From Nitrosopumilaceae archaeon (lineage in GTDB: Archaea > Thermoproteota > Nitrososphaeria > Nitrososphaerales > Nitrosopumilaceae), in NCBI GenBank assembly GCA_965207375.1, contig CBDBMG010000001.1, positions 1-64,000 of the forward strand: a stretch of 64,000 nucleotides of DNA, given 5' to 3'. The position numbers and the translations under genes are program-made. Shown in pieces: positions 1 to 64,000 of the stretch (positions are counted from its first letter, which is position 1; each line of letters opens with the position of its first letter). The notes below the pieces were generated by a model, which was given only the letters and a program-made list of their open reading frames with translations, was not told the origin of the DNA and did not search any database.

Positions 1-7
1 TTTACAG

Positions 8-1500
8 ATCAATTGTGTATTTTTGGCTATTACATTAAAAGTATTGTGGGCACGTCAACAAAAAACAATGAGTGCAAAAATTTACTCTAATACAGATACA
101 GTCAAGTATGTACGTATGTAGCTATATTATTTAATCTGTGCATAATTCTTAATAGAGATTTATTGAAAGCTGTAATAGTGCTTTTACCTGTACTTGGATT
201 GACTTGGATAATCGGCATAATTGCTGTCAATAATGAAACTCAAGTATTTGCATGGATCTTTGCAATCCTCAACTCTTTACAAGTAAACAACATGAATCCT
301 ACCATTGTAGTTGATACAGCTATATAGTTACTTATTATTGATATAATTAGGGAGTGTTCATATTTATATTTCATGTGCTGAGAAATAAGCAGGTAAATAT
401 TTTATTAAGTATATAGCTATTACATATGTAAATTATCTTATTGTGGATGGCATTTTAACTTATACATACAGGTAGCAAAGCAAATGAGAGATTGGTTTAC
501 AGTAAGTAATCGAAATGCAAATGCACAGTTGGCTGCATGATTGTTATAGGCATCAGAAGTAGGTGGCAGGGGCTAAAGCCCAAAAAGTACATATTAAGCT
601 ATACATCTCCATCCCAATATACGTACATAGCTTGTAGCTCCCAACAAGATAAATTGTGTCTGAAGTATATGTGTTAGATTCCAACCACTTGTTAATAACT
701 AAGTGCTGAATAATGGCACACAACAATCAATTGTCAATTACTTCTCTGAAAGTCAGCTTAAAAAGCTAAGATTCAACCTGAGATTTCAGCTGACGGGTAC
801 ACCCCCCCACTACTGAGTGACTTCTGATGCCTTTGATAAGTTGTAGCCTCCAGTATAATGTTAGTTACTATGCTTTTATGGTGATCACCATAGAGCTGTG
901 GTAGTAACAGTACAAGTACATTTGGAGTTTCATCAAAAGCAAAAAGTAGGTCTCAGTTAGCTAACTATTAGCTATAATAAATGCAAAGACGTGTATGTAG
1001 TATGTAGTTTAAGGTAATTAAATTATTACATGCTGTGAATTTAGCTTCTCAGAATTCTTCTAGTGAAGTCAGTGGTCATGGTAAAAAAATAGTAACTACT
1101 TCGTTTGGAGGTGGTGTTACTGGTGGGGATTACTTAAGCTCAAATTTGGAAACACACTTGTCAAAAGGTAATTGGGATGGCTATGTGTTTTCACTATTGA
1201 AAAGATCAATGTATGTTTTTTATAGAAGACAGTGTTGTTGAAGATGACTACCAAATAAAGTTGAAAACGTTCAGAAAATTGGAAGAATCGGTAACTGAAG
1301 AACATGACATTGAAGTGAAAGAAAAACAGCTAGATAAAGATAATCGTGATATCGAAGAAGAAGATAAAAAATCAATTACTGAAGATATCGAAATGGAGAA
1401 AAGATCTAATATTGAAGTAGAAGGTGCAACTGTTGCTGTAGAAAGAAATTCTGCAGCTACAACCACCAAGACAACTCCATTGCCACATACTGTAAAGTGA
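8..1500 (+). CDS. Adhesion-class (family B/7tm_2) GPCR, 3' part: end of TM5, TM6, TM7 and acidic cytoplasmic tail; exons 8-105, 156-282, 351-392, 472-501, 894-945, 1045-1167, 1226-1500
   Basis: Spliced translation INCVFLAITLKVLW...DLLKAVIVLLPVLGLTWIIGIIAVNNETQVFAWIFAILNSLQ|GVFIFIFHVLRNKQ|VAKQMRDWFT matches the LLPxLGLTW and LNSLQGxFIFIFH motifs of adhesion GPCRs. All junctions are AG/GT and phase-compatible; stop TGA ends at 1500. Confidence 0.9.
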
Positions 1501-1692
1501 AAAAAGGCACTTTTTAGCAATATGATTTTTAGGATTTAATGTGTCTAAATACTAGCTGCCTACTTGAACTGATTTAGCTGCTTGTCTTATTGCCAGTTTG
1601 CTATTATTATTATTCATGAAAGAAAACCCAGTAACTAGATAACAACATGTATCATTATAAATCATTATTTTTCTGTCTTTATTGCCTCCGTG

Positions 1693-2470
1693 TCAAGACT
1701 CACGATAGTGAGTCATGAGGCCAAGAGAAGTACATACATAGCAATATGTGACTACTAGAGTAAGTTATCTGTACCTAGCACTACTCTGAAATTTGCAGAT
1801 GCTAAAGCAGGTCTAGCACACTCTTATTTTACAGAATCAATAAACCAAACAATAAAGAAAATCAGCATCATCAATAAGCATGAGTTTTTCACCACTTGTT
1901 CATCTCAACTGAACAAATCATTGTTTTCCATCTTATTCACTTGTTACTTGAGAATTACTACTTAGAATTAGTAACCCAAACTTCATCAAAATTGATTCAG
2001 GCAGTTTTCTGATATACCCCATAAAGTCCTTAAAAATTTTTGTACAGCAGCTTAAGATTTTCATTTTAAATCACACTTATTTCTGATAACTCATTCATTC
2101 ATTTCATTTCTCTGATTTTGCTTCTCTGATAACTTAGTTACCATATATAGCAGGTTGAAACTTGTCACAACTCAGAGCTCAAACTTACATTTTACATAAA
2201 ATTTCAGACATGTAAATTACATTGACATAATTATGTCTTTACTACATGTGAGTTTTATCTAATTGGTTCATATGCTATCATACTGAACAACAGTTGTTAG
2301 ATTAGAGCAAGTTCATGTCATCCACAACACTACTGGCCATTGTTTGATATCTCCACCTATACGTAGATATTGTATTAAAAGAAATCATGTTACAAATATA
2401 ACAACCATAGCTTATTGTAACTGTACTAAACATTTACAAAAAGTGTAGCTATGTTACTAAAATGTTCACA
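1693..2470 (+). mobile_element. Family A element, diverged copy lacking the terminal hairpin
   Basis: Starts TCAAGACTCACGATAGTGAGTCATGAGGCCAAGA; patchy similarity to 24956-25640 and 10643-11530. End approximate. Confidence 0.65.
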
Positions 2471-2484
2471 TCATCTTATTTATA

Positions 2485-3185
2485 TCAAGACTCATGATAG
2501 TGAGTCGCGAAGCCAAGAAGAAGCAGCTGTACGCAACGAATGAGTAAGTTATTTACACGTAGCACCGCTCTGAAATTTGAAAATATTGTAGCTAAGCTGC
2601 CACGACAGCTGTCGCTTAGTTATTCAGGAAACAGCACGTTCTAACTATATAGAATCGGTAACCTGACAATGGAGGAAATCGGTGTCACCAATACTAAGTA
2701 CCAGCCATTGGGAGTTTTATGGTACCCATTTGTGCGTCCACGTTCGAAAACCATCCTTTTGGTACCCATTCACCCATTTACTAGACAAATAGTACCTTTA
2801 GTGTGTGAAGAATTGTTGACCTGAAGTTCATCGAAATCGGTCACGTTGAACTTTTGAACCAGCCATACAAAGTCCTTCCTGTCATCAAACAAATTTTATG
2901 TGCCCGTCGTTTTTTTCTTTTCTTATTTTCATTGCACACTTTTCGTGGGCTTGCATGACCCCCGGCGTGAATCCCGGAATTTATATTTGAAACACTCATT
3001 TAGTACATACACTTGTTTGTCTAATAACTCACTCATTTCTGCATGGATTTCAACCAACTTTGTATCAACACTTCTCCCATGTATGCTCTACCAGACAAAC
3101 AACTTTCAGCATAAAGCAAATACCTCAATGTATTTGAGAGATACTTTTACACTGCATGTTGATAGTTTCCATAACTCGGACCACT
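2485..3185 (+). mobile_element. Family A element, 5' ~700 bp
   Basis: TCAAGACTCATGATAGTGAGTCGCGAAGCCAAGAAG start; colinear with 24956-25590 and with the reverse complement of 62590-63274. Confidence 0.85.
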
Positions 3186-3421
3186 AATAGTATTCATCGG
3201 TTGAATATTAAATACTTACTACGCACTTACTATTAAGGTGGTGATCAAGTGGCTCGCCCACGTAATTAGCTATTTATTAACAAGTTGCTGTATCGTGAAA
3301 AATATTGCTGCAATGAGCCATTAATCTATAGACATTCTGTAAAACCACTTAAAGCACTAATTAGAGTAGTAGCTATGCGAACTGGATGCTACTTTTACGA
3401 GACGTTTGCAATTGACGCTTA

Positions 3422-5291
3422 CACAGCAAGAAAAGGTATGTAAGACGAAATATTCGGGTATTGTGTATCAAAGGCAACACGGAAAAGACGGAAAAGACGG
3501 AAAACACAATTGCTAAAAACACACAATGCAAAAATGATACTGTCTTCTCCGTAATAAACCGCAGCCGCAGCAGTAATAATTTGGCCGGAAGTATAAGCGT
3601 GCGCGTCAACATTATAATTATGAGTGGTAGTGGTTAAGGACAATAGATGACGTATGCTTTCTTTTGTTTGAGATTGACAAGAAGGATGGAAGGCCTCGAT
3701 TTCTTTATGGCGCATTTATTTCATAAATGAGTGCGTACAGGACCTATAGCTGCTCTGTAGTGTAGGGAGGGAACCGCTATGGTTTGACATCGACGGCGGC
3801 ATTTAATGATGGGCAGTCATCACTGCGACTGGAACTTTTCGGAGGCGAAGGTTAGCTCCTTGCATGCATTACAATATTTTTATCGAATTGAACCGTATAC
3901 AGTTGCATGATCGCTTGGGATGGCACCGAGCTCAGCTATAATCATTCATGTTTTAGCATAGTGAGAATAATAGTGTATAATATTATATTATAGCCAGAAG
4001 TATGAAATGCCGGTATTTTAGATGTTTGGTTGCAATATGGATGACTGATGGAGTGATGGACTTGTGCGAATAGTTGAGCAGAACAGGTTAGCCTTGCACG
4101 CTACAGCTCTATACTTTTATTTATGTGTGGTTTACAGAAAGGAAGCTTACAACAAGTGCATTTGCTAGTATACATGGATGATGGAACTCATTTATGCACA
4201 ACCAGGACAAAGCCCTTGGGGCCAAGCTTCCGCTGTGGTTAGTGCATGGGATGCATATACTCAACCGCTTGACCGGACTATGATGAAGGCTGCTGAATTA
4301 GAAATCAAAATGAATTTTCATGCAGATATGCCACTTGTGTATATATAGCTAGCCCTTTAATACAATACTTCGTTTATGTAGAACATGAGGTGGTGTCTAT
4401 GGATGATTGAAAACTCGTGAGACGGTGGGCCATGGTGCTTTAAGTGGATATATTTCTTGGATGAGTAATCACCGTCCTGACTTAAGAGAAACATGCTGGC
4501 AGGTTAGTAGTAGTAGTAGTATATATATATAATAGTTATAATATTGTGTGTACATGGCTAGGTTGGGGAATGGCAATGGAGATATTACAAAGGTATGTCA
4601 GGGACATTTATGTCATACATTTGAACAAACTCCCAAAATTTAAATGAAGTTTTAAGCTTTAAATGTTTATTACAGCACTCAAAGCAACATCAGCTCCAAT
4701 ATCTATACTGCATGCACAATAGCATTTGTTGTTTGTGGTACATGCAATATGCATGCATGATTGTCCTATACTGACATTTTTATACTTATAGTGTTGTTTT
4801 TAATCCCCTTTAACCAGAATTTATCTTTTTGCACAGGTGCTACAATCATATCATCCACTGGTATACATATAGCTACCCACGGCAAGATGATACGCTATCA
4901 GCTGACAAGTTCTAGCCAGCATGGTTCATTAAACTGTGATGATAGTGAAGACTTTGACTCCAGCTTTGTACCTTGTACAGACTTTTAAAAGAATATTTTT
5001 GTAACTAATAATTACGAAATGTTTTCATTTTGAAATCCTAACAAAATATTTAAAAACACTAAATACAAGTCTAATTATAAATACTGAGGCAAAACCAGCG
5101 CCCGGCACCGGCAAACCAAGACGAGGACGGGACCGAACACGAGGATACGTCTAGCAAAAGTGGTACACTTACGGAAAATACAGGCGAAAACGTGAGAATC
5201 AATACGATGGCCGTTTCCGTCGTATAGCCGTGAGAGACGGGCAGTAATACAGTTGAATATGGTAACGCATTCGCATGCTTTTCTTGCTGTG
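3422..5291. mobile_element. CMC/EnSpm-like non-autonomous TIR element with degenerate internal coding-like sequence
   Basis: TIR CACAGCAAGAAAAG (3422) / CTTTTCTTGCTGTG (ends 5291); CAC..GTG termini; 2-bp flanks TA/TT match imperfectly. Confidence 0.55.
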
Positions 5292-6959
5292 TTAGTGCAA
5301 CTTTTCTGAAGAACACAAGCCCAAAATTATTTCATAATCAAGCTGTTTACTTTGTTCTCCGTGTTCGTATGTTTTAACATTTAATGTTTAGATGAAGAAA
5401 GAATTCAATTGTAGTACAGGCTTTCCAACATTCCACCACCCTACAAACTCGGACTGGGAAAAGCTTAACGTAGGCACATTTGTCTACCGTCCATCTACTC
5501 GCTTACAATTTTTTAGACCATTGCGATAATAACAGCTAGAGAAAACCTGCTACAAACATTTAATATTAATCCATTGTTTATCGCACGAAGTTACTGTTAC
5601 CACCGGTAACCATTCGCGGTTTGATTTTCTGTTCAAGAAGCCCAGCTCTTTCACTTACAAGTAAGTGAACCGTTGCTAATATTAGTGCATTATTAGCATA
5701 AATTAAAGATTATCTTACCATTAAACGTCTCTTCCTTTACAAAAACGCCATAATTAATCATGTACGGTGTGCATTAAAACGCATTTCAATTGTGTCATAC
5801 ATTGTATGGTTTCAATTACAGGGCACCCGCAGCTGCTTGACTGCCACCTTAATGTCGATTGTGCTCATCACTTGATATTCTAATTACACTGGTTTAAGTT
5901 GTTTATTTGAGTATGCGACTTTACACAACATTATATAGTTAAAAAATAAACTGCTTAACTATATTGTTGATGACTGCATGTGTTAATGGTGTAATTTTCA
6001 ATAATGTAATGATTGAAATACATTACTCAATACCTTATTTATACTGTTTATTATTGCAACAATACCTACTTTAAAACTAAAGGGTTACTAAATAAATTTT
6101 ATATTCAATAGTCAATACTTTTACTATACCATATACCATCATGGAATTATACATGCATTATTACAGTACATACTTTAACAATACAATTAAAAGTTCTAAA
6201 TCCAATACCAATAACTAGCTATATAGCTACAGCATAAAATATCTAATGCTGGAACAGCACTAATATATTATATCACTACTATTCACTAGATACTTGTTAA
6301 TTTTTATAATATACTAGCTAATGGTGCACATGCTGGATGATGCTATAGCTAACTACTCCTTTTATTGTAGTAAGCATTCCACTTCAATATCGCTACAATA
6401 ATTGTATTGCCTCTTGTTGCAATAATCATAGTCGTACATGGAATATTAAACTCAATGCAAATTAAAATACACACTGTAATAATCCATCCACTTTGAGCTT
6501 TTTGTGAAGTAGCTACGTACTTAGATTTTACGTTTTGCGCATGTTATGAGGCTTATATATGTCAATTAAAGTGTTAACAGGTTTTGTCTATCCAAAACAC
6601 ACGAATGAAATTGCAATTTTATCTAGCTACTAGACTAAAACATTAGTTACCTTAGATACAATTAGCTATATAGCTATAAAGACTTTTATCATTCCTGTGT
6701 GAATATACGTAGCTAACTAAACTATACACATTAAATTTTCTTATCAAATGGTCTTATCTTTCGTTTAATAGAATTTGCTGAATCAAATATCACCACAGTA
6801 ACTTTTCCTGAACAAGATTTTACAGAGCATCAGTTTTACAGTTAGTTTTGTAATGTAGTGTGTCTTAAACAATTAAGCCTAAGCACACATTTCAATTTTG
6901 TACATAGCTACAATTACTACACATTTTCAGATTTTATTGCTATGCCTAATTATTAACCA

Positions 6960-7240
6960 ACACAGATCATGCTATAAATTGTCCAACAGGCGGTTATCCT
7001 ACTATCAGGTATATAATAAACTTAGAAACTTTACTGCTGCTCTTCTTTCAGAAGTATGTAATGACGTCAGCATTGAGCCCCACTTACAGCCCCTTACTGG
7101 TGAACAATTTACCTTCTTTTTAAAGAGATTAGCATCCCTAGTTGCTGACAAGAAAGACCTGCCATATTATACTACGTATGATGTCCTGGCTTAGATGTCT
7201 TGTTAGTTATTCACTGTTGTGCTCTGCTATTGACTGTTTA
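6960..7240 (+). mobile_element. Relic of a CRE-like (restriction-like endonuclease) non-LTR retrotransposon C-terminus
   Basis: Peptides CPTGGYPTIR, KLRNFTAALLSEVCNDVSIEPHLQPLTGEQF, FLKRLASLVADKKDLPY and SWLRCLVSYSLL across frameshifts and an internal deletion. Confidence 0.7.
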
Positions 7241-7264
7241 TGAAAAAGTAATAAACTGAAAAAA

Positions 7265-7339
7265 GGCAGCAGAGATGAGATTCGAACCCACATCCTCCAG
7301 AACGACAGCCTTGGATCCTACCACCTACTCCACACTACA
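7265..7339 (-). pseudogene. Degenerate tRNA-like sequence (tRNA pseudogene or SINE head)
   Basis: Minus strand has an A-box-like TGGAGTAGGTGG, a B-box GGTTCGAATC in a T-arm-like stem, then a T run. No clean anticodon arm. Confidence 0.45.
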
Positions 7340-7776
7340 TCGCACTTGAAATTACCTATTTTAATTTGTTTTATTAATACAAATTACGGTATGTGTAAAT
7401 TGCGCTAATTGTACAAAATAATCTACGATACTAAACTGGCAAACATACACTATCAGTCAGTAGCTATAGCGGTAACTTTTGACCCTGCCCACTTCCAAAA
7501 ACATTCCTACTCCACTGATAAATGAACTGGAAAGCTCTAGAGCAAACACATACAGTACTGCATGGCTGGTGAGTGATAACTATAGCTATCCACTAATTGT
7601 TTTCCGATCAGACCTAACTGACTCCGTGACTCCATTTTAAATTTATTTTATTGGAGCCGGGGGCCCGGGAATGGCCAATATCTAAATACTTAAACCGGCC
7701 AGACAATTCTCATTCTTCATCTGACAATTTTATGGCAGGTGTAAAAACGTCATCTTCATACATTATGAGCAATTGA

Positions 7777-7855
7777 GCATGCGCAATCAAAAATCACGTG
7801 ACTATCGGTTATTTGCATAAGATGAATCCATAGAAATACACGTGGGCTATATAAT
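7777..7855 (+). promoter_or_regulatory. Putative proximal promoter of gene 1
   Basis: TCACGTGAC (7794-7802), ATTTGCAT (7811-7818), a second CACGTG and TATATAA just upstream of ATG 7901. The first two motifs recur upstream of gene 2. Confidence 0.45.
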
Positions 7856-7900
7856 CCACCAGAATATTTAATCGATCAGTGTACGAGAGAACTGAGTGAA

Positions 7901-7988
7901 ATGTTATTTATACGATTTGTCCTTTTGACATTATTGTCATGTGTTGACCGTTGCTATAGTGAGAGAACCGGCTTCCTTCCTGGACACG
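7901..7988 (+). CDS. Gene 1 exon 1, signal peptide
   Basis: MLFIRFVLLTLLSCVDRCYSERTGFLPGH + G|GTAAGT; same length (88 nt) as and homologous to 53473-53560; phase 1 fits the acceptor at 14530. Confidence 0.8.
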
Positions 7989-8328
7989 GTAAGTTCTGCA
8001 TTCATTATATACAGTTAGCTGGTTAGTTGTATGCATACATGTGCCAAATTTTGCCAGGCCGGCATCTCATCATCGCCCGCCGCATCACTCACCGCCCCAA
8101 CTTTTAGTGTATTTAAAAATTTCTTTGTTTTCAGATTGTGGAAATTCAATTTTCAGTCCCAACTCAGTATAAATTTTGTGCATTGGTATCCAAAATAACA
8201 AAATAAGGAGATTTTGGATTTTTTGTGAATCAGGTAGCTAGCTATAAAAAATTTTAAAATATACGTAAGACTTTACAAGGTGTTGTAAAATGTGGGCCCA
8301 ATTTTGAGGGTCAGTCACTCTTCCTCAG

Positions 8329-8468
8329 TAGTTTCGTGAACCAGACCACTTTCTTTCGGGTGGCGCTTATCGATTGGAGATTATAAGCACCCCTACCGAA
8401 AGTAGGGGCGCTTATAATCTCCAATCGATAAGCGCCACCCAAAGAAAGTGGTCTGGTTTACGAGACTA
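8329..8468. mobile_element. 140-bp fully palindromic MITE, Academ(H)-like
   Basis: TAG..CTA termini, near-perfect hairpin over its whole length, 9-bp TSD CTTCCTCAG/CTTCCTCTG; terminal motif shared with 45373-46716. Confidence 0.8.
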
Positions 8469-9081
8469 CTTCCTCTGTAATCATGTGTGAGATTTCGAAA
8501 TCAGCTCTTATTTCTTGATTTTAAATCTGATTTCAGTGATTTGAAAGCGTCACCGGCATTATGCATGAGATTTGTCAGGTGATCTATGTAATTATATTTG
8601 AAAGGTATCAATTTCTGGAAATATCAATATGACCAAGTTTATGAGTTGCGAGTCAATGGATAGTGACAGACCCTTGGGACACATATGTTTCAGATCCACC
8701 AGCTCCTACATTGCTATGCTTCACCGCCTAAATTTGGATGATGTCATGCCTATTCCCACCATTATTGCATCATTTCAACATGCTATTTTAAAATTTTATG
8801 CAAGTAGCTAATTACGTAGCTGTGTATTAAATAGAAGTGTACACTATACTGACACAACAATTCAAAAACTGTAGTACATTTTGAATAATATGAATACTAA
8901 AGTACATTTTACTTCTGTACAAAAGTTCACTATTTAATAATCAAGATTGTAATGAATAATGAGCCCACCCACCCGGGGTAACTTCCTGATCTGAAACGTA
9001 TAATTAGCAATAAGTAGCCTAATGTTTGACAAGATATTTTTAGAAATTTTGCCCAATAGAGTACAATATAGCTAGCTAAGA

Positions 9082-9617
9082 TTTAACCAGATGTGCACCA
9101 GCCAAAGGCTGGCATGTGCCTGGTTCTTTGAAACTGCTTTCATCTGAGAAGTCAGTATGTGTGCTTGTGTCTGTGAGGGTGTCCCGTCCCCAGGCTATTA
9201 AAACCATTCAAACCAGAATAACCGATCAAACTGTGACAAGTCTACTGCTTTTCAGTTTCTTTATGACACTTGCTATCAATATAACTGATGGTTGTGGCCT
9301 TAGTAACAAAGCGTGTCATGAATTGATGCCAAAGAAGAGCATAATGCTGTATTTCACAGTAAAAGGCATTTACTCAGCTGTACATTACTAACAAGACAGA
9401 GCACTTCAGTCTTAAAAGTGGGCGTCCTGTACAGATTGTGAAGAAAACTGACCTAAGTATAAAACCAGTTTAAGCAGAAGAATGTTATGTGTTCCTTAAT
9501 GGTGAGTCTTTGCTCATGTGACTTACTTGTGACATCATTAAATACTATTACCAGTAGATTAACAGTGGTTTAACGTTCACAGCACCTGGTTTTTAGATGG
9601 TAAAGCCTCAACTTGTT
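9082..9617 (+). mobile_element. Helentron-associated (HINE/DINE-1-like) element, family C
   Basis: 5' AACCAG..CCTGGTT hairpin, TG-rich tract, 3' ACCTGGTTTTTAGATGGTAA..CAACTTGTTT; colinear with 45210-47204. Confidence 0.65.
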
Positions 9618-10642
9618 TGGTTGGCCATTTGTTAAAAATTCTAACCCCATTAAAACTGTGTGGTAAATTTGTTCAACTAAATTAGATTATTAGATTTGAT
9701 TTTCCAAATGCTTTAATTGGTCAGAAATTAGCTAATGGCTGACTGTTATATTATACTCTGACAAAAATTTTACACTATACACAGTACGTGCAAATCAAAG
9801 CAATATTTGCAAATGATCATGCATATCAGATTTTTTAGTCTGATATGTGATAATTGGGCTTATTTTCATAATTAATGAAGCTATATTGTCTATGCCTCAT
9901 GTGGCCAAAACTTTTTGGGGGTATAGGTAGTTTGACGTGCTGTCATAATAGGTAAGTCATGAATACTAGTAATAGTCTATCATGTAAGTACGTATATTTT
10001 ACCTAGTAAGGAATGAAACCATTTACCTGAAGGAAATTTTCATGGTTTAGTAAGTTGTTATAATAAATATGATTAATTAAGGTAGCACTAAAAGTGAGTA
10101 GCAACAGTGGTAATCTCTACATGGTTTATTCCTTTTATAGTAAAGTAAATTTCAGCTATTATACAGGGCCATAGCCACCAACTTTGGAGTCATCAGGTTG
10201 AATTTTCTGCACAAAATGTAGCTGAAAGTGCTCACTACCTAGATGATATGTTACTGGCCTAAAAAGCCATGAGTAATAATTTATACCTATTTCTGTGCTT
10301 AACAAGAAGGTAAACTTATTTACTCACTAACCTCATTCAATTACTGCATCAAGATTTATTGCTCAGTTAAATATATTAAATACAACACCATTTATTTCAC
10401 ACATTTGTGTCTTCATTTTTTTATTTGAACAAGTACTGTAACAGTTTCTGACTATAAAAGGTACTGGATCAACATGATAAGCTTGTATACCTGCCACTCA
10501 AAGCAAATTACTTGTTCTAATACATTATTGTTTATTGGTGTTTTACAAGTGTTTACTTGACTGGTAACCAGACCAGCATAGGTGGTCAAGTTAAAATCTG
10601 ACCAACCTAACTGGCGGCTACAGCCCTACAAATCAATAGTGA

Positions 10643-11530
10643 TCAAGACTCACAATAGTTAGTCGCGAGGCCAAGAAGTAGCAACCGTTCAGTAAGTTAT
10701 ACATAATGCCACTCAATAATTTACAAATCCTGAGCTAAGCCACCATAAAACTATATCACTGCTTAGTTATTGCAGAGCTAGAGCATGTTCCTACTAGCTA
10801 TATAGAATCAATAACTGATGATAAAGGAATCTGGCACCACCTAAGTACCAGCTATTACAAGTTTTATGGTATTCATTTGTGCAACTATGCCCAACGAATC
10901 ATTGTTTTCCACTAGATTTGCTTGTTACTCGAGAATTTAGTACTGTCTTTAATGAATCGAAGAATCAGTAACCCAAAGTTCATTGAAATCACTTCGGCCA
11001 GTTTTTTCTAGTTCCTATAAAGTCATCATCAAATTACACGCTGGTTGTTTTTTTCTTTTTATTGCACACTTTTCGTGGGCTTGTTTGAATCCTAGGATTG
11101 TTATTTTCAATTTTTCATTCTATCCATCACGTTTGTTTCTCTATTACTGAATTCACTCATTCTGTCAATGATTTTTACTAGACTTGACTCAATCAGCATT
11201 CTCCTATGTATGTATACTCTACAAGTCCAACAAAATGTACAGTAAATAATTATAAGCAGCAAGCACTTCAGTATACTTGAAAGAAATTTTTACAGAACTA
11301 GAGCATATAATTGTTTTGCATAAAAGTTTTAGACACAAACTACATCAACATTTTGAAATTGTGACATGTGAGTTTATCAAAACAATTATTAAGGATTATG
11401 TGCCGTAATTAGATATTGAACAGTTGTAACATTAAACAATTAAACAAATACATGTCATCCACAATCCTCCTGGCCACTGTTCTGTTTCTTCACCTACAAC
11501 AATTCATACACATGTTACAAAAACAAGATT
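10643..11530 (+). mobile_element. Family A element, diverged copy
   Basis: TCAAGACTCACAATAGTTAGTCGCGAGGCCAAGAAG start; internal TTGCACACTTTTCGTGGGCTTG; 3' part resembles 2220-2400. End approximate. Confidence 0.7.
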
Positions 11531-11749
11531 ACATTAATATAAGCGTATGGCACTAAATTGTTCATGCTAGACAAATTCATATCTCTTAAGTGTCAAATTC
11601 TCCTTTATATGGAGACATCACCTAAGTGAGATAATTATTAGAGTACATTAGACGATATTAATTTTTATCTACGACCTTACTCTAGTAAAATCATGCTCAC
11701 ACTACTGCTATAAGCCACGTATAGGTACATATTTTTCAACCCAATAATT

Positions 11750-12470
11750 ATGGTTGATGAATATTAATTACTTGCCTTCTCAGTTGTTGTTTTGTTCACA
11801 CAGTTTTTTAATGGCATCTCCATCCTTTTGCTCAGAGGTATGGAAGCATTTCCATAATGGCAAATTCCTCTGGGACTTCACTTGTTTCGTCATTCACTGC
11901 AGCTATCATCCCAATATATATGGGAAGTTCTTTCTGACTTCTTCTGTTGTGTGTTTCAACTGAGAACATCCCACATCCATATGCTTTTGTTTAGGATAGA
12001 CTTAGTTGAGAAATCCAACGCCAACCCATGTTGCTGCAAGAAACCAAGACCTAAAATTGCAGGCATAATGAGATAACTAACCACAAGTTGTACTGTGAAC
12101 CCATGTTCTGTATACTGACTGGGGTTCTGACATAGTTGATGACTGAAAGTGGTGCACCTGACACTGTCTTTAAGGATAGTTGTGGCATTGATTTTGTCAC
12201 AATACAATATATTTGTATGATACTGTTTTGTGCTAACAAGGATATGGATGATCCTGAATCAAGCATTACTTCGGGAATCAATATTTCCTACAATCATACG
12301 TAGCTGCTTGTACCTTAGTGTAGCTACTGTTACAGTATTAGTGGGGCTGCTTTCTATTAGGGATATCGGTTGCCCCTCAGAGGCATCCCCCTTTAGTTTT
12401 CCTGCTGTTGCAAACAGTTTGCTGCTACATGACCCTACCTGTGTACTAATTATGACGGTTTAGCCAAGCA
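11750..12470 (-). mobile_element. Degenerate Ty3/Gypsy-like gag-protease fragment
   Basis: Minus-strand peptides VMLDSGSSISLL (retropepsin active site) and PAILGLGFLQQHGLALDF (ILGxDFL-like) in broken frames. Confidence 0.7.
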
Positions 12471-12563
12471 AGACTAGTTCAGCTCGTGTTCCAGTTTATC
12501 GGTAGCTTAAATAGGAAGATAATACACAAATATAAGACCATAGATTATATTTGATATGGTAAG

Positions 12564-12822
12564 GCGGGGGCCCCCAACTCCATGAAATCTCGTACAGGCT
12601 CTTTGAAATCTGAAATCTATAATTTCCGTATTTTTCAATATTAATCGCACAATTGAGCTTTGTTTCTGTTGTAATTCAAAATTTGTAAATACATAGAAAT
12701 TCAATCAAAAATTGTAAATACAATTTAAAATCTTGCTAAAATCTTTGTAGAAATATTGAAATCTTACTCAAAATCTTAGATTTGGAATCTTGTACAAGAG
12801 TTTTCAGAGTCGGGGACCCCTC
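12564..12822. mobile_element. MITE, GAGGGGTC-terminus family
   Basis: Imperfect TIR GCGGGGGCCCC/GGGGACCCCTC, internal GAAATC repeats, 8-bp TSD ATGGTAAG. Confidence 0.75.
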
Positions 12823-13054
12823 ATGGTAAGGTAAGACAATGCGTGACCGTGAGCATCACACAAGCTAGTGAATGACCACTCATGATAGCTGATCAACTGC
12901 ACTGAGAACAGTATTACTCTGCAACCTGTGCTTTAAAATGTAATTTAAAGATGTAATTAAAAATATTCTAAATCAACTAAAAATCAGGCTGATTTCAATG
13001 AAATCAAAATTCGTACAGGATTTTGGAGTGTTGGACCTCTCAGAGAAATCAACC

Positions 13055-13420
13055 ATGAGAAAGCCATGATGTGGGCAGCTATAATGCTGGAATACTGCAT
13101 GGGCTATATTTCGACTGCTTTGGCTGGGCGAGATGTAGCTCGGTGCAGTGTACGATTCATTTGACGGAAGTCATCACAAAAGGGTCCATAGATAGATACG
13201 TAGCAGCTATCAGCAGAACAGGTGGCCCATTGTGCCCAGTAGCAGCAATTCTGGCATGGCCTCATGTTTCCCATTGAAGCACCCTGAACTTGACTAAATC
13301 TACCTTTACATTCATATATAGCTACTGGCTATGCATGCAAGGCACTCAACAAGGTGGGGGTATCTTAAATTCTATGTAGGCTACAGCTTGAGGCCCAGGG
13401 CAGCCACAACAGTAAGGGCT
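13055..13420 (+). mobile_element. Relic of a DIRS-type tyrosine recombinase
   Basis: HEKAMMWAA, TGGPLCPVAAILA and YVGYSLRPRAATT (degenerate GHSFRIGAAT) in the expected order, frames broken. Confidence 0.6.
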
Positions 13421-14529
13421 GGGTGTCACTATGCATGATCAAGCGGGAAGGTCAGTGGCACAGCTGGCAGGGCTTCATGCAGTATACCTACCATGCATGA
13501 CTCCTCAGTCCTCAGTGAGGAGTCGTTATAGTGTTATGTACATTGCCAGATATTCATCCAGGGCAGCAGTAATGTCTGCAAGCAAAACAGTAGTTATATA
13601 TGTAGGCGGGAACATAATGTGGCATTGGTTCTGGCTATAGCAAGGGTTCTTAGCTTTGTATACAGTATATTAACGATCAGTCAGAGATTAAGGAGCTCAC
13701 ATGATGGTCGTAACAAAGCAGCTTAGCAGCAGCAGTCAGCCAACTTATGATTTTCCACACAGACCCACACACAGACCATCATTGATGCACAAGGAGGCAT
13801 GGCTGGATGGGGACGCTTTAAGTGAAGGATTTTTTGGCCGGAGTGTCTTTGGCAGTGTATAATTGCTTGGTTTGGCTGGAGCCAGGGAAAATATTGAGTA
13901 GTATACAAATATGCAACTGCCAGAACGTGAGTTAATGATGCAATCACATGATCAGGTGGGAGCAATAAAATCACGTGAATGGAAACCCTATGAAAGGAGA
14001 TGCTTCTACCCAACCACCAAATATTTATAAGTCTCATCAGGAAGCGAAGGCAACAGATGTATATATATAGCTACAGCTGGCAAATGTAATAAGGTAAGCT
14101 AGGGTATGTTTTACTATAGCAATATCTTTTGTTGTAATGATCGCGTATTTCAATATTGCCCAGCTAGTCGCAATCTAGCTACACAATTAAACTGTTCTGC
14201 AGCTTTGAAAAATGATAGGTAATTCATTGTAGGAAGTAAAATTGTTAGAGGCTTGAGCCCTTCACCTGCATGTAATGCCTACACAAGTTACTGAAAGGTG
14301 AAAGAACGTACCTCTAAAATTGACTAACTTAGTGTTACATGCTGGAATTGTTAATACTGATTGTTACCCAAATCCCTGTAATATCTATGGTTTATGGGAG
14401 GTGCTTAATAACCAAACTATTATAATATTGAAACAATATAATCATTGTATCAGTATTGTTAATCACTAGTAGGTATTATTTCCATTTCCTTTGCTTTTAT
14501 TTATTAACTATTGTATAATTGTTTTGTAG

Positions 14530-15969
14530 GCCAAAGTAATGAAGGGAATGAGTTTTATGTAGGATTTATCAGAAATCGATTTGGTAGAAGTGATGAACAA
14601 GAAAGGATACCTCCGGTTCTTTGGATCACGACTAAAGAGTCTATGCCAGTCAACTTTGAAGTATTCACTTTTTTGGACTTATTGCTAGTGGTGTAGCAAT
14701 TCCTGAACAAATAACATATGTTACCATACCAATTGGATTTGTTGTGTTTGATTCAACTGAAGATAGTAGTGAGGATACATGGTTTAAAGGAATTCATATT
14801 AAAGCGCAGGACTACAAAAGGATTGTTGTCTTTGGTCAACATGAGGAAATAGCATCCAATGATGCTTATCTAGCATTACCAATGATTTCACTGCCAGCAG
14901 GAAGGTCTTATGAGTACATTACAGCATCAATATTTGGAGATTCAGGTACTGCTTTACAAGCTAAAGATAGTGTGGCTCTAATTATTGGAACTGAGGATGA
15001 TACTGAGATAATCCTTGAACCATCTGTTCTCATCAGGCATCCCTTTGCTCCAACACAAACTGGTAGACAGTTTATTTCTGGAGTTCCTGTTCAGTTTCGT
15101 ACTGTAACTATCCAGAGGTTTCAGACATTTTATCTTCAGGTTCGTGGTGGAGATATATCTGGTACTCGCATAATAGCAAATAAGCCAATATCTGTTTTCT
15201 CTGGACACGAATGTGCCAATGTTCCATTAGCTAGTGAACCTTGTGACATACTGATTGAACAACTTCAACCAATAGATACATGGGGAACTGAAGCAGTTAC
15301 AGTTCCACTGAGAACAAGGAGTGGTGATGTATTAAAAGTGTTTGCTTCACAAAAGACTCTACTACAGTTAATGTTACATATACAGACATCAGTAGTGGCA
15401 TGGTTACCAGTGATAGTTTTAGTTTCACACTTAATCGTAATGGATTTAGAGAGTTGGGGGGTACTTCAATAGTGGCCACAGGGGCTATTGCTGACTTTGC
15501 CTTGATACAGTCTAATAATCCAATTGTTGTATTTCAATTTAGCAGAAGCTTTTCAACTGATAATAATATAATATCTAGTGCATTTATGTTGTCAGTGCCA
15601 TCTTGTGAACAATATCGTGACAGTTATGCCGTAGCTACAGCTCCATTTGATCCTTCAATTGAAGGAACTTCACCAATACAAGCTCGAGGTCCATATGTTA
15701 ACTATACTAACATAGCAGTACCAGCTGAGTATTTTAATGTTAGTTTAATAACAGTTAATAATAATCCAATTAATGCCTCAGAGTTAGGCCAATCAGGAGA
15801 GCAGATAACAGCATATGGGGCTATGGGGCACAGTTAATACTTGATGAAGGAGCTCAAGTGATAAGACATCAAGATCCAAATTCAGCTCTATCAGTAACAT
15901 TGTATGGATACAGTAACCAACAGTCATGGGGTTGTACTGGAGGGACAAGTCTTGCTCTTGTTGCTTTTC
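14530..15969 (+). pseudogene. Gene 1 exon 2, IgGFc-binding (FCGBP N-terminal-like) domain, frameshifted
   Basis: GNEFYVGF, DAYLALP, GTRIIANKPISVFSGHECANVP, CDILIEQLQPIDTWG. Colinear with intact 56273-57703 but split over several ORFs by -1 (~14670), +2 (~15352) and -1 (~15784) indels. Confidence 0.85.
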
Positions 15970-16844
15970 GTAAGTTATATCATCTTTTATTGTATGTAGA
16001 TGATTGTTAATGTATCTGTCACGTGAAATGATGGCAGATGGAATTTTAACCAAGACAGTGGCAAGTAATGACTGGATGACTGTTGCTCTATTATCAAAGA
16101 GTAATTCCATTTGCCATCATGCGGTGTGAACAAAGTTTGCAACTATAATGAAATTGTGTGACCTCAGTACAGATGTGCCAGCATGCTACAACAGCTGTAA
16201 TCTATTGCCATAGTTACAGTGCATGTATTTTGTTACCACTAATAATCGCATAGCTTGTATATATTGTCCCATTATTAGCAATGCAATTAATCCCAAATTG
16301 TACAGTTTTAATAGCCTTGGGCGTAACAATATTCAGTTATTGCACTCTAAAATAGCCAATCAAATTTCCACAATGCAAGAAGCCATTTAAATGCAACAAG
16401 CAATTATGTAATAAGCAGCAAGTAACAGTTACTGACTGAATGAGTACTCCATAGTCCATAGAAGAGTTTCTCAATGCTATCGTTTTATACTCAATTCTGA
16501 ATGCACTGCTACTAAAACAAGCTAAGAAACAAACAGGATATGCAACCATGCCTCAGATTGCGTGCCTCAAGTTAGAGTGGGCATCATAGGTCATGCTGTG
16601 TGATTAGTAGACAATCACACGTATTTTTGTGCAATTCAAGAATAATTGTACAAGTAACAGCATACAGTCAAAATTGCACTTGGTGTCACCTCATACAATT
16701 ACTTGACTGTTACTGGCATGGTAGCTACTTATTCTTGAATTGCACTCAAATTTAGGTTGTTTCTCCATATAAAAGTCACAAAATACGTATACAAATACTT
16801 TGAAATACATGTACTATTGTCTAAATATATATAATAGACAACAC

Positions 16845-18020
16845 AGGTACTGTAGGTACTGTGGGTACTGTAGGTACTGTAGGTATTGTAGGTACTGTAG
16901 GTAATATAGGTACTGTAGGTACTATATGAACTGTAGGTACTATAGGTACTGTAGGTACTGTAGGTACTGTAGGTACTGTGGGTACTGTAGGTACTGTAGG
17001 TACTGTAGGTACTGTAGGTACTGTAGGTACTATGGGTACTATAGGTACTGTAGGTACCGTAGGTACTGTAGGTACTGTGGGTACTATAGGTACTGTAGGT
17101 ACTGTGGGTACTGTAGGTACTATAGGTACTGTAGGTACTGTGGGTACTGTAGGTACTGTGGGTACTGTAGGTACTCTGGGTATTGTAGGTACTATAGGTA
17201 CTGTAGGTACTGTAGGTACTGTGGGTACTGTGGGTACTGTAGGTACTGTAGGTACTGTGGGTACTGTAGGTACTATAGGTACTGTGGGTACTATAGGTAC
17301 TGTAGGTACTATAGGTACTGTAGGTACCGTAGGTACTGTAGGTACTGTAGGTACTGTGGGTACTATAGGTACTATAGGTACTGTAGGTACTGTGCATGGG
17401 TACTATAGGTACTGTAGGTTCTGTGGGTACTGTAGGTACTGTAGGTACTGTTGATATATTGTAGGTACTGTGGGTACTGTGGGTACTGTGGGTACTGTAG
17501 GTACTGTGAGTACTGTGGGTACTGTAGGCACTGTGGGTACTATAGGTACTGTGGGTATATTGTAGGTACTGTGGGTACTGTGAGTACTGTGGGTACTATG
17601 GGTACTGTAGGTACTGTGGGTACTATAGGTACTGTAGGTACTGTTGGTATATTGTAGGTACTGTGGATACTGTGGGTACTGTGGGTACTGTAGGTACTGT
17701 GAGTACTGTGGGTACTGTAGGTACTGTGGGTACTATAGGTACTGTGGGTATATTGTAGGTACTGTGGGTACTGTGGGTACTGTCGGTACTGTGGGTACTG
17801 TAGGTACTGTGGGTACTGTAGGTACTGTGAGTACTGTGGGTACTGTAGGTACTGTGGGTACTATAGGTACTGTAGGTACTGTAGGTACTATAGGTACTGT
17901 AGGTATTGTCGGTACTGTGGGTACTGTAGGTGCTGTAGGTACTGTGGGTACTATAGGTACTGTAGGTACTGTAGGTACTGTTGGTACCCATGGTACTGTG
18001 GGTACTGTAGGTACTGTGGG
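16845..18020 (+). repeat. 9-bp minisatellite (GGTACTGTA variants)
   Basis: Directly visible tandem units; degenerate continuation to ~18400. Confidence 0.95.
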
Positions 18021-18633
18021 TAAACACATTGTTAACAAAAATGCCAACTATAAGATGTCAGCTGTGTTTGATCAAAATACCGTGAAATACTGAATACCGT
18101 TTTGAATTTGTAATACCATATATTGGAAAAATATTGATACCGCCCAACACTATCTACAGTACCTACAGTGTACTATAGGTACTATAGGTACTGTAGGTAC
18201 TGTGCATGGGTACTGTAAGTACTATAAGTACTGTGGGTACTATAGGTACTGTAGCTATTGTAGTTGGTATTGTAGGTACTATAGCTATGTACTGTAGCTA
18301 GATACTATAGGTACTATACTGGTACTATAGGAGTACTATATGGATACTGTAGATATACCGTGGGTACTGTGACAATGTGGTTAGATACTGTTGGTAGCTA
18401 CTGTAAGTGTCCAATAATAATTATGCAGATGTGGCTATAATTAGTGTCCATTCTATTGCTGTTTTTGTTTACAGTATTGGTGTCATGTGTGCATATGCTG
18501 TGTCAAACCTATCAGCATGATAAATTAGTTGGTTTTATTTAGCCATACAGCAGTTTCAGTAATATGTTTTATTGGTTTACCATTTTAAATCAGTCTATGT
18601 TTTTGTTATTAATACAGTATATTAGTGATGAGT

Positions 18634-20441
18634 ACACAGTACCTACAGTACCCACAGTAACTACAGTACCTATAGTACCCACTGTACCTACGGTACCTAC
18701 AGTACCTATAGTACCTACAGTACCTACAGTACTTACAGTACCTATAATACCTATAGTACCCACAGTACCTACAGTACCTATAGTACCCACAGTACCTATA
18801 GTACCTACAGTACCTATAGTACCTATAGTACCCACAGTACCTACCGTACCCACAGTACCTATAGTACCCATAGTACCTACAGTACCTACAGTACCTACAG
18901 TACCCACAGTACCTATAGTACCCATAGTACCTACAGTACCTACAGTACCTACAGTACCTACAGTACCTACAGTACCCACAGTACCGACGGTACCTACAGT
19001 ACCTATAGTACCTACAGTACCCACAGTACCTACAGTACCCACAGTACCTACAGTACCTACAGTACCTACAGTACCCACAGTACCTACGGTACCTACAGTA
19101 CCTATAGTGCCTACAGTACCCACAGTACCTACAGTACCCACAGTACCTACAGTACCTACGGTACCTACAGTACCTACAGTACCTATAGTACCTACAGTAC
19201 CCACAGTACCTACAGTACCCACAGTACCTACAGTACCTACGGTACCTACGGCACCTACAGTACCCACAGTACCCACAGTACCTACAGTACCCACAGTACC
19301 TACAGTACCTATAGTACCCACTGTACCTACGGTACCTACAGTACCTATAGTACCTACAGTACCTACAGTACTTACAGTACCTATAATACCTATAGTACCC
19401 ACAGTACCTACAGTACCTATAGTACCCACAGTACCTATAGTACCTACAGTACCTATAGTACCTATAGTACCCACAGTACCTACCGTACCCACAGTACCTA
19501 TAGTACCCATAGTACCTACAGTACCTACAGTACCTACAGTACCCACAGTACCTATAGTACCCATAGTACCTACAGTACCTACAGTACCTACAGTACCTAC
19601 AGTACCTACAGTACCCACAGTACCGACGGTACCTACAGTACCTATAGTACCCACAGTACCCACAGTACCTACAGTACCCACAGACCTACAGTACCTAGCT
19701 ACAGTACCTACAGTACCCACAGTACCTACGGTACCTACAGTACCTATAGTGCCTACAGTACCCACAGTACCTACAGTACCCACAGTACCTACAGTACCTA
19801 CGGTACCTACAGTACCTACAGTACCTATAGTACCTACAGTACCCACAGTACCTACAGTACCCACAGTACCTACAGTACCTACGGTACCTACGGCACCTAC
19901 AGTACCCACAGTACCCACAGTACCTACAGTACCCACAGTACCTACAGTACCTACAGTACCTATAGTACCTACAGTACCCACAGTACCTACAGTACCCACA
20001 GTACCTACAGTACCTACGGTACCCACAGTACCTACAGTACCTACGGTACCGACAGTACCTATAGTACCTACAGTACCAACAGTACCTACAGTACCTATAG
20101 TACCTACAGTACCCCCAGTACCTACAGTACCTACAGTACTCACAGTACCTACAGTACCTACAGTACCTACAGTACCTATAGTACCTACAGTACCCACAGT
20201 ACGTACCCACAGTACCTACAGTACCTATAGTACCTACAGTACCCACAGTACCTACAGTACCCACAGTACCCACAGTACCTATAGTACCTATAGTACCCAC
20301 AGTACCAACAGTACCTACAGTACATACGGTACCTACAGTACCTATAGTACCTACAGTACCTACAGTACCCACAGTACCTATAGTACCTACAGTTCCTATA
20401 GTACCTACAGTACCTATAGTACCTACAGTACCCACAGTACC
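18634..20441 (-). repeat. 9-bp minisatellite in opposite orientation (ACAGTACCT variants)
   Basis: Directly visible; contains a 639-bp higher-order duplication. Confidence 0.95.
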
Positions 20442-20532
20442 TGTGTTATCAAAATTTTACCAATTAATGGCTCATGTAATCATCAAAGTTCTATCAAATA
20501 CTTCCACTGTCTTAATAATGACACAGCTACTG

Positions 20533-20750
20533 GTATATAGCTATAGCTAACTGTATTAAGTATCTAGTATATAGCTATAGCTAACTGTATTTAGTATATA
20601 GCTATAGCTAGTATATAGCTATAGCTAACTGTATTAAGTATATAGCTATAGCTAACTGTATATAGCTATAGCTAACTGTATTAAATATATAGCTATAGCT
20701 AACTGTATTAAGTATATAGCTATAGCTAACTGTATATAGCTATAGCTAGC
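20533..20750. repeat. TAGCTA-rich minisatellite (TATATAGCTATAGCTAACTGTATTAAG variants)
   Basis: Directly visible tandem units of about 20-27 bp. Confidence 0.9.
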
Positions 20751-20761
20751 TGGCTACTATA

Positions 20762-21434
20762 GTTGGTTCGCGTTCACCGTGCGGTTGAGCTAGCTGAAAG
20801 GAAGCCATTTAAGATCAAAGTGTTGTGAACATATGTTTTCTACGTCACTATTTTAATTATGCGTAATATGCGCGCACAATGCTCTCGTTTGCAAAAATGG
20901 CGTCTTCACCAAGAGTTGTGCAATACTATTGTAAAGAAAGAAAGCGCTTCTGGAGCGATAATAAGTATGTTTTGATAAAATATATATCAATAAACCAAGA
21001 ATGGCGAGGTTAAATAAGTTTTAGTGCGAACGGTGAAATTAATGAACTGGAAAGTTGCTTTCTATGTATAGCACTATAGTTGTAATATATTTATTGTACC
21101 TTTAAAGCTATCTTGGAGCGAACAGTTCACCATTAGCGACGAAAATGTATTATTACTAATTACACATTGGCGCGGCTTTACCACCAATGCGTCACGAACA
21201 TGTGTCAGCTCGGTAACTTCAAAGGACTGTAGTTAAATGGCTTCTCCATAGGAAATGTATGGAAAAACTTACAAGCTCCATAACTCCCCAGCACTGGCTC
21301 CAGCTGAAGCGCTTCTTGTTTCATCGTCTCCGGCATTTGACGGGCTTCATGATGATATAAAAAATTTTTATCCTGGTGTATTTTTATCGGAAGTTATTAA
21401 AGAAAAGGCGACCGCACGGTGAACGCGAACCAAC
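20762..21434. mobile_element. Non-autonomous TIR element flanked by TATA
   Basis: Perfect 24-bp TIR GTTGGTTCGCGTTCACCGTGCGGT with TATA on both sides. Confidence 0.85.
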
Positions 21435-21474
21435 TATATGAAATTGTCAGTATATTCATACAATGTAGCTAATA

Positions 21475-21825
21475 CCGTATGGCAGGAAATTTTTGGAGAG
21501 AAATATTTTCAGAAATTTGAATGAAACTGTCATTTTGGAAATAAAATTTCAGAATGTTGCTACTTAGCCATAGATTATAGAAGGGCGTGTTCTGTGCCCT
21601 TCTATAATCTATGACTTAGCTATGCACATCACAAATAAGCGCGCATACTAATTATTAAATGTGATGGAGATTTCTACTGATACTGTTATCAGAGGCCATC
21701 ATGTATATAAAGAGATATGGACGCCTATCATAGGGGAGGTACTGCATTGTGAGAAAGAAGAGGGCAACTCGCATGACTTGTACACAGTTGCGGTGAAGAA
21801 ACTAGATTGCATCATTGGCCATATA
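21475..21825 (+). mobile_element. Truncated TA|CCGTAT-type TIR element carrying a HIRAN-like ORF fragment
   Basis: TACCGTATGGCAGGAAATTTTTGG terminus (related ends at ~52965 and ~60624); ORF 21661-21843 VIRGHHVYKEIWTPIIGEVLHCEKEEGNSHDLYTVAV..IIGHI. Confidence 0.6.
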
Positions 21826-22703
21826 TTAGCCACTGATCAGTGATGTGATCCATTAACTATAATAATCAGCTAATAGAGGCTGGCCTAGCTATAGTTTTTC
21901 AAACTGGTGATGGCCTCTAATTAACAGCTATAGTATAATATAAGTACCGAGCTGTTGTGCCTTGTAAAACTGCAACTAAAGAATTAGAACTACATGCCAG
22001 CCAGCTTATTAAAAGAGCTACTAACCAAACATGATATAGCTATAATTTATACTGACCAAGCTAATTAAATTATTGACCAATTTATTGGCTAATTTATTGT
22101 TAGAAACCACATAAAATCTGATTGGCTAAAAATGTCAGGTCATGCAACTACACATATAACATTAAATTCGGACCACACAGCAGGCTGAATGGCTATATGT
22201 AGGCTACATAGGAAGTTCAAATGAATAAAATATCGTTAATTGTGTGGCCAGAACAAGAAGTGCAGATTTTTTTCAATTGCAAGTTATTTATGTCCCTAAG
22301 TGATAATACATTGGTAGAGCTCAGGCTTAGCTGTTGAAAGCTACATATCAAATAACTTTTCGTACAAACTTTCAACTGAAATGATCATGTCTCGGATCAT
22401 GTACCATTTTGATATGTAAAATTCCGTATTCTATAGTGCATCTGATAGGTTTCACCTCGCAACTATCGAGTTGATTGCCAGAATTGTGGAGTTGGATCAA
22501 GATGGCTCGTCTAGCTATATACTTGTTAACAGCATTATATCTAGCGTGATTTTTGTAGTTTACTAAGTAGCCTGAGGTATATTGCGAGGTAGTTTATTGT
22601 GACAGCCGGGGGGGTCAGTAACGAGACAAAATCGATTTGAAAGTTGGGTTAAATTTCCACATGAACTTAAATTGTTCTATTATAAGCGCGCCTTTGTAAT
22701 TAA

Positions 22704-24268
22704 CGAGGGGTCGCCAACGACCCTGAAATCTCGTACACTTTCCATGAAATCCGTCAAGAAATATTTAGAAATACAGAAATCTCATCTTGTTGAGGTAGTT
22801 CTTGAACCGTATATTTACGTTTTTTCCGTAAACTAAGGTTATTTCTAAGTAATGCACAGTCGTGCACGAGGTCGTGCGCATGCAGTTAGCAAGGCCACGA
22901 GGACCGTAAAATGGAGGATAATGACTTTGTGTTCTCAAAATGTTCGAGCAGTCCAAGGAGTAGCCTTACCGAGAGTAGTCGAAGGAAGCCATAGCTAGCT
23001 ATAGTAGCTACGTGTGTAAAGCTTGATGTAGCTAGCTAGAAAATAATCAGCAAAACATTCGAATTCCTGCTGCATAATAATAATAATAATCAGTAATAAT
23101 TATAATGTACAGACCTCCAAAGGAGTATTACGTACATATCATTAGCTATATAGTTTCTAATTTACATAAATTATATTTGAATAGTTCGACAGTTGTTGAT
23201 GAGATTACAGATTCTGGAAGATTGTTCCATATTCGTATTGTTGAGGGATAGAAGGAGTGGCAGTAAGCATCGACTCTTGTAGGCAAATGACAGAGATGAA
23301 ATGGATGATCTCGTGTGTTTCGTGGATTAAAAATCAAGTCACTTCAGTCAGCCTAAACTAGATTGTTAATGATCTTATACATTATTATGGCTCTGGCCTC
23401 AAGTCTCCGATGTTCTAAAGTTGGCCAGTCCAATAGCTGTAGCATATCAGATACACTAGAGTATCTATAATAGTTGTTGCATACAAACCTTGCTGCTTTC
23501 CTTTGGGCAGATTCGAGTTTATAGATTGCTAATTGTGTGAATGGACTCCATATTATGGCTACATATTCTAAAATAGGGCGAACCATCATCTTGTAGCAAG
23601 CTTCTTTGACTGCTCTAGGACATGAGTAGATATTTCTTTGTAGGAAAGCTCTTGATGTATTAGCTTTGCTGATAATATGATTAATATGGTCTTTCCAGAT
23701 CAAATGTTCATCAATGTACACACCCAGATATTTAACAGAGGAAGCTGTTTTTAACCTTTTCTCTTGGATGTTATAGTCATACAAAATGGGGAATTTAGCA
23801 TTGGTTATCCTAATTAACTCACATTTATCAAGGTTGAAAGTCATTTGCCATTTGTTGGCCCAGAGTTGAAGAATATTAAGATCTTCTTGCAGAGTTAGGC
23901 AGTCATCTTTAGTGTGAATATTATTGTATAACAACACGTCATCTGCATACAATTTAACTTTAGAGATAACATTTTCAGGTAAATCATTAATGTAACAGAG
24001 AAAAAGCAGTGGTGCGAGAACTGTTCCCTGTGGAACACCTGATATGACATTGGTGCAGTCACTGCTACAGCCATAAGCCTGATTGCTAAAATATAACTGA
24101 AATCTTTCATAAAATATTGAAATCCTTAAACTCATTTTAAAATGAAATATTTATGAAATACAAAAGAAATCTCGAATTATTTGAAAACTCATTTTATAAT
24201 GAAATACAAAAGAAATCTCGAAATATTTGAAATCTCGTACGCGAAATCGCTTCGTTGGCGACCCCTCG
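22704..24268. mobile_element. MITE of the CGAGGGGTC family containing a LINE fragment
   Basis: TIR CGAGGGGTCGCCAACGA, 8-bp TSD GTAATTAA; empty site visible in the duplicate at ~30177. Confidence 0.9.
23076..24065 (-). mobile_element. 5'-truncated CR1/L2-group LINE (RT C-terminal half and 3' tail)
   Basis: ORF 23353-24135: SGVPQGTVLAPLLFLCYINDLP, KLYADD, VKYLGV, MVRPILEY; continuation SFYPSTIRIWNNLP; (ATT)n tail at ~23076-23103. Confidence 0.92.
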
Positions 24269-24955
24269 GTAATTAACGCCATAACGAAATTTAAATCCTG
24301 CCCCGGCTGCAAAAGCCAAGCAGTTTTCCGCATGCCAAATAATTGTGTTTGTGCATTAATACCCTTGCTACAACACTGATGGTAATTGATTAATCAGTGA
24401 ATCTATAGAGTCTAGCACATCCGAAGTTTCCTAGGACATATAGCTATACTTAATTAAGGAGTAAACTTCACAAAATTTATATTTCTGAGTGAAGTAGTAT
24501 GTATAACTTCCTTGATCCCCTGACAAAACCTAAGCCCCCTGTATCCTAGTTCTAGAATTATCACTGGTTTTTACACGTATAGCTACACCTTAAAATGCTA
24601 CTAGTTTGATTATACCATGTATAAGGGCTCTCTCTGCTTAAAGTGTGTGTCATGTTATATCATCTTGATAACACAGTGCATGGTTAGCCCCCTCGCCTGC
24701 CACCTCAGTCAAAAATACAAAAGGATGGATATGTTGTTAGAACACTAATTCTTGTCCATTTAATTGCATAACAATTTATACTAAAGGGTAGCTATGCGTT
24801 GAATTAAATATACTCTAAATCTGGCATTTCTGTACTTTACAAAATAGAACATCCCATAGCTTCTGAGGGCTACACCCCATAGCCCCTGCTTTAGAGATCC
24901 ACTGTACTAGCTGTGCTTAGCTCCCCTCTCTAGATCTGCCTATGGCTGAGTGGGA

Positions 24956-26520
24956 TCAAGACTCACGATAGTGAGTCGCGAGGCCAAGAAGAAGCAGGCC
25001 GTACGTGACAAACGAGTGAGTTATTTACACGTAGCACCGCTCTGAAATTTGTAAACACTCTAAATAAGGCACCATGATAGCTATCGCTTAGTTATCAAGG
25101 ACTCAGCATGTAAGTACCAGCCATTACGAGTTTTATGGCACCCGATTGTGTGCCCACGCTCGAAAAACCATCCCCTTGGCACCTATTCACTCGTTTACTA
25201 AACAAATAGTACCTTCAATGTATGAAGAATTGTTGACCTGAAGCCATTTGATATCCATGATACGAGTTTTCCGTACGCGCCTTATAAACTCCTTCCTGTC
25301 ATCAAAAATATTTTAGGCGACTGTCGTTTTTTTCCTTCTTTCATTTTCATCACACACTTTTCGTGGGCTTGCGTGATCCCCCGGAATTTATAATTGAAAC
25401 ACTCATTTAGTACATACACTTGTTTGTCTAATAAATCACTCATTTCTGCATGGATTTCAACCAAATTTGTATCAACACTTCTCCTATGTATGCTCTACAA
25501 AACAAACAACTTTCAGCATAAAGCAACAACCTTAATATATTTGAGAGATACTTTTACATTGCATGCTGATAGTTTCCATAACTTGGAACCCCTTATAATG
25601 ATTGGAATAAAATTTCAGATACACAAACTATATTGATATATGAATCTTCAGGATAAGTTTAAAGAAATTATGACACTTCAGTTTGTGAAAATTAGCCTTT
25701 AATGATTACATTCATGCTTATGTACCATGCAAGATAATTATACCAAACAACAACAGGTGAACAGTGGCCACACATTATAAATAGGAGACCACTGTTCTGT
25801 TAGCATACACAAATTTTATTCATATTGTCTTCTCCTGTAGATCAATCAACAGTACTAGTAGAGGATGGCAATGATGTAGCCTTCATTGAAGTTCTCAACT
25901 GTTCTCCACCTACATAGCTAACAATTATAGTAATAACACATACTTTATATGTTCATTAGCTACTTGGGGGAAATACAAGGGAAACACCTAAAGTATTACC
26001 TTGCTCCTCTCTCCTTTAAAAGTTTATTACTCTGCATACTTTATATAAGGTTTCTTGTCAGGACTAGTTTATAATTGTAATCTGTTTACAAAAGGCAGTA
26101 CTAGTGATATGCTAAACAAAAACAGCCTGGCTGTAAAAAGGTGCGAGGCCAATCAGAAGCCACAATGGTTATAAGTGACCAAAAACTCTGATTCAAGTAA
26201 GGCCAAGAAGTTGAACATTTTATTATGAATCCTTTTACTTGAATGACATACAATAATGTACAGGGCATTTTCACAACTATGATTGGCTTTGTCACTTGGC
26301 CACCTTTTTACACTTAATAAGGTGGCCAAGTGACAAAGCCAATCATAGTTGTGAAAATGCCCTGTAAATTATTGTATGTCATTCAAGTAAAAGGATTCAT
26401 AATAAAATGTTCAACTTCTTGGCCTTAGCTACTTGATATCAGAGTTTTTGGTCACTTATAACTATTGTGGCTTCTGATTGGCCTCACACTTTTTTACAGC
26501 CAGACTGTTTTTGTTTAGCA
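24956..26520 (+). mobile_element. Family A element, full length (~1.56 kb), ending in a ~410-bp hairpin (26109-26521)
   Basis: Absent from the duplicate (empty site GGGA|TAACC at 32041); filled site GGGA-TCAAG...TTTAGCA-TAACC; second full copy at 61642-63274. Confidence 0.92.
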
Positions 26521-27274
26521 TAACCTATACTTCATGAATTTTTGATCATATAGCCCTTTCTGTCTCATTCACAAACTAGCTATGGGGAAATACATTATGT
26601 AGTGAATGATGGAGGTTATAAAATATGGATCTAACTAGATATAAAATCTATAAAGTCTGGGGGGTTGAAACCCCCAGGGTACCTGACCATGGCACTGAGG
26701 GATACTAGTTTGCCAGTGAATAAGTCTTGCGATTAGCAGTGCAGCCTCTATTAAAATATCCTTCTTTTCTTTCCACAGTTAAGGGGTTTATCACAAACAC
26801 TACACTATGTATATCCCACTGTAAACCTGTGAGAAGGCTTATATATATAGCTTGTTGACAGGGATGCAGAAAAATCATGTCACGATACTCTTAATCAGTA
26901 TGCACTTTACACATGCAGTCTGCTATACACCAGACTACATATTATGAAGACAGGCCATACTGGAACAAAATTGAACAAAAATTTATTACATTATATAATT
27001 ATGTGATCTGTTAGACTACACCCACTGAGAATAACCTTCAAAGCATAGTGCATGAATGCCTTCCCTATACAATATCTCTGTGGTGCTTAGCCCTATTGAA
27101 GCACATTTAAATGCTGGGCTTCAGTTTATGGCAATATAAATTTTGTTCTACAATGTCTACAGTGAATGGAAAAGAATGACAGTGAACTTGAACATACTAT
27201 GCATCATGTTCATTAATGTCTTGCATAATAAGTAAAATAGACTGTACATGAGCTTGTGCATGATATTTTTATAG

Positions 27275-27350
27275 GCACTGGTGATATGGGGTCAGCAGAC
27301 ACTTGCACCAATCGTTCCAACCTTTCCCCCTCCTCCAACCATGAATGCTG
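27275..27350 (+). CDS. Pro-rich linker exon candidate, duplicate copy 1
   Basis: TTTTTATAG|ALVIWGQQTLAPIVPTFPPPPTMNA G|GTATAG; 3' phase fits the following Ig exon. Confidence 0.45.
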
Positions 27351-28018
27351 GTATAGTCAAAATATTATTATTTCATTATTTAGTTATAAAATTTGTATTT
27401 ATAAACATAGGAACACACTCTGGTAATGACTAATACAAAAATATCCATCAAAAGTATGTAGTTATAGCTAGAATTTAAAAAAATCTTGTGCCAGTGTTAT
27501 TCCATATATCCTACTGCATTTTCCTTGGAATTTTAGGCATGGGGGTTAGGCATGGGAGAGACAAGGTAGGCAAAGGACACTAGAAAAATAAAGAAGAGGC
27601 AATGATAAAAATGACTAGATAGGCATGAGAGTAGCTACATAGCTATATACTTGGAAAATATGTGGGTGAAAGAACAAAAAAGTACAATTAATGTTTACTG
27701 ATTGAAAAGGACCAAAAAGGCTATTTTTAGAAGTAGAATATTGGAAGTCACCAATGATAGGTTATGTATCCTTACTGGTGAGTTAGCATCTACATTGTGT
27801 AATGCATAAAGCTATAGCTACGTAGGTATATACTAACATACTGATGGTACAAGCATAAGATGTAATAGCCGCTTGTGATTAACATATATCATATGCTTAT
27901 GTACCTTCTTTAACTCTCAGACACCTTTAATTACATTATTTTCATCTTTTCAGTTGTTTCACATAGCTAGTTACCATCCCTATTTCCTTAGTGTATAGCT
28001 ATACACAGTAATTTATGC

Positions 28019-28270
28019 ATTTTGCCTTTATTATATAGTGATAAATGAATCCTTGGTTGTGTTTGTTGGAGAACCTGTTGTAGTTGGAGAGGATGTACGA
28101 GTGACTATTAACTGTAGTCAACTGATAGATGAAGCAATAGCTGGTGGAATTCCAAATCCCACTGTAACATGGTTTAGAGATGGAAATGAACTTACACATA
28201 CAACTGTAACAAATGTTGAAATATCTGCTGATATGAGACTTTGTATAATTACTGATACCTTACTGGCTGT
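28019..28270 (+). pseudogene. Truncated duplicate of the Ig1 exon
   Basis: Near-identical to 34845-35075 up to TDTLLAV, then unrelated sequence; lacks the second Ig Cys (YSC) and the donor site. Confidence 0.85.
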
Positions 28271-29029
28271 CATGAGAAGCAGGGATACTGAAGGCTGTGG
28301 CCCAGAAGCTATAGGCTGTGTGTAAAGTACAGAAACAGCACTTGTGTAATGCAAAGGTTTATAGCGTAATATGTATAGCTATAGCTCTGAGATGGTACAG
28401 CCCCCAGACCTCTGCTTCTAATACATGCTAGCTAGCTACTGTGTTTTGGCTCCCTTTCTCAGTAAGTTATCCATAGCTATATACATATAACTAATTAGAT
28501 AAATGTGTCATCTGGAGCAAACTACTGTGACACAACAATATAATTATACAAAATTTTTATTAGAGCTACATAAACTGTTATAGGCATGGTGACTGTTCTA
28601 TTAGAGTATATTGATCTTTTGATCTTTATGCTCAGTGCTCTTAATTACCTATTATATAATCAGCTGGTGTCTAATTATTGGCCAACTCAAGAATACATAC
28701 CTAATATAGGTGGCTAGCCACATACCATATCTGGCCCTGAACCATTAAAAGATTAGTCAGTATGGAGTGTAGGTATGACTACCATGTATCAAAAACTCAA
28801 ATTATATATAGCTAGATATTACTATATACATACATACATAGCTAGACATATAGATCGACAGTAGGCCATTATTACATTATGCTGGAAGTAAATATATTTA
28901 CTGCATGAAAATTTGGCCTTGTTCATGACACAGAAGGTCAATATACTCTAATAGAACAGTCAAGCAATCATCAGATTGTTAAGTGCTAAACAAAAATTTA
29001 AAGTGATGGGTTTATGACAGTGTTTATTT

Positions 29030-29295
<266 letters not shown>

Positions 29296-32200
29296 ATCTA
29301 CAGCTATATATTAACCACTGATCAGTGATGTGATCCATTAACTATAATAATTAGCTAATAGAGGCTGGCCTAGCTATAGTTTTTCAAACTGGTGATGGCC
29401 TCTAATTAACAGCTATAGTATAATATAAGTACCAAGCTGTTGTGCCTTGTAAAACTGCAACTAAAGAATTAAAACTACATGCCAGCCAGCTTATTGAAAG
29501 AGCTACTAACCAAACATGATATATAATTTATACTGACCAAGCTAATTGAATTATTGACCAATTTATTGGCTAATTTATTGTTAGGAACCACATGAAATCT
29601 GATTGGCTAAAAATGTCAGGTCATGCAACTACACATATAACATTAAATTCGGACCACACAACAGGCTGAATGGCTATATGTAGGCTACATAGGAAGTTCA
29701 AATGAACTGATAAAATATCATTAATTGTGTGGCCGGAACAAGAAGTGCAGATTTTTTCAGTTGCAAGTTATTCATGTCCCTAAGTGATAATACATTGGTA
29801 GAGCTCAGGCTTAGCTGCTGACTTTCAACTGAAATGATCATGTACCATTTTGATACGTAAAATTCCGTATTCCATAGTGCATCTGATAGGTTTCACCTCG
29901 CAACTATCGAGTTGATTGCCAGAATTGTGGAGTTGGATCAAGATGGCTCGTCTAGCTATATACTTGTTAACAGCATTGGATTTAGTAAGTTTTTGGTTAT
30001 ATCTAGCGTGATAGTTTTGTAGTACACTAAGTAGCCTGAGGGATATTGCGAGGTAGTTTATTATGGCAGCCGGGGGGTCAGTAACGAGACAAAATCGTCG
30101 ACGTAATTTGAAAGTTGGGTTAGATTTCTTCAAATTTCACAATGAACTTAAATTATTCTATTATAAGCGCGCCTTTGTAATTAACGCCATAACGAAATTT
30201 AAATCCTGCCCTGCAAAAGCCAAGCAGTTTTCCGCATGCCGAATAATTGTGTTTGTGCATTAATACCCTTTGCGTAGTTCTACTGCTGGGAGTGAGGCCG
30301 GGAGTTTACTGTTTAGAGACTCAGATTTTCGAACGGTTATCCCCTCAAGTTACTTGGTTATTGTAGAGCTAGCTAGCCAGCCATTGCACTATACCTAGCA
30401 ATGTGGAACACACAGAGACACTGACACACACATACACAGTTCAAACAGCCGGACTCTTCCTGTGAAAGCCATAGCTATGGCTATAGCTACGGCGCACGTG
30501 CAGTGCATGATGGCCAATCAATAATAGCTATAGGTACAGTAAAGTATCTGTTTGACTCATATCATCTAGGCTACAAAGCCTCACACCTCACCTTGCACAA
30601 AACCTTCATATACTTCATGATTCCGTGCATAATGTAAGCGTAAGTCCCCTGTGCACTCACTCTTGCAAGTCTGACAATCAGCAGCCATCTTGGTAGCTGT
30701 TAAAGCATGTGGTAACTAGCTAGCTATATTCTAGTACACGTGATATATTGCTAACTATGCTTTAGCTAGTAAGTATCTATAGGTATATAGGTATATGTAT
30801 ATAGCTAGCATTATAACATATATAGCTATGTAAAAGATTCATACATGATAAGTAACATGTCACTGAATATAGGTATAGCCTCTGTATAACGGCGTCTGAA
30901 CTGATATCAACCAACTAGCTGTAGCTATATACCTGCTACAGAGCTAGATATAGCTGGAATTTCAGCCTCCTATTAGTCTGCTTTAATTGCTAGGACTTTG
31001 AAAATTATAGCTTTTGGTACTGAGGACCCAAAAATATCTTGTAAGTCTGGCCTGTCCAGCAGTGGTGATTCTGCATGTGGAGAAAAGCAAAAGAAAACCA
31101 TTCAAATATACGCAGCTATTTAACTAATTTAGCTGATAATGGTAACCATATTTGTTAAAGTCTATTACTGGCCTTGATTCATAGACCTTTATTATAATTG
31201 AGATGCATATTTGAAGTCAGATTTCAAATTTCTAATTTCAAGCCAAATTTCAGATTTCAGAAATAAATTTCACAAGGCATTGACAAAACTTCAGGTTGTT
31301 ACTGACCCTTTGGTGGCAGCTAGGCAGCCGGCTATATAGAATCAAGGGGGCGGCGACACAATCAATTCTCTTTTACCATAGGTGATTTTAAGGGGTCTGG
31401 GGTACAGCCCCCCACCCCTGCCCTGTCGAAAATAAGTTGTGAAAAATCTTACAGTATAGCTACAACACTGATGGTAATTGATTAAGCAGTGAGTCTATAG
31501 AGTCTAGCACATCCGAAGTTTCCTGGGACATATAGCTATACTTAATTAAGGAGCAAACTTCACAAAATTTATATTTCTGAGTGAAGTAGTATAACTTCCT
31601 TGGTCCCCTGACAAAAACCTAAGCCTCCTGTATCCTAGTTCTAGAATTATCACTGGTTTTTATACGTATACACCTTAAAATGCTACTAGTTTGATTATAT
31701 CATGTATAAGGGCTCTCTCTGCTTAAAGTGTGTGTCATGTTATACCATCTTGATAACACAGTGCATGGTTAGCCCCCTCACCTGCCACCTCAGTCAAAAA
31801 TACAAAAGGATGGATATGTTGTTAGAACACTAATTCTTGTCCATTTAATTGCATAACAATTTATACTAAAGGGGTAGCTTTGCATTGAATTAAATACACT
31901 CTAAACCTGGTATTTCTGTACTTTACAAAATAGAACATCCCATAGCTTCTGAGGGCTACACCCCATAGCCCCTGCTTTAGAGATCCACTGTACTAGCTGT
32001 GCTTAGCTCCCCTCTCTAGATCTGGCTATGGCTGGGTGGGATAACCTATACCACTCTACTTCATGAATTTTTGATCATATAGCCCTTTCTGTCTCATTCA
32101 CAAACTAGCTATGGGGAAATACATTATGTAGTGAATGATGGAGGTTATAGAATATGGATCTAACTAGATATAAAATCTGTAAAGTCTGGGGGGTTGAAAC

Positions 32201-32804
32201 CCCCAGGGTACCTGACCATGGCACTGAGGGATACTAGTTTCCCAGTGAATAAGTCTTGTGATTAGCAGTGCAGCCTCTATTAAAATATCCTTCTTTTCTT
32301 TCCACAGTTAAGGGGTTTATCACAAACACTACACTATATCCCACGGCTATAAACCTGTAAGAAGGCTTATAATTATGTAGCTTGTTTGACAGGGATGCAG
32401 AAAAAATCATGTCACGATACTCTTAATCAGTATGCACTTCACACATGCAGTCTGCTATACACCAGACTACATATGAAGACAGGCCATACTGGAACAAAAT
32501 TGAACAAAAAATTTATTACATTATATATGTGATCTGTTAGACTACACCCACTGAGAATAACCTTCAAAGCATAGTGCATGAATGCCTTCCCTTTACAATA
32601 CTCTCTGTGGTGCTTAGCCCTATTGAAGCACATTTAAATACTGGGCTTCAGTTTATGGCAATATAAATTTTGTCCTACAATGTCTGCAGTGAATGGAAAA
32701 GAATAACAGTAAACTTGAAAAACATACTATGCACCATGTTCATTAATGTCTTGCATGATAAGTAAAATAGACTGTACATGAGCTTGTGCATGATATTTTT
32801 ATAG

Positions 32805-32880
32805 GCACTGGTGATATGGGGTCAGCAGACATTTGCACCAATCACTTCAACCTTTCCCCCTCCTCCAACCATGAATGCTG
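32805..32880 (+). CDS. Pro-rich linker exon candidate, copy 2
   Basis: ALVIWGQQTFAPITSTFPPPPTMNA G|GT; no upstream phase-0 donor exon was found. Confidence 0.5.
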
Positions 32881-32964
32881 GTATAGTCAAAATATTATTA
32901 TTTCATTATTTAGTTATAAAAATTGTATTTATCAACATAGGAACACACTCTGGCAATGAATAAT

Positions 32965-34052
32965 CATTAAATATGGTAGTACTTAATAGTAGGGATTGGT
33001 AGGAAGTTGTACGGCTTCGGGAAAATTTTACGCTTCAAAAATCAACCTTGCAATAGGCTTTACCTGAAAAAAACGGCTGGAATGCATTGGTAAGGCTGTA
33101 ATGATGGTTAAACGAAACAACAAGTCGAATATTTCGACCTACAGCCAACTTTGAAAATTTCGAAATTCACCTGTATTTCGTCTGCCTGCCTGCCTGCCTG
33201 CCTGCCAGCCAGCCTGCCGTAAGACCGGGTTGCGTCAAGTGTAGGGCTCCAGAAATTTCACACAATAAAGGTAATGGCGGCGAATTTACGAAAATCGTAT
33301 TCCGAAGACGATTTACCCACTGCGCCATGGCAATTCCCTTTATCCTTCATTCCTTTCCTTGTTCTTTATGTATTCTTTAGCAAGGTGCGAATCTCACCGA
33401 AGGTGATGATAGCCTGTGACGGCTTCTGCTTATTGCGTCAGTGGCTTGCACGTGATATAATTAGTTACAGTAGCATGATGTTTTCGCGTGTACTCGCGTG
33501 TACTTTATTACACCGTGAACTTCAAGATTATAGCCTTGGACAAATAGCTTTTGCTGTTTTTCGAGCGTTATTTGCTATCACACAGCTGCTTTGCCATGTA
33601 AGCGCGTTGTTAACAAGCGCCTGTAAACAAGCATAATTATTATGTAAGCGCCTGTAACATTTTGTGCGCCTGCTAAAAGATTATTGAATGCTTAGCATGT
33701 ATAAAAAGTAAACAAACTAGAATGATAAAAATTAAAAATTTAAAAAGTAAGTAGGGATTGAATTTTGGATTTAATAGTGCTACAAAAAGTAAGGAAACAA
33801 GGAATAAGATTTTGGGACGAGAGAACATTCTGGCATGAGATAATTTATAAAAGTTTAATCCCTACTTTGGCAAACCTACTGAAGTGAGCCAAAAGTAGGG
33901 ATTAAACTTTTATAAATTATCTCATGCCAGAATGTTCTCTCGTCCCAAAATCTTATTCCTTGTTTCCTTACTTTTTGTAGCACTATTGAATCCAAAATTC
34001 AATCCCTACTTACTTTTTAAATTTTTAATTTTTATCATTCTAGTTTATATAA
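32965..34052 (+). mobile_element. Family B element (~1.09 kb) with (CTGC)n tract and terminal ~333-bp hairpin (33714-34046)
   Basis: Absent from duplicate copy 1 (empty site at ~27428); subterminal AGTAGGGATT motif; possible 7-bp TSD GAATAAT/GACTAAT; related copy at 61515-63680. Confidence 0.85.
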
Positions 34053-34844
34053 GACTAATACAAAAATGTCCATCAAAAGTATGTAGTTATAGATAGAATT
34101 TAAAAAATCTTGTGCCAGTATTGTTCCATATATCCTACTGCATTTTCCTTGGAATTTTAGGCATGGGGGTTAGGCATGGGAGAGACAAGGTATTTCACTT
34201 GTGTGTAGATGGTAGGTTTTCCAAAATTCAGTCACATTTACTTTTTTGTTCTTTCACCCACATATTTTCCAAGCATATATGTAGCTACTCTCATGCCTAT
34301 CTAGTCATTTTTATCATTGCCTCTTCTTTATTTTTCTACTTTGCCACTTCATAACTCAGACCCACAAGCCAATTAAAAGTATTTCTACAATTATTCTGGT
34401 AATTCAATGTATCCCTAACAGATATATCAGACTGTTTAACCAAAGTCTCATTTCAAGCTTAGTGAAATACTTGTAATTATTTTGTTTGTCTCTTGTGTGT
34501 AGATGGTAGGTTTTCCAAATCCGGTCACAAATATTTACTGATTGAAAAGGACCAAAACGGCTATTTTTAGAAGTAGAATATTGGAAGTCACCAACGACAG
34601 GTTATGTATCCTTACTAGTGAGTTAGCATCTACATTGTGTAATGCATAAAGCTATAGCTATGTAGCATAAGACATAATAGCTGCTTATGATTAACATATA
34701 TCATATGCTTATGTAGCTTCTTTAACTCTCAGACACCTTTAATTACATTATTTTCATCTTTTCAGTTGTTTCACATAGTTACCATCCCTATTTCCTTAGT
34801 GTATATATACATAGTAATTTATGCATGTTGCCTTTATTATATAG

Positions 34845-35177
34845 TGGTAGATGGATCCTTGGTTGTGTTTGTTGGAGAACCTGTTGTAGTTGGAGAGGAT
34901 GTACGAGTGACTATTGACTGTAGTCCACTGATAGATGAAGCAATAGCTGGTGGAATTCCAAATCCCACTGTAACATGGTTTAGAGATGGAAATGAACTTA
35001 CAAATGCAACTGTAACAAATGTTGAAATATCTGCTGATATGAGACTTTGTATAATTACTGATACCTTACTGGCTGTTGGTGATCAACTTGGAAATAAAGG
35101 CAATTACTCCTGTCAAGTTTGTGAGGATCCCATAGATCATAATTGCAGAAATAGAACCACTTGCAGTGTAGTTTGTG
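34845..35177 (+). CDS. Gene 1 Ig domain exon 1
   Basis: VRVTIDC..PNPTVTWFRDG..NKGNYSCQV; phase 1-1 AG/GTAAGT. Confidence 0.88.
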
Positions 35178-35236
35178 GTAAGTAAGATTTTTGTTGTTTT
35201 CCTTGTTATAATGAATTGGGACCTATATTTCTTTAG

Positions 35237-35545
35237 GCTACCCTCATATAGTGCCAGCAACTGGACCACCAACTGTGAATCCATTTTTTATATCACTGAC
35301 ATGTGGACAAGACGTTACTGTTGGAAGTTTAGCAGGAGTAGTTTCTCTTTATATTGGCTGTCAGGCATTCAATGGATCAGAACCTTTGGTTACAGAAATT
35401 TACAAGGATGGTGAACTCATCGGAGGTACAGGTTTTACATTTACAATGCTACCTCCCAGTGATGATGATTTTGGTACATATACTTTTGCACTGTCAACTG
35501 AAAAGTGTGGTACAACTACAGCAGTGTCTAGAATAATTCGTCAAG
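35237..35545 (+). CDS. Gene 1 Ig domain exon 2
   Basis: LYIGCQAFNGSEPLVTEIYKDG..DDDFGTYTFAL (atypical, F-strand Cys absent); phase 1-1. Confidence 0.85.
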
Positions 35546-35980
35546 GTTAGATCTTGATATTTACTTTTTATAAAATGGTAGTTACAGGGTAACTATATAC
35601 CATGGTTAATTACAAGTGTTACTATACAGCTATAAGCTATTATAATATATACACAACTAATGATAGGGAAATATGATGAAAAGTCCAAAGTGTTAACTTG
35701 CTACTCCCCTTCATATTTAAGCTGTTAATGACACTTCAATTACTCTACATGGTTTCTTGTCAGCACTTGCTTATAATTAACACTTAAAAGTAGCAGTGAT
35801 ACAGTGGTGGCTGAAGGGTGGTTGAGAGGCTCCCGACTTTATAAAATTCATGGGCAGAGCCCCTTCAAAACTAATGAATTGTGATGTAGTACAACATTTA
35901 CTACCCTAATAGAACAGTCGATAAGAACACATCAAGAATCCTATTTGCTTCCACTGCATCTGTGATATGCTTAACAATAA

Positions 35981-36350
35981 TAGCCTGGCTGAAAAAGTGT
36001 GAGGCCAATCAGAAGGAGCATTATCAAATGGTTATAGGTAACCAAAAACTTTGATATCAAGTAGCTATGGCCAAGAAAGTAAAATTAATCCTAAACAAAA
36101 ACAGCCTGGCTGTAAAAAAAGTGCAAGGCGGCATTGTATCAAGTGACAACCAACCAAAGACTTTGATATCAAGTACAGCCAAGAAGGTAAAACTTTTTGT
36201 TAAAAATCCTTTCACTTGAATGATATAGCTACAATAGTTTGTAGGACATTTTCACAACTATGCACTTGACCACCTTTATAAATAATGGATGGTACAAAAA
36301 GGTGGCCAAGTGACAAAACCAATGATAGTTGCGAAAATGTCCTGTAAACT
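35981..36350. mobile_element. Solo, partly duplicated family A hairpin
   Basis: Two tandem left-arm starts (35981, 36091), loop and partial right arm GGTGGCCAAGTGACAAAACCAAT. Confidence 0.75.
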
Positions 36351-37880
36351 AGTATATTTACCCTGTAAAGCAATGAAGAGTCATAAAAGAGCCTGTGGGG
36401 TCACTGAAGGGCATTATTAATGTGGCATGGGGTGCCAAGCAGCTCCCTATGTCCACCTCAGCTTGTGCTATGGTCTGGGTCCACTATGATCAACTACTAA
36501 ACATATCATGCAGCTTGGCTGCCTCTGTCTACTGGCAGTTATAACCAACCCACCATCACCCTCTCCACCCCCTTCCCACCTGTTCTCCCCTTATATGCAA
36601 CGTTCATGATATTCCGGAAGCCTCTCAAAAATCAATGATTTCAACTAGCTGCCAACTTTGTTCATATAATGCTACGTAGGTATGTATAAAACTAGTCTGC
36701 TTTGTTGCAAATCTAGAGTGATTATATACAATTAAGCATACAGTGTCTTGAATAATTAAAATTGGTATTTGTGACAATATAGCCAGTTTTCAGGCACAAA
36801 CAGTACAAGATTAACTGTGATGCATAGCCACACTGAACTCACCATATCATGAAGCAGCTACAGTAAAACTCAACTAAACTGCTACTGTTCTGGGCTTTGT
36901 ATTGTTAATTTACTGGATTGTAAGTCAGTGTGAAAATAGTCTGCATTAGCTATACATCACTGATCCTTTAAATAGCTCTCCTGTGTGTTAGCACATTACA
37001 GTATAACCGATTTTCCAACATACAAACTATATTCTGTATAAGCAACAATGCAGTCAAATGATTGGTGTGCTATAGTTAGCATTTATCCTAAGGTGATCAT
37101 GAGAGTGGCTGATAGCCATTAATGTGATATACATGGATAGTCACTTTACTGAATTTTTTGAAAGTTTGTTCATATATAGAATAGTTGCATAAATGGCTAA
37201 TTAATTACTTCCGTGTAGCAAAATTGCATGCTTTGTTATATGAGTATTTCATCAGTAGAAGTTTTGTTACAATGCCTCTAAACATTGCTATGTTAGCAGG
37301 AGGCAAGGAGGAAGGTACGTATAGTAGAAACATGTAGCTAGAGTGGATAGATTTCATTTTCACAGTCAGCGAATTATTGCTAAGTATTAGCAGGTTTTGT
37401 GTTGGCAGCAAAATCCTTTTCCCTTGAATAGAGTGAGTGACATTAAGAGAATGCTAAGATGATGGTATTGGGCAGTAGCTACATACTTAACATTTCATTG
37501 GCAAAGCTATGTATGTTACAGCTTTGTTTAGAGAACGTGACCTTTGATGATTTAAGTAGAGCACTTGTTCTTGTTGGATACAGTAGAACCACTCTGAATT
37601 TAAGTGTCTTTTGCCATAGTATTTCCCAACCACCTTCCTGTTATTTTTAAAAAATCAGTACCGAATTTATGTCAAAAGAATAATTATAGCTAACAGACAG
37701 CTGAACTACAGCAAAAATTGAAATCATGCCACTCTTTTTATTTGCCACACGCAAGTTGTTTTACATCATGTTTGTGACGTGTTTGCAACCACTCTGTACA
37801 AGAAGCAATTTGACGATTTGTCTGTCTGACTTATTTAATTACTCTTGTTTTGTTTTTAATTAATTAATTAATTTTATTAG

Positions 37881-38195
37881 GTGTTCCACCAGACATTAAT
37901 GAGGGGCCATTTATACCACAGCCACCTACTGTTATGCCTGGAGACATGACAGTTACAATAGGAACTCCTACATATATAGTTGATGGATTTGAAGTTACCC
38001 TTGTCTGTAACATTGCTAGTGGGACACGCCCAATTACCATTATGTGGATTCGTAATGGAGCATCTTACCCAGCTGGAGGAAATCAATCTATTATTACAGT
38101 ACCTGATACTGATTATAATGATGGCGATGTCTTCACTTGTAGAGCTGATAATATTATAGGGTTTGACATGGAGAGTACTACTATAAATGTGTTTG
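37881..38195 (+). CDS. Gene 1 Ig domain exon 3
   Basis: VTLVCNIASGTRPITIMWIRNG..DGDVFTCRADNIIG; phase 1-1. Confidence 0.9.
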
Positions 38196-38765
38196 GTAAG
38201 TGAAATTTCCATATTTTCATTCATACGTAGTAACATACAATTAATATACAAGTCAGTCTCATTGCATAATTTCATTTCAATGATATAAGAAGTGAAATAT
38301 TGACAACTTTACTGAAATCTGTGTTATCAAGTGGTAATGAGTTACACAGCCAAGTAGCTAATTAATTCATGCATAGTCATAAAGCATGCCACCACCACAA
38401 TGAGTATTACAAGCATGTAATAAAACACCAAACTGAATTGTTACTAAACCTTTTAGCTAAATACTGGGCTCCATAAAACCACTTACCAGTAATCTTCACT
38501 ATGTCTTCCAACCTAGGATGTTAATCCTTTTCTAGCTTCTACTTATATGGATTCTATAGGACATTCTAAGTCTAGACCTGTCACTGGTTTTTACAAAAGT
38601 TTCTTGACATAAATAGTATCATGCACTTATGATATAGTTTGGTCATTCTCTAAATCAATTTTGTGGGTTCAGACTGAACCATCGCTATAATATTATATGG
38701 CTCATGTATCCTTGACTAATTAAGGTGTGAGTTTTATATTTTACATTAGCTAATAGCATTGAACT

Positions 38766-39665
38766 CAGGGGCGGCTCCAGGATTTTTAAAGGGGGGTTTC
38801 GAGGCAATGGTTATATATAAAATATATTGCAATTATTCACATTATTATTTTAAATGAAGTGCATTGTAACCTACTGAAAGCTATAGATGCATGAATCTAC
38901 TCGCTGCTGTTCCTGCAGCTCAGCAATTGTATAGCTAGCGATATTTATGTATGCATGGTTAGTTATTTATACTAAAACCCTGTGTACTACATGATTCTTC
39001 TTTCCTGTTATCAAAAATCTTTCAGTGCCCCTCTGCAGAGAATTTATCACGTGAGCACTCACGTGAGCAAAAATTCAAATCACTGAGACTGAGTAGTGTA
39101 TTATCTTTGAAAAAGCTTGTTAATATTCATTATTTCATCCACCATAGTACCTTTAGTTTGAACCTGAGTTTGAGTTATTCTGCCCTATCATCATGTTGAT
39201 CAGTTCAAAACGGGTCACTGGCGAGCCGCATGTTTAAATTCCTGGGAGAAAAGGCGCACAACCTCCTCATGAGATCCCTCTTCAGTACATCATTCACCGC
39301 ATCGAATCAAATGCACGTTAATTAATCTCCTCATCTGTCATATTACGGTAGCCAGTGCTTGCATGGAAATAATTATCGAAATATTTTAGCGGCGCTTGTA
39401 TCGGGTATCCATCACAGTAGCTAGCTGATTCCAGGTCAGCAATTTAACTAATCTTTTAGTAATAAAGAATGCTCTATGAGCTAGTACATTGTTTTTATGT
39501 GAATCTCCAGGCATAATCAAGCCGGTTCTGGTGCTTTAAAGTACAACAAATTAATAATTATTTTAGCACCTATTAGAATAATTATTTGAAGCGCTTGTTT
39601 TAGAATAAGCACAATTTGGAAGGAGGGGTCTCCAGACCCCAAAGACCCCCTTGGATCCGCCCCTG
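38766..39665. mobile_element. hAT-like non-autonomous element (CAGGGGCGG termini)
   Basis: CAGGGGCGGCTCCAGG / CTTGGATCCGCCCCTG; possible 5-bp TSD GAACT/GAATT. Confidence 0.7.
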
Positions 39666-40738
39666 GAATTGCATAGCATATGTGAGAGCAACACTGATTG
39701 TCAGCCTTGTTTGAAATTTATAATTATGTTTTAATGTATAGAAGCCATTCATATCATTTTCATAAGTGAGTATACTAATGTAACACATAAAAATTCCTCC
39801 AAACTGTTTTTATTCAACCAATAAAGTTATGATACCTTGAACTTATCAGACAAAGAAATTAAATTAAAGACGATAGTATCATTACAATTGGAATTGCCAT
39901 ACAATGCTCTATCTAATTCCCACTCAAGTCACATTAATCACCTAAACTAAAGTATGCATGCAAGTACCACACTTAGTGCTTTTTATACATGCAGCTATCT
40001 AGCTAACAGTAGTCAAACATCATACCACTGTTACTGTTCATTACATAATTTTTGAGACCTATTACAATCAGGTGATACCTGTCTTTATCAGGTGGTCATA
40101 ATATAAGGGTTATTGATGAGGTGGGTCATTGTACACATATCCGGCTTAATTTTTTTCTCATTGAGTAGCTAGCTATAATTAATAGTCTGGTTTTTCTGGG
40201 CAGTGATGTTGCATTTCACTATCTCAGTAAAGTAATTCTTACTCTTTTAACAAGCAACCTAAGAAAGTAAGTAAGTCCTCAGACCCCGCCCTTAGTTTAA
40301 ACATCCTTTGAATTTTGTTCCATATGTGTAGAGCTTGTCTTTGCTCTTCGTACTTTAAGGTCACAGAGTTACCAAATAAAATATGATTAAGGTGCTTGAT
40401 TTATAAGCCTTCTATGACTGTTTTAAGTTACAGAAGATACTTCACATTTGTATTAAAAGAATAATATAAACTACCCAATAAGTTAACCACTTAGCTATAA
40501 GAGTTGACAGCTATAAGTGATGAAACTATAAGAACTATTTATCAAAAATCAGACTTTAAGGTATATTCAAAATGTTCAGGGAATGTAAACTAGTCCTTTT
40601 GAACATTTTTATAGCTTAACTTTTGATGCATTATCACTTTGTTTGTATACAGAAGTCATTATTACTTTATTAGACCCCCAAATTATTCTGAATTGAGAGA
40701 ATGGAAATACTACAAGCAAAATTGGTATAGATTACTTG

Positions 40739-41769
40739 TAGTTTTGTTTTAGTTAATCAAAACTAAAACTAAAAATAATTTTAGTAAAGCAGTTATATTT
40801 TAGTTAACTAAAACTAAAATTAATTGTGAGTTAGTACTAAAACTAATACTAAAGCTAAAATTAATTGTGAGTCAGTACTAAAACTAAAACTAAGTTAGAA
40901 TGTAAATTTTTACTAAAACTAAAACTAAAAGCATAACTAAAACTAAGGGTAATAGTACGTCTTCAAATGGCATATTTGGTGCAATATAACGCTGTTTAAA
41001 CCTGTTTTAAGCTAGGGATGCGCCTAATATGCTCAAAAATTTACCTATTATTCCTTCCAGAACTTCTCAAAATCTTTCCCTATTATTCTTTAAAATACCA
41101 CCTATTATTCCCAAATTATTCCCAAATTATTCTGCTCTGACAGTAAGAAAATAATAACTACAGCTAACTAACTATTGATTACACAGCTAGCTATAGAATT
41201 AAAGACCTTGCATAGAAAGTACCTTATAACATTGAGAAAGTCCACAAAGTGATTGCCGAGTTGGAGACGAAATATTTTCAATATGCGCTATAATCAATTG
41301 CGTGGGCGGACGATCGTTTAATAAATCTTATGCTCACTGAGGACCTATTATTCTAGAATAATTCTCGTATGAAATGGTACCTATTATTCCTCAAATTATT
41401 CCGGCATATTAGGCGCAAACCTGTTTTAAGCCTATTTTTAATCAATACTAAAACTAAAAATAATTTTAGTAAGACCTTTTTATTTTAGTTAGCTAACTAA
41501 AACTAAAACTAAAACTAAAATTAATCAGAAATATTACTAAAACTAAAACTAAAAGTATTTAGAAATATAACTAAAACTAAAACTACAACTAAAAATACTT
41601 CAGAAATCTAAACAACTAAAAATACTTCAGAAATCTAACTAAAACTAAAACTAAAACTAAAAATAATTCAGTAATCTTACTAAAACTAAAACTAAAACTA
41701 AAATTATTGAGCTAAGTTACTAAAACTAAAACTAAAACTAAATTACAAGCCCTTACTAAAACAACACTA
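40739..41769. mobile_element. hAT-like MITE rich in AAACTA repeats
   Basis: TAGTTTTGTTTTAGT / ACTAAAACAACACTA termini; 8-bp TSD ATTACTTG. Confidence 0.85.
41013..41423. mobile_element. hAT-like MITE nested in 40739-41769
   Basis: TAGGGATGCGCCTAATATGC / GCATATTAGGCGCAAACCTG; 8-bp TSD TTTTAAGC. Confidence 0.8.
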
Positions 41770-41981
41770 ATTACTTGACAGTATTTTTGATGAATAGTGT
41801 GCCTGTACGTACACGCCAACTAGCTGCATGTATCGGAATGCATCAAAAACCCTTAAAGTGACGAGGTAATATGACTAACATGCAGCCCATGTATTTCTGT
41901 AAAACACACAATCATTACGTAACAGTTGGATTAATAACTACCCGTTCCAGGTTTTGTTTAGCAAGAGTTTATAAACTCCTA

Positions 41982-42580
41982 TTATGACTGCTGTCACTAT
42001 GGCTACTGTCACTATGACTACTGTGATTATCACTATTGTTACTATGACTACTGTGACTATATGACTACTATGACTATGATTACTGTGACTATGACTACTG
42101 TTACAATGACTACTGTGACTATCACTATTGTTACTATGACTACTGTGACTATGACTACTATGACTATGACTACTGTTACAATGACTACTGTTACTATGAC
42201 TACTGTGACTATCACTATTGTTACTATGACTACTATGACTATGACTACTATGACTACTGTTACTATGACTACTATGACTATGACTACTATGACTACTGTT
42301 ACTATGACTACTATGACTACTGTTACTATGACTACTGTTACTATGACTATTGTGACTGTGACTACTGTCACTATGATTACTGTGACTGTGACTATTGTCA
42401 CTATGACTACTGTTATTATGATAACTGTGACTGTGACTATTGTGACTGTGACTACTGTTACTATGACTATTGTGACTGTGAGTACTGTCACTATAACTAT
42501 TGTGACTGTGACTACTGTTACTATGACTACTTTGACTGTGACTACTGTCATTATGACTACTGTCACTATGACTATTGTGA
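41982..42580. repeat. Triplet-based compound microsatellite (ACT/ATG/GTG/GTT)
   Basis: Directly visible; ends just upstream of the Ig4 acceptor. Confidence 0.92.
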
Positions 42581-42597
42581 ATTTGTGTTGTTTGCAG

Positions 42598-42936
42598 AGC
42601 CACCACAAATTCTACCTATTCCTTTCCCAACTCCTCCACCTGGTGAAATGACAGTCAGTATTGGTCAACCTATGAATACTACTATTACACCTGGCACAGA
42701 TGTTACTATTTACTGTCCATCCAGTGGTATTGATACTCCTAGTATTGAATGGTTTAGAAATGGTGTAATGGTTGTGGCTGGTGGTCGGTTTACAATCTCT
42801 ACAACAACATTACCTGGAGCAGTCATTACTAGTGTTTTAAGAATTGATGATTTTCAGGCATCAGATGCTGGTACTTATACCTGTACTTCTACCAATATAG
42901 TGGGTTCAGATGATGGAGGTACTACGTTGCTAGGAG
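42598..42936 (+). CDS. Gene 1 Ig domain exon 4 (I-set-like)
   Basis: VTIYCPSSGIDTPSIEWFRNG..SVLRIDDFQASDAGTYTCTSTNIVG; phase 1-1. Confidence 0.92.
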
Positions 42937-43322
42937 GTTAGTTGTTACAGGCCACATATTTTATTTCATTATTATGTCAAATTTGTTGTAACACCTTCAC
43001 ACAATTACATCAAAGGATACAGGTGTGGATATCAGCACACTTGGCTGTGGCATAACCAGGACATCAAAGTATATAAGTGTGGCATAACCTGATGTCACCT
43101 ATTTGAAGTGTTCAACATCTTTAACTTGGTCTTTATATAGTCACACCAATGCAATATCAATTGTGGTTTTTAGTTTTTTAAGCTGTTTGCTCAATACAGT
43201 TTTGTTTTTAGTCTAAAAATGTTTCTAAAAACTATCTGTTATCTATTTCAAGTTTATAAGCCGAAGTATAACTAAGCGCCATTTGAGGTGAGTTGCTCAC
43301 GTGACAAAAATAATCTATTTAC

Positions 43323-43706
43323 TGTGGGTCTCTATTTTATCATTGTCATGACGTTCTTGCATGATAGTGGCAGTGATTGTGGGTTTACCACAACTTTTTA
43401 TAAAGCTGCAAGACTTATAATGGGCTTAATATAATGGTGAGTATTGTAACTAAAGTAGATTAATATACATACAGTCATGACTGTATGTATATTAATCTAC
43501 TTTAGTTTTGTAACTAAAGTAGATTAATCTACTTTAGTTTTGTAACTAAAGTAGATTAATATACATACAGTCATGACTGTATGTATATTAATCTACTTTA
43601 GTTACAATACTCACCATTATAATTATAAAGCCCATTATAAATAAACCCACAATCACTGCCACTACCATGCAAGAACGTCATGACAATGATAAAATAGAGA
43701 CCCACA
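43323..43706. repeat. Nested palindrome
   Basis: Outer inverted arms enclose two perfect loop-less ~60-bp palindromes and a central 28-bp one. Confidence 0.9.
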
Positions 43707-43867
43707 TGTACAATGAGTACTCATTACTATATAAAGAGGCTGAGAGTTTAGCATCAAGGCCATCCAATTGGTAATGATGTGTGATATTGAGTTTTTATAG
43801 ACTATACAATATCAATTATAATAATTCCTTTACAGGTTCAATATCGATACAATAATAAATATCTGCT

Positions 43868-44747
43868 CAGGGGCGTGCCGAGGGGGGTTTCCAGGGGTTT
43901 CAGGAAACCCCTATGGATTTCACCAAGTACTAGAAAATTATTTAATAAGTAGACTTCAGTTTATGATTCAATACAAATCATCATTATAAATATAGCAACA
44001 TTTACTATTATAACTTACAGCTTGTAGGCCTTCATCTAACTGAGGCACACATAAGCCTTCCCTTCAATGTTATAAGGTGAGCTCTAATTAGAATCGCGCA
44101 CGTGCAGGTTGTACTATTTGAGATGAAAACGCAGGCAGACTTTATTTGGCTGTAACTTTATCAGGGATAAATACAGGTAATTACTTTAATACTACCTAGT
44201 GGTATAGAAACTATATAATAGTAATTATTTTCATAGTCTAAGGTTAATTATACTATACCTCTACATACAACTGTGGCAGTATTAATATACTTGGAATTTC
44301 CTTACGTACTACGCGCTAGGTGTCTTTCTAGGGGTTTCTTTCAATATTTCTTATAAGCATCTTGTAGTTGTAAATAAACTGGATTGTTAAGAATTTGCAT
44401 TACTAGCTGTAATCCCTGCATATACGTACTTCCAAATGTCCAATGATAACCCTAAATCATAATATATTTTCAGTAAAATTGATAGCCCTTTGCAAGCCCT
44501 TTAGTTTAACTCCTTAGATATGTTTAGTCATAGCCATAGCTGTTTACTGTACTTCATATACCTATAGCTAAAATAAATGCTACTTAAAAAGAAACAACTG
44601 TGTAAATTTTACTGTTAAAATTTACTACAAGATCAAAATGCAATTATATAAAGTTCGTCAGCGGCTGGGGGCTGCGCCCCCAGACCCCCGCGTCTTGGAT
44701 CTACAACCAGTGGAAACCCCTTTCAAAAAATCCTGGGTACGCCCCTG
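43868..44747. mobile_element. hAT-like element (CAGGGGCGT termini)
   Basis: CAGGGGCGTGCC / GGTACGCCCCTG; 6-bp TSD TCTGCT. Confidence 0.8.
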
Positions 44748-44799
44748 TCTGCTATATGTACCAAGTACCCACTGCCAAGTAAATGATTAGTTGCTCTAA

Positions 44800-44878
44800 G
44801 AGTTTGCTACTGCAGGTTTTTATAAATGCTTGCTAAATAATTTAGCAAGCATTTATAAAAACCTGCAGTAGCAAACTC
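44800..44878. repeat. Perfect hairpin, 38-bp arms and 3-nt loop
   Basis: GAGTTTGCTACTGCAGGTTTTTATAAATGCTTGCTAAA-TAA-reverse complement. Confidence 0.92.
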
Positions 44879-45372
44879 ATCGAAGGTATGATATTTGAGC
44901 AACTTTACATGCAAAAATCTTTAAACGATAAATTGTTTATGTAAGGTAAAAAATCAATAATGACATTGATACGGTATCATCGATTATTGCAATATGGATA
45001 AAATATATTGCACATCATTACCAATTGGTGTCCTCTATAGGAACCATTTTTTTAATTGTGACATCACAGGTCGGCAAGATGCCCTCCAGAAAAGCAGACC
45101 GATTCATATTGGACAATAGAGACCGAGGGGTCCTTCGTTCTTTGAAATGTCATTGATCAACTCTAAAATTTATTTGAAATGTTTTGAAATTCTGAAATTC
45201 GAAATCTTATTAAACCAGGCGCGCGCCGGCCTGCCGAGCCTGGTTTCTTAAAATCACTTCAGTGCGGATGTCTGTGTGTGTCCGCCCCCCGGGCTATTAA
45301 AAACTATTCACGTGAAATAAAGTCTGAATAACCTATCAAACAAGTCCTACTGCCTTTCACTCTGTACGGCAC

Positions 45373-46716
45373 TAGTCTCGCGTAGCCAGACCCTTGTAAT
45401 AGAATAAGGGTCTGATGACTCTGGTATACGGCACCTGTGCAAATGGATGCAATTATTCATATAAATAACGTAACTTTGCGCGAGACATTATTAAACATGG
45501 CTTCTATTTACTGTGGTAGTACGGCCGATGATGTTCCTTTGTTCTGCGTAGATGTAGAACGCGTAAAACATCTTGTTCTAGGAGAAACACTAGTCACCAC
45601 AGGCAGATTTTGAGTCGGTAATGATAGACGAAATTGAACTACTCTACTCTCTTGTCTGGCTTTAGGCAAGAAATCTAGCCACTTTATAACCAGCGCGCTC
45701 CACATCTTCATCTGCCGCTGCCATTATTACATGGAGTGTGACATAATTTACGCGGTTTTCGTCATAATAATTCAATTTAAACAAATACTGCGATTTGATT
45801 GGTACTGCCACTGGGAAGTGATAAAACCTGGACTGGACTCTGGACTGGATTCTGGACTGGATTCCGTGCTGTAAATGTGATGTTTGCTTGATTTCTGATT
45901 TCTAGCCAGTAATTTCTGGCAGAGTGTACGAGATTTCAGTTAGTGTCCGACCCCTCGTTGCACCCGTAATATAGCTAGGCATGCTGCGTTGGGAGAATCT
46001 TTCTGCATGTGTAATGAAGCCTTCAGAGTCGAGATGATGAGTGCCTCATGACGGCATCCGATTGACAAGCGCTTGGTTTCTTGTGAGTACTGAAGTTGCA
46101 AAAGATGGGACCTAGAGGGGTGGCTATAGAGCACCTCAACTTTTTAGCTTTCCACCTGGTATATATAGGGCCTAGGTAATGACATAGCTACTATTTATAA
46201 CATAAAAATCAAAATAGACTTTTTGTTAAGGTCCATGCATGCAGAGCAAACTCGAGGGGAGGGGCTGCTTGCAGTAATTGGGTGGTCTATTCTATAGATG
46301 CTCTGTCCCTCTACTTTTAACTCTATAGCCCCACCCCTCCAGTCTCCACCTTCTGCAACTTACGCACAAAACTAACTACGCCAGACTTTCCGGGCAAGCG
46401 TACGTATGCTTGTAGCTACGTATGTCAATCAGATTGTGAGGCACTCATCATCTCCAAAGGCCTCCTTGCCCCTAATCTATGAGGTATGTTCAACCAACAT
46501 ACCTAGCTATAGCTAGACCTATTAGGTACAAAAATCATATTTACAACACGGAGTCCAGAATCCAGTCCAGAATCCAGTCCAGAGTCCAGTCCAGGTTTTA
46601 TCACTTCCCACTGCCACTATAGTGGCAGTAAACACAAGTAGTACTAGCTAGAGTCGCCAGACCCTTGTATCAGCGCGCGGCGCGATCTATTACAAGGGTC
46701 TGGCTACGCGAGACTA
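45373..46716. mobile_element. AcademH-like non-autonomous element
   Basis: Perfect TIR TAGTCTCGCGTAGCCAGACCCTTGTAATAGA; 9-bp TSD GTACGGCAC. Confidence 0.85.
45813..46609. mobile_element. MULE-like MITE, innermost of the nest
   Basis: TIR GGGAAGTGATAAAACCTGGACTGGACTCTGGACTGGATTCTGGACTGGA; 9-bp TSD ACTGCCACT. Confidence 0.88.
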
Positions 46717-47704
46717 GTACGGCACTTGCTATCGATACTGTTGATGGACGGGGCCTTAGTTACGAAGCGCGTCGTGTGTTACTGCCAAAGAAGAGCAAGG
46801 TAACGCTGTATTTGCCGTTCATTACACGGTAAAAGCCGTTTAACCAGTTGTACATTACTAACAAGACGGAACTCTTCAGTTTTAAAAGTGGGCGTGTCGT
46901 GCGGGTTGCGAAGCTTATAAAAGAAGACTGGCCTATAGTGCTACAGTAAGAATTTCAGCATAAAACAACTTTATACTACTTTCAAAAAGTTTTATCACTA
47001 AAGTACTGGAGTACAAAGCGGGTTTAAACAGAAGAATTAAATTCGCATGCGTTGCTATGTGTTCCTTAGTGATGAGTCTCTGCTCACGTGACTTATTGGT
47101 GACGTCATTAAGAAACTATTATAATACATTGAATAACAGTAGATTAACAGTGGTTTAACTTGCACACAGTACCTGGTTTTTAGATGGTAATACGTCAACT
47201 TGTTTTTGATTATGTTTGGATATTGGAAGTCATTGTGTTTGGGAAATTTAAAATTCAACCTAAATAGTAGCAAATTTTAAATGTTGTTGACAAATTTGAG
47301 GAGTGAAGGACCCCGGTAGAGACACTGTGCATGGGGTTGAGTTTCTCAAAGTTGGGGGCTCTTCCCCTCCAGCTCCCCAGTCCCCATTCCGCTGCCACCA
47401 ATAATAAGAGTTAAAGAAAGTTTAAATACATAGTTTCTAAGATCAAAATTTATCCATTAAATTCCAAAAAGAGTTATAGCCATACAGCCCAATAATTTTA
47501 ATGGCTCGTGTAATCATCTTTAGCTAACTACATGGCTACCTATCAATTAATTGCACTACTATATTAAAAAGACACAGCTACTAACTGCATAAGTAGCTAT
47601 ACAGCTAGCTATTATGAAATTGTCAGTGAAATATTTATAGTGTATAACTATAACTACGTAGGTAATGTAAATGTTGTTAGTAACAGAAATTTTAATTGAT
47701 ATAG

Positions 47705-48032
47705 CAACAGCTCCACCAGTTATTGTTGAGGGACAATGCATACCACAACCAGAAGTTATTCCTAATAATGATGTAACAGTGATGATAGGATCTCCTGCAT
47801 ACATTGCTGATGGATATGATCTCACTATTACTTGTAATATTATTAATGGAATACCTCCAATAAATATTAGTTGGTATCGTAATGGAGTAGTTGATTCATC
47901 CAGAGGAAGCACATCAACTATCACAATATCAAGTGTGGACATTAATAAAGATAATGGTGTAGTCTATAGCTACCTGTAGAGCTGAAAATGATAACGGATA
48001 TGATGAGCAGCTCACTAGTGTTAATGTGTTTG
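47705..48032 (+). pseudogene. Gene 1 Ig domain exon 5, broken by a 4-bp insertion
   Basis: Paralog of Ig3. Removing 4 nt from TAGCTA (47967-47972) restores VYTCRAENDNGYDEQLTSVNVFG|GTAAGT. Confidence 0.85.
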
Positions 48033-48224
48033 GTAAGTTAACAAATGTATATGGAGAGAGGAGTTGTATTGTTGTATGTCAAAATTAATAATCATATTAG
48101 AAGATGAGAGGTGATAGTAGCTACTGTCACTGCTGAAATCACCACTCATGTCACAACGATACATGGTGAATAATCAACAAAACTGAAGTTTGTGCAGAGG
48201 CACTGTGCCTTGTTATATACAGTA

Positions 48225-49120
48225 CAGTCCAACTACAACTCCACATTATCATGCGTTATTACACGTGTTCACACGTGGCTACACGGAAAGAGCTGTCATG
48301 TCCCACGGCCATGTCTAACATTGTCACACATGTCCATGCATGGAAATTAACGGTTACACGGCTATAAGAGCTGCCGTGGCTGTGTGTCCTACTCAACTTC
48401 ATGTGGAGGACATTCATAGCTGTTAATATTGAAATATAATTGGTATGCCTCATCATGGTTCTTTAGTTCCAGCAACATTGCAACGGCCACAACTATGTCG
48501 TGGAGGACAGTTCGGAACGAAGCACTTCATTTTGTTTGTAATATTACTACCAGATTAACTAAGCAAGTAAGGAGGCCTTCAAATCATCAGTTTTCTTGTA
48601 CCTCAGTCGAGACAAAACTTTGACACGTGAGCCAAACAGTTTTCACCTCGTGTTTTTTTCTTGATGATCAGGTGAAGGCCAAGGTGTTAGAAATCAAATA
48701 TCTCCTCGAAACTTTTGTTTAAGTAAGTTAGCTATGTTTTATGTATTGTAGTAGTTAGGTGGCGATGGAAAGGTTTCCCAGTATAGCTAGCGCACCAAGT
48801 ATTTTATTTCAAATTTCAATTGATAACAGTTTGCAAAAGCAGCCTGTAAGGAAATAATGTGTCTTAACATCAATAAGTTATATGAAGTTCTTAGTTTATA
48901 ACCTTAATCTATGTAGCTAATATGCGGAAGATATCCGTTGATTCACACGCTGGGAATACTAGCCCACTCATGAAACAGACCCATGTAGAAATCACGCATG
49001 TTTTGTAAGTCGTCTAAATAATTATGTAGATTCACGTGTGATTATTTTTCTCTTCCACGCTGAAACACGCGGGGTATCACGTGTCAGATATCACGCATAT
49101 GTTAAGTTGTAGTTGGGCTG
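48225..49120. mobile_element. TIR element with TA flanks
   Basis: TA|CAGTCCAACTACAACT ... AGTTGTAGTTGGGCTG|TA. Confidence 0.7.
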
Positions 49121-49567
49121 TACATAGCTAGCTAAATCATGAAAGGTTTCCATATTTTGCAGACTGCATAGCTATGTATTGTAGCTAGACTGGCTACACA
49201 GCATTTATTTCACTATTATCGTTTATTAATAGGCAACTGTTTTTGATACAGCTATAGCTGCAATACCTGTAGGTACGTACCTTAGTTGCTATACTGAGGT
49301 AGCTACGTATGTGCATGGTGGTTAAAATAGTATATGTTTTCATGATCACTACGCTATGACCAAAGGTACGTAGATGCATGCAGTGTTGGTGAATACTATG
49401 GATGGCATATAGCTAGTACGTAGCTATAATGCAAACATCAACATCAATATTGTAATCACATTAGCTGATGGTATAAAATATGCATGCACATACTACAATT
49501 AGCCATAGCTTATAGCTAGCTTGCTATGTAACATCCTGTCAACTAGTTATGTTTGTTATTGTTCTAG

Positions 49568-49622
49568 CTCCATTATGTTCTCATGGAATTTGTAGATCTA
49601 GAAGAAATATCTTGTGCATAAT
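49568..49622 (+). CDS. Gene 1 small Cys-rich exon
   Basis: TTCTAG|(A)PLCSHGICRSRRNILCI+AT|GTAAGT; phase 1 to 2 links Ig5 to the next exon. Confidence 0.65.
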
Positions 49623-49965
49623 GTAAGTTGCTCTATAGTTAGCTACGTACATATGTAGATAATAATGAGGGGCCCCGACTCTTGTACGAGATTTCAAATC
49701 TTGATTTTGAGCAAGATTTCAAGATTTCTGCAAAGATGTCTGCAAGATTTAAATTGTATTTACTATTTTTCTATGTATTTACTTATAATTTTGAATTAGC
49801 TATGACAGAAAGTAAGCTCATGCACTTGTGTAGCTATATCTAGAAACATTCGGTTTTAGCTATAAGATTCAGATTTCAAGATTTCTAAAAGCCTATATGA
49901 GATTTCAGTGGAGTTGGTGTATGTATGTATGTATGTATATGTATAGCTATGTATGTACCCCATAG

Positions 49966-50143
49966 CCCTGATTCTATGTGCTTGTGTAAACCTCAACTGG
50001 GATATTGCTCTGCTGCATATTACTCTACTGAAACACGACCACTCCCAAAAGCATGTAAAAGATGCAGAATTCCTACTGACTTGGATTGTATAAAGATGTG
50101 GTCTCAATGTGTTAAGAAACAAGATGAAGATGCTCATGGCCGA
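49966..50143 (+). CDS. Gene 1 Cys-rich exon
   Basis: PDSMCLCKPQLGYCSAAYYSTETRPLPKACKRCRIPTDLDCIKMWSQCVKKQDEDAHGR|GTAAGT; phase 2 to 0. Confidence 0.7.
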
Positions 50144-50804
50144 GTAAGTCCTATAATTAACTGTATAATAATATTATGTTATTGTTCAATATCACATTAG
50201 TGACCTGTCACCAGCTAGCTAGTATACATTCAAGAATAGCCACAGCTATCTTAGTTTGCCAAATCAGAATGTAAAATAGATCAGAGATTCGGCTTGTATG
50301 TTAGCTAAGGTGGCTAGGCTTAAAGATGATTATGTGTCTAAGTATGAAATTAATCAAGTCATATTGATAATATTTTGATAGTCAGCATTGCAAGATGTGG
50401 CTACAAGAATAAAATTGCATATCATAGGAATTGTTTAATTTTTAACTATAGAAACATACAGCTAGCTATATGCACATGTATAACTACGTATTCAGTTGAA
50501 ATACTTGTAGTCACTGACATTGCAGTATAATGTGACTCACCTACCTAATTCATAAAGAGCTAGCTAGCTACATAAGAAAATACTCACAAAGATTTGTACC
50601 TATAAAATTAGCAGATAGCTAGCTATCTGAATTAGGCATTGTTACCTTACAAGCTAAGTATACATGTTGAGGGATATTAGCTACTTGCAATAGAAAAGCC
50701 TACAGTATTAATTCCTTCCTAGTTTGTTGACACTTAAAATTATAGTTTCTTGTCAGGTATAACTAAACATTGTAGCTATAGTTACTTACAAGAAGCATTA
50801 ATGT

Positions 50805-50980
50805 CCTAAACAAAACCAGCTGGTTGTAAAAAAATGTGAGGATATAGCTAAAGGTGACCAAGTGACAAAGCAAATCAATAAAAGCATTTTTAATTGGTTG
50901 CTTATAGCTATAACCATATAGCTACAATGCCGCTTATGATTGGTCTAACTTCTTTTACAGCCAGGCCGTTTTTGTTTAGG
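50805..50980. mobile_element. Solo, internally deleted family A hairpin
   Basis: CCTAAACAAAACCAGCTGGTTGTAAAA / TTTTACAGCCAGGCCGTTTTTGTTTAGG. Confidence 0.7.
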
Positions 50981-51043
50981 TTATATACATTATATAGGTT
51001 ATACATACATGCATACATTATTACTGTCTGTTGTCACTTGTAG

Positions 51044-51100
51044 CCTACACGACGTATGAGGACTACTACTAACTTCAAAATCTACATGCATCCTTGCTGA
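51044..51100 (+). CDS. Gene 1 putative last exon
   Basis: TTGTAG|PTRRMRTTTNFKIYMHPC*; phase 0; AATAAA at 51131. Confidence 0.55.
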   Translation, partial: PTRRMRTTTNFKIYMHPC

Positions 51101-51130
51101 CAAGTGAAGTCACAACAAAAAACTGGATTG

Positions 51131-51136
51131 AATAAA
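51131..51136 (+). terminator. Putative polyadenylation signal
   Basis: AATAAA 30 nt after the predicted stop. Confidence 0.4.
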
Positions 51137-52964
51137 TATTGTGTTCAAATACTTAGACTTACTTTTGTATATTTCCCAATTTAGTTAGTTATATAACCTG
51201 ATGCTGTGGTTTAGTGTGTAGCTATAGCTAGCAACAATGATATAGCTACATAGTCAATCATAAAAATGAGTTGTTTAACTCTAGAGATAGCCTTGCACAA
51301 TAGCATGATGGTAATACTCACATGACGTGAATGTATTTTTAGTGCATTAATCTGTCATAACTATACTCTCTGTACAGCCACATGTGCATGCATGGTCTGG
51401 TAAATTTACTAGCAGATGTACCTGCCCTATTGTGCAAGGTGTATTTGAATGCATGCTCCTATGCATAGTGGTGGTTAGATCATAACAGTCAACTACTCCA
51501 CAATGGATTCCCTACAGTCTACTGAGTCTACTTAGTTTCCTGTGCTTGTTGTCCTATGGCTACATTGGTAGTCTCTGCCTAATCTCCAACACCTATACCA
51601 AAATCACCCCAATCTTAAAAAGGTGATAAACACCTAATTTCTCATTATTGACCAATCAGTCTAACTCCAAGGTCCATTTAAAACAATGCGCTGGTGATGT
51701 TTAGTAGGAAACTTGAGAGATCTAGAAACAAAACAATGAGTGATATAGCTAATAGTGGTCATCCAGAGTTTGACCCAATCATCTATAGCTATTGTATGTA
51801 ATACCATGCATGTTTTTCAGGTCTGTAGAGGAGTGGTTTTGAAAGCCACCAAAACCTTCAACATAATATATTTTTTATGTGTGCATGCTGCAGCACTATA
51901 AGGCATTTTTCTCTCTATAATGTTGCCAATTCTTGAGTCTGCTTCACCAGCTCGGCTGCAATACAACAAAAAGGCAAGTACTTTCAAAATGCTGTATATA
52001 CGTGTAGCTATATAGCTAGCTACGTGTGTGCCCAAGTAGCTAGAGTCCATGCAAAGTGACTACATACACATGTTCATGTAGCTAGCCACTCAACTTGACT
52101 GTATAGCTAGCTATATAGTGTCTAACCAGAAATTGCTTTGAAGTTGGGTGAATCACAGAAAAGCCTATCACTCACCAATTCCTACTGTCAGCAAGGTGAC
52201 TTCCCTTTGACAACCTTACGGTCATCTCTTACCCAATGTAGGTATGGATTATTCACCACCTATAAAATATCACTAAACTAAGCCATGATTTAAGTTGTTG
52301 ATGCATCCGCTTGATAAACCTGCTGTTCAACTTTGTTCTACAAAATTTTATGCCGCTACAGCAGCGTGTTTTGGGATCTTCACATGGCAATGATATCCTT
52401 GATTGACTTACTGTCCGACGTGTCCGTTGTTCAATCTGTGTTAGTTATGGAGATATGTAGGCTTCCACAGTGTTGTAATTTGTATTATGCTTCTCCCACC
52501 CTCTACATTCCAAAATTTATCACTTACTTTTTAACAATAATTTTGATACAATCTATTCCACGAAGTGTAATGATATTGACTCTTGCAATTGGTGGATAGA
52601 ATGGAGGAATCTCTTCCTAACTGCTGCAACTAATCCTTTGGAGTGAAGCTTTAAACAGCTGCCAGGAGCACTAGATAAAAGGCTGCAGGAGATTTTCAGT
52701 CAGAAATTGTATCAACTGGAAATGTTTCAGTTATTGCAGTAACATCAAATATGATCAATGCTTTAATGTCAACAAAGATTACACTTTAAATACACTTTAT
52801 GGACTAGAATTGAAGGGATAGTGTTCATAGTAGGATCAACGACGGGTTGATACTGTAGAACCATCTAGAACACTTTAATGGAGTGTCAATGGTTGATCAT
52901 ATAAATAGTGTGAATTCCAATATCACGTGATCTTTACTGCCTAAATCGCCAAAACAAATCAGTA

Positions 52965-53154
52965 TCGTATAGCGGGAAATTTTCGGATGCGGCTTAAATT
53001 TTCGAAAAAGAGATTTCGATAAATATTTTCGAAAATCCTCCAAACAATGCATGATAACGTCTATGGCTATATTAGCTACCTAGCTATTTCGAAAAATATT
53101 TTCGAAAGTGCTTGACCATTTTGGAAAATTAAACCATTCCAAAATTTCCCGCTA
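52965..53154. mobile_element. Small MITE (CGTATAGCGGGAAATTTT type)
   Basis: TAGCGGGAAATTTT / AAAATTTCCCGCTA with internal TTTCGAAA repeats. Confidence 0.6.
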
Positions 53155-53379
53155 ATTTAATTTACAGATCTGTACAATAAATCAAACTGTATAATGGAGA
53201 AACAAAAAATGGATACATATCTGATGGTCTACCAGTGTCATGCACTGATAGCCAAAAGCTAGCTATATATACGGTATATTCCCCGCTAGCAAGTACAATA
53301 AGTACAATATCACCTCAGGGTCAGATCTGACCATCTATTGTCGTTTCGGTATGAGATGCGTAACTATCGTTGCGTGAGA

Positions 53380-53420
53380 TCACGTGACCGTGACTCGCGT
53401 GATATTTGCAAGGTGAATCT
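53380..53420 (+). promoter_or_regulatory. Putative proximal promoter of gene 2
   Basis: TCACGTGAC..ATTTGCA..TGAATC in the same order as in gene 1. Confidence 0.45.
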
Positions 53421-53472
53421 TTGTCGGATCGATCTTGGTGGTGGCATGTTTATTTCAGTTTAATGTGCGAGA

Positions 53473-53560
53473 ATGAAATTATTTGTACAATTTGTGCTTT
53501 TGATGTTACTGTCATGTAATGACCCATGCTGCAGCGAGAGAACCTTCATTCCAGGATGCG
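53473..53560 (+). CDS. Gene 2 exon 1, signal peptide
   Basis: MKLFVQFVLLMLLSCNDPCCSERTFIPGC + G|GTAAGT; homologous to 7901-7988. Confidence 0.8.
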
Positions 53561-56272
53561 GTAAGTTCTGCTTTCATTGTATGCATGTAGCTCGTAAATT
53601 TCAGTATGTATACGTTTTACTTATTTTTGATTGATTTTCAAATGTCTTTTCACCTCTCATCCCATCAAAATACATGCATGAGAAACCAAGTAGCTATCAA
53701 GTTTGGACTAACTCATAACTGATGATACCTTTCTTGGCATTTTATGTACTGGTCTTAACTGTTAAATAAGTATCAGGCCAGCAGCTCTTTCTGCATGGTG
53801 ATATAGCTAGCAAAAACTGTACATGTGGTTGAGGTGGGTGAGGTGATATACAAAAATGAGTTGGCAAAATTAATTTTGGTGATCTAGTGCAACTAGTTTC
53901 AGGTGACTATTTGCACATTTTAAGAGCTGCCTTTTCTAACAGCTATCAGAATCAGACACAAATCATTAATGACACCTCTCATAATGAAGACTATTGGACA
54001 CCTTATCACTAAGGTAAACATTTTAGGGCATAATCCCCTAATCAAACAAAAATTTGCAAAATTTAATTGTGACTTGCTATCATTTCAGTTGAAAGTCAGA
54101 TATGTAACCTCAGTAGTCACACCAGATAGCTAGCTAGCTTTAAACAGTCAGAGTTAGAAATTTTTCTGCATCGGTAATCCAAAATTTTCATAACTGTACA
54201 AAATTTCTTCAAGTAGGAGATTTTGCATTTGAACGAGGTAGCTAGCTAGCTATATACTTTACAAGGGCACAATGTTTAATAGTTATTTCACAAAGGGAGT
54301 TTCTTGCCAAGTTTGCAGAAACTTTGTCCCTATATAGCTAGCTACAATATAAAGACTTGGCCATATTTGTTAAAAATCTAACCTCATAATCTGATTTAAA
54401 ATGTATGATAAATTTGTCTGACCAAATTAGATTTTGATTGGCCAAATGCTTTTCAGAAAATGGCCAATAGCTAACTACGTATATGCAAATCCAAAGCTAT
54501 CCTTGCTGTCCATTTTGTTTGACTGATAATCAATAATTGAATACTGGTAATGACCTATAGTAAGGAATGAAGCCAGCTAGCAGTCATTAGAGGGAAGTCT
54601 TTATGGTTTTTAAGGGAAACCTTACAAGCTCATTAGAGTTACATTAGCCAATGATTTGTGGCTGCAATGATTTCATATGGCACTAAATATTATGTGGCTT
54701 CATAAAGGTCATAGCTCCTTGTAAGGTACCACAAGTAGCAATCCCCATAAACATTGCAAAATATGCTTTATTCCTTATATAGTAAAACATATTATTCATA
54801 GCAGAGATAGGTAGCTTACCTCTCTCATAAATCTGTTGTACAAATTACACCACCATAGTCTTGTGACTGCATTCTGAGTTTATGATTTGCACAAGTCTTA
54901 GGTTTATGTAAGTGAGCTGTAGATCACCATTTATATAAAGATTCATAGCTACAATAGGGTGAGTCACATGACGTCTTAGGTTGTTGTGTATGTTACCATG
55001 CTACAAGATTGCTACAAGATTGCTACGTACAATTTAGTATGGGTAGAGGTAGCTATATAGCTAGTAGTAATACTGATATTTCATATACACGTAGCGCTAC
55101 ACATTTGTTCACAAAATTTTGTTCAAATTGACCCAAAATTGAGGAGTTATAAGTAATTTTGCATAAAATTCCGCTTGCACATGCCTCCCACAAAAATGTT
55201 GTTGCAATTTATCTGAATTTTTCAAGGCTTAAAGCTTCTATTGAAAGTAGACTGTTTTGTTAATCACAATGATCTGTGCTTTTCATCTACTCATATAGCT
55301 CAGAAAATAAGCATTATATCGATATCCACCAGTTATACCTCACTTCACAAAAATTTTATCCAGTCATTTCCAAGGTATGCACCTCAAAAATTGCCAATAA
55401 ATAACACACTGGTAGTTGCTGGCTCATGCCTCTATGGCTTCTAAATCATCGACACATGTATATTGATTATCATGATATAATATTGACATTCTTGACACGA
55501 CCACAGTAAAATTATTTTGATATCATAATTCCTGTAATACATTAACTAGCAAAGCAAGGAGAATATGATGTAGCTGTGCATCAGGTTGTGGCAAAGTTTT
55601 TAGATATAGACCATAGCCTTCACTAAGTCCTGGACTGCATGGACTCAAAGATATCTTAAATTGGAACAACGTTGTATTTTGAACAAGATGGCCAAATTTT
55701 GTATCAAAATCTCATGAGCTCACAGCCCATAAACTTGTAAATTATTGATGTACACTTACAGGGAGTTAGCAGCAGGTATGACAAGGTTTATATTTTGATG
55801 AATTGGTAAATTTATCATTAACTAGTGAGTACAGACAATAGAACATAATATATATTGAATGTTTTGTTAATCTAAATTTTAGCCTTAAAAGGTCATGTTA
55901 TATTTTGTGTTAATCTTTGCTGCAAGACCCTTTTGCACTGTATAGTGTTTGGCAAGTCGCCTAAATCATTATCAGAGATGAATATTCTATGTTAAAATCT
56001 AAAATTGACACACCCACTCTGCATAGTGTGCTGCTATGGTTGTATACCACTAGTACTGCTCATAATGTCCTAGCTATGTATGTAGTGTTAACTGTTTTAA
56101 TAGTTCCAATGAATTATGGGTACATAATTGCTTGAAGGGACTGTACAACGGAATTTGTTCAGGAATTCATTTTAGTCTGTTAAAATAACCATTATCATGC
56201 TTGCTTGCTATAGCTACATATTGTTATAGCATCACAATACATTCTATATTATTGTTGTGTTGTATTCTGTAG

Positions 56273-57703
56273 ATCAAACTAATGAAGGAAATGAATTCTT
56301 TGTGGGATTTTTTAGAAATCGATTTGGCAGAACTGATGAGCCTGAGGAGATACCTCCAGTTCTTTGGATCACAACTAAAGAGTCTATGCCAGTCAACTTT
56401 ACAGTGTTCACTTTTTTTGGACTTCTTACTAGTGGTGTAGCAACTCCTGGAGAAATAACATATGTTGACATACCTCTTGGATTTGTTGTGTTTGATTCAT
56501 CTGTAGATAGTGAAACTGATACACGGTTTAAAGGAATTCATATTAAAGCAGAAGATGACAGGAGAATTGTTGTGTTTGGTCAAAATGAAGAAGTAGCATC
56601 CAATGATGCTTATCTAGCCTTACCAATTATTTCACTGCCAGCAGGAAGGTCTTATGAGTACATTGCAGCATCAATATTTGGAGATTCAGGTACTGTTGCA
56701 CGAGCTTCTGATAGTGTGGCTCTAATTATTGGAACTGAGAATGATACTGAGATAATCCTTGAACCGCGTGTTCTCATCAGGCATCCCTTTGCTCCAGCAG
56801 CATTTGGTGGACGGTTTATTCCTGGACTTCCTGTTCAGTTTCGTACTGTAACTATTCAGAGGTTTCAGTCATTTTATCTTCAGATTCGTGGTGGAGATAT
56901 ATCTGGTACTCGTATAATAGCAAATAAGCCAATATCTGTTTTCTCTGGACATGAGTGTGCTAATGTTCCATTAGCTAGTGAACCTTGTGACATACTGATT
57001 GAACAACTTCAACCAATAGATACATGGGGAACTGAAGCAGTTACAGTTCCACTGAGTAAAAGGAGTGGTGATGTACTAAAAGTGTTTGCTTCACAAGACT
57101 CTACTACAGTTAATGTTACATATACAAACATCAGTAGTGGCATGGTTACCAGTGATAGTTTCACACTTAATCGTAATGGATTTAGAGAGTTGGGGGGTAC
57201 TTCAACAGTGGCCACAGGGGCTATTGCTGACTTTGCCTTGATACAATCTAATAATCCAATTGCAGTATTTCAATTTAGCAGAAGCTTTACAACTGATAAT
57301 AATACAATATCTGATCCATTTATGTTGTCAGTACCATCTTGTGAACAATATCGTAACAGTTATGCTGTAGTTCCAGCTCCATTTGATCCTTCAATTGAAG
57401 GCACTGCAGCTTCAGGACGAGTTGCATATGTTAATTATACTAACATTGCAGTACCAGCTGATTATTTTAATGCTAGTTTAATAACAATTAATGATAATCC
57501 AATTAATGTCTCAGAGTTTAGGCCAATCAGGAGAGCAGATAACAGCATATGGGGCTATGGTGCACAGTTAGTACTTGATGAAGGAGCTCAAGTGATAAGC
57601 CATTCAGATCCAAATGCAGCTCTATCAGTAACCATATATGGATTCAGTAACCAGATGTCATGGGGTTGTACTGGAGGAACAGGTCTTGCTCCTGTTGCTC
57701 TTT
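56273..57703 (+). CDS. Gene 2 exon 2, intact IgGFc-binding (FCGBP N-terminal-like) domain
   Basis: Open frame (ORF 56257-57714) with GNEFFVGF, DAYLALP, SGTRIIANKPISVFSGHECANVP, CDILIEQLQPIDTWG, DPFMLSVP and YGF..SWG; TGTAG acceptor and GTAAGT donor, phase 1-1. Confidence 0.93.
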
Positions 57704-58132
57704 GTAAGTTATGAGCATCTGTTATTGTATGTAAATGTCAGTGTATCTGCTATATATTTACATGATCTCAGAACCTTTTTGTTCTCAAGGATACAAGGTT
57801 GTGGTCATTTAATGTTTACAGATGATGGCAGATGGCATTTCTTTTTGAGAATAGAACAATAGCCATTGAATTATTGTACTCAACATTGACCACAGCACAG
57901 ATGAGCTGTTACAGCAGCTGTTGGCTCTTTGCTATTATTCATTACCTATTGTCATAGTTACAGTGTGTGTATATTTGTACTTGTAAATTACCACTAATAA
58001 CACTTTCTCACTTATGATGTACAGCTAGTAGCTACCATGGTTACCAAATGATATTGAGTCATGTCATTATCTGTAGCTGTGGTCTCATTTGAGACAAATG
58101 GAGGATCAGGAGTTATCTTAATAGTATCAGAG

Positions 58133-58423
58133 AGTGCAAGGCCAATCAGAAACAGTGTAGCAACCAAAAGCTTTGATATCAGTAAGGTTGACATTTTATT
58201 AAAAATATACAATATTTTCACAGCTATGGTTGGCTTTGTCACTTGGCCACCTTTTTATACTATCATCGAGACCAAGTGACAAACTCAATCATAGTCGTGA
58301 ATATGCCTTGTAGCTAAACTATTGTATATCATCATAAAATGTTTTAACTTCTTGGCCTTTGGTCACTTATAACCATTGCTGCTTCTGATTGGTCTCACAC
58401 TTTTTTTACAGCCAGACTGTTTT
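58133..58423. mobile_element. Solo degenerate family A hairpin
   Basis: GGCCAATCAGAA..GTCACTTGGCCACCTTTT..CCAAGTGACAAA..TTCTGATTGG..TTTTACAGCCAGACTGTTTTT. Confidence 0.75.
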
Positions 58424-59982
58424 TATATATTACATATAATATATCTGACTGTCTGTAAAAACCAGCCATGTTTGCATCAAAACTGAAATCCATTTTTATT
58501 ACACAAGATCATAGCTACACTCAAGAACAACTATCAATACACACAGTATTTCTACTGGCCAATGTGAACAAGTGTTTTCTGGAGGGCATTTTGCCAACCT
58601 TGTGATGCCACGATAAAGAGAATGGTGCCTATCATAGAGCCAGTGTACCAATTAGGTGGCCATGACCTGAAACTGTTCCCATTGCCTTGCCCTTGTGGTG
58701 TGGTGTAGGCTCCTTGTGGCTACGTTTCCTACTTGAAACAGTTCCTTACAGTTTTTTGATCCACCTCCCACCCCTCTCTCCTATCCCACTCACTCACTCC
58801 TCGATGATGGCTAGATCTCAAAAGCCCTGAAATCCAGCCATCAGGTTAACTCTATGAATAATTGCTGCTAATATAAGATGGCTGGCTATAGGCAATTGCT
58901 TGTTTTAATTAATTGAAATGTTATTTCTCAAAATATTACCTAGGCTGGTTTTCACTCAGATGGTCACATATATTTGAGTAATTACAGTATTGTCATCATA
59001 GTTACTGTTATGCACTGTACATATAAACCACTAGGAATCTACTGGTTTGTATATATACATAGCTATGCAGCAGCTCACCACTATAATAATTATGCCAGTT
59101 TTGTGCTAGTATATAGTCTGTCTTAGCAGCATGAATTTTTATAGCTACAATGAGCCAAAGATACATTGATTTTAGTGAGTGGTTGCATTATCGCTAAAAT
59201 TTACTGATGCTAATTATAAACAATTTGATTGATAATCTCTAATAAAGCAGTCACCAATGATCGGTGATTGCACTATTACAGAGTATCAATGTGCAATCAG
59301 TATTCACTAAATGTGCAATCACTAACTTTAGTGTATATATTGTTAACATTACTCGGCTTATGGTACATAAGTAGTTTTACAGACCATTATTATTATACAG
59401 TATATAGCTACAGCTCAAAGACAACTTGATGCATGCAGGCAGAGCATACATGGTTAGCTCGAGTGTCACCCACACCCACATGTGCATGTAAGGGACATGT
59501 GCATGCCAAAAGTAATGCAGATTCTCTCCACCTAACTCAGTTCTTCATTCTGGCTTGTTTATTCTTACACTAGTTCACGCATATACATAGATTTAATGCT
59601 GTAACATACCAACCAAATTTATACTTGTTTGTCACCATATCAATTGGTTGTATTGCCATGCCTTGCTTGGAAAGAACAAGGATAGCTGGTTTTCTTAAGT
59701 AAATTAGGCACCATTCATTTCATCCCACCAATTGAAAACTCATTTCAAAATATTATATTCTTTGTTAGTATCCTGCGCATTTATAAAGTATTCGTTACGC
59801 GCATGGAGGGACCAAGCCAGATACTTACCGATGCCTTCAGCTCACCACCTACGTGTGGGTATCAAGTTGCCTTTGAGTTGTACCACTCCTACACTACATA
59901 AAATAGTAGGAGCTAGACTGCATACAGTATACAGTAGCTACATAGCTATATTACATAATAATGGAATATTTATTATACAGTA

Positions 59983-61513
59983 TATTGAATCATGTTCAGT
60001 ATGAACTCATACCTTACCCAAATTGAATAATTGAAATGGCTCCCATCACTACATGCAATACTGTAGTTAGTTACTACTGTTGAAATATTGATTAATGGAA
60101 AATAGCCACATTGTTTTGCTTTTGTCATTGTACTGGTACCAATTGGCATAATACCCTACTATTGTAGTACAAATTTTCCTAACCATTCTCAGTAGTTACA
60201 TTTCATATATTATGTAATCAACTAGCTGGTATGTGATGTTTTTAGTTGTTACTTGACATGACACATTACAATGGTATGCTCGTTAGGATTATTTACATAC
60301 AAAACATCAATTAAAGAAAATAAATATTATATCACTCACCCACATAAGGTAGATCGTAATGCAATGTGCAAAATAATTTTTGAAACATGGCCTGAGACAC
60401 TGTCAGGACATAAAGTTTGGACGGACATAAGTGCAGTGGAGTTGTCTGAACATTGTGTTAAATCAACAGTCTTCCAGTAGTCTTTGCTCAAACGTTTATT
60501 CCGTACAAATGTAAAAATGCCCTGACAAATAGTGTTTTTCTCCAGAAAATGTCCACTGTCAGGCTGTTATTCCACACTCTGTAATGTAACTTATAGCATT
60601 TTGTATATGTACCTAAACCATTTACTGTATTTAGAGAAAAATTTGCTGTTGGAAATTTTCACGTGGAAACAGTTCGTGGTAAAATATTTTCATCTTCTGA
60701 GATAGTTGACGAAAATTTTTAACAACGAATGTTTTCCTAGTTGAAATTTTGTCACTTTGCTTGCTATATATATTCAGCCTTGGCTCTTGCACTCAGTCTT
60801 GTCTAGCCATACGATGCATTTCACACGAACATGTACGTACACATAGATTAGGGATTATAAATGCTTGCAGACTTGAAGGTATTTGCATAAGAAGCTCGAT
60901 CTCAGTTTCCTTCCCAGCTAGATATGGAGAGTGACAACATTTACATGCCCAAATATGGATTTTATCAACACCTTCCAATTTAACCTTCCAATGATGCCAT
61001 TGTAGTTCTACTTAATGAACAAGTGTCAGAATCTGAAGTATTTTGCCCACATGTGGGCAAAAAGTGAACAAGTTTGCCTAGCTTATTTAAAAATGGGGAA
61101 TTAATAGGGATCAAATAAGTTAACTAGGCTCTTACAGATCATGAAAGTATGGAAACAGGTTGGGGATTGAGAATCATACAATAGGCAGTTTTTATAACCA
61201 GAGCTAGTGTGTCTGGTTTAGATGAAAGAAAAATGTATGCGTTTGTCTTATCACTGGGTATTTTTCTGCATATGTAAATCCCTTTTGTTGCATGAGTGTG
61301 AATAAGCTCTAAAGTACTTACTTGACAGTTCTAGATGTAAATGTAATAGCTAATGCTGTAGCTGATATATCGGTTATCAGAATATCGGTTTATTTGATTA
61401 TCAGTCCACCTCTAATTTTAACAGCAGTAATTAACTATTACTTAAAGTAGTGATGGGAGGTAGTAGTTATTCATATGGGTAAGGTATGAGTTCATACTGA
61501 ATATGATTCAATA
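59983..61513. repeat. Pair of ~65-70 bp inverted repeats (59983-60052 / 61447-61513)
   Basis: TATTGAATCATGTTCAGTATGAACTCATACCTTACCCA..CTCCCATCACTAC and its near reverse complement. Confidence 0.8.
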
Positions 61514-61514
61514 C

Positions 61515-63680
61515 AAAAATTTTAAAATTTAAATGCTGAGTGTGGATCGAAGGGATCCACTAGTACAGTGCTACAAAATGTAAGGAAACAAGGAATAAGA
61601 TTCTGGCATGAGTGAACACTAAAGATTCTGGTAAGAGATAATGCTAAACAAAAACAGCCTGGCTGTAAAAAAAGTGTGAGGCCAATCAGAAGCCACTATG
61701 GCTATAAGCGACCAAAATCTCTGATATCAAGTAAGGCCAAGAAGTTGAACATTTTATTAAGAATCCTTTTACTTGAATGACATACAATAGTTTACAGGGC
61801 ATTTTCACAACTATGATTGGCTTTGTCACTTGGCCACCTTATAAAAGATGATAGTACAAAAAGGTGGCCAAGTGACAAAGCCAATCATAGTTGTGAAAAT
61901 GCCCTGTAAACTATTGTATGTCATTCAAGTAAAAGGATTCTTAATAAAATGTTCAATTTCTTGGCCTTACTTGATATCAGAGATTTTGGTCGCTTATAGC
62001 CATTGTGGCTTCTGATTGGCCTCGCACTTTTTTTACAGCCAGGCTGTTTTTGTTTAGCATATCACTGCTTTTTGTAAATAGATTACAATTATAAACAAGT
62101 CCTGACAAGAAACCTTATATGAAGTATGCAGAGTAATAAAAATTTAAAGGGGAGAGGAGCTGGAAGTTAATACTTTAGGTGTTTCCCCGGCTTGTATTTC
62201 CCCCAAGTAGCTAATGAACATATAAAGTACGTATTACTATAATTGTTAGCTATGTATATAGGTGGAGAACAGTGAAGAACCTCAATGAAGGCACATCATT
62301 GCCATCATGTCCTGTACTGTTGATTGATCTACAGGAGAAGATATATTATAATGCTATAAATAAATTTTGTGCATGCTAACAGGACAGTGGTCTCCTATTT
62401 ATAATGTATGGCCACTGTTCACCTCGTGTTGTTTGGTATAATTATCTTGCATGGCACATAAGCATGAATGATCATTAAAGGCTAATTTTGACAAACTGAA
62501 GTGTCACAATTTCTTTAAACTTATCCTGAAGATTCATATATCAATATAGTTTGTGTATCTGAAATTTTATTCAAATGATTTAGAGGGGGTCCTAGTTATG
62601 GAAACTATCAACATGCAGTGTAAAAGTATCTCTCAAATACAGTTAGGTATTTGCTTTATGCTGAAAGTTGTTTGTCTGATAGAGCATACATAGGAGAAGT
62701 GTTGATACAAATTTGGTTGAAATCCATGCAGAAATGAGTGAGTTATTAGACAAATAAGTGTGAGTGTTTCAAATAGAAATTCCGGAATTCACGCGCAAGC
62801 GCACAAAAAGTGTGCGATGAAAATGAAAGAAGAAAGAAAGAAAAAAAACGACGGGCGCCTAAAATATTTTTGATTACAGGAAGGAGTTTATAAGGCGTGT
62901 ACGGAAAACTCGTGTCATGGATATCAAACGACTTCAGGTCAACGATTCTTCATACATTGAAGGTACTATTTGTTTAGTAAACGAGTAAGTAGGTGCCAAG
63001 GGGATGGTTTTTCGAGCGTGGGCGCACGAACGGGTGCCATAAAACTCGCAATGGCTGGTACTTAGGATTGGTGGCGCCGATTTCCTCCATTGTCGGGTTA
63101 CTAATTCTATATGGTTAGAACGTTCTGAGTCCTGAATAACTAGGCGATAGCTGTCGTGGCGGCTTAGTTACAGAGTTTTCAAATTTCAGAGCGGTGCTAC
63201 GTGTAAATAACTCACTCATTCGTCGCGTACGGCTGCTTCTTCTTGGCCTCGCGACTCACTATCGTGAGTCTTGATTTATAAAAGTTTAATCCTACTTTTG
63301 GTGAATGTACTAATGACTAAAATGAGCCAAAAGTAGGGATTAAACTTTTATAAATTATCTCTTGCCAGAATCTTCAGTGTTCACTCGTGCCACAATCTTA
63401 TTCCTTGTTTCCTTACTTTTGTAGCACTGTACTAGTGGATCCCTTCGATCCCTACTCACCATTTAAATTTTTAATTTTTTATTATTCTAGTTTGTTAGCT
63501 GTTTATAGGGCATTATAATAATCATTCAGGTGCCTATATAGCAGGTACACAAAATTCTACAGGCGCTTACATAATCATGGATTCTTTACAGATGCTTGTT
63601 AACAACCTGCTTGTGTGGCAAAGCAGCTGTGAAAGCAAATCACGTCCTTTAAACAGCGAATCTATTTGTCCAGTGGTTAG
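61515..63680 (-). mobile_element. Family B element (minus strand), hairpin interrupted by family A
   Basis: 61515-61640 plus 63275-63495 reconstitute a hairpin related to 33714-34046; 63540-63680 resembles the reverse complement of 33535-33670. Confidence 0.8.
61642..63274 (-). mobile_element. Family A element, full length, terminal hairpin 61641-62060
   Basis: Reverse complement of 24956-26520 end to end, again at an A^T site; the opposite family B arm shows the empty site. Confidence 0.92.
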
Positions 63681-64000
63681 TCGATGTTTAGTTTATAATC
63701 AAAACATCGATAAGCGGCTGGCGCGTAAATTGGTCTGGCACGCGAGACTAAGACTAGTCTGCGTTTCAGTTGAATTAGTTTAGTTATAATTTATGGAGTA
63801 TAGTCGTTCAAATTGTTTAGTGTACAGTTGTGTCAAGTAGTGCAACAGTGGATGTGGCGTAAGTTGATGCTGTGCTTTTTCGTGTAATGGGATGGCAACC
63901 ACGTGTGTGTGTGTGTGCGCATGCGTAATACTTAGCCTAGAATGTTTCTTCTAGAAAGCCTCTTCTGTAAGCCATAACACAAAATTCTCTCTGAGGACAC

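Follow-up and report, generated by a model that had tools for sequence, protein, structure and literature searches.

Self-complementary four-base insertions at TA dinucleotides in animal-like contigs: candidate excision footprints of TA-specific elements

The window, by which we mean the whole 64-kb stretch of DNA analysed here, is an animal-like contig which binning had placed with an archaeal genome. In this assembly C1 is the archaeal contig, and the animal-like contigs C2–C4, 2.14 Mb in total, come from a host animal which is probably a sponge. TAGCTA occurs 207 times in the window against 33–45 expected (Markov-1/2), and the original prediction had singled out a number of these hexamers, along with TACGTA and TATGTA, as additions of four bases at a TA. 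Each was found at its named position or within ~20 bases of it, the TAGCTA near 27650 lying slightly upstream (27632 or ~27640). The TACGTA at 7173..7178 lies in the closing part of a retroelement-like ORF (6883–7194) that stops just beyond the hexamer, whilst TAGCTA at 19696..19701 and TACGTA at 20200..20205 both lie in the 9-base tandem array. Comparison with partner copies gave a difference of +4 at a TA at 22037..22042, where TAGCTA is derived and absent in 3/3 partners (the partner at 29520 being ...catgatatataattt), and in the hairpin repeat arm at 26426..26431, where it is derived and 70/83 partners, as well as the copy at 61967, are without it. By direct reading the same holds at 24580..24585 (cgtaTAGCtacacc vs cgtatacacc in the copy at 31668), at 27964..27969 (cacaTAGCTAGttacc vs cacaTAGttacc at 34776) and at 27.64 kb relative to 34277. 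TATGTA is likewise present at 24498, but the proposed reading as TA-TG-TA was not secured there, as the hexamer sits in GTATGTAT (24497..24504), a +4 difference lacking from 4/4 partners whose gap can be shifted by 4 positions and which could be a tandem duplication of GTAT.

The TAGCTA at 36062..36067 also belongs to the hairpin repeat, and at the matching TA a further copy of that repeat (C2:72469) has acquired TAGCTA independently, 69/81 partners being without it. At 36226..36231 a derived TAGCTA (61/67 partners without) is common to the segmental duplicate at C2:240489 and is thus older than that duplication. A coding consequence is seen at 47967..47972, where TAGCTA is absent in 3/3 partners and, as had been proposed, puts an Ig-like exon out of frame with two paralogs; these read ...DNGVVYTCRAENDNGYDEQL in a single frame, and the window copy switches frame at the insertion. 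Derived +4 sites which had not been named before are TAGCTA at 38454..38459 and 47594..47599 (each absent in 3/3 partners), 49797..49802 (absent in 4/4) and 58311..58316 (56/58 without), and TACGTA at 36673..36678 and 38224..38229 (each absent in 3/3).

Across C2–C4, TAGCTA (5297 vs 1051 expected) and TACGTA (2362 vs 482) come third and fourth among all hexamers after Markov correction, at the top of the corrected ranking as anticipated. The archaeal contig C1 has no such excess (TAGCTA 236 vs 253 expected, TACGTA 318 vs 477), although it holds ~20 IS630-like DDE_3 genes. In 1.07 Mb of C2–C4 without any self-BLAST match or tandem repeat, TAGCTA numbers 2709 against 533 expected, a 5.1-fold excess equal to that overall, and TACGTA 1255 against 244. 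Of 4338 distinct TAGCTA contexts 3887 are singletons, and 4723 of 5533 TAGCTA copies fall outside TRF arrays. The hexamer ranking is reproduced in a second assembly that has no allelic overlap: in the 299,670-base tail of one contig (G401:C4), TAGCTA is at rank 1 (366 vs 99.6 expected) and TACGTA at rank 3 (196 vs 60). The excess is confined to a particular form. There is no enrichment of TAGGTA or TACCTA in unique DNA (ratio 0.9–1.0), of TA-N-TA pentamers (0.9–1.1) or of palindromic +6 octamers (e.g., TACCGGTA, 22 vs 12.7 expected), so that the two added bases appear always to be complementary, as would be expected from symmetric element ends. TA-NNN-TA heptamers are weakly enriched, which is accounted for by arrays or intact element ends. 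Chains of mixed units (TACGTAGCTA) occur 157 times against 2.4 expected, and slippage cannot be their origin.

The direction of change was determined by polarising indels of 1–8 bases against paralogous copies, followed by deduplication and with tandem arrays masked (the sites at 19696 and 20200 fall in these). Derived insertions of lengths 1–8 number 279, 120, 64, 165, 45, 28, 27 and 17, with a sharp peak at four bases, and deletions 371, 103, 71, 47, 33, 22, 30 and 19. The expected +4 peak of GC and CG at TA is therefore present: 91 of the 165 four-base insertions convert TA to TA-NN-TA, 18 are slippage and 56 are other events, and NN is GC in 33, CG in 30, TG in 9, CA in 6, TA in 6, AT in 5, CC in 1 and AA in 1. 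These are insertions and not deletions from an ancestral hexamer, as the reverse change accounts for just 5/47 four-base deletions and single copies with the insertion stand against up to 82/90 partners without it. The events repeat the TA alone, the gap being shiftable by 2–3 positions. Microsatellite or replication slippage was rejected as their source, since the inserted unit is not a tandem copy of neighbouring sequence. The process is still active: among 24 unique four-base indels between the youngest paralogs (at least 97% identical), 12 have the TA-NN-TA form (8 CG, 3 GC and 1 TG), the others being 8 slippage and 4 other events. In these pairs the 12 unique events compare with 1443 pairwise mismatches, the two being counted differently. 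To call the process a dominant mutational force was nevertheless too strong, as it contributes 91 of ~745 derived insertions of 1–8 bases (~12%); the share of the sequence occupied by these scars is at least 1.1%.

Elements which use TA as their target do reside in these contigs. The ends of TA-flanked inverted-repeat families, 222 in all, start with CC (159), GG (35), CG (21), TG (5) and GT (2), the confirmed families all begin with C or G, and the empty paralogous sites hold a single TA. One 3.2 kb element (C3:379363-382578), with a TA duplication and perfect inverted ends of 29 bases (TA|CCGTATAGAGGG...), contains a pogo-like DDE_1 ORF, a TA-specific transposase gene; further DDE_1 and DDE_3 ORFs occur in C2–C4. 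Resident ends and scars may share a target-site preference: both show a depletion of T immediately before the TA (38/222 ends vs 28%, p 1e-4; 34/182 polarised scars, p 0.002) and an enrichment of A at −3 (93/222, p 0.015; 88/182, p 1e-4). Whole flank profiles of ends and scars are weakly correlated (r 0.06–0.32, not significant), and values for control hexamers, from r −0.09 to −0.37, were likewise non-significant.

From this we infer that the scars are probably footprints of TA-specific cut-and-paste transposition, left by excision of the resident TA elements, as the original prediction held, and where the transposase would cut. Integration of an element at TA would duplicate the TA, and after the element was cut out the flanks would be rejoined by end joining, retaining both TA copies and two self-complementary tip bases, which would turn TA into TA-NN'-TA and add four bases. 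Each inverted-repeat end would then have left one terminal base pair with the flank, a geometry suggested by NN' being almost only self-complementary and by resident elements starting with C or G. Elements of the form 5'-C...G-3' would yield TACGTA and those of the form 5'-G...C-3' TAGCTA; CpG mutation would cause TACGTA to decay to TATGTA or TACATA, whilst TAGCTA would last. As every scar creates a second TA, repeated events would produce TA-NN chains, from which (TAGC)n and (TACG)n arrays would start. In a variant of the scheme, elements beginning with CG or GC would be cut with a 2-base stagger, and the cohesive overhangs would ligate directly. Such an overhang matches the added bases for the CG- and GC-starting families only (21 ends and a 4-copy family), not for the CC/GG majority, for which neither the classical 2-base nor the classical 3-base overhang model predicts these scars; retention of one base per end agrees with the C/G starts of all confirmed families. 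It is possible, if doubtful, that the pogo-like transposases leave exactly one tip base pair at each end and so produce uniform self-complementary scars. We know of no precedent for one-base retention, a geometry which to our knowledge has not been described for Tc1, mariner or pogo.

The link between element and scar is circumstantial. Forms with the element present, absent and replaced by a scar were sought at single loci, as the original prediction had proposed, and none was found among 2456 large-insertion junction matches, paralogs being a weak substrate for such a search. Nor are scars enriched beside the 222 resident ends, whether TAGCTA is taken alone (7/222 vs 5.6 expected) or GC, CG, TG and CA scars together (19 vs 15.4, p 0.2), and excess scars outnumber the ends by ~28 to 1 (~6100 hexamers vs 222 ends in 2.14 Mb). 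These observations, together with a form so uniform that it has no +5 or +6 classes, would suit a repair process independent of transposons, starting with staggered breaks at TA by a host nuclease or domesticated transposase; the TA would be duplicated during fill-in, and GC or CG, as a self-complementary pair, would be added by a polymerase before ligation. We consider this unlikely. Independent untemplated addition would produce TAGGTA/TACCTA and TAGTA/TACTA as often as the palindromes, yet these are unenriched, and NN is neither TG/CA nor self-complementary in just 2/91 polarised events; we know of no polymerase that adds self-complementary dinucleotides only, and the avoidance of T at −1 is common to scars and real transposon insertion sites.

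The very high density and very uniform junction might instead be taken as signs of programmed developmental excision of TA-bounded, germline-limited elements, with the assembled DNA being somatic and each TA-NN-TA marking a removed element. TA-bounded eliminated sequences from Tc1/mariner-like elements are reported from ciliates (PMC3464196, PMC3408717). This explanation is nonetheless very improbable here: within a repeat family some copies carry a scar and others do not, and segmental duplicates share scars, which fits gradual heritable accumulation, and these contigs give no sign of differences between germline and soma. Ciliate excision, moreover, restores a single TA. Still less probable is a sequencing or assembly artefact adding four bases at TA, given that C1, from the same assembly, lacks the excess, that segmental duplicates have inherited identical scars (C2:36226/240489, 346513/353241 and 345688/352411) and that the second assembly, a 6.1 Mb genome in which 30/30 matches to TAGCTAGCTA fall within the terminal 270 kb of a single contig, carries the same signature; words of the window also occur in runs from three studies, at 0.41–0.53 of sampled words in two and 0.05 in the third, figures which concern words and not individual sites. 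An abundant TAGCTA-bearing repeat family or satellite, such as the ~48-base tandem satellite with TAGCTAGCTA (150–167 copies) or the array at about 20.5–20.7 kb of the window, is refuted as a sufficient explanation by the excess in repeat-free DNA, the predominance of unique contexts and the copies outside arrays.

If the insertions are excision scars, this genome would preserve hundreds of thousands of cut-and-paste events as a fossil record that can be counted. Such events are invisible in most genomes because footprints are rare and heterogeneous; here insertion–excision traffic could be measured against a substitution clock. Their uniform self-complementary form predicts a specific cleavage geometry which can be tested in vitro. 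Were one base pair indeed retained per end, every excision would write TA-C-G-TA or TA-G-C-TA, and the scars would rank as the genome's most over-represented words (~3 per kb, at least 1.1% of the DNA), a main source of +4 frameshifts such as the one at 47967 in the Ig-like exon, and the seeds of (TAGC)n and (TACG)n repeats. Should they not derive from transposons, they would represent an undescribed TA-specific insertion mechanism. The scars also point to a kind of mutation that shifts exon frames and gives rise to new tetranucleotide repeats, and in practice their signature tells contigs of the host from those of the symbiont when an assembly is mixed.

Among known systems, the excision footprint of Tc1/Tc3-type elements comprises TA, two element bases and TA, and in Caenorhabditis elegans Tc1 reportedly leaves TACATA or TATGTA. 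The scars described here resemble these in the TA target, the retained TA duplication, the net gain of four and the end joining that would follow cut-and-paste excision. They differ in adding, almost always, a self-complementary pair (GC or CG), whereas the bases left by Tc1 are one overhang of a CA...TG element; applied to the CC/GG-starting resident majority, the Tc1 scheme would give TACCTA or TAGGTA, which are unenriched. Palindromic footprints are also made as P nucleotides by hairpin-forming transposases (hAT) and V(D)J recombination, similarly at a double-strand break. P nucleotides, however, copy flanking bases and would yield TATATA at a TA, and so cannot supply a constant G/C lacking from the ancestral site. 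For Tc1/mariner excision in general, PMC7827188 and PMC2874221 describe end joining that leaves element-tip bases between duplicated TAs, and for Sleeping Beauty and mariner three-base 3' overhangs with +5 footprints of the TAC(A/T)GTA type. The scars would share with the latter the TA specificity, the position of the tip bases and the end-joining repair, but do not peak at +5 (165 events of length 4 against 45 of length 5). The TA-bounded internal eliminated sequences of Paramecium are comparable in their Tc1/mariner-like descent and very dense removal. Their excision is precise and somatic, whereas here a heritable +4 scar builds up in an animal genome.

The assembly that contains the window (G000) has four contigs and is mixed. 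Its contig C1 (2.16 Mb) is prokaryote-like, with dense long ORFs and a full-length archaeal SSU rRNA gene (C1:1850463-1851933), whereas contigs C2-C4 (2.14 Mb in total, C2 having the window as its first 64 kb) have 37% G+C, a CpG observed/expected ratio of 0.50, indicating CpG depletion, gypsy-type, Helitron, hAT, MULE, pogo-like (DDE_1) and THAP+DDE_Tnp_4 transposon ORFs, Ig-like exons and an IgGFc-binding-like gene family. The window is thus DNA of an animal host that was binned together with the genome of a symbiont, and the archaeal and animal-like contigs together provide a built-in control. The IgGFc-binding-like family is a multi-copy, single-exon ORF of about 490 aa (protein atlas score 0.96, PF17517), with copies at 56230-57711 of the window and at C2:83349, 126469, 269191, 303231 and 409391. 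Its atlas clusters are labelled Eukaryota, with Mollusca commonest, and are not diagnostic of the host, which the labels of the symbionts suggest to be a sponge.

The original prediction was that TA is repeatedly expanded by four bases to TA-NN-TA, chiefly TAGCTA (GC-type) or TACGTA (CG-type), and that these scars are footprints of TA-specific cut-and-paste elements or else a dedicated repair signature. The hexamers it named were recovered, exactly or within about 20 bases, and in the named pairs of copies the length difference is indeed exactly four bases, located at a TA. TAGCTA occurs 207 times in the window against 33-45 expected, and the anticipated excess over a Markov background was found throughout C2-C4, where a second-order model expects 1051 TAGCTA and 482 TACGTA and 5297 and 2362 were observed; these are ranks 3 and 4 among all hexamers, with only the rare CGCGCG and GCGCGC above them. 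A milder excess is seen there for TATATA, TACATA and TATGTA (about 1.8-1.9-fold) and TAATTA (about 1.5-fold), and TAGGTA/TACCTA show no enrichment in the same counts. The control contig C1 is free of the excess (TAGCTA 236 vs 253 expected; TACGTA 318 vs 477) despite its IS630/Tc1-like DDE_3 transposase genes; TA-type elements without the host's repair are not enough for the signature. About 20 such genes lie on C1 (e.g., 288520-288933), many with an intact 371-aa ORF.

An origin of the excess in repeat families is ruled out by its equal size in the 1.07 Mb without a self-BLAST match or tandem repeat (TAGCTA 2709 vs 533; TACGTA 1255 vs 244), and tandem arrays were likewise rejected as the source, 4723 of 5533 TAGCTA lying outside TRF arrays. 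The 26-base contexts of TAGCTA comprise 4338 distinct sequences, of which 3887 occur once. Subtracting expected from observed hexamers in C2-C4 leaves about 4250 GC-type and 1880 CG-type copies, about 3 per kb, and, counting four bases per excess hexamer, at least 1.1% of the sequence is scar. Two arrays deserve mention in their own right. A satellite of about 48 bases (150-167 copies in C2-C4, absent from the window) contains TAGCTAGCTA and TATAGCTAGCTATGAGG, some units reading TAGCTAGCTAGCTA, one four-base step more than TATAGCTAGCTATGAGG. At about 16700-20540 of the window, a 9-base unit (CAGTACCTA / CAGTACCCA, with variants) is repeated in long arrays; several reading frames stay open there for 500-665 codons, and the arrays inflate the window counts of TACCTA/TAGGTA.

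Indels were polarised by self-alignment of 4.3 Mb with tandem repeats masked, counting for each gap the partner copies with and without the extra bases; events in C2-C4 were called derived where at least three partners covered the gap and at least 66% disagreed with the copy, and were deduplicated by context. Derived insertions of lengths 1-8 numbered 279, 120, 64, 165, 45, 28, 27 and 17, and derived deletions 371, 103, 71, 47, 33, 22, 30 and 19. The +4 insertion peak that had been forecast is therefore present, without a peak at +5 or +6, and survives more stringent thresholds, at which lengths 3/4/5 count 27/84/19 and 16/40/7 events. TA to TA-NN-TA accounts for 91 of the 165 derived +4 insertions, the others being slippage-type (18) or of other kinds (56), and the reverse change for 5 of 47 derived four-base deletions, which upholds the predicted insertion polarity and rules out deletion from an ancestral TA-NN-TA. 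Within the window the four bases are missing from 70/83 partners at 26426, 61/67 at 36226 and 56/58 at 58311. At 47967 the scar does, as claimed, frameshift an Ig-like exon: two paralogs share one frame (...DNGVVYTCRAENDNGYDEQL) and the window copy leaves it at the insertion. About 170 bases downstream (about 48138), in the adjoining non-coding stretch, the window shows a further TA to TAGCTA change relative to both paralogs (gtgatagTAGCTActgtc vs gtgatag----tactgtc).

Since such indels also occur between paralogs at least 97% identical (187 kb aligned), the scar process is recent; the 24 unique four-base indels of these pairs comprise 8 TA-CG-TA, 3 TA-GC-TA, 1 TA-TG-TA, 8 slippage and 4 other events. 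To describe the process as a dominant mutational force was nevertheless an overstatement, as scars make up about 12% of derived 1-8-base insertions and, in these youngest pairs, 12 unique events stand beside 1443 pairwise mismatches.

A non-coding hairpin repeat of 1.65 kb, with about 75-85 copies in C2-C4 (window: 24955-26521, minus strand; 61641-63275, plus strand), is built around arms some 200 bases long and contains nested palindromic modules flanked by TA. Different copies have been hit independently at identical TA junctions; gaatgaca-TA-caatag, for example, has GC, TG and TA variants. Seven derived +4 events, at C2:72621, C3:405986, C4:304877 and C4:606805, and C3:197156, C3:440011 and C4:293429, are of another type, CA to CATGCA (TG to TGCATG on the opposite strand); they are not slippage because the dinucleotide alone is repeated. 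Independent derived T to TCAGT insertions (adding CAGT/TCAG) lie at C2:324312, C3:154652, C3:177176, C3:445780 and, in a 98.8% identical pair, C4:151259. CAGT is the usual tip of Tc1/pogo elements, and these insertions are possibly another type of footprint.

The form of the scar is uniform. The inserted NN of the 91 polarised scars were GC (33), CG (30), TG (9), CA (6), TA (6), AT (5), CC (1) and AA (1), that is, self-complementary in 74 and TG/CA in a further 15, the products of CpG decay from CG, although some may be direct. TA-N-TA pentamers are not in excess (0.9-1.1 of expectation), nor are the palindromic TA-NNNN-TA octamers TACCGGTA (22 vs 12.7), TACGCGTA (10 vs 8.5) and TAGGCCTA (17 vs 27.7) enriched; TATCGATA, at 95 vs 28.6 expected in C2-C4, is an exception and the sole octamer of this kind, TA repeats aside, above 3-fold. 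Every scar would yield two TAs open to the next hit, so that chains of mixed type would follow, and chains abound: TAGCTAGCTA occurs 736 times (5.3 expected), TACGTACGTA 174 times (1.1) and the mixed TACGTAGCTA 157 times (2.4), the last ruling out slippage as the source of mixed chains.

Elements of the kind required are resident in C2-C4. Looking de novo for inverted repeats flanked by TA brought heavy contamination by nested TA pairs in long hairpins and by palindromic scar chains, and families were kept only where there was evidence of an empty site or where TA preceded all or most ends. Pile-ups of BLAST match ends were swamped by microsatellites. Insertions with a single-TA empty paralogous site have the tips CCGTATAG..., CCGTATACG..., CCGTAAAC... 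and CGGTACCGCTC..., and TA precedes the ends family-wide for CCGTATAG (59/71), CGGTACAGCTC (14/14), GGCCTGAGCC (9/9) and GGGTCCGCAATG (5/5). A pogo-like DDE_1 ORF lies in a 3.2-kb element at C3:379363-382578 whose inverted ends, TA|CCGTATAGAGGG..., match perfectly over 29 bases. The 222 TA-preceded ends begin with CC (159), GG (35), CG (21), TG (5) or GT (2), none with A; the five TG ends, the only ones starting with T, look like CpG-decayed CG, and one four-copy family starts with GC. Target choice may be a further link between ends and scars: T directly before the TA is depleted against a 28% background (38/222 ends, p 1e-4; 34/182 polarised scars, p 0.002), and A at -3 is enriched (93/222, p 0.015; 88/182, p 1e-4).

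If one base pair of each tip stayed behind at excision, C...G elements would write TACGTA and G...C elements TAGCTA, which gives the observed repertoire. CG predominates among the youngest scars and most ends start with C, which fits this model as well. We infer that one base pair per tip is retained and prefer this to the alternative that only CG-/GC-starting families scar, their 2-base overhangs being cohesive.

The observation itself is confirmed, and the footprint interpretation is partly supported and is the probable one; a TA-specific break-and-repair process independent of transposons is its strongest rival. Self-BLAST chaining around large insertions found no locus with element, empty site and scar together (39 of 2456 junction matches had TAGCTA/TACGTA near the junction, and inspection showed all of these to be unrelated, such as microsatellites or the loss of 92 bases from a single copy). 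Scars are not enriched beside resident ends (7/222 vs 5.6 expected), the whole flank profiles of ends and scars correlate weakly and not significantly (r 0.06-0.32), and there are about 28 excess scars for each resident end, a surplus needing long accumulation. Nor did the literature searched yield a precedent for one-base retention, although pogo-type footprint sequences with a bearing on this model may be shown in Figure 4D of PMC9976928 and its supplements. For these reasons break-and-repair, although unlikely, keeps some weight. It must account for the constant complementarity of the added bases, which independent addition would not give.

A sequencing or assembly artefact fares worse, four points arguing against it: C1, from the same assembly, lacks the excess; segmental duplicates inherit scars; words of the stretch occur in 7 sequencing runs of 3 studies (0.41-0.53 of the sampled words for two studies, 0.05 for the third, a comparison of words and not of sites); and a second assembly has the same signature. 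The latter, G401 (6.1 Mb), bears the record title of a Candidatus Poribacteria MAG, and its 2.57 Mb contig C4 (L042/L043) matches a 20-base word taken from the hairpin repeat in the window; a match of such a word in a bacterial metagenome contig (L041, same record as L044) was dismissed as chance. All 30 TAGCTAGCTA matches in G401 are confined to the final 270 kb of C4, and the tail of this contig (299,670 bases) contains 366 TAGCTA (99.6 expected, rank 1), 196 TACGTA (60, rank 3) and 30 TAGCTAGCTA (0.38), with TAGGTA/TACCTA at 1.0-1.1. The tail has repeats alone in common with G000 (best match 2.4 kb at 92%). The signature thus characterises this type of host DNA rather than one contig. At least positions 2260001-2567670 of this contig are eukaryote-like (37-40% G+C, CpG observed/expected about 0.5) and carry the same hairpin repeat; the contig is probably chimeric or host-derived. 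Indel typing between G401 and G000 was left out as microsatellite alignments dominate, and among 400 genomes from the family of the archaeon there was no allelic contig, the matches being of low complexity only.

Transposon footprints as such are textbook knowledge. What is new is the uniform self-complementary +4 form, the top hexamer rank and the implied cleavage geometry; literature searches on these hexamers as footprints, on genome-wide footprint signatures and on sponges found nothing describing such scars. It is established that Tc1/mariner-type elements integrate at TA and duplicate it, and that end joining after excision keeps tip bases between the TAs; for Sleeping Beauty and mariner the cut lies three bases into the element (PMC7827188; PMC2874221), and footprints of 0 to 4 bp are described for Passer. 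TACCTA/TAGGTA and TACCGGTA are absent from C2-C4 both as enriched words and as polarised events, yet these are what the classical scheme (a 2- or 3-base overhang, one kept) should write from the CC/GG-starting majority of ends found here.
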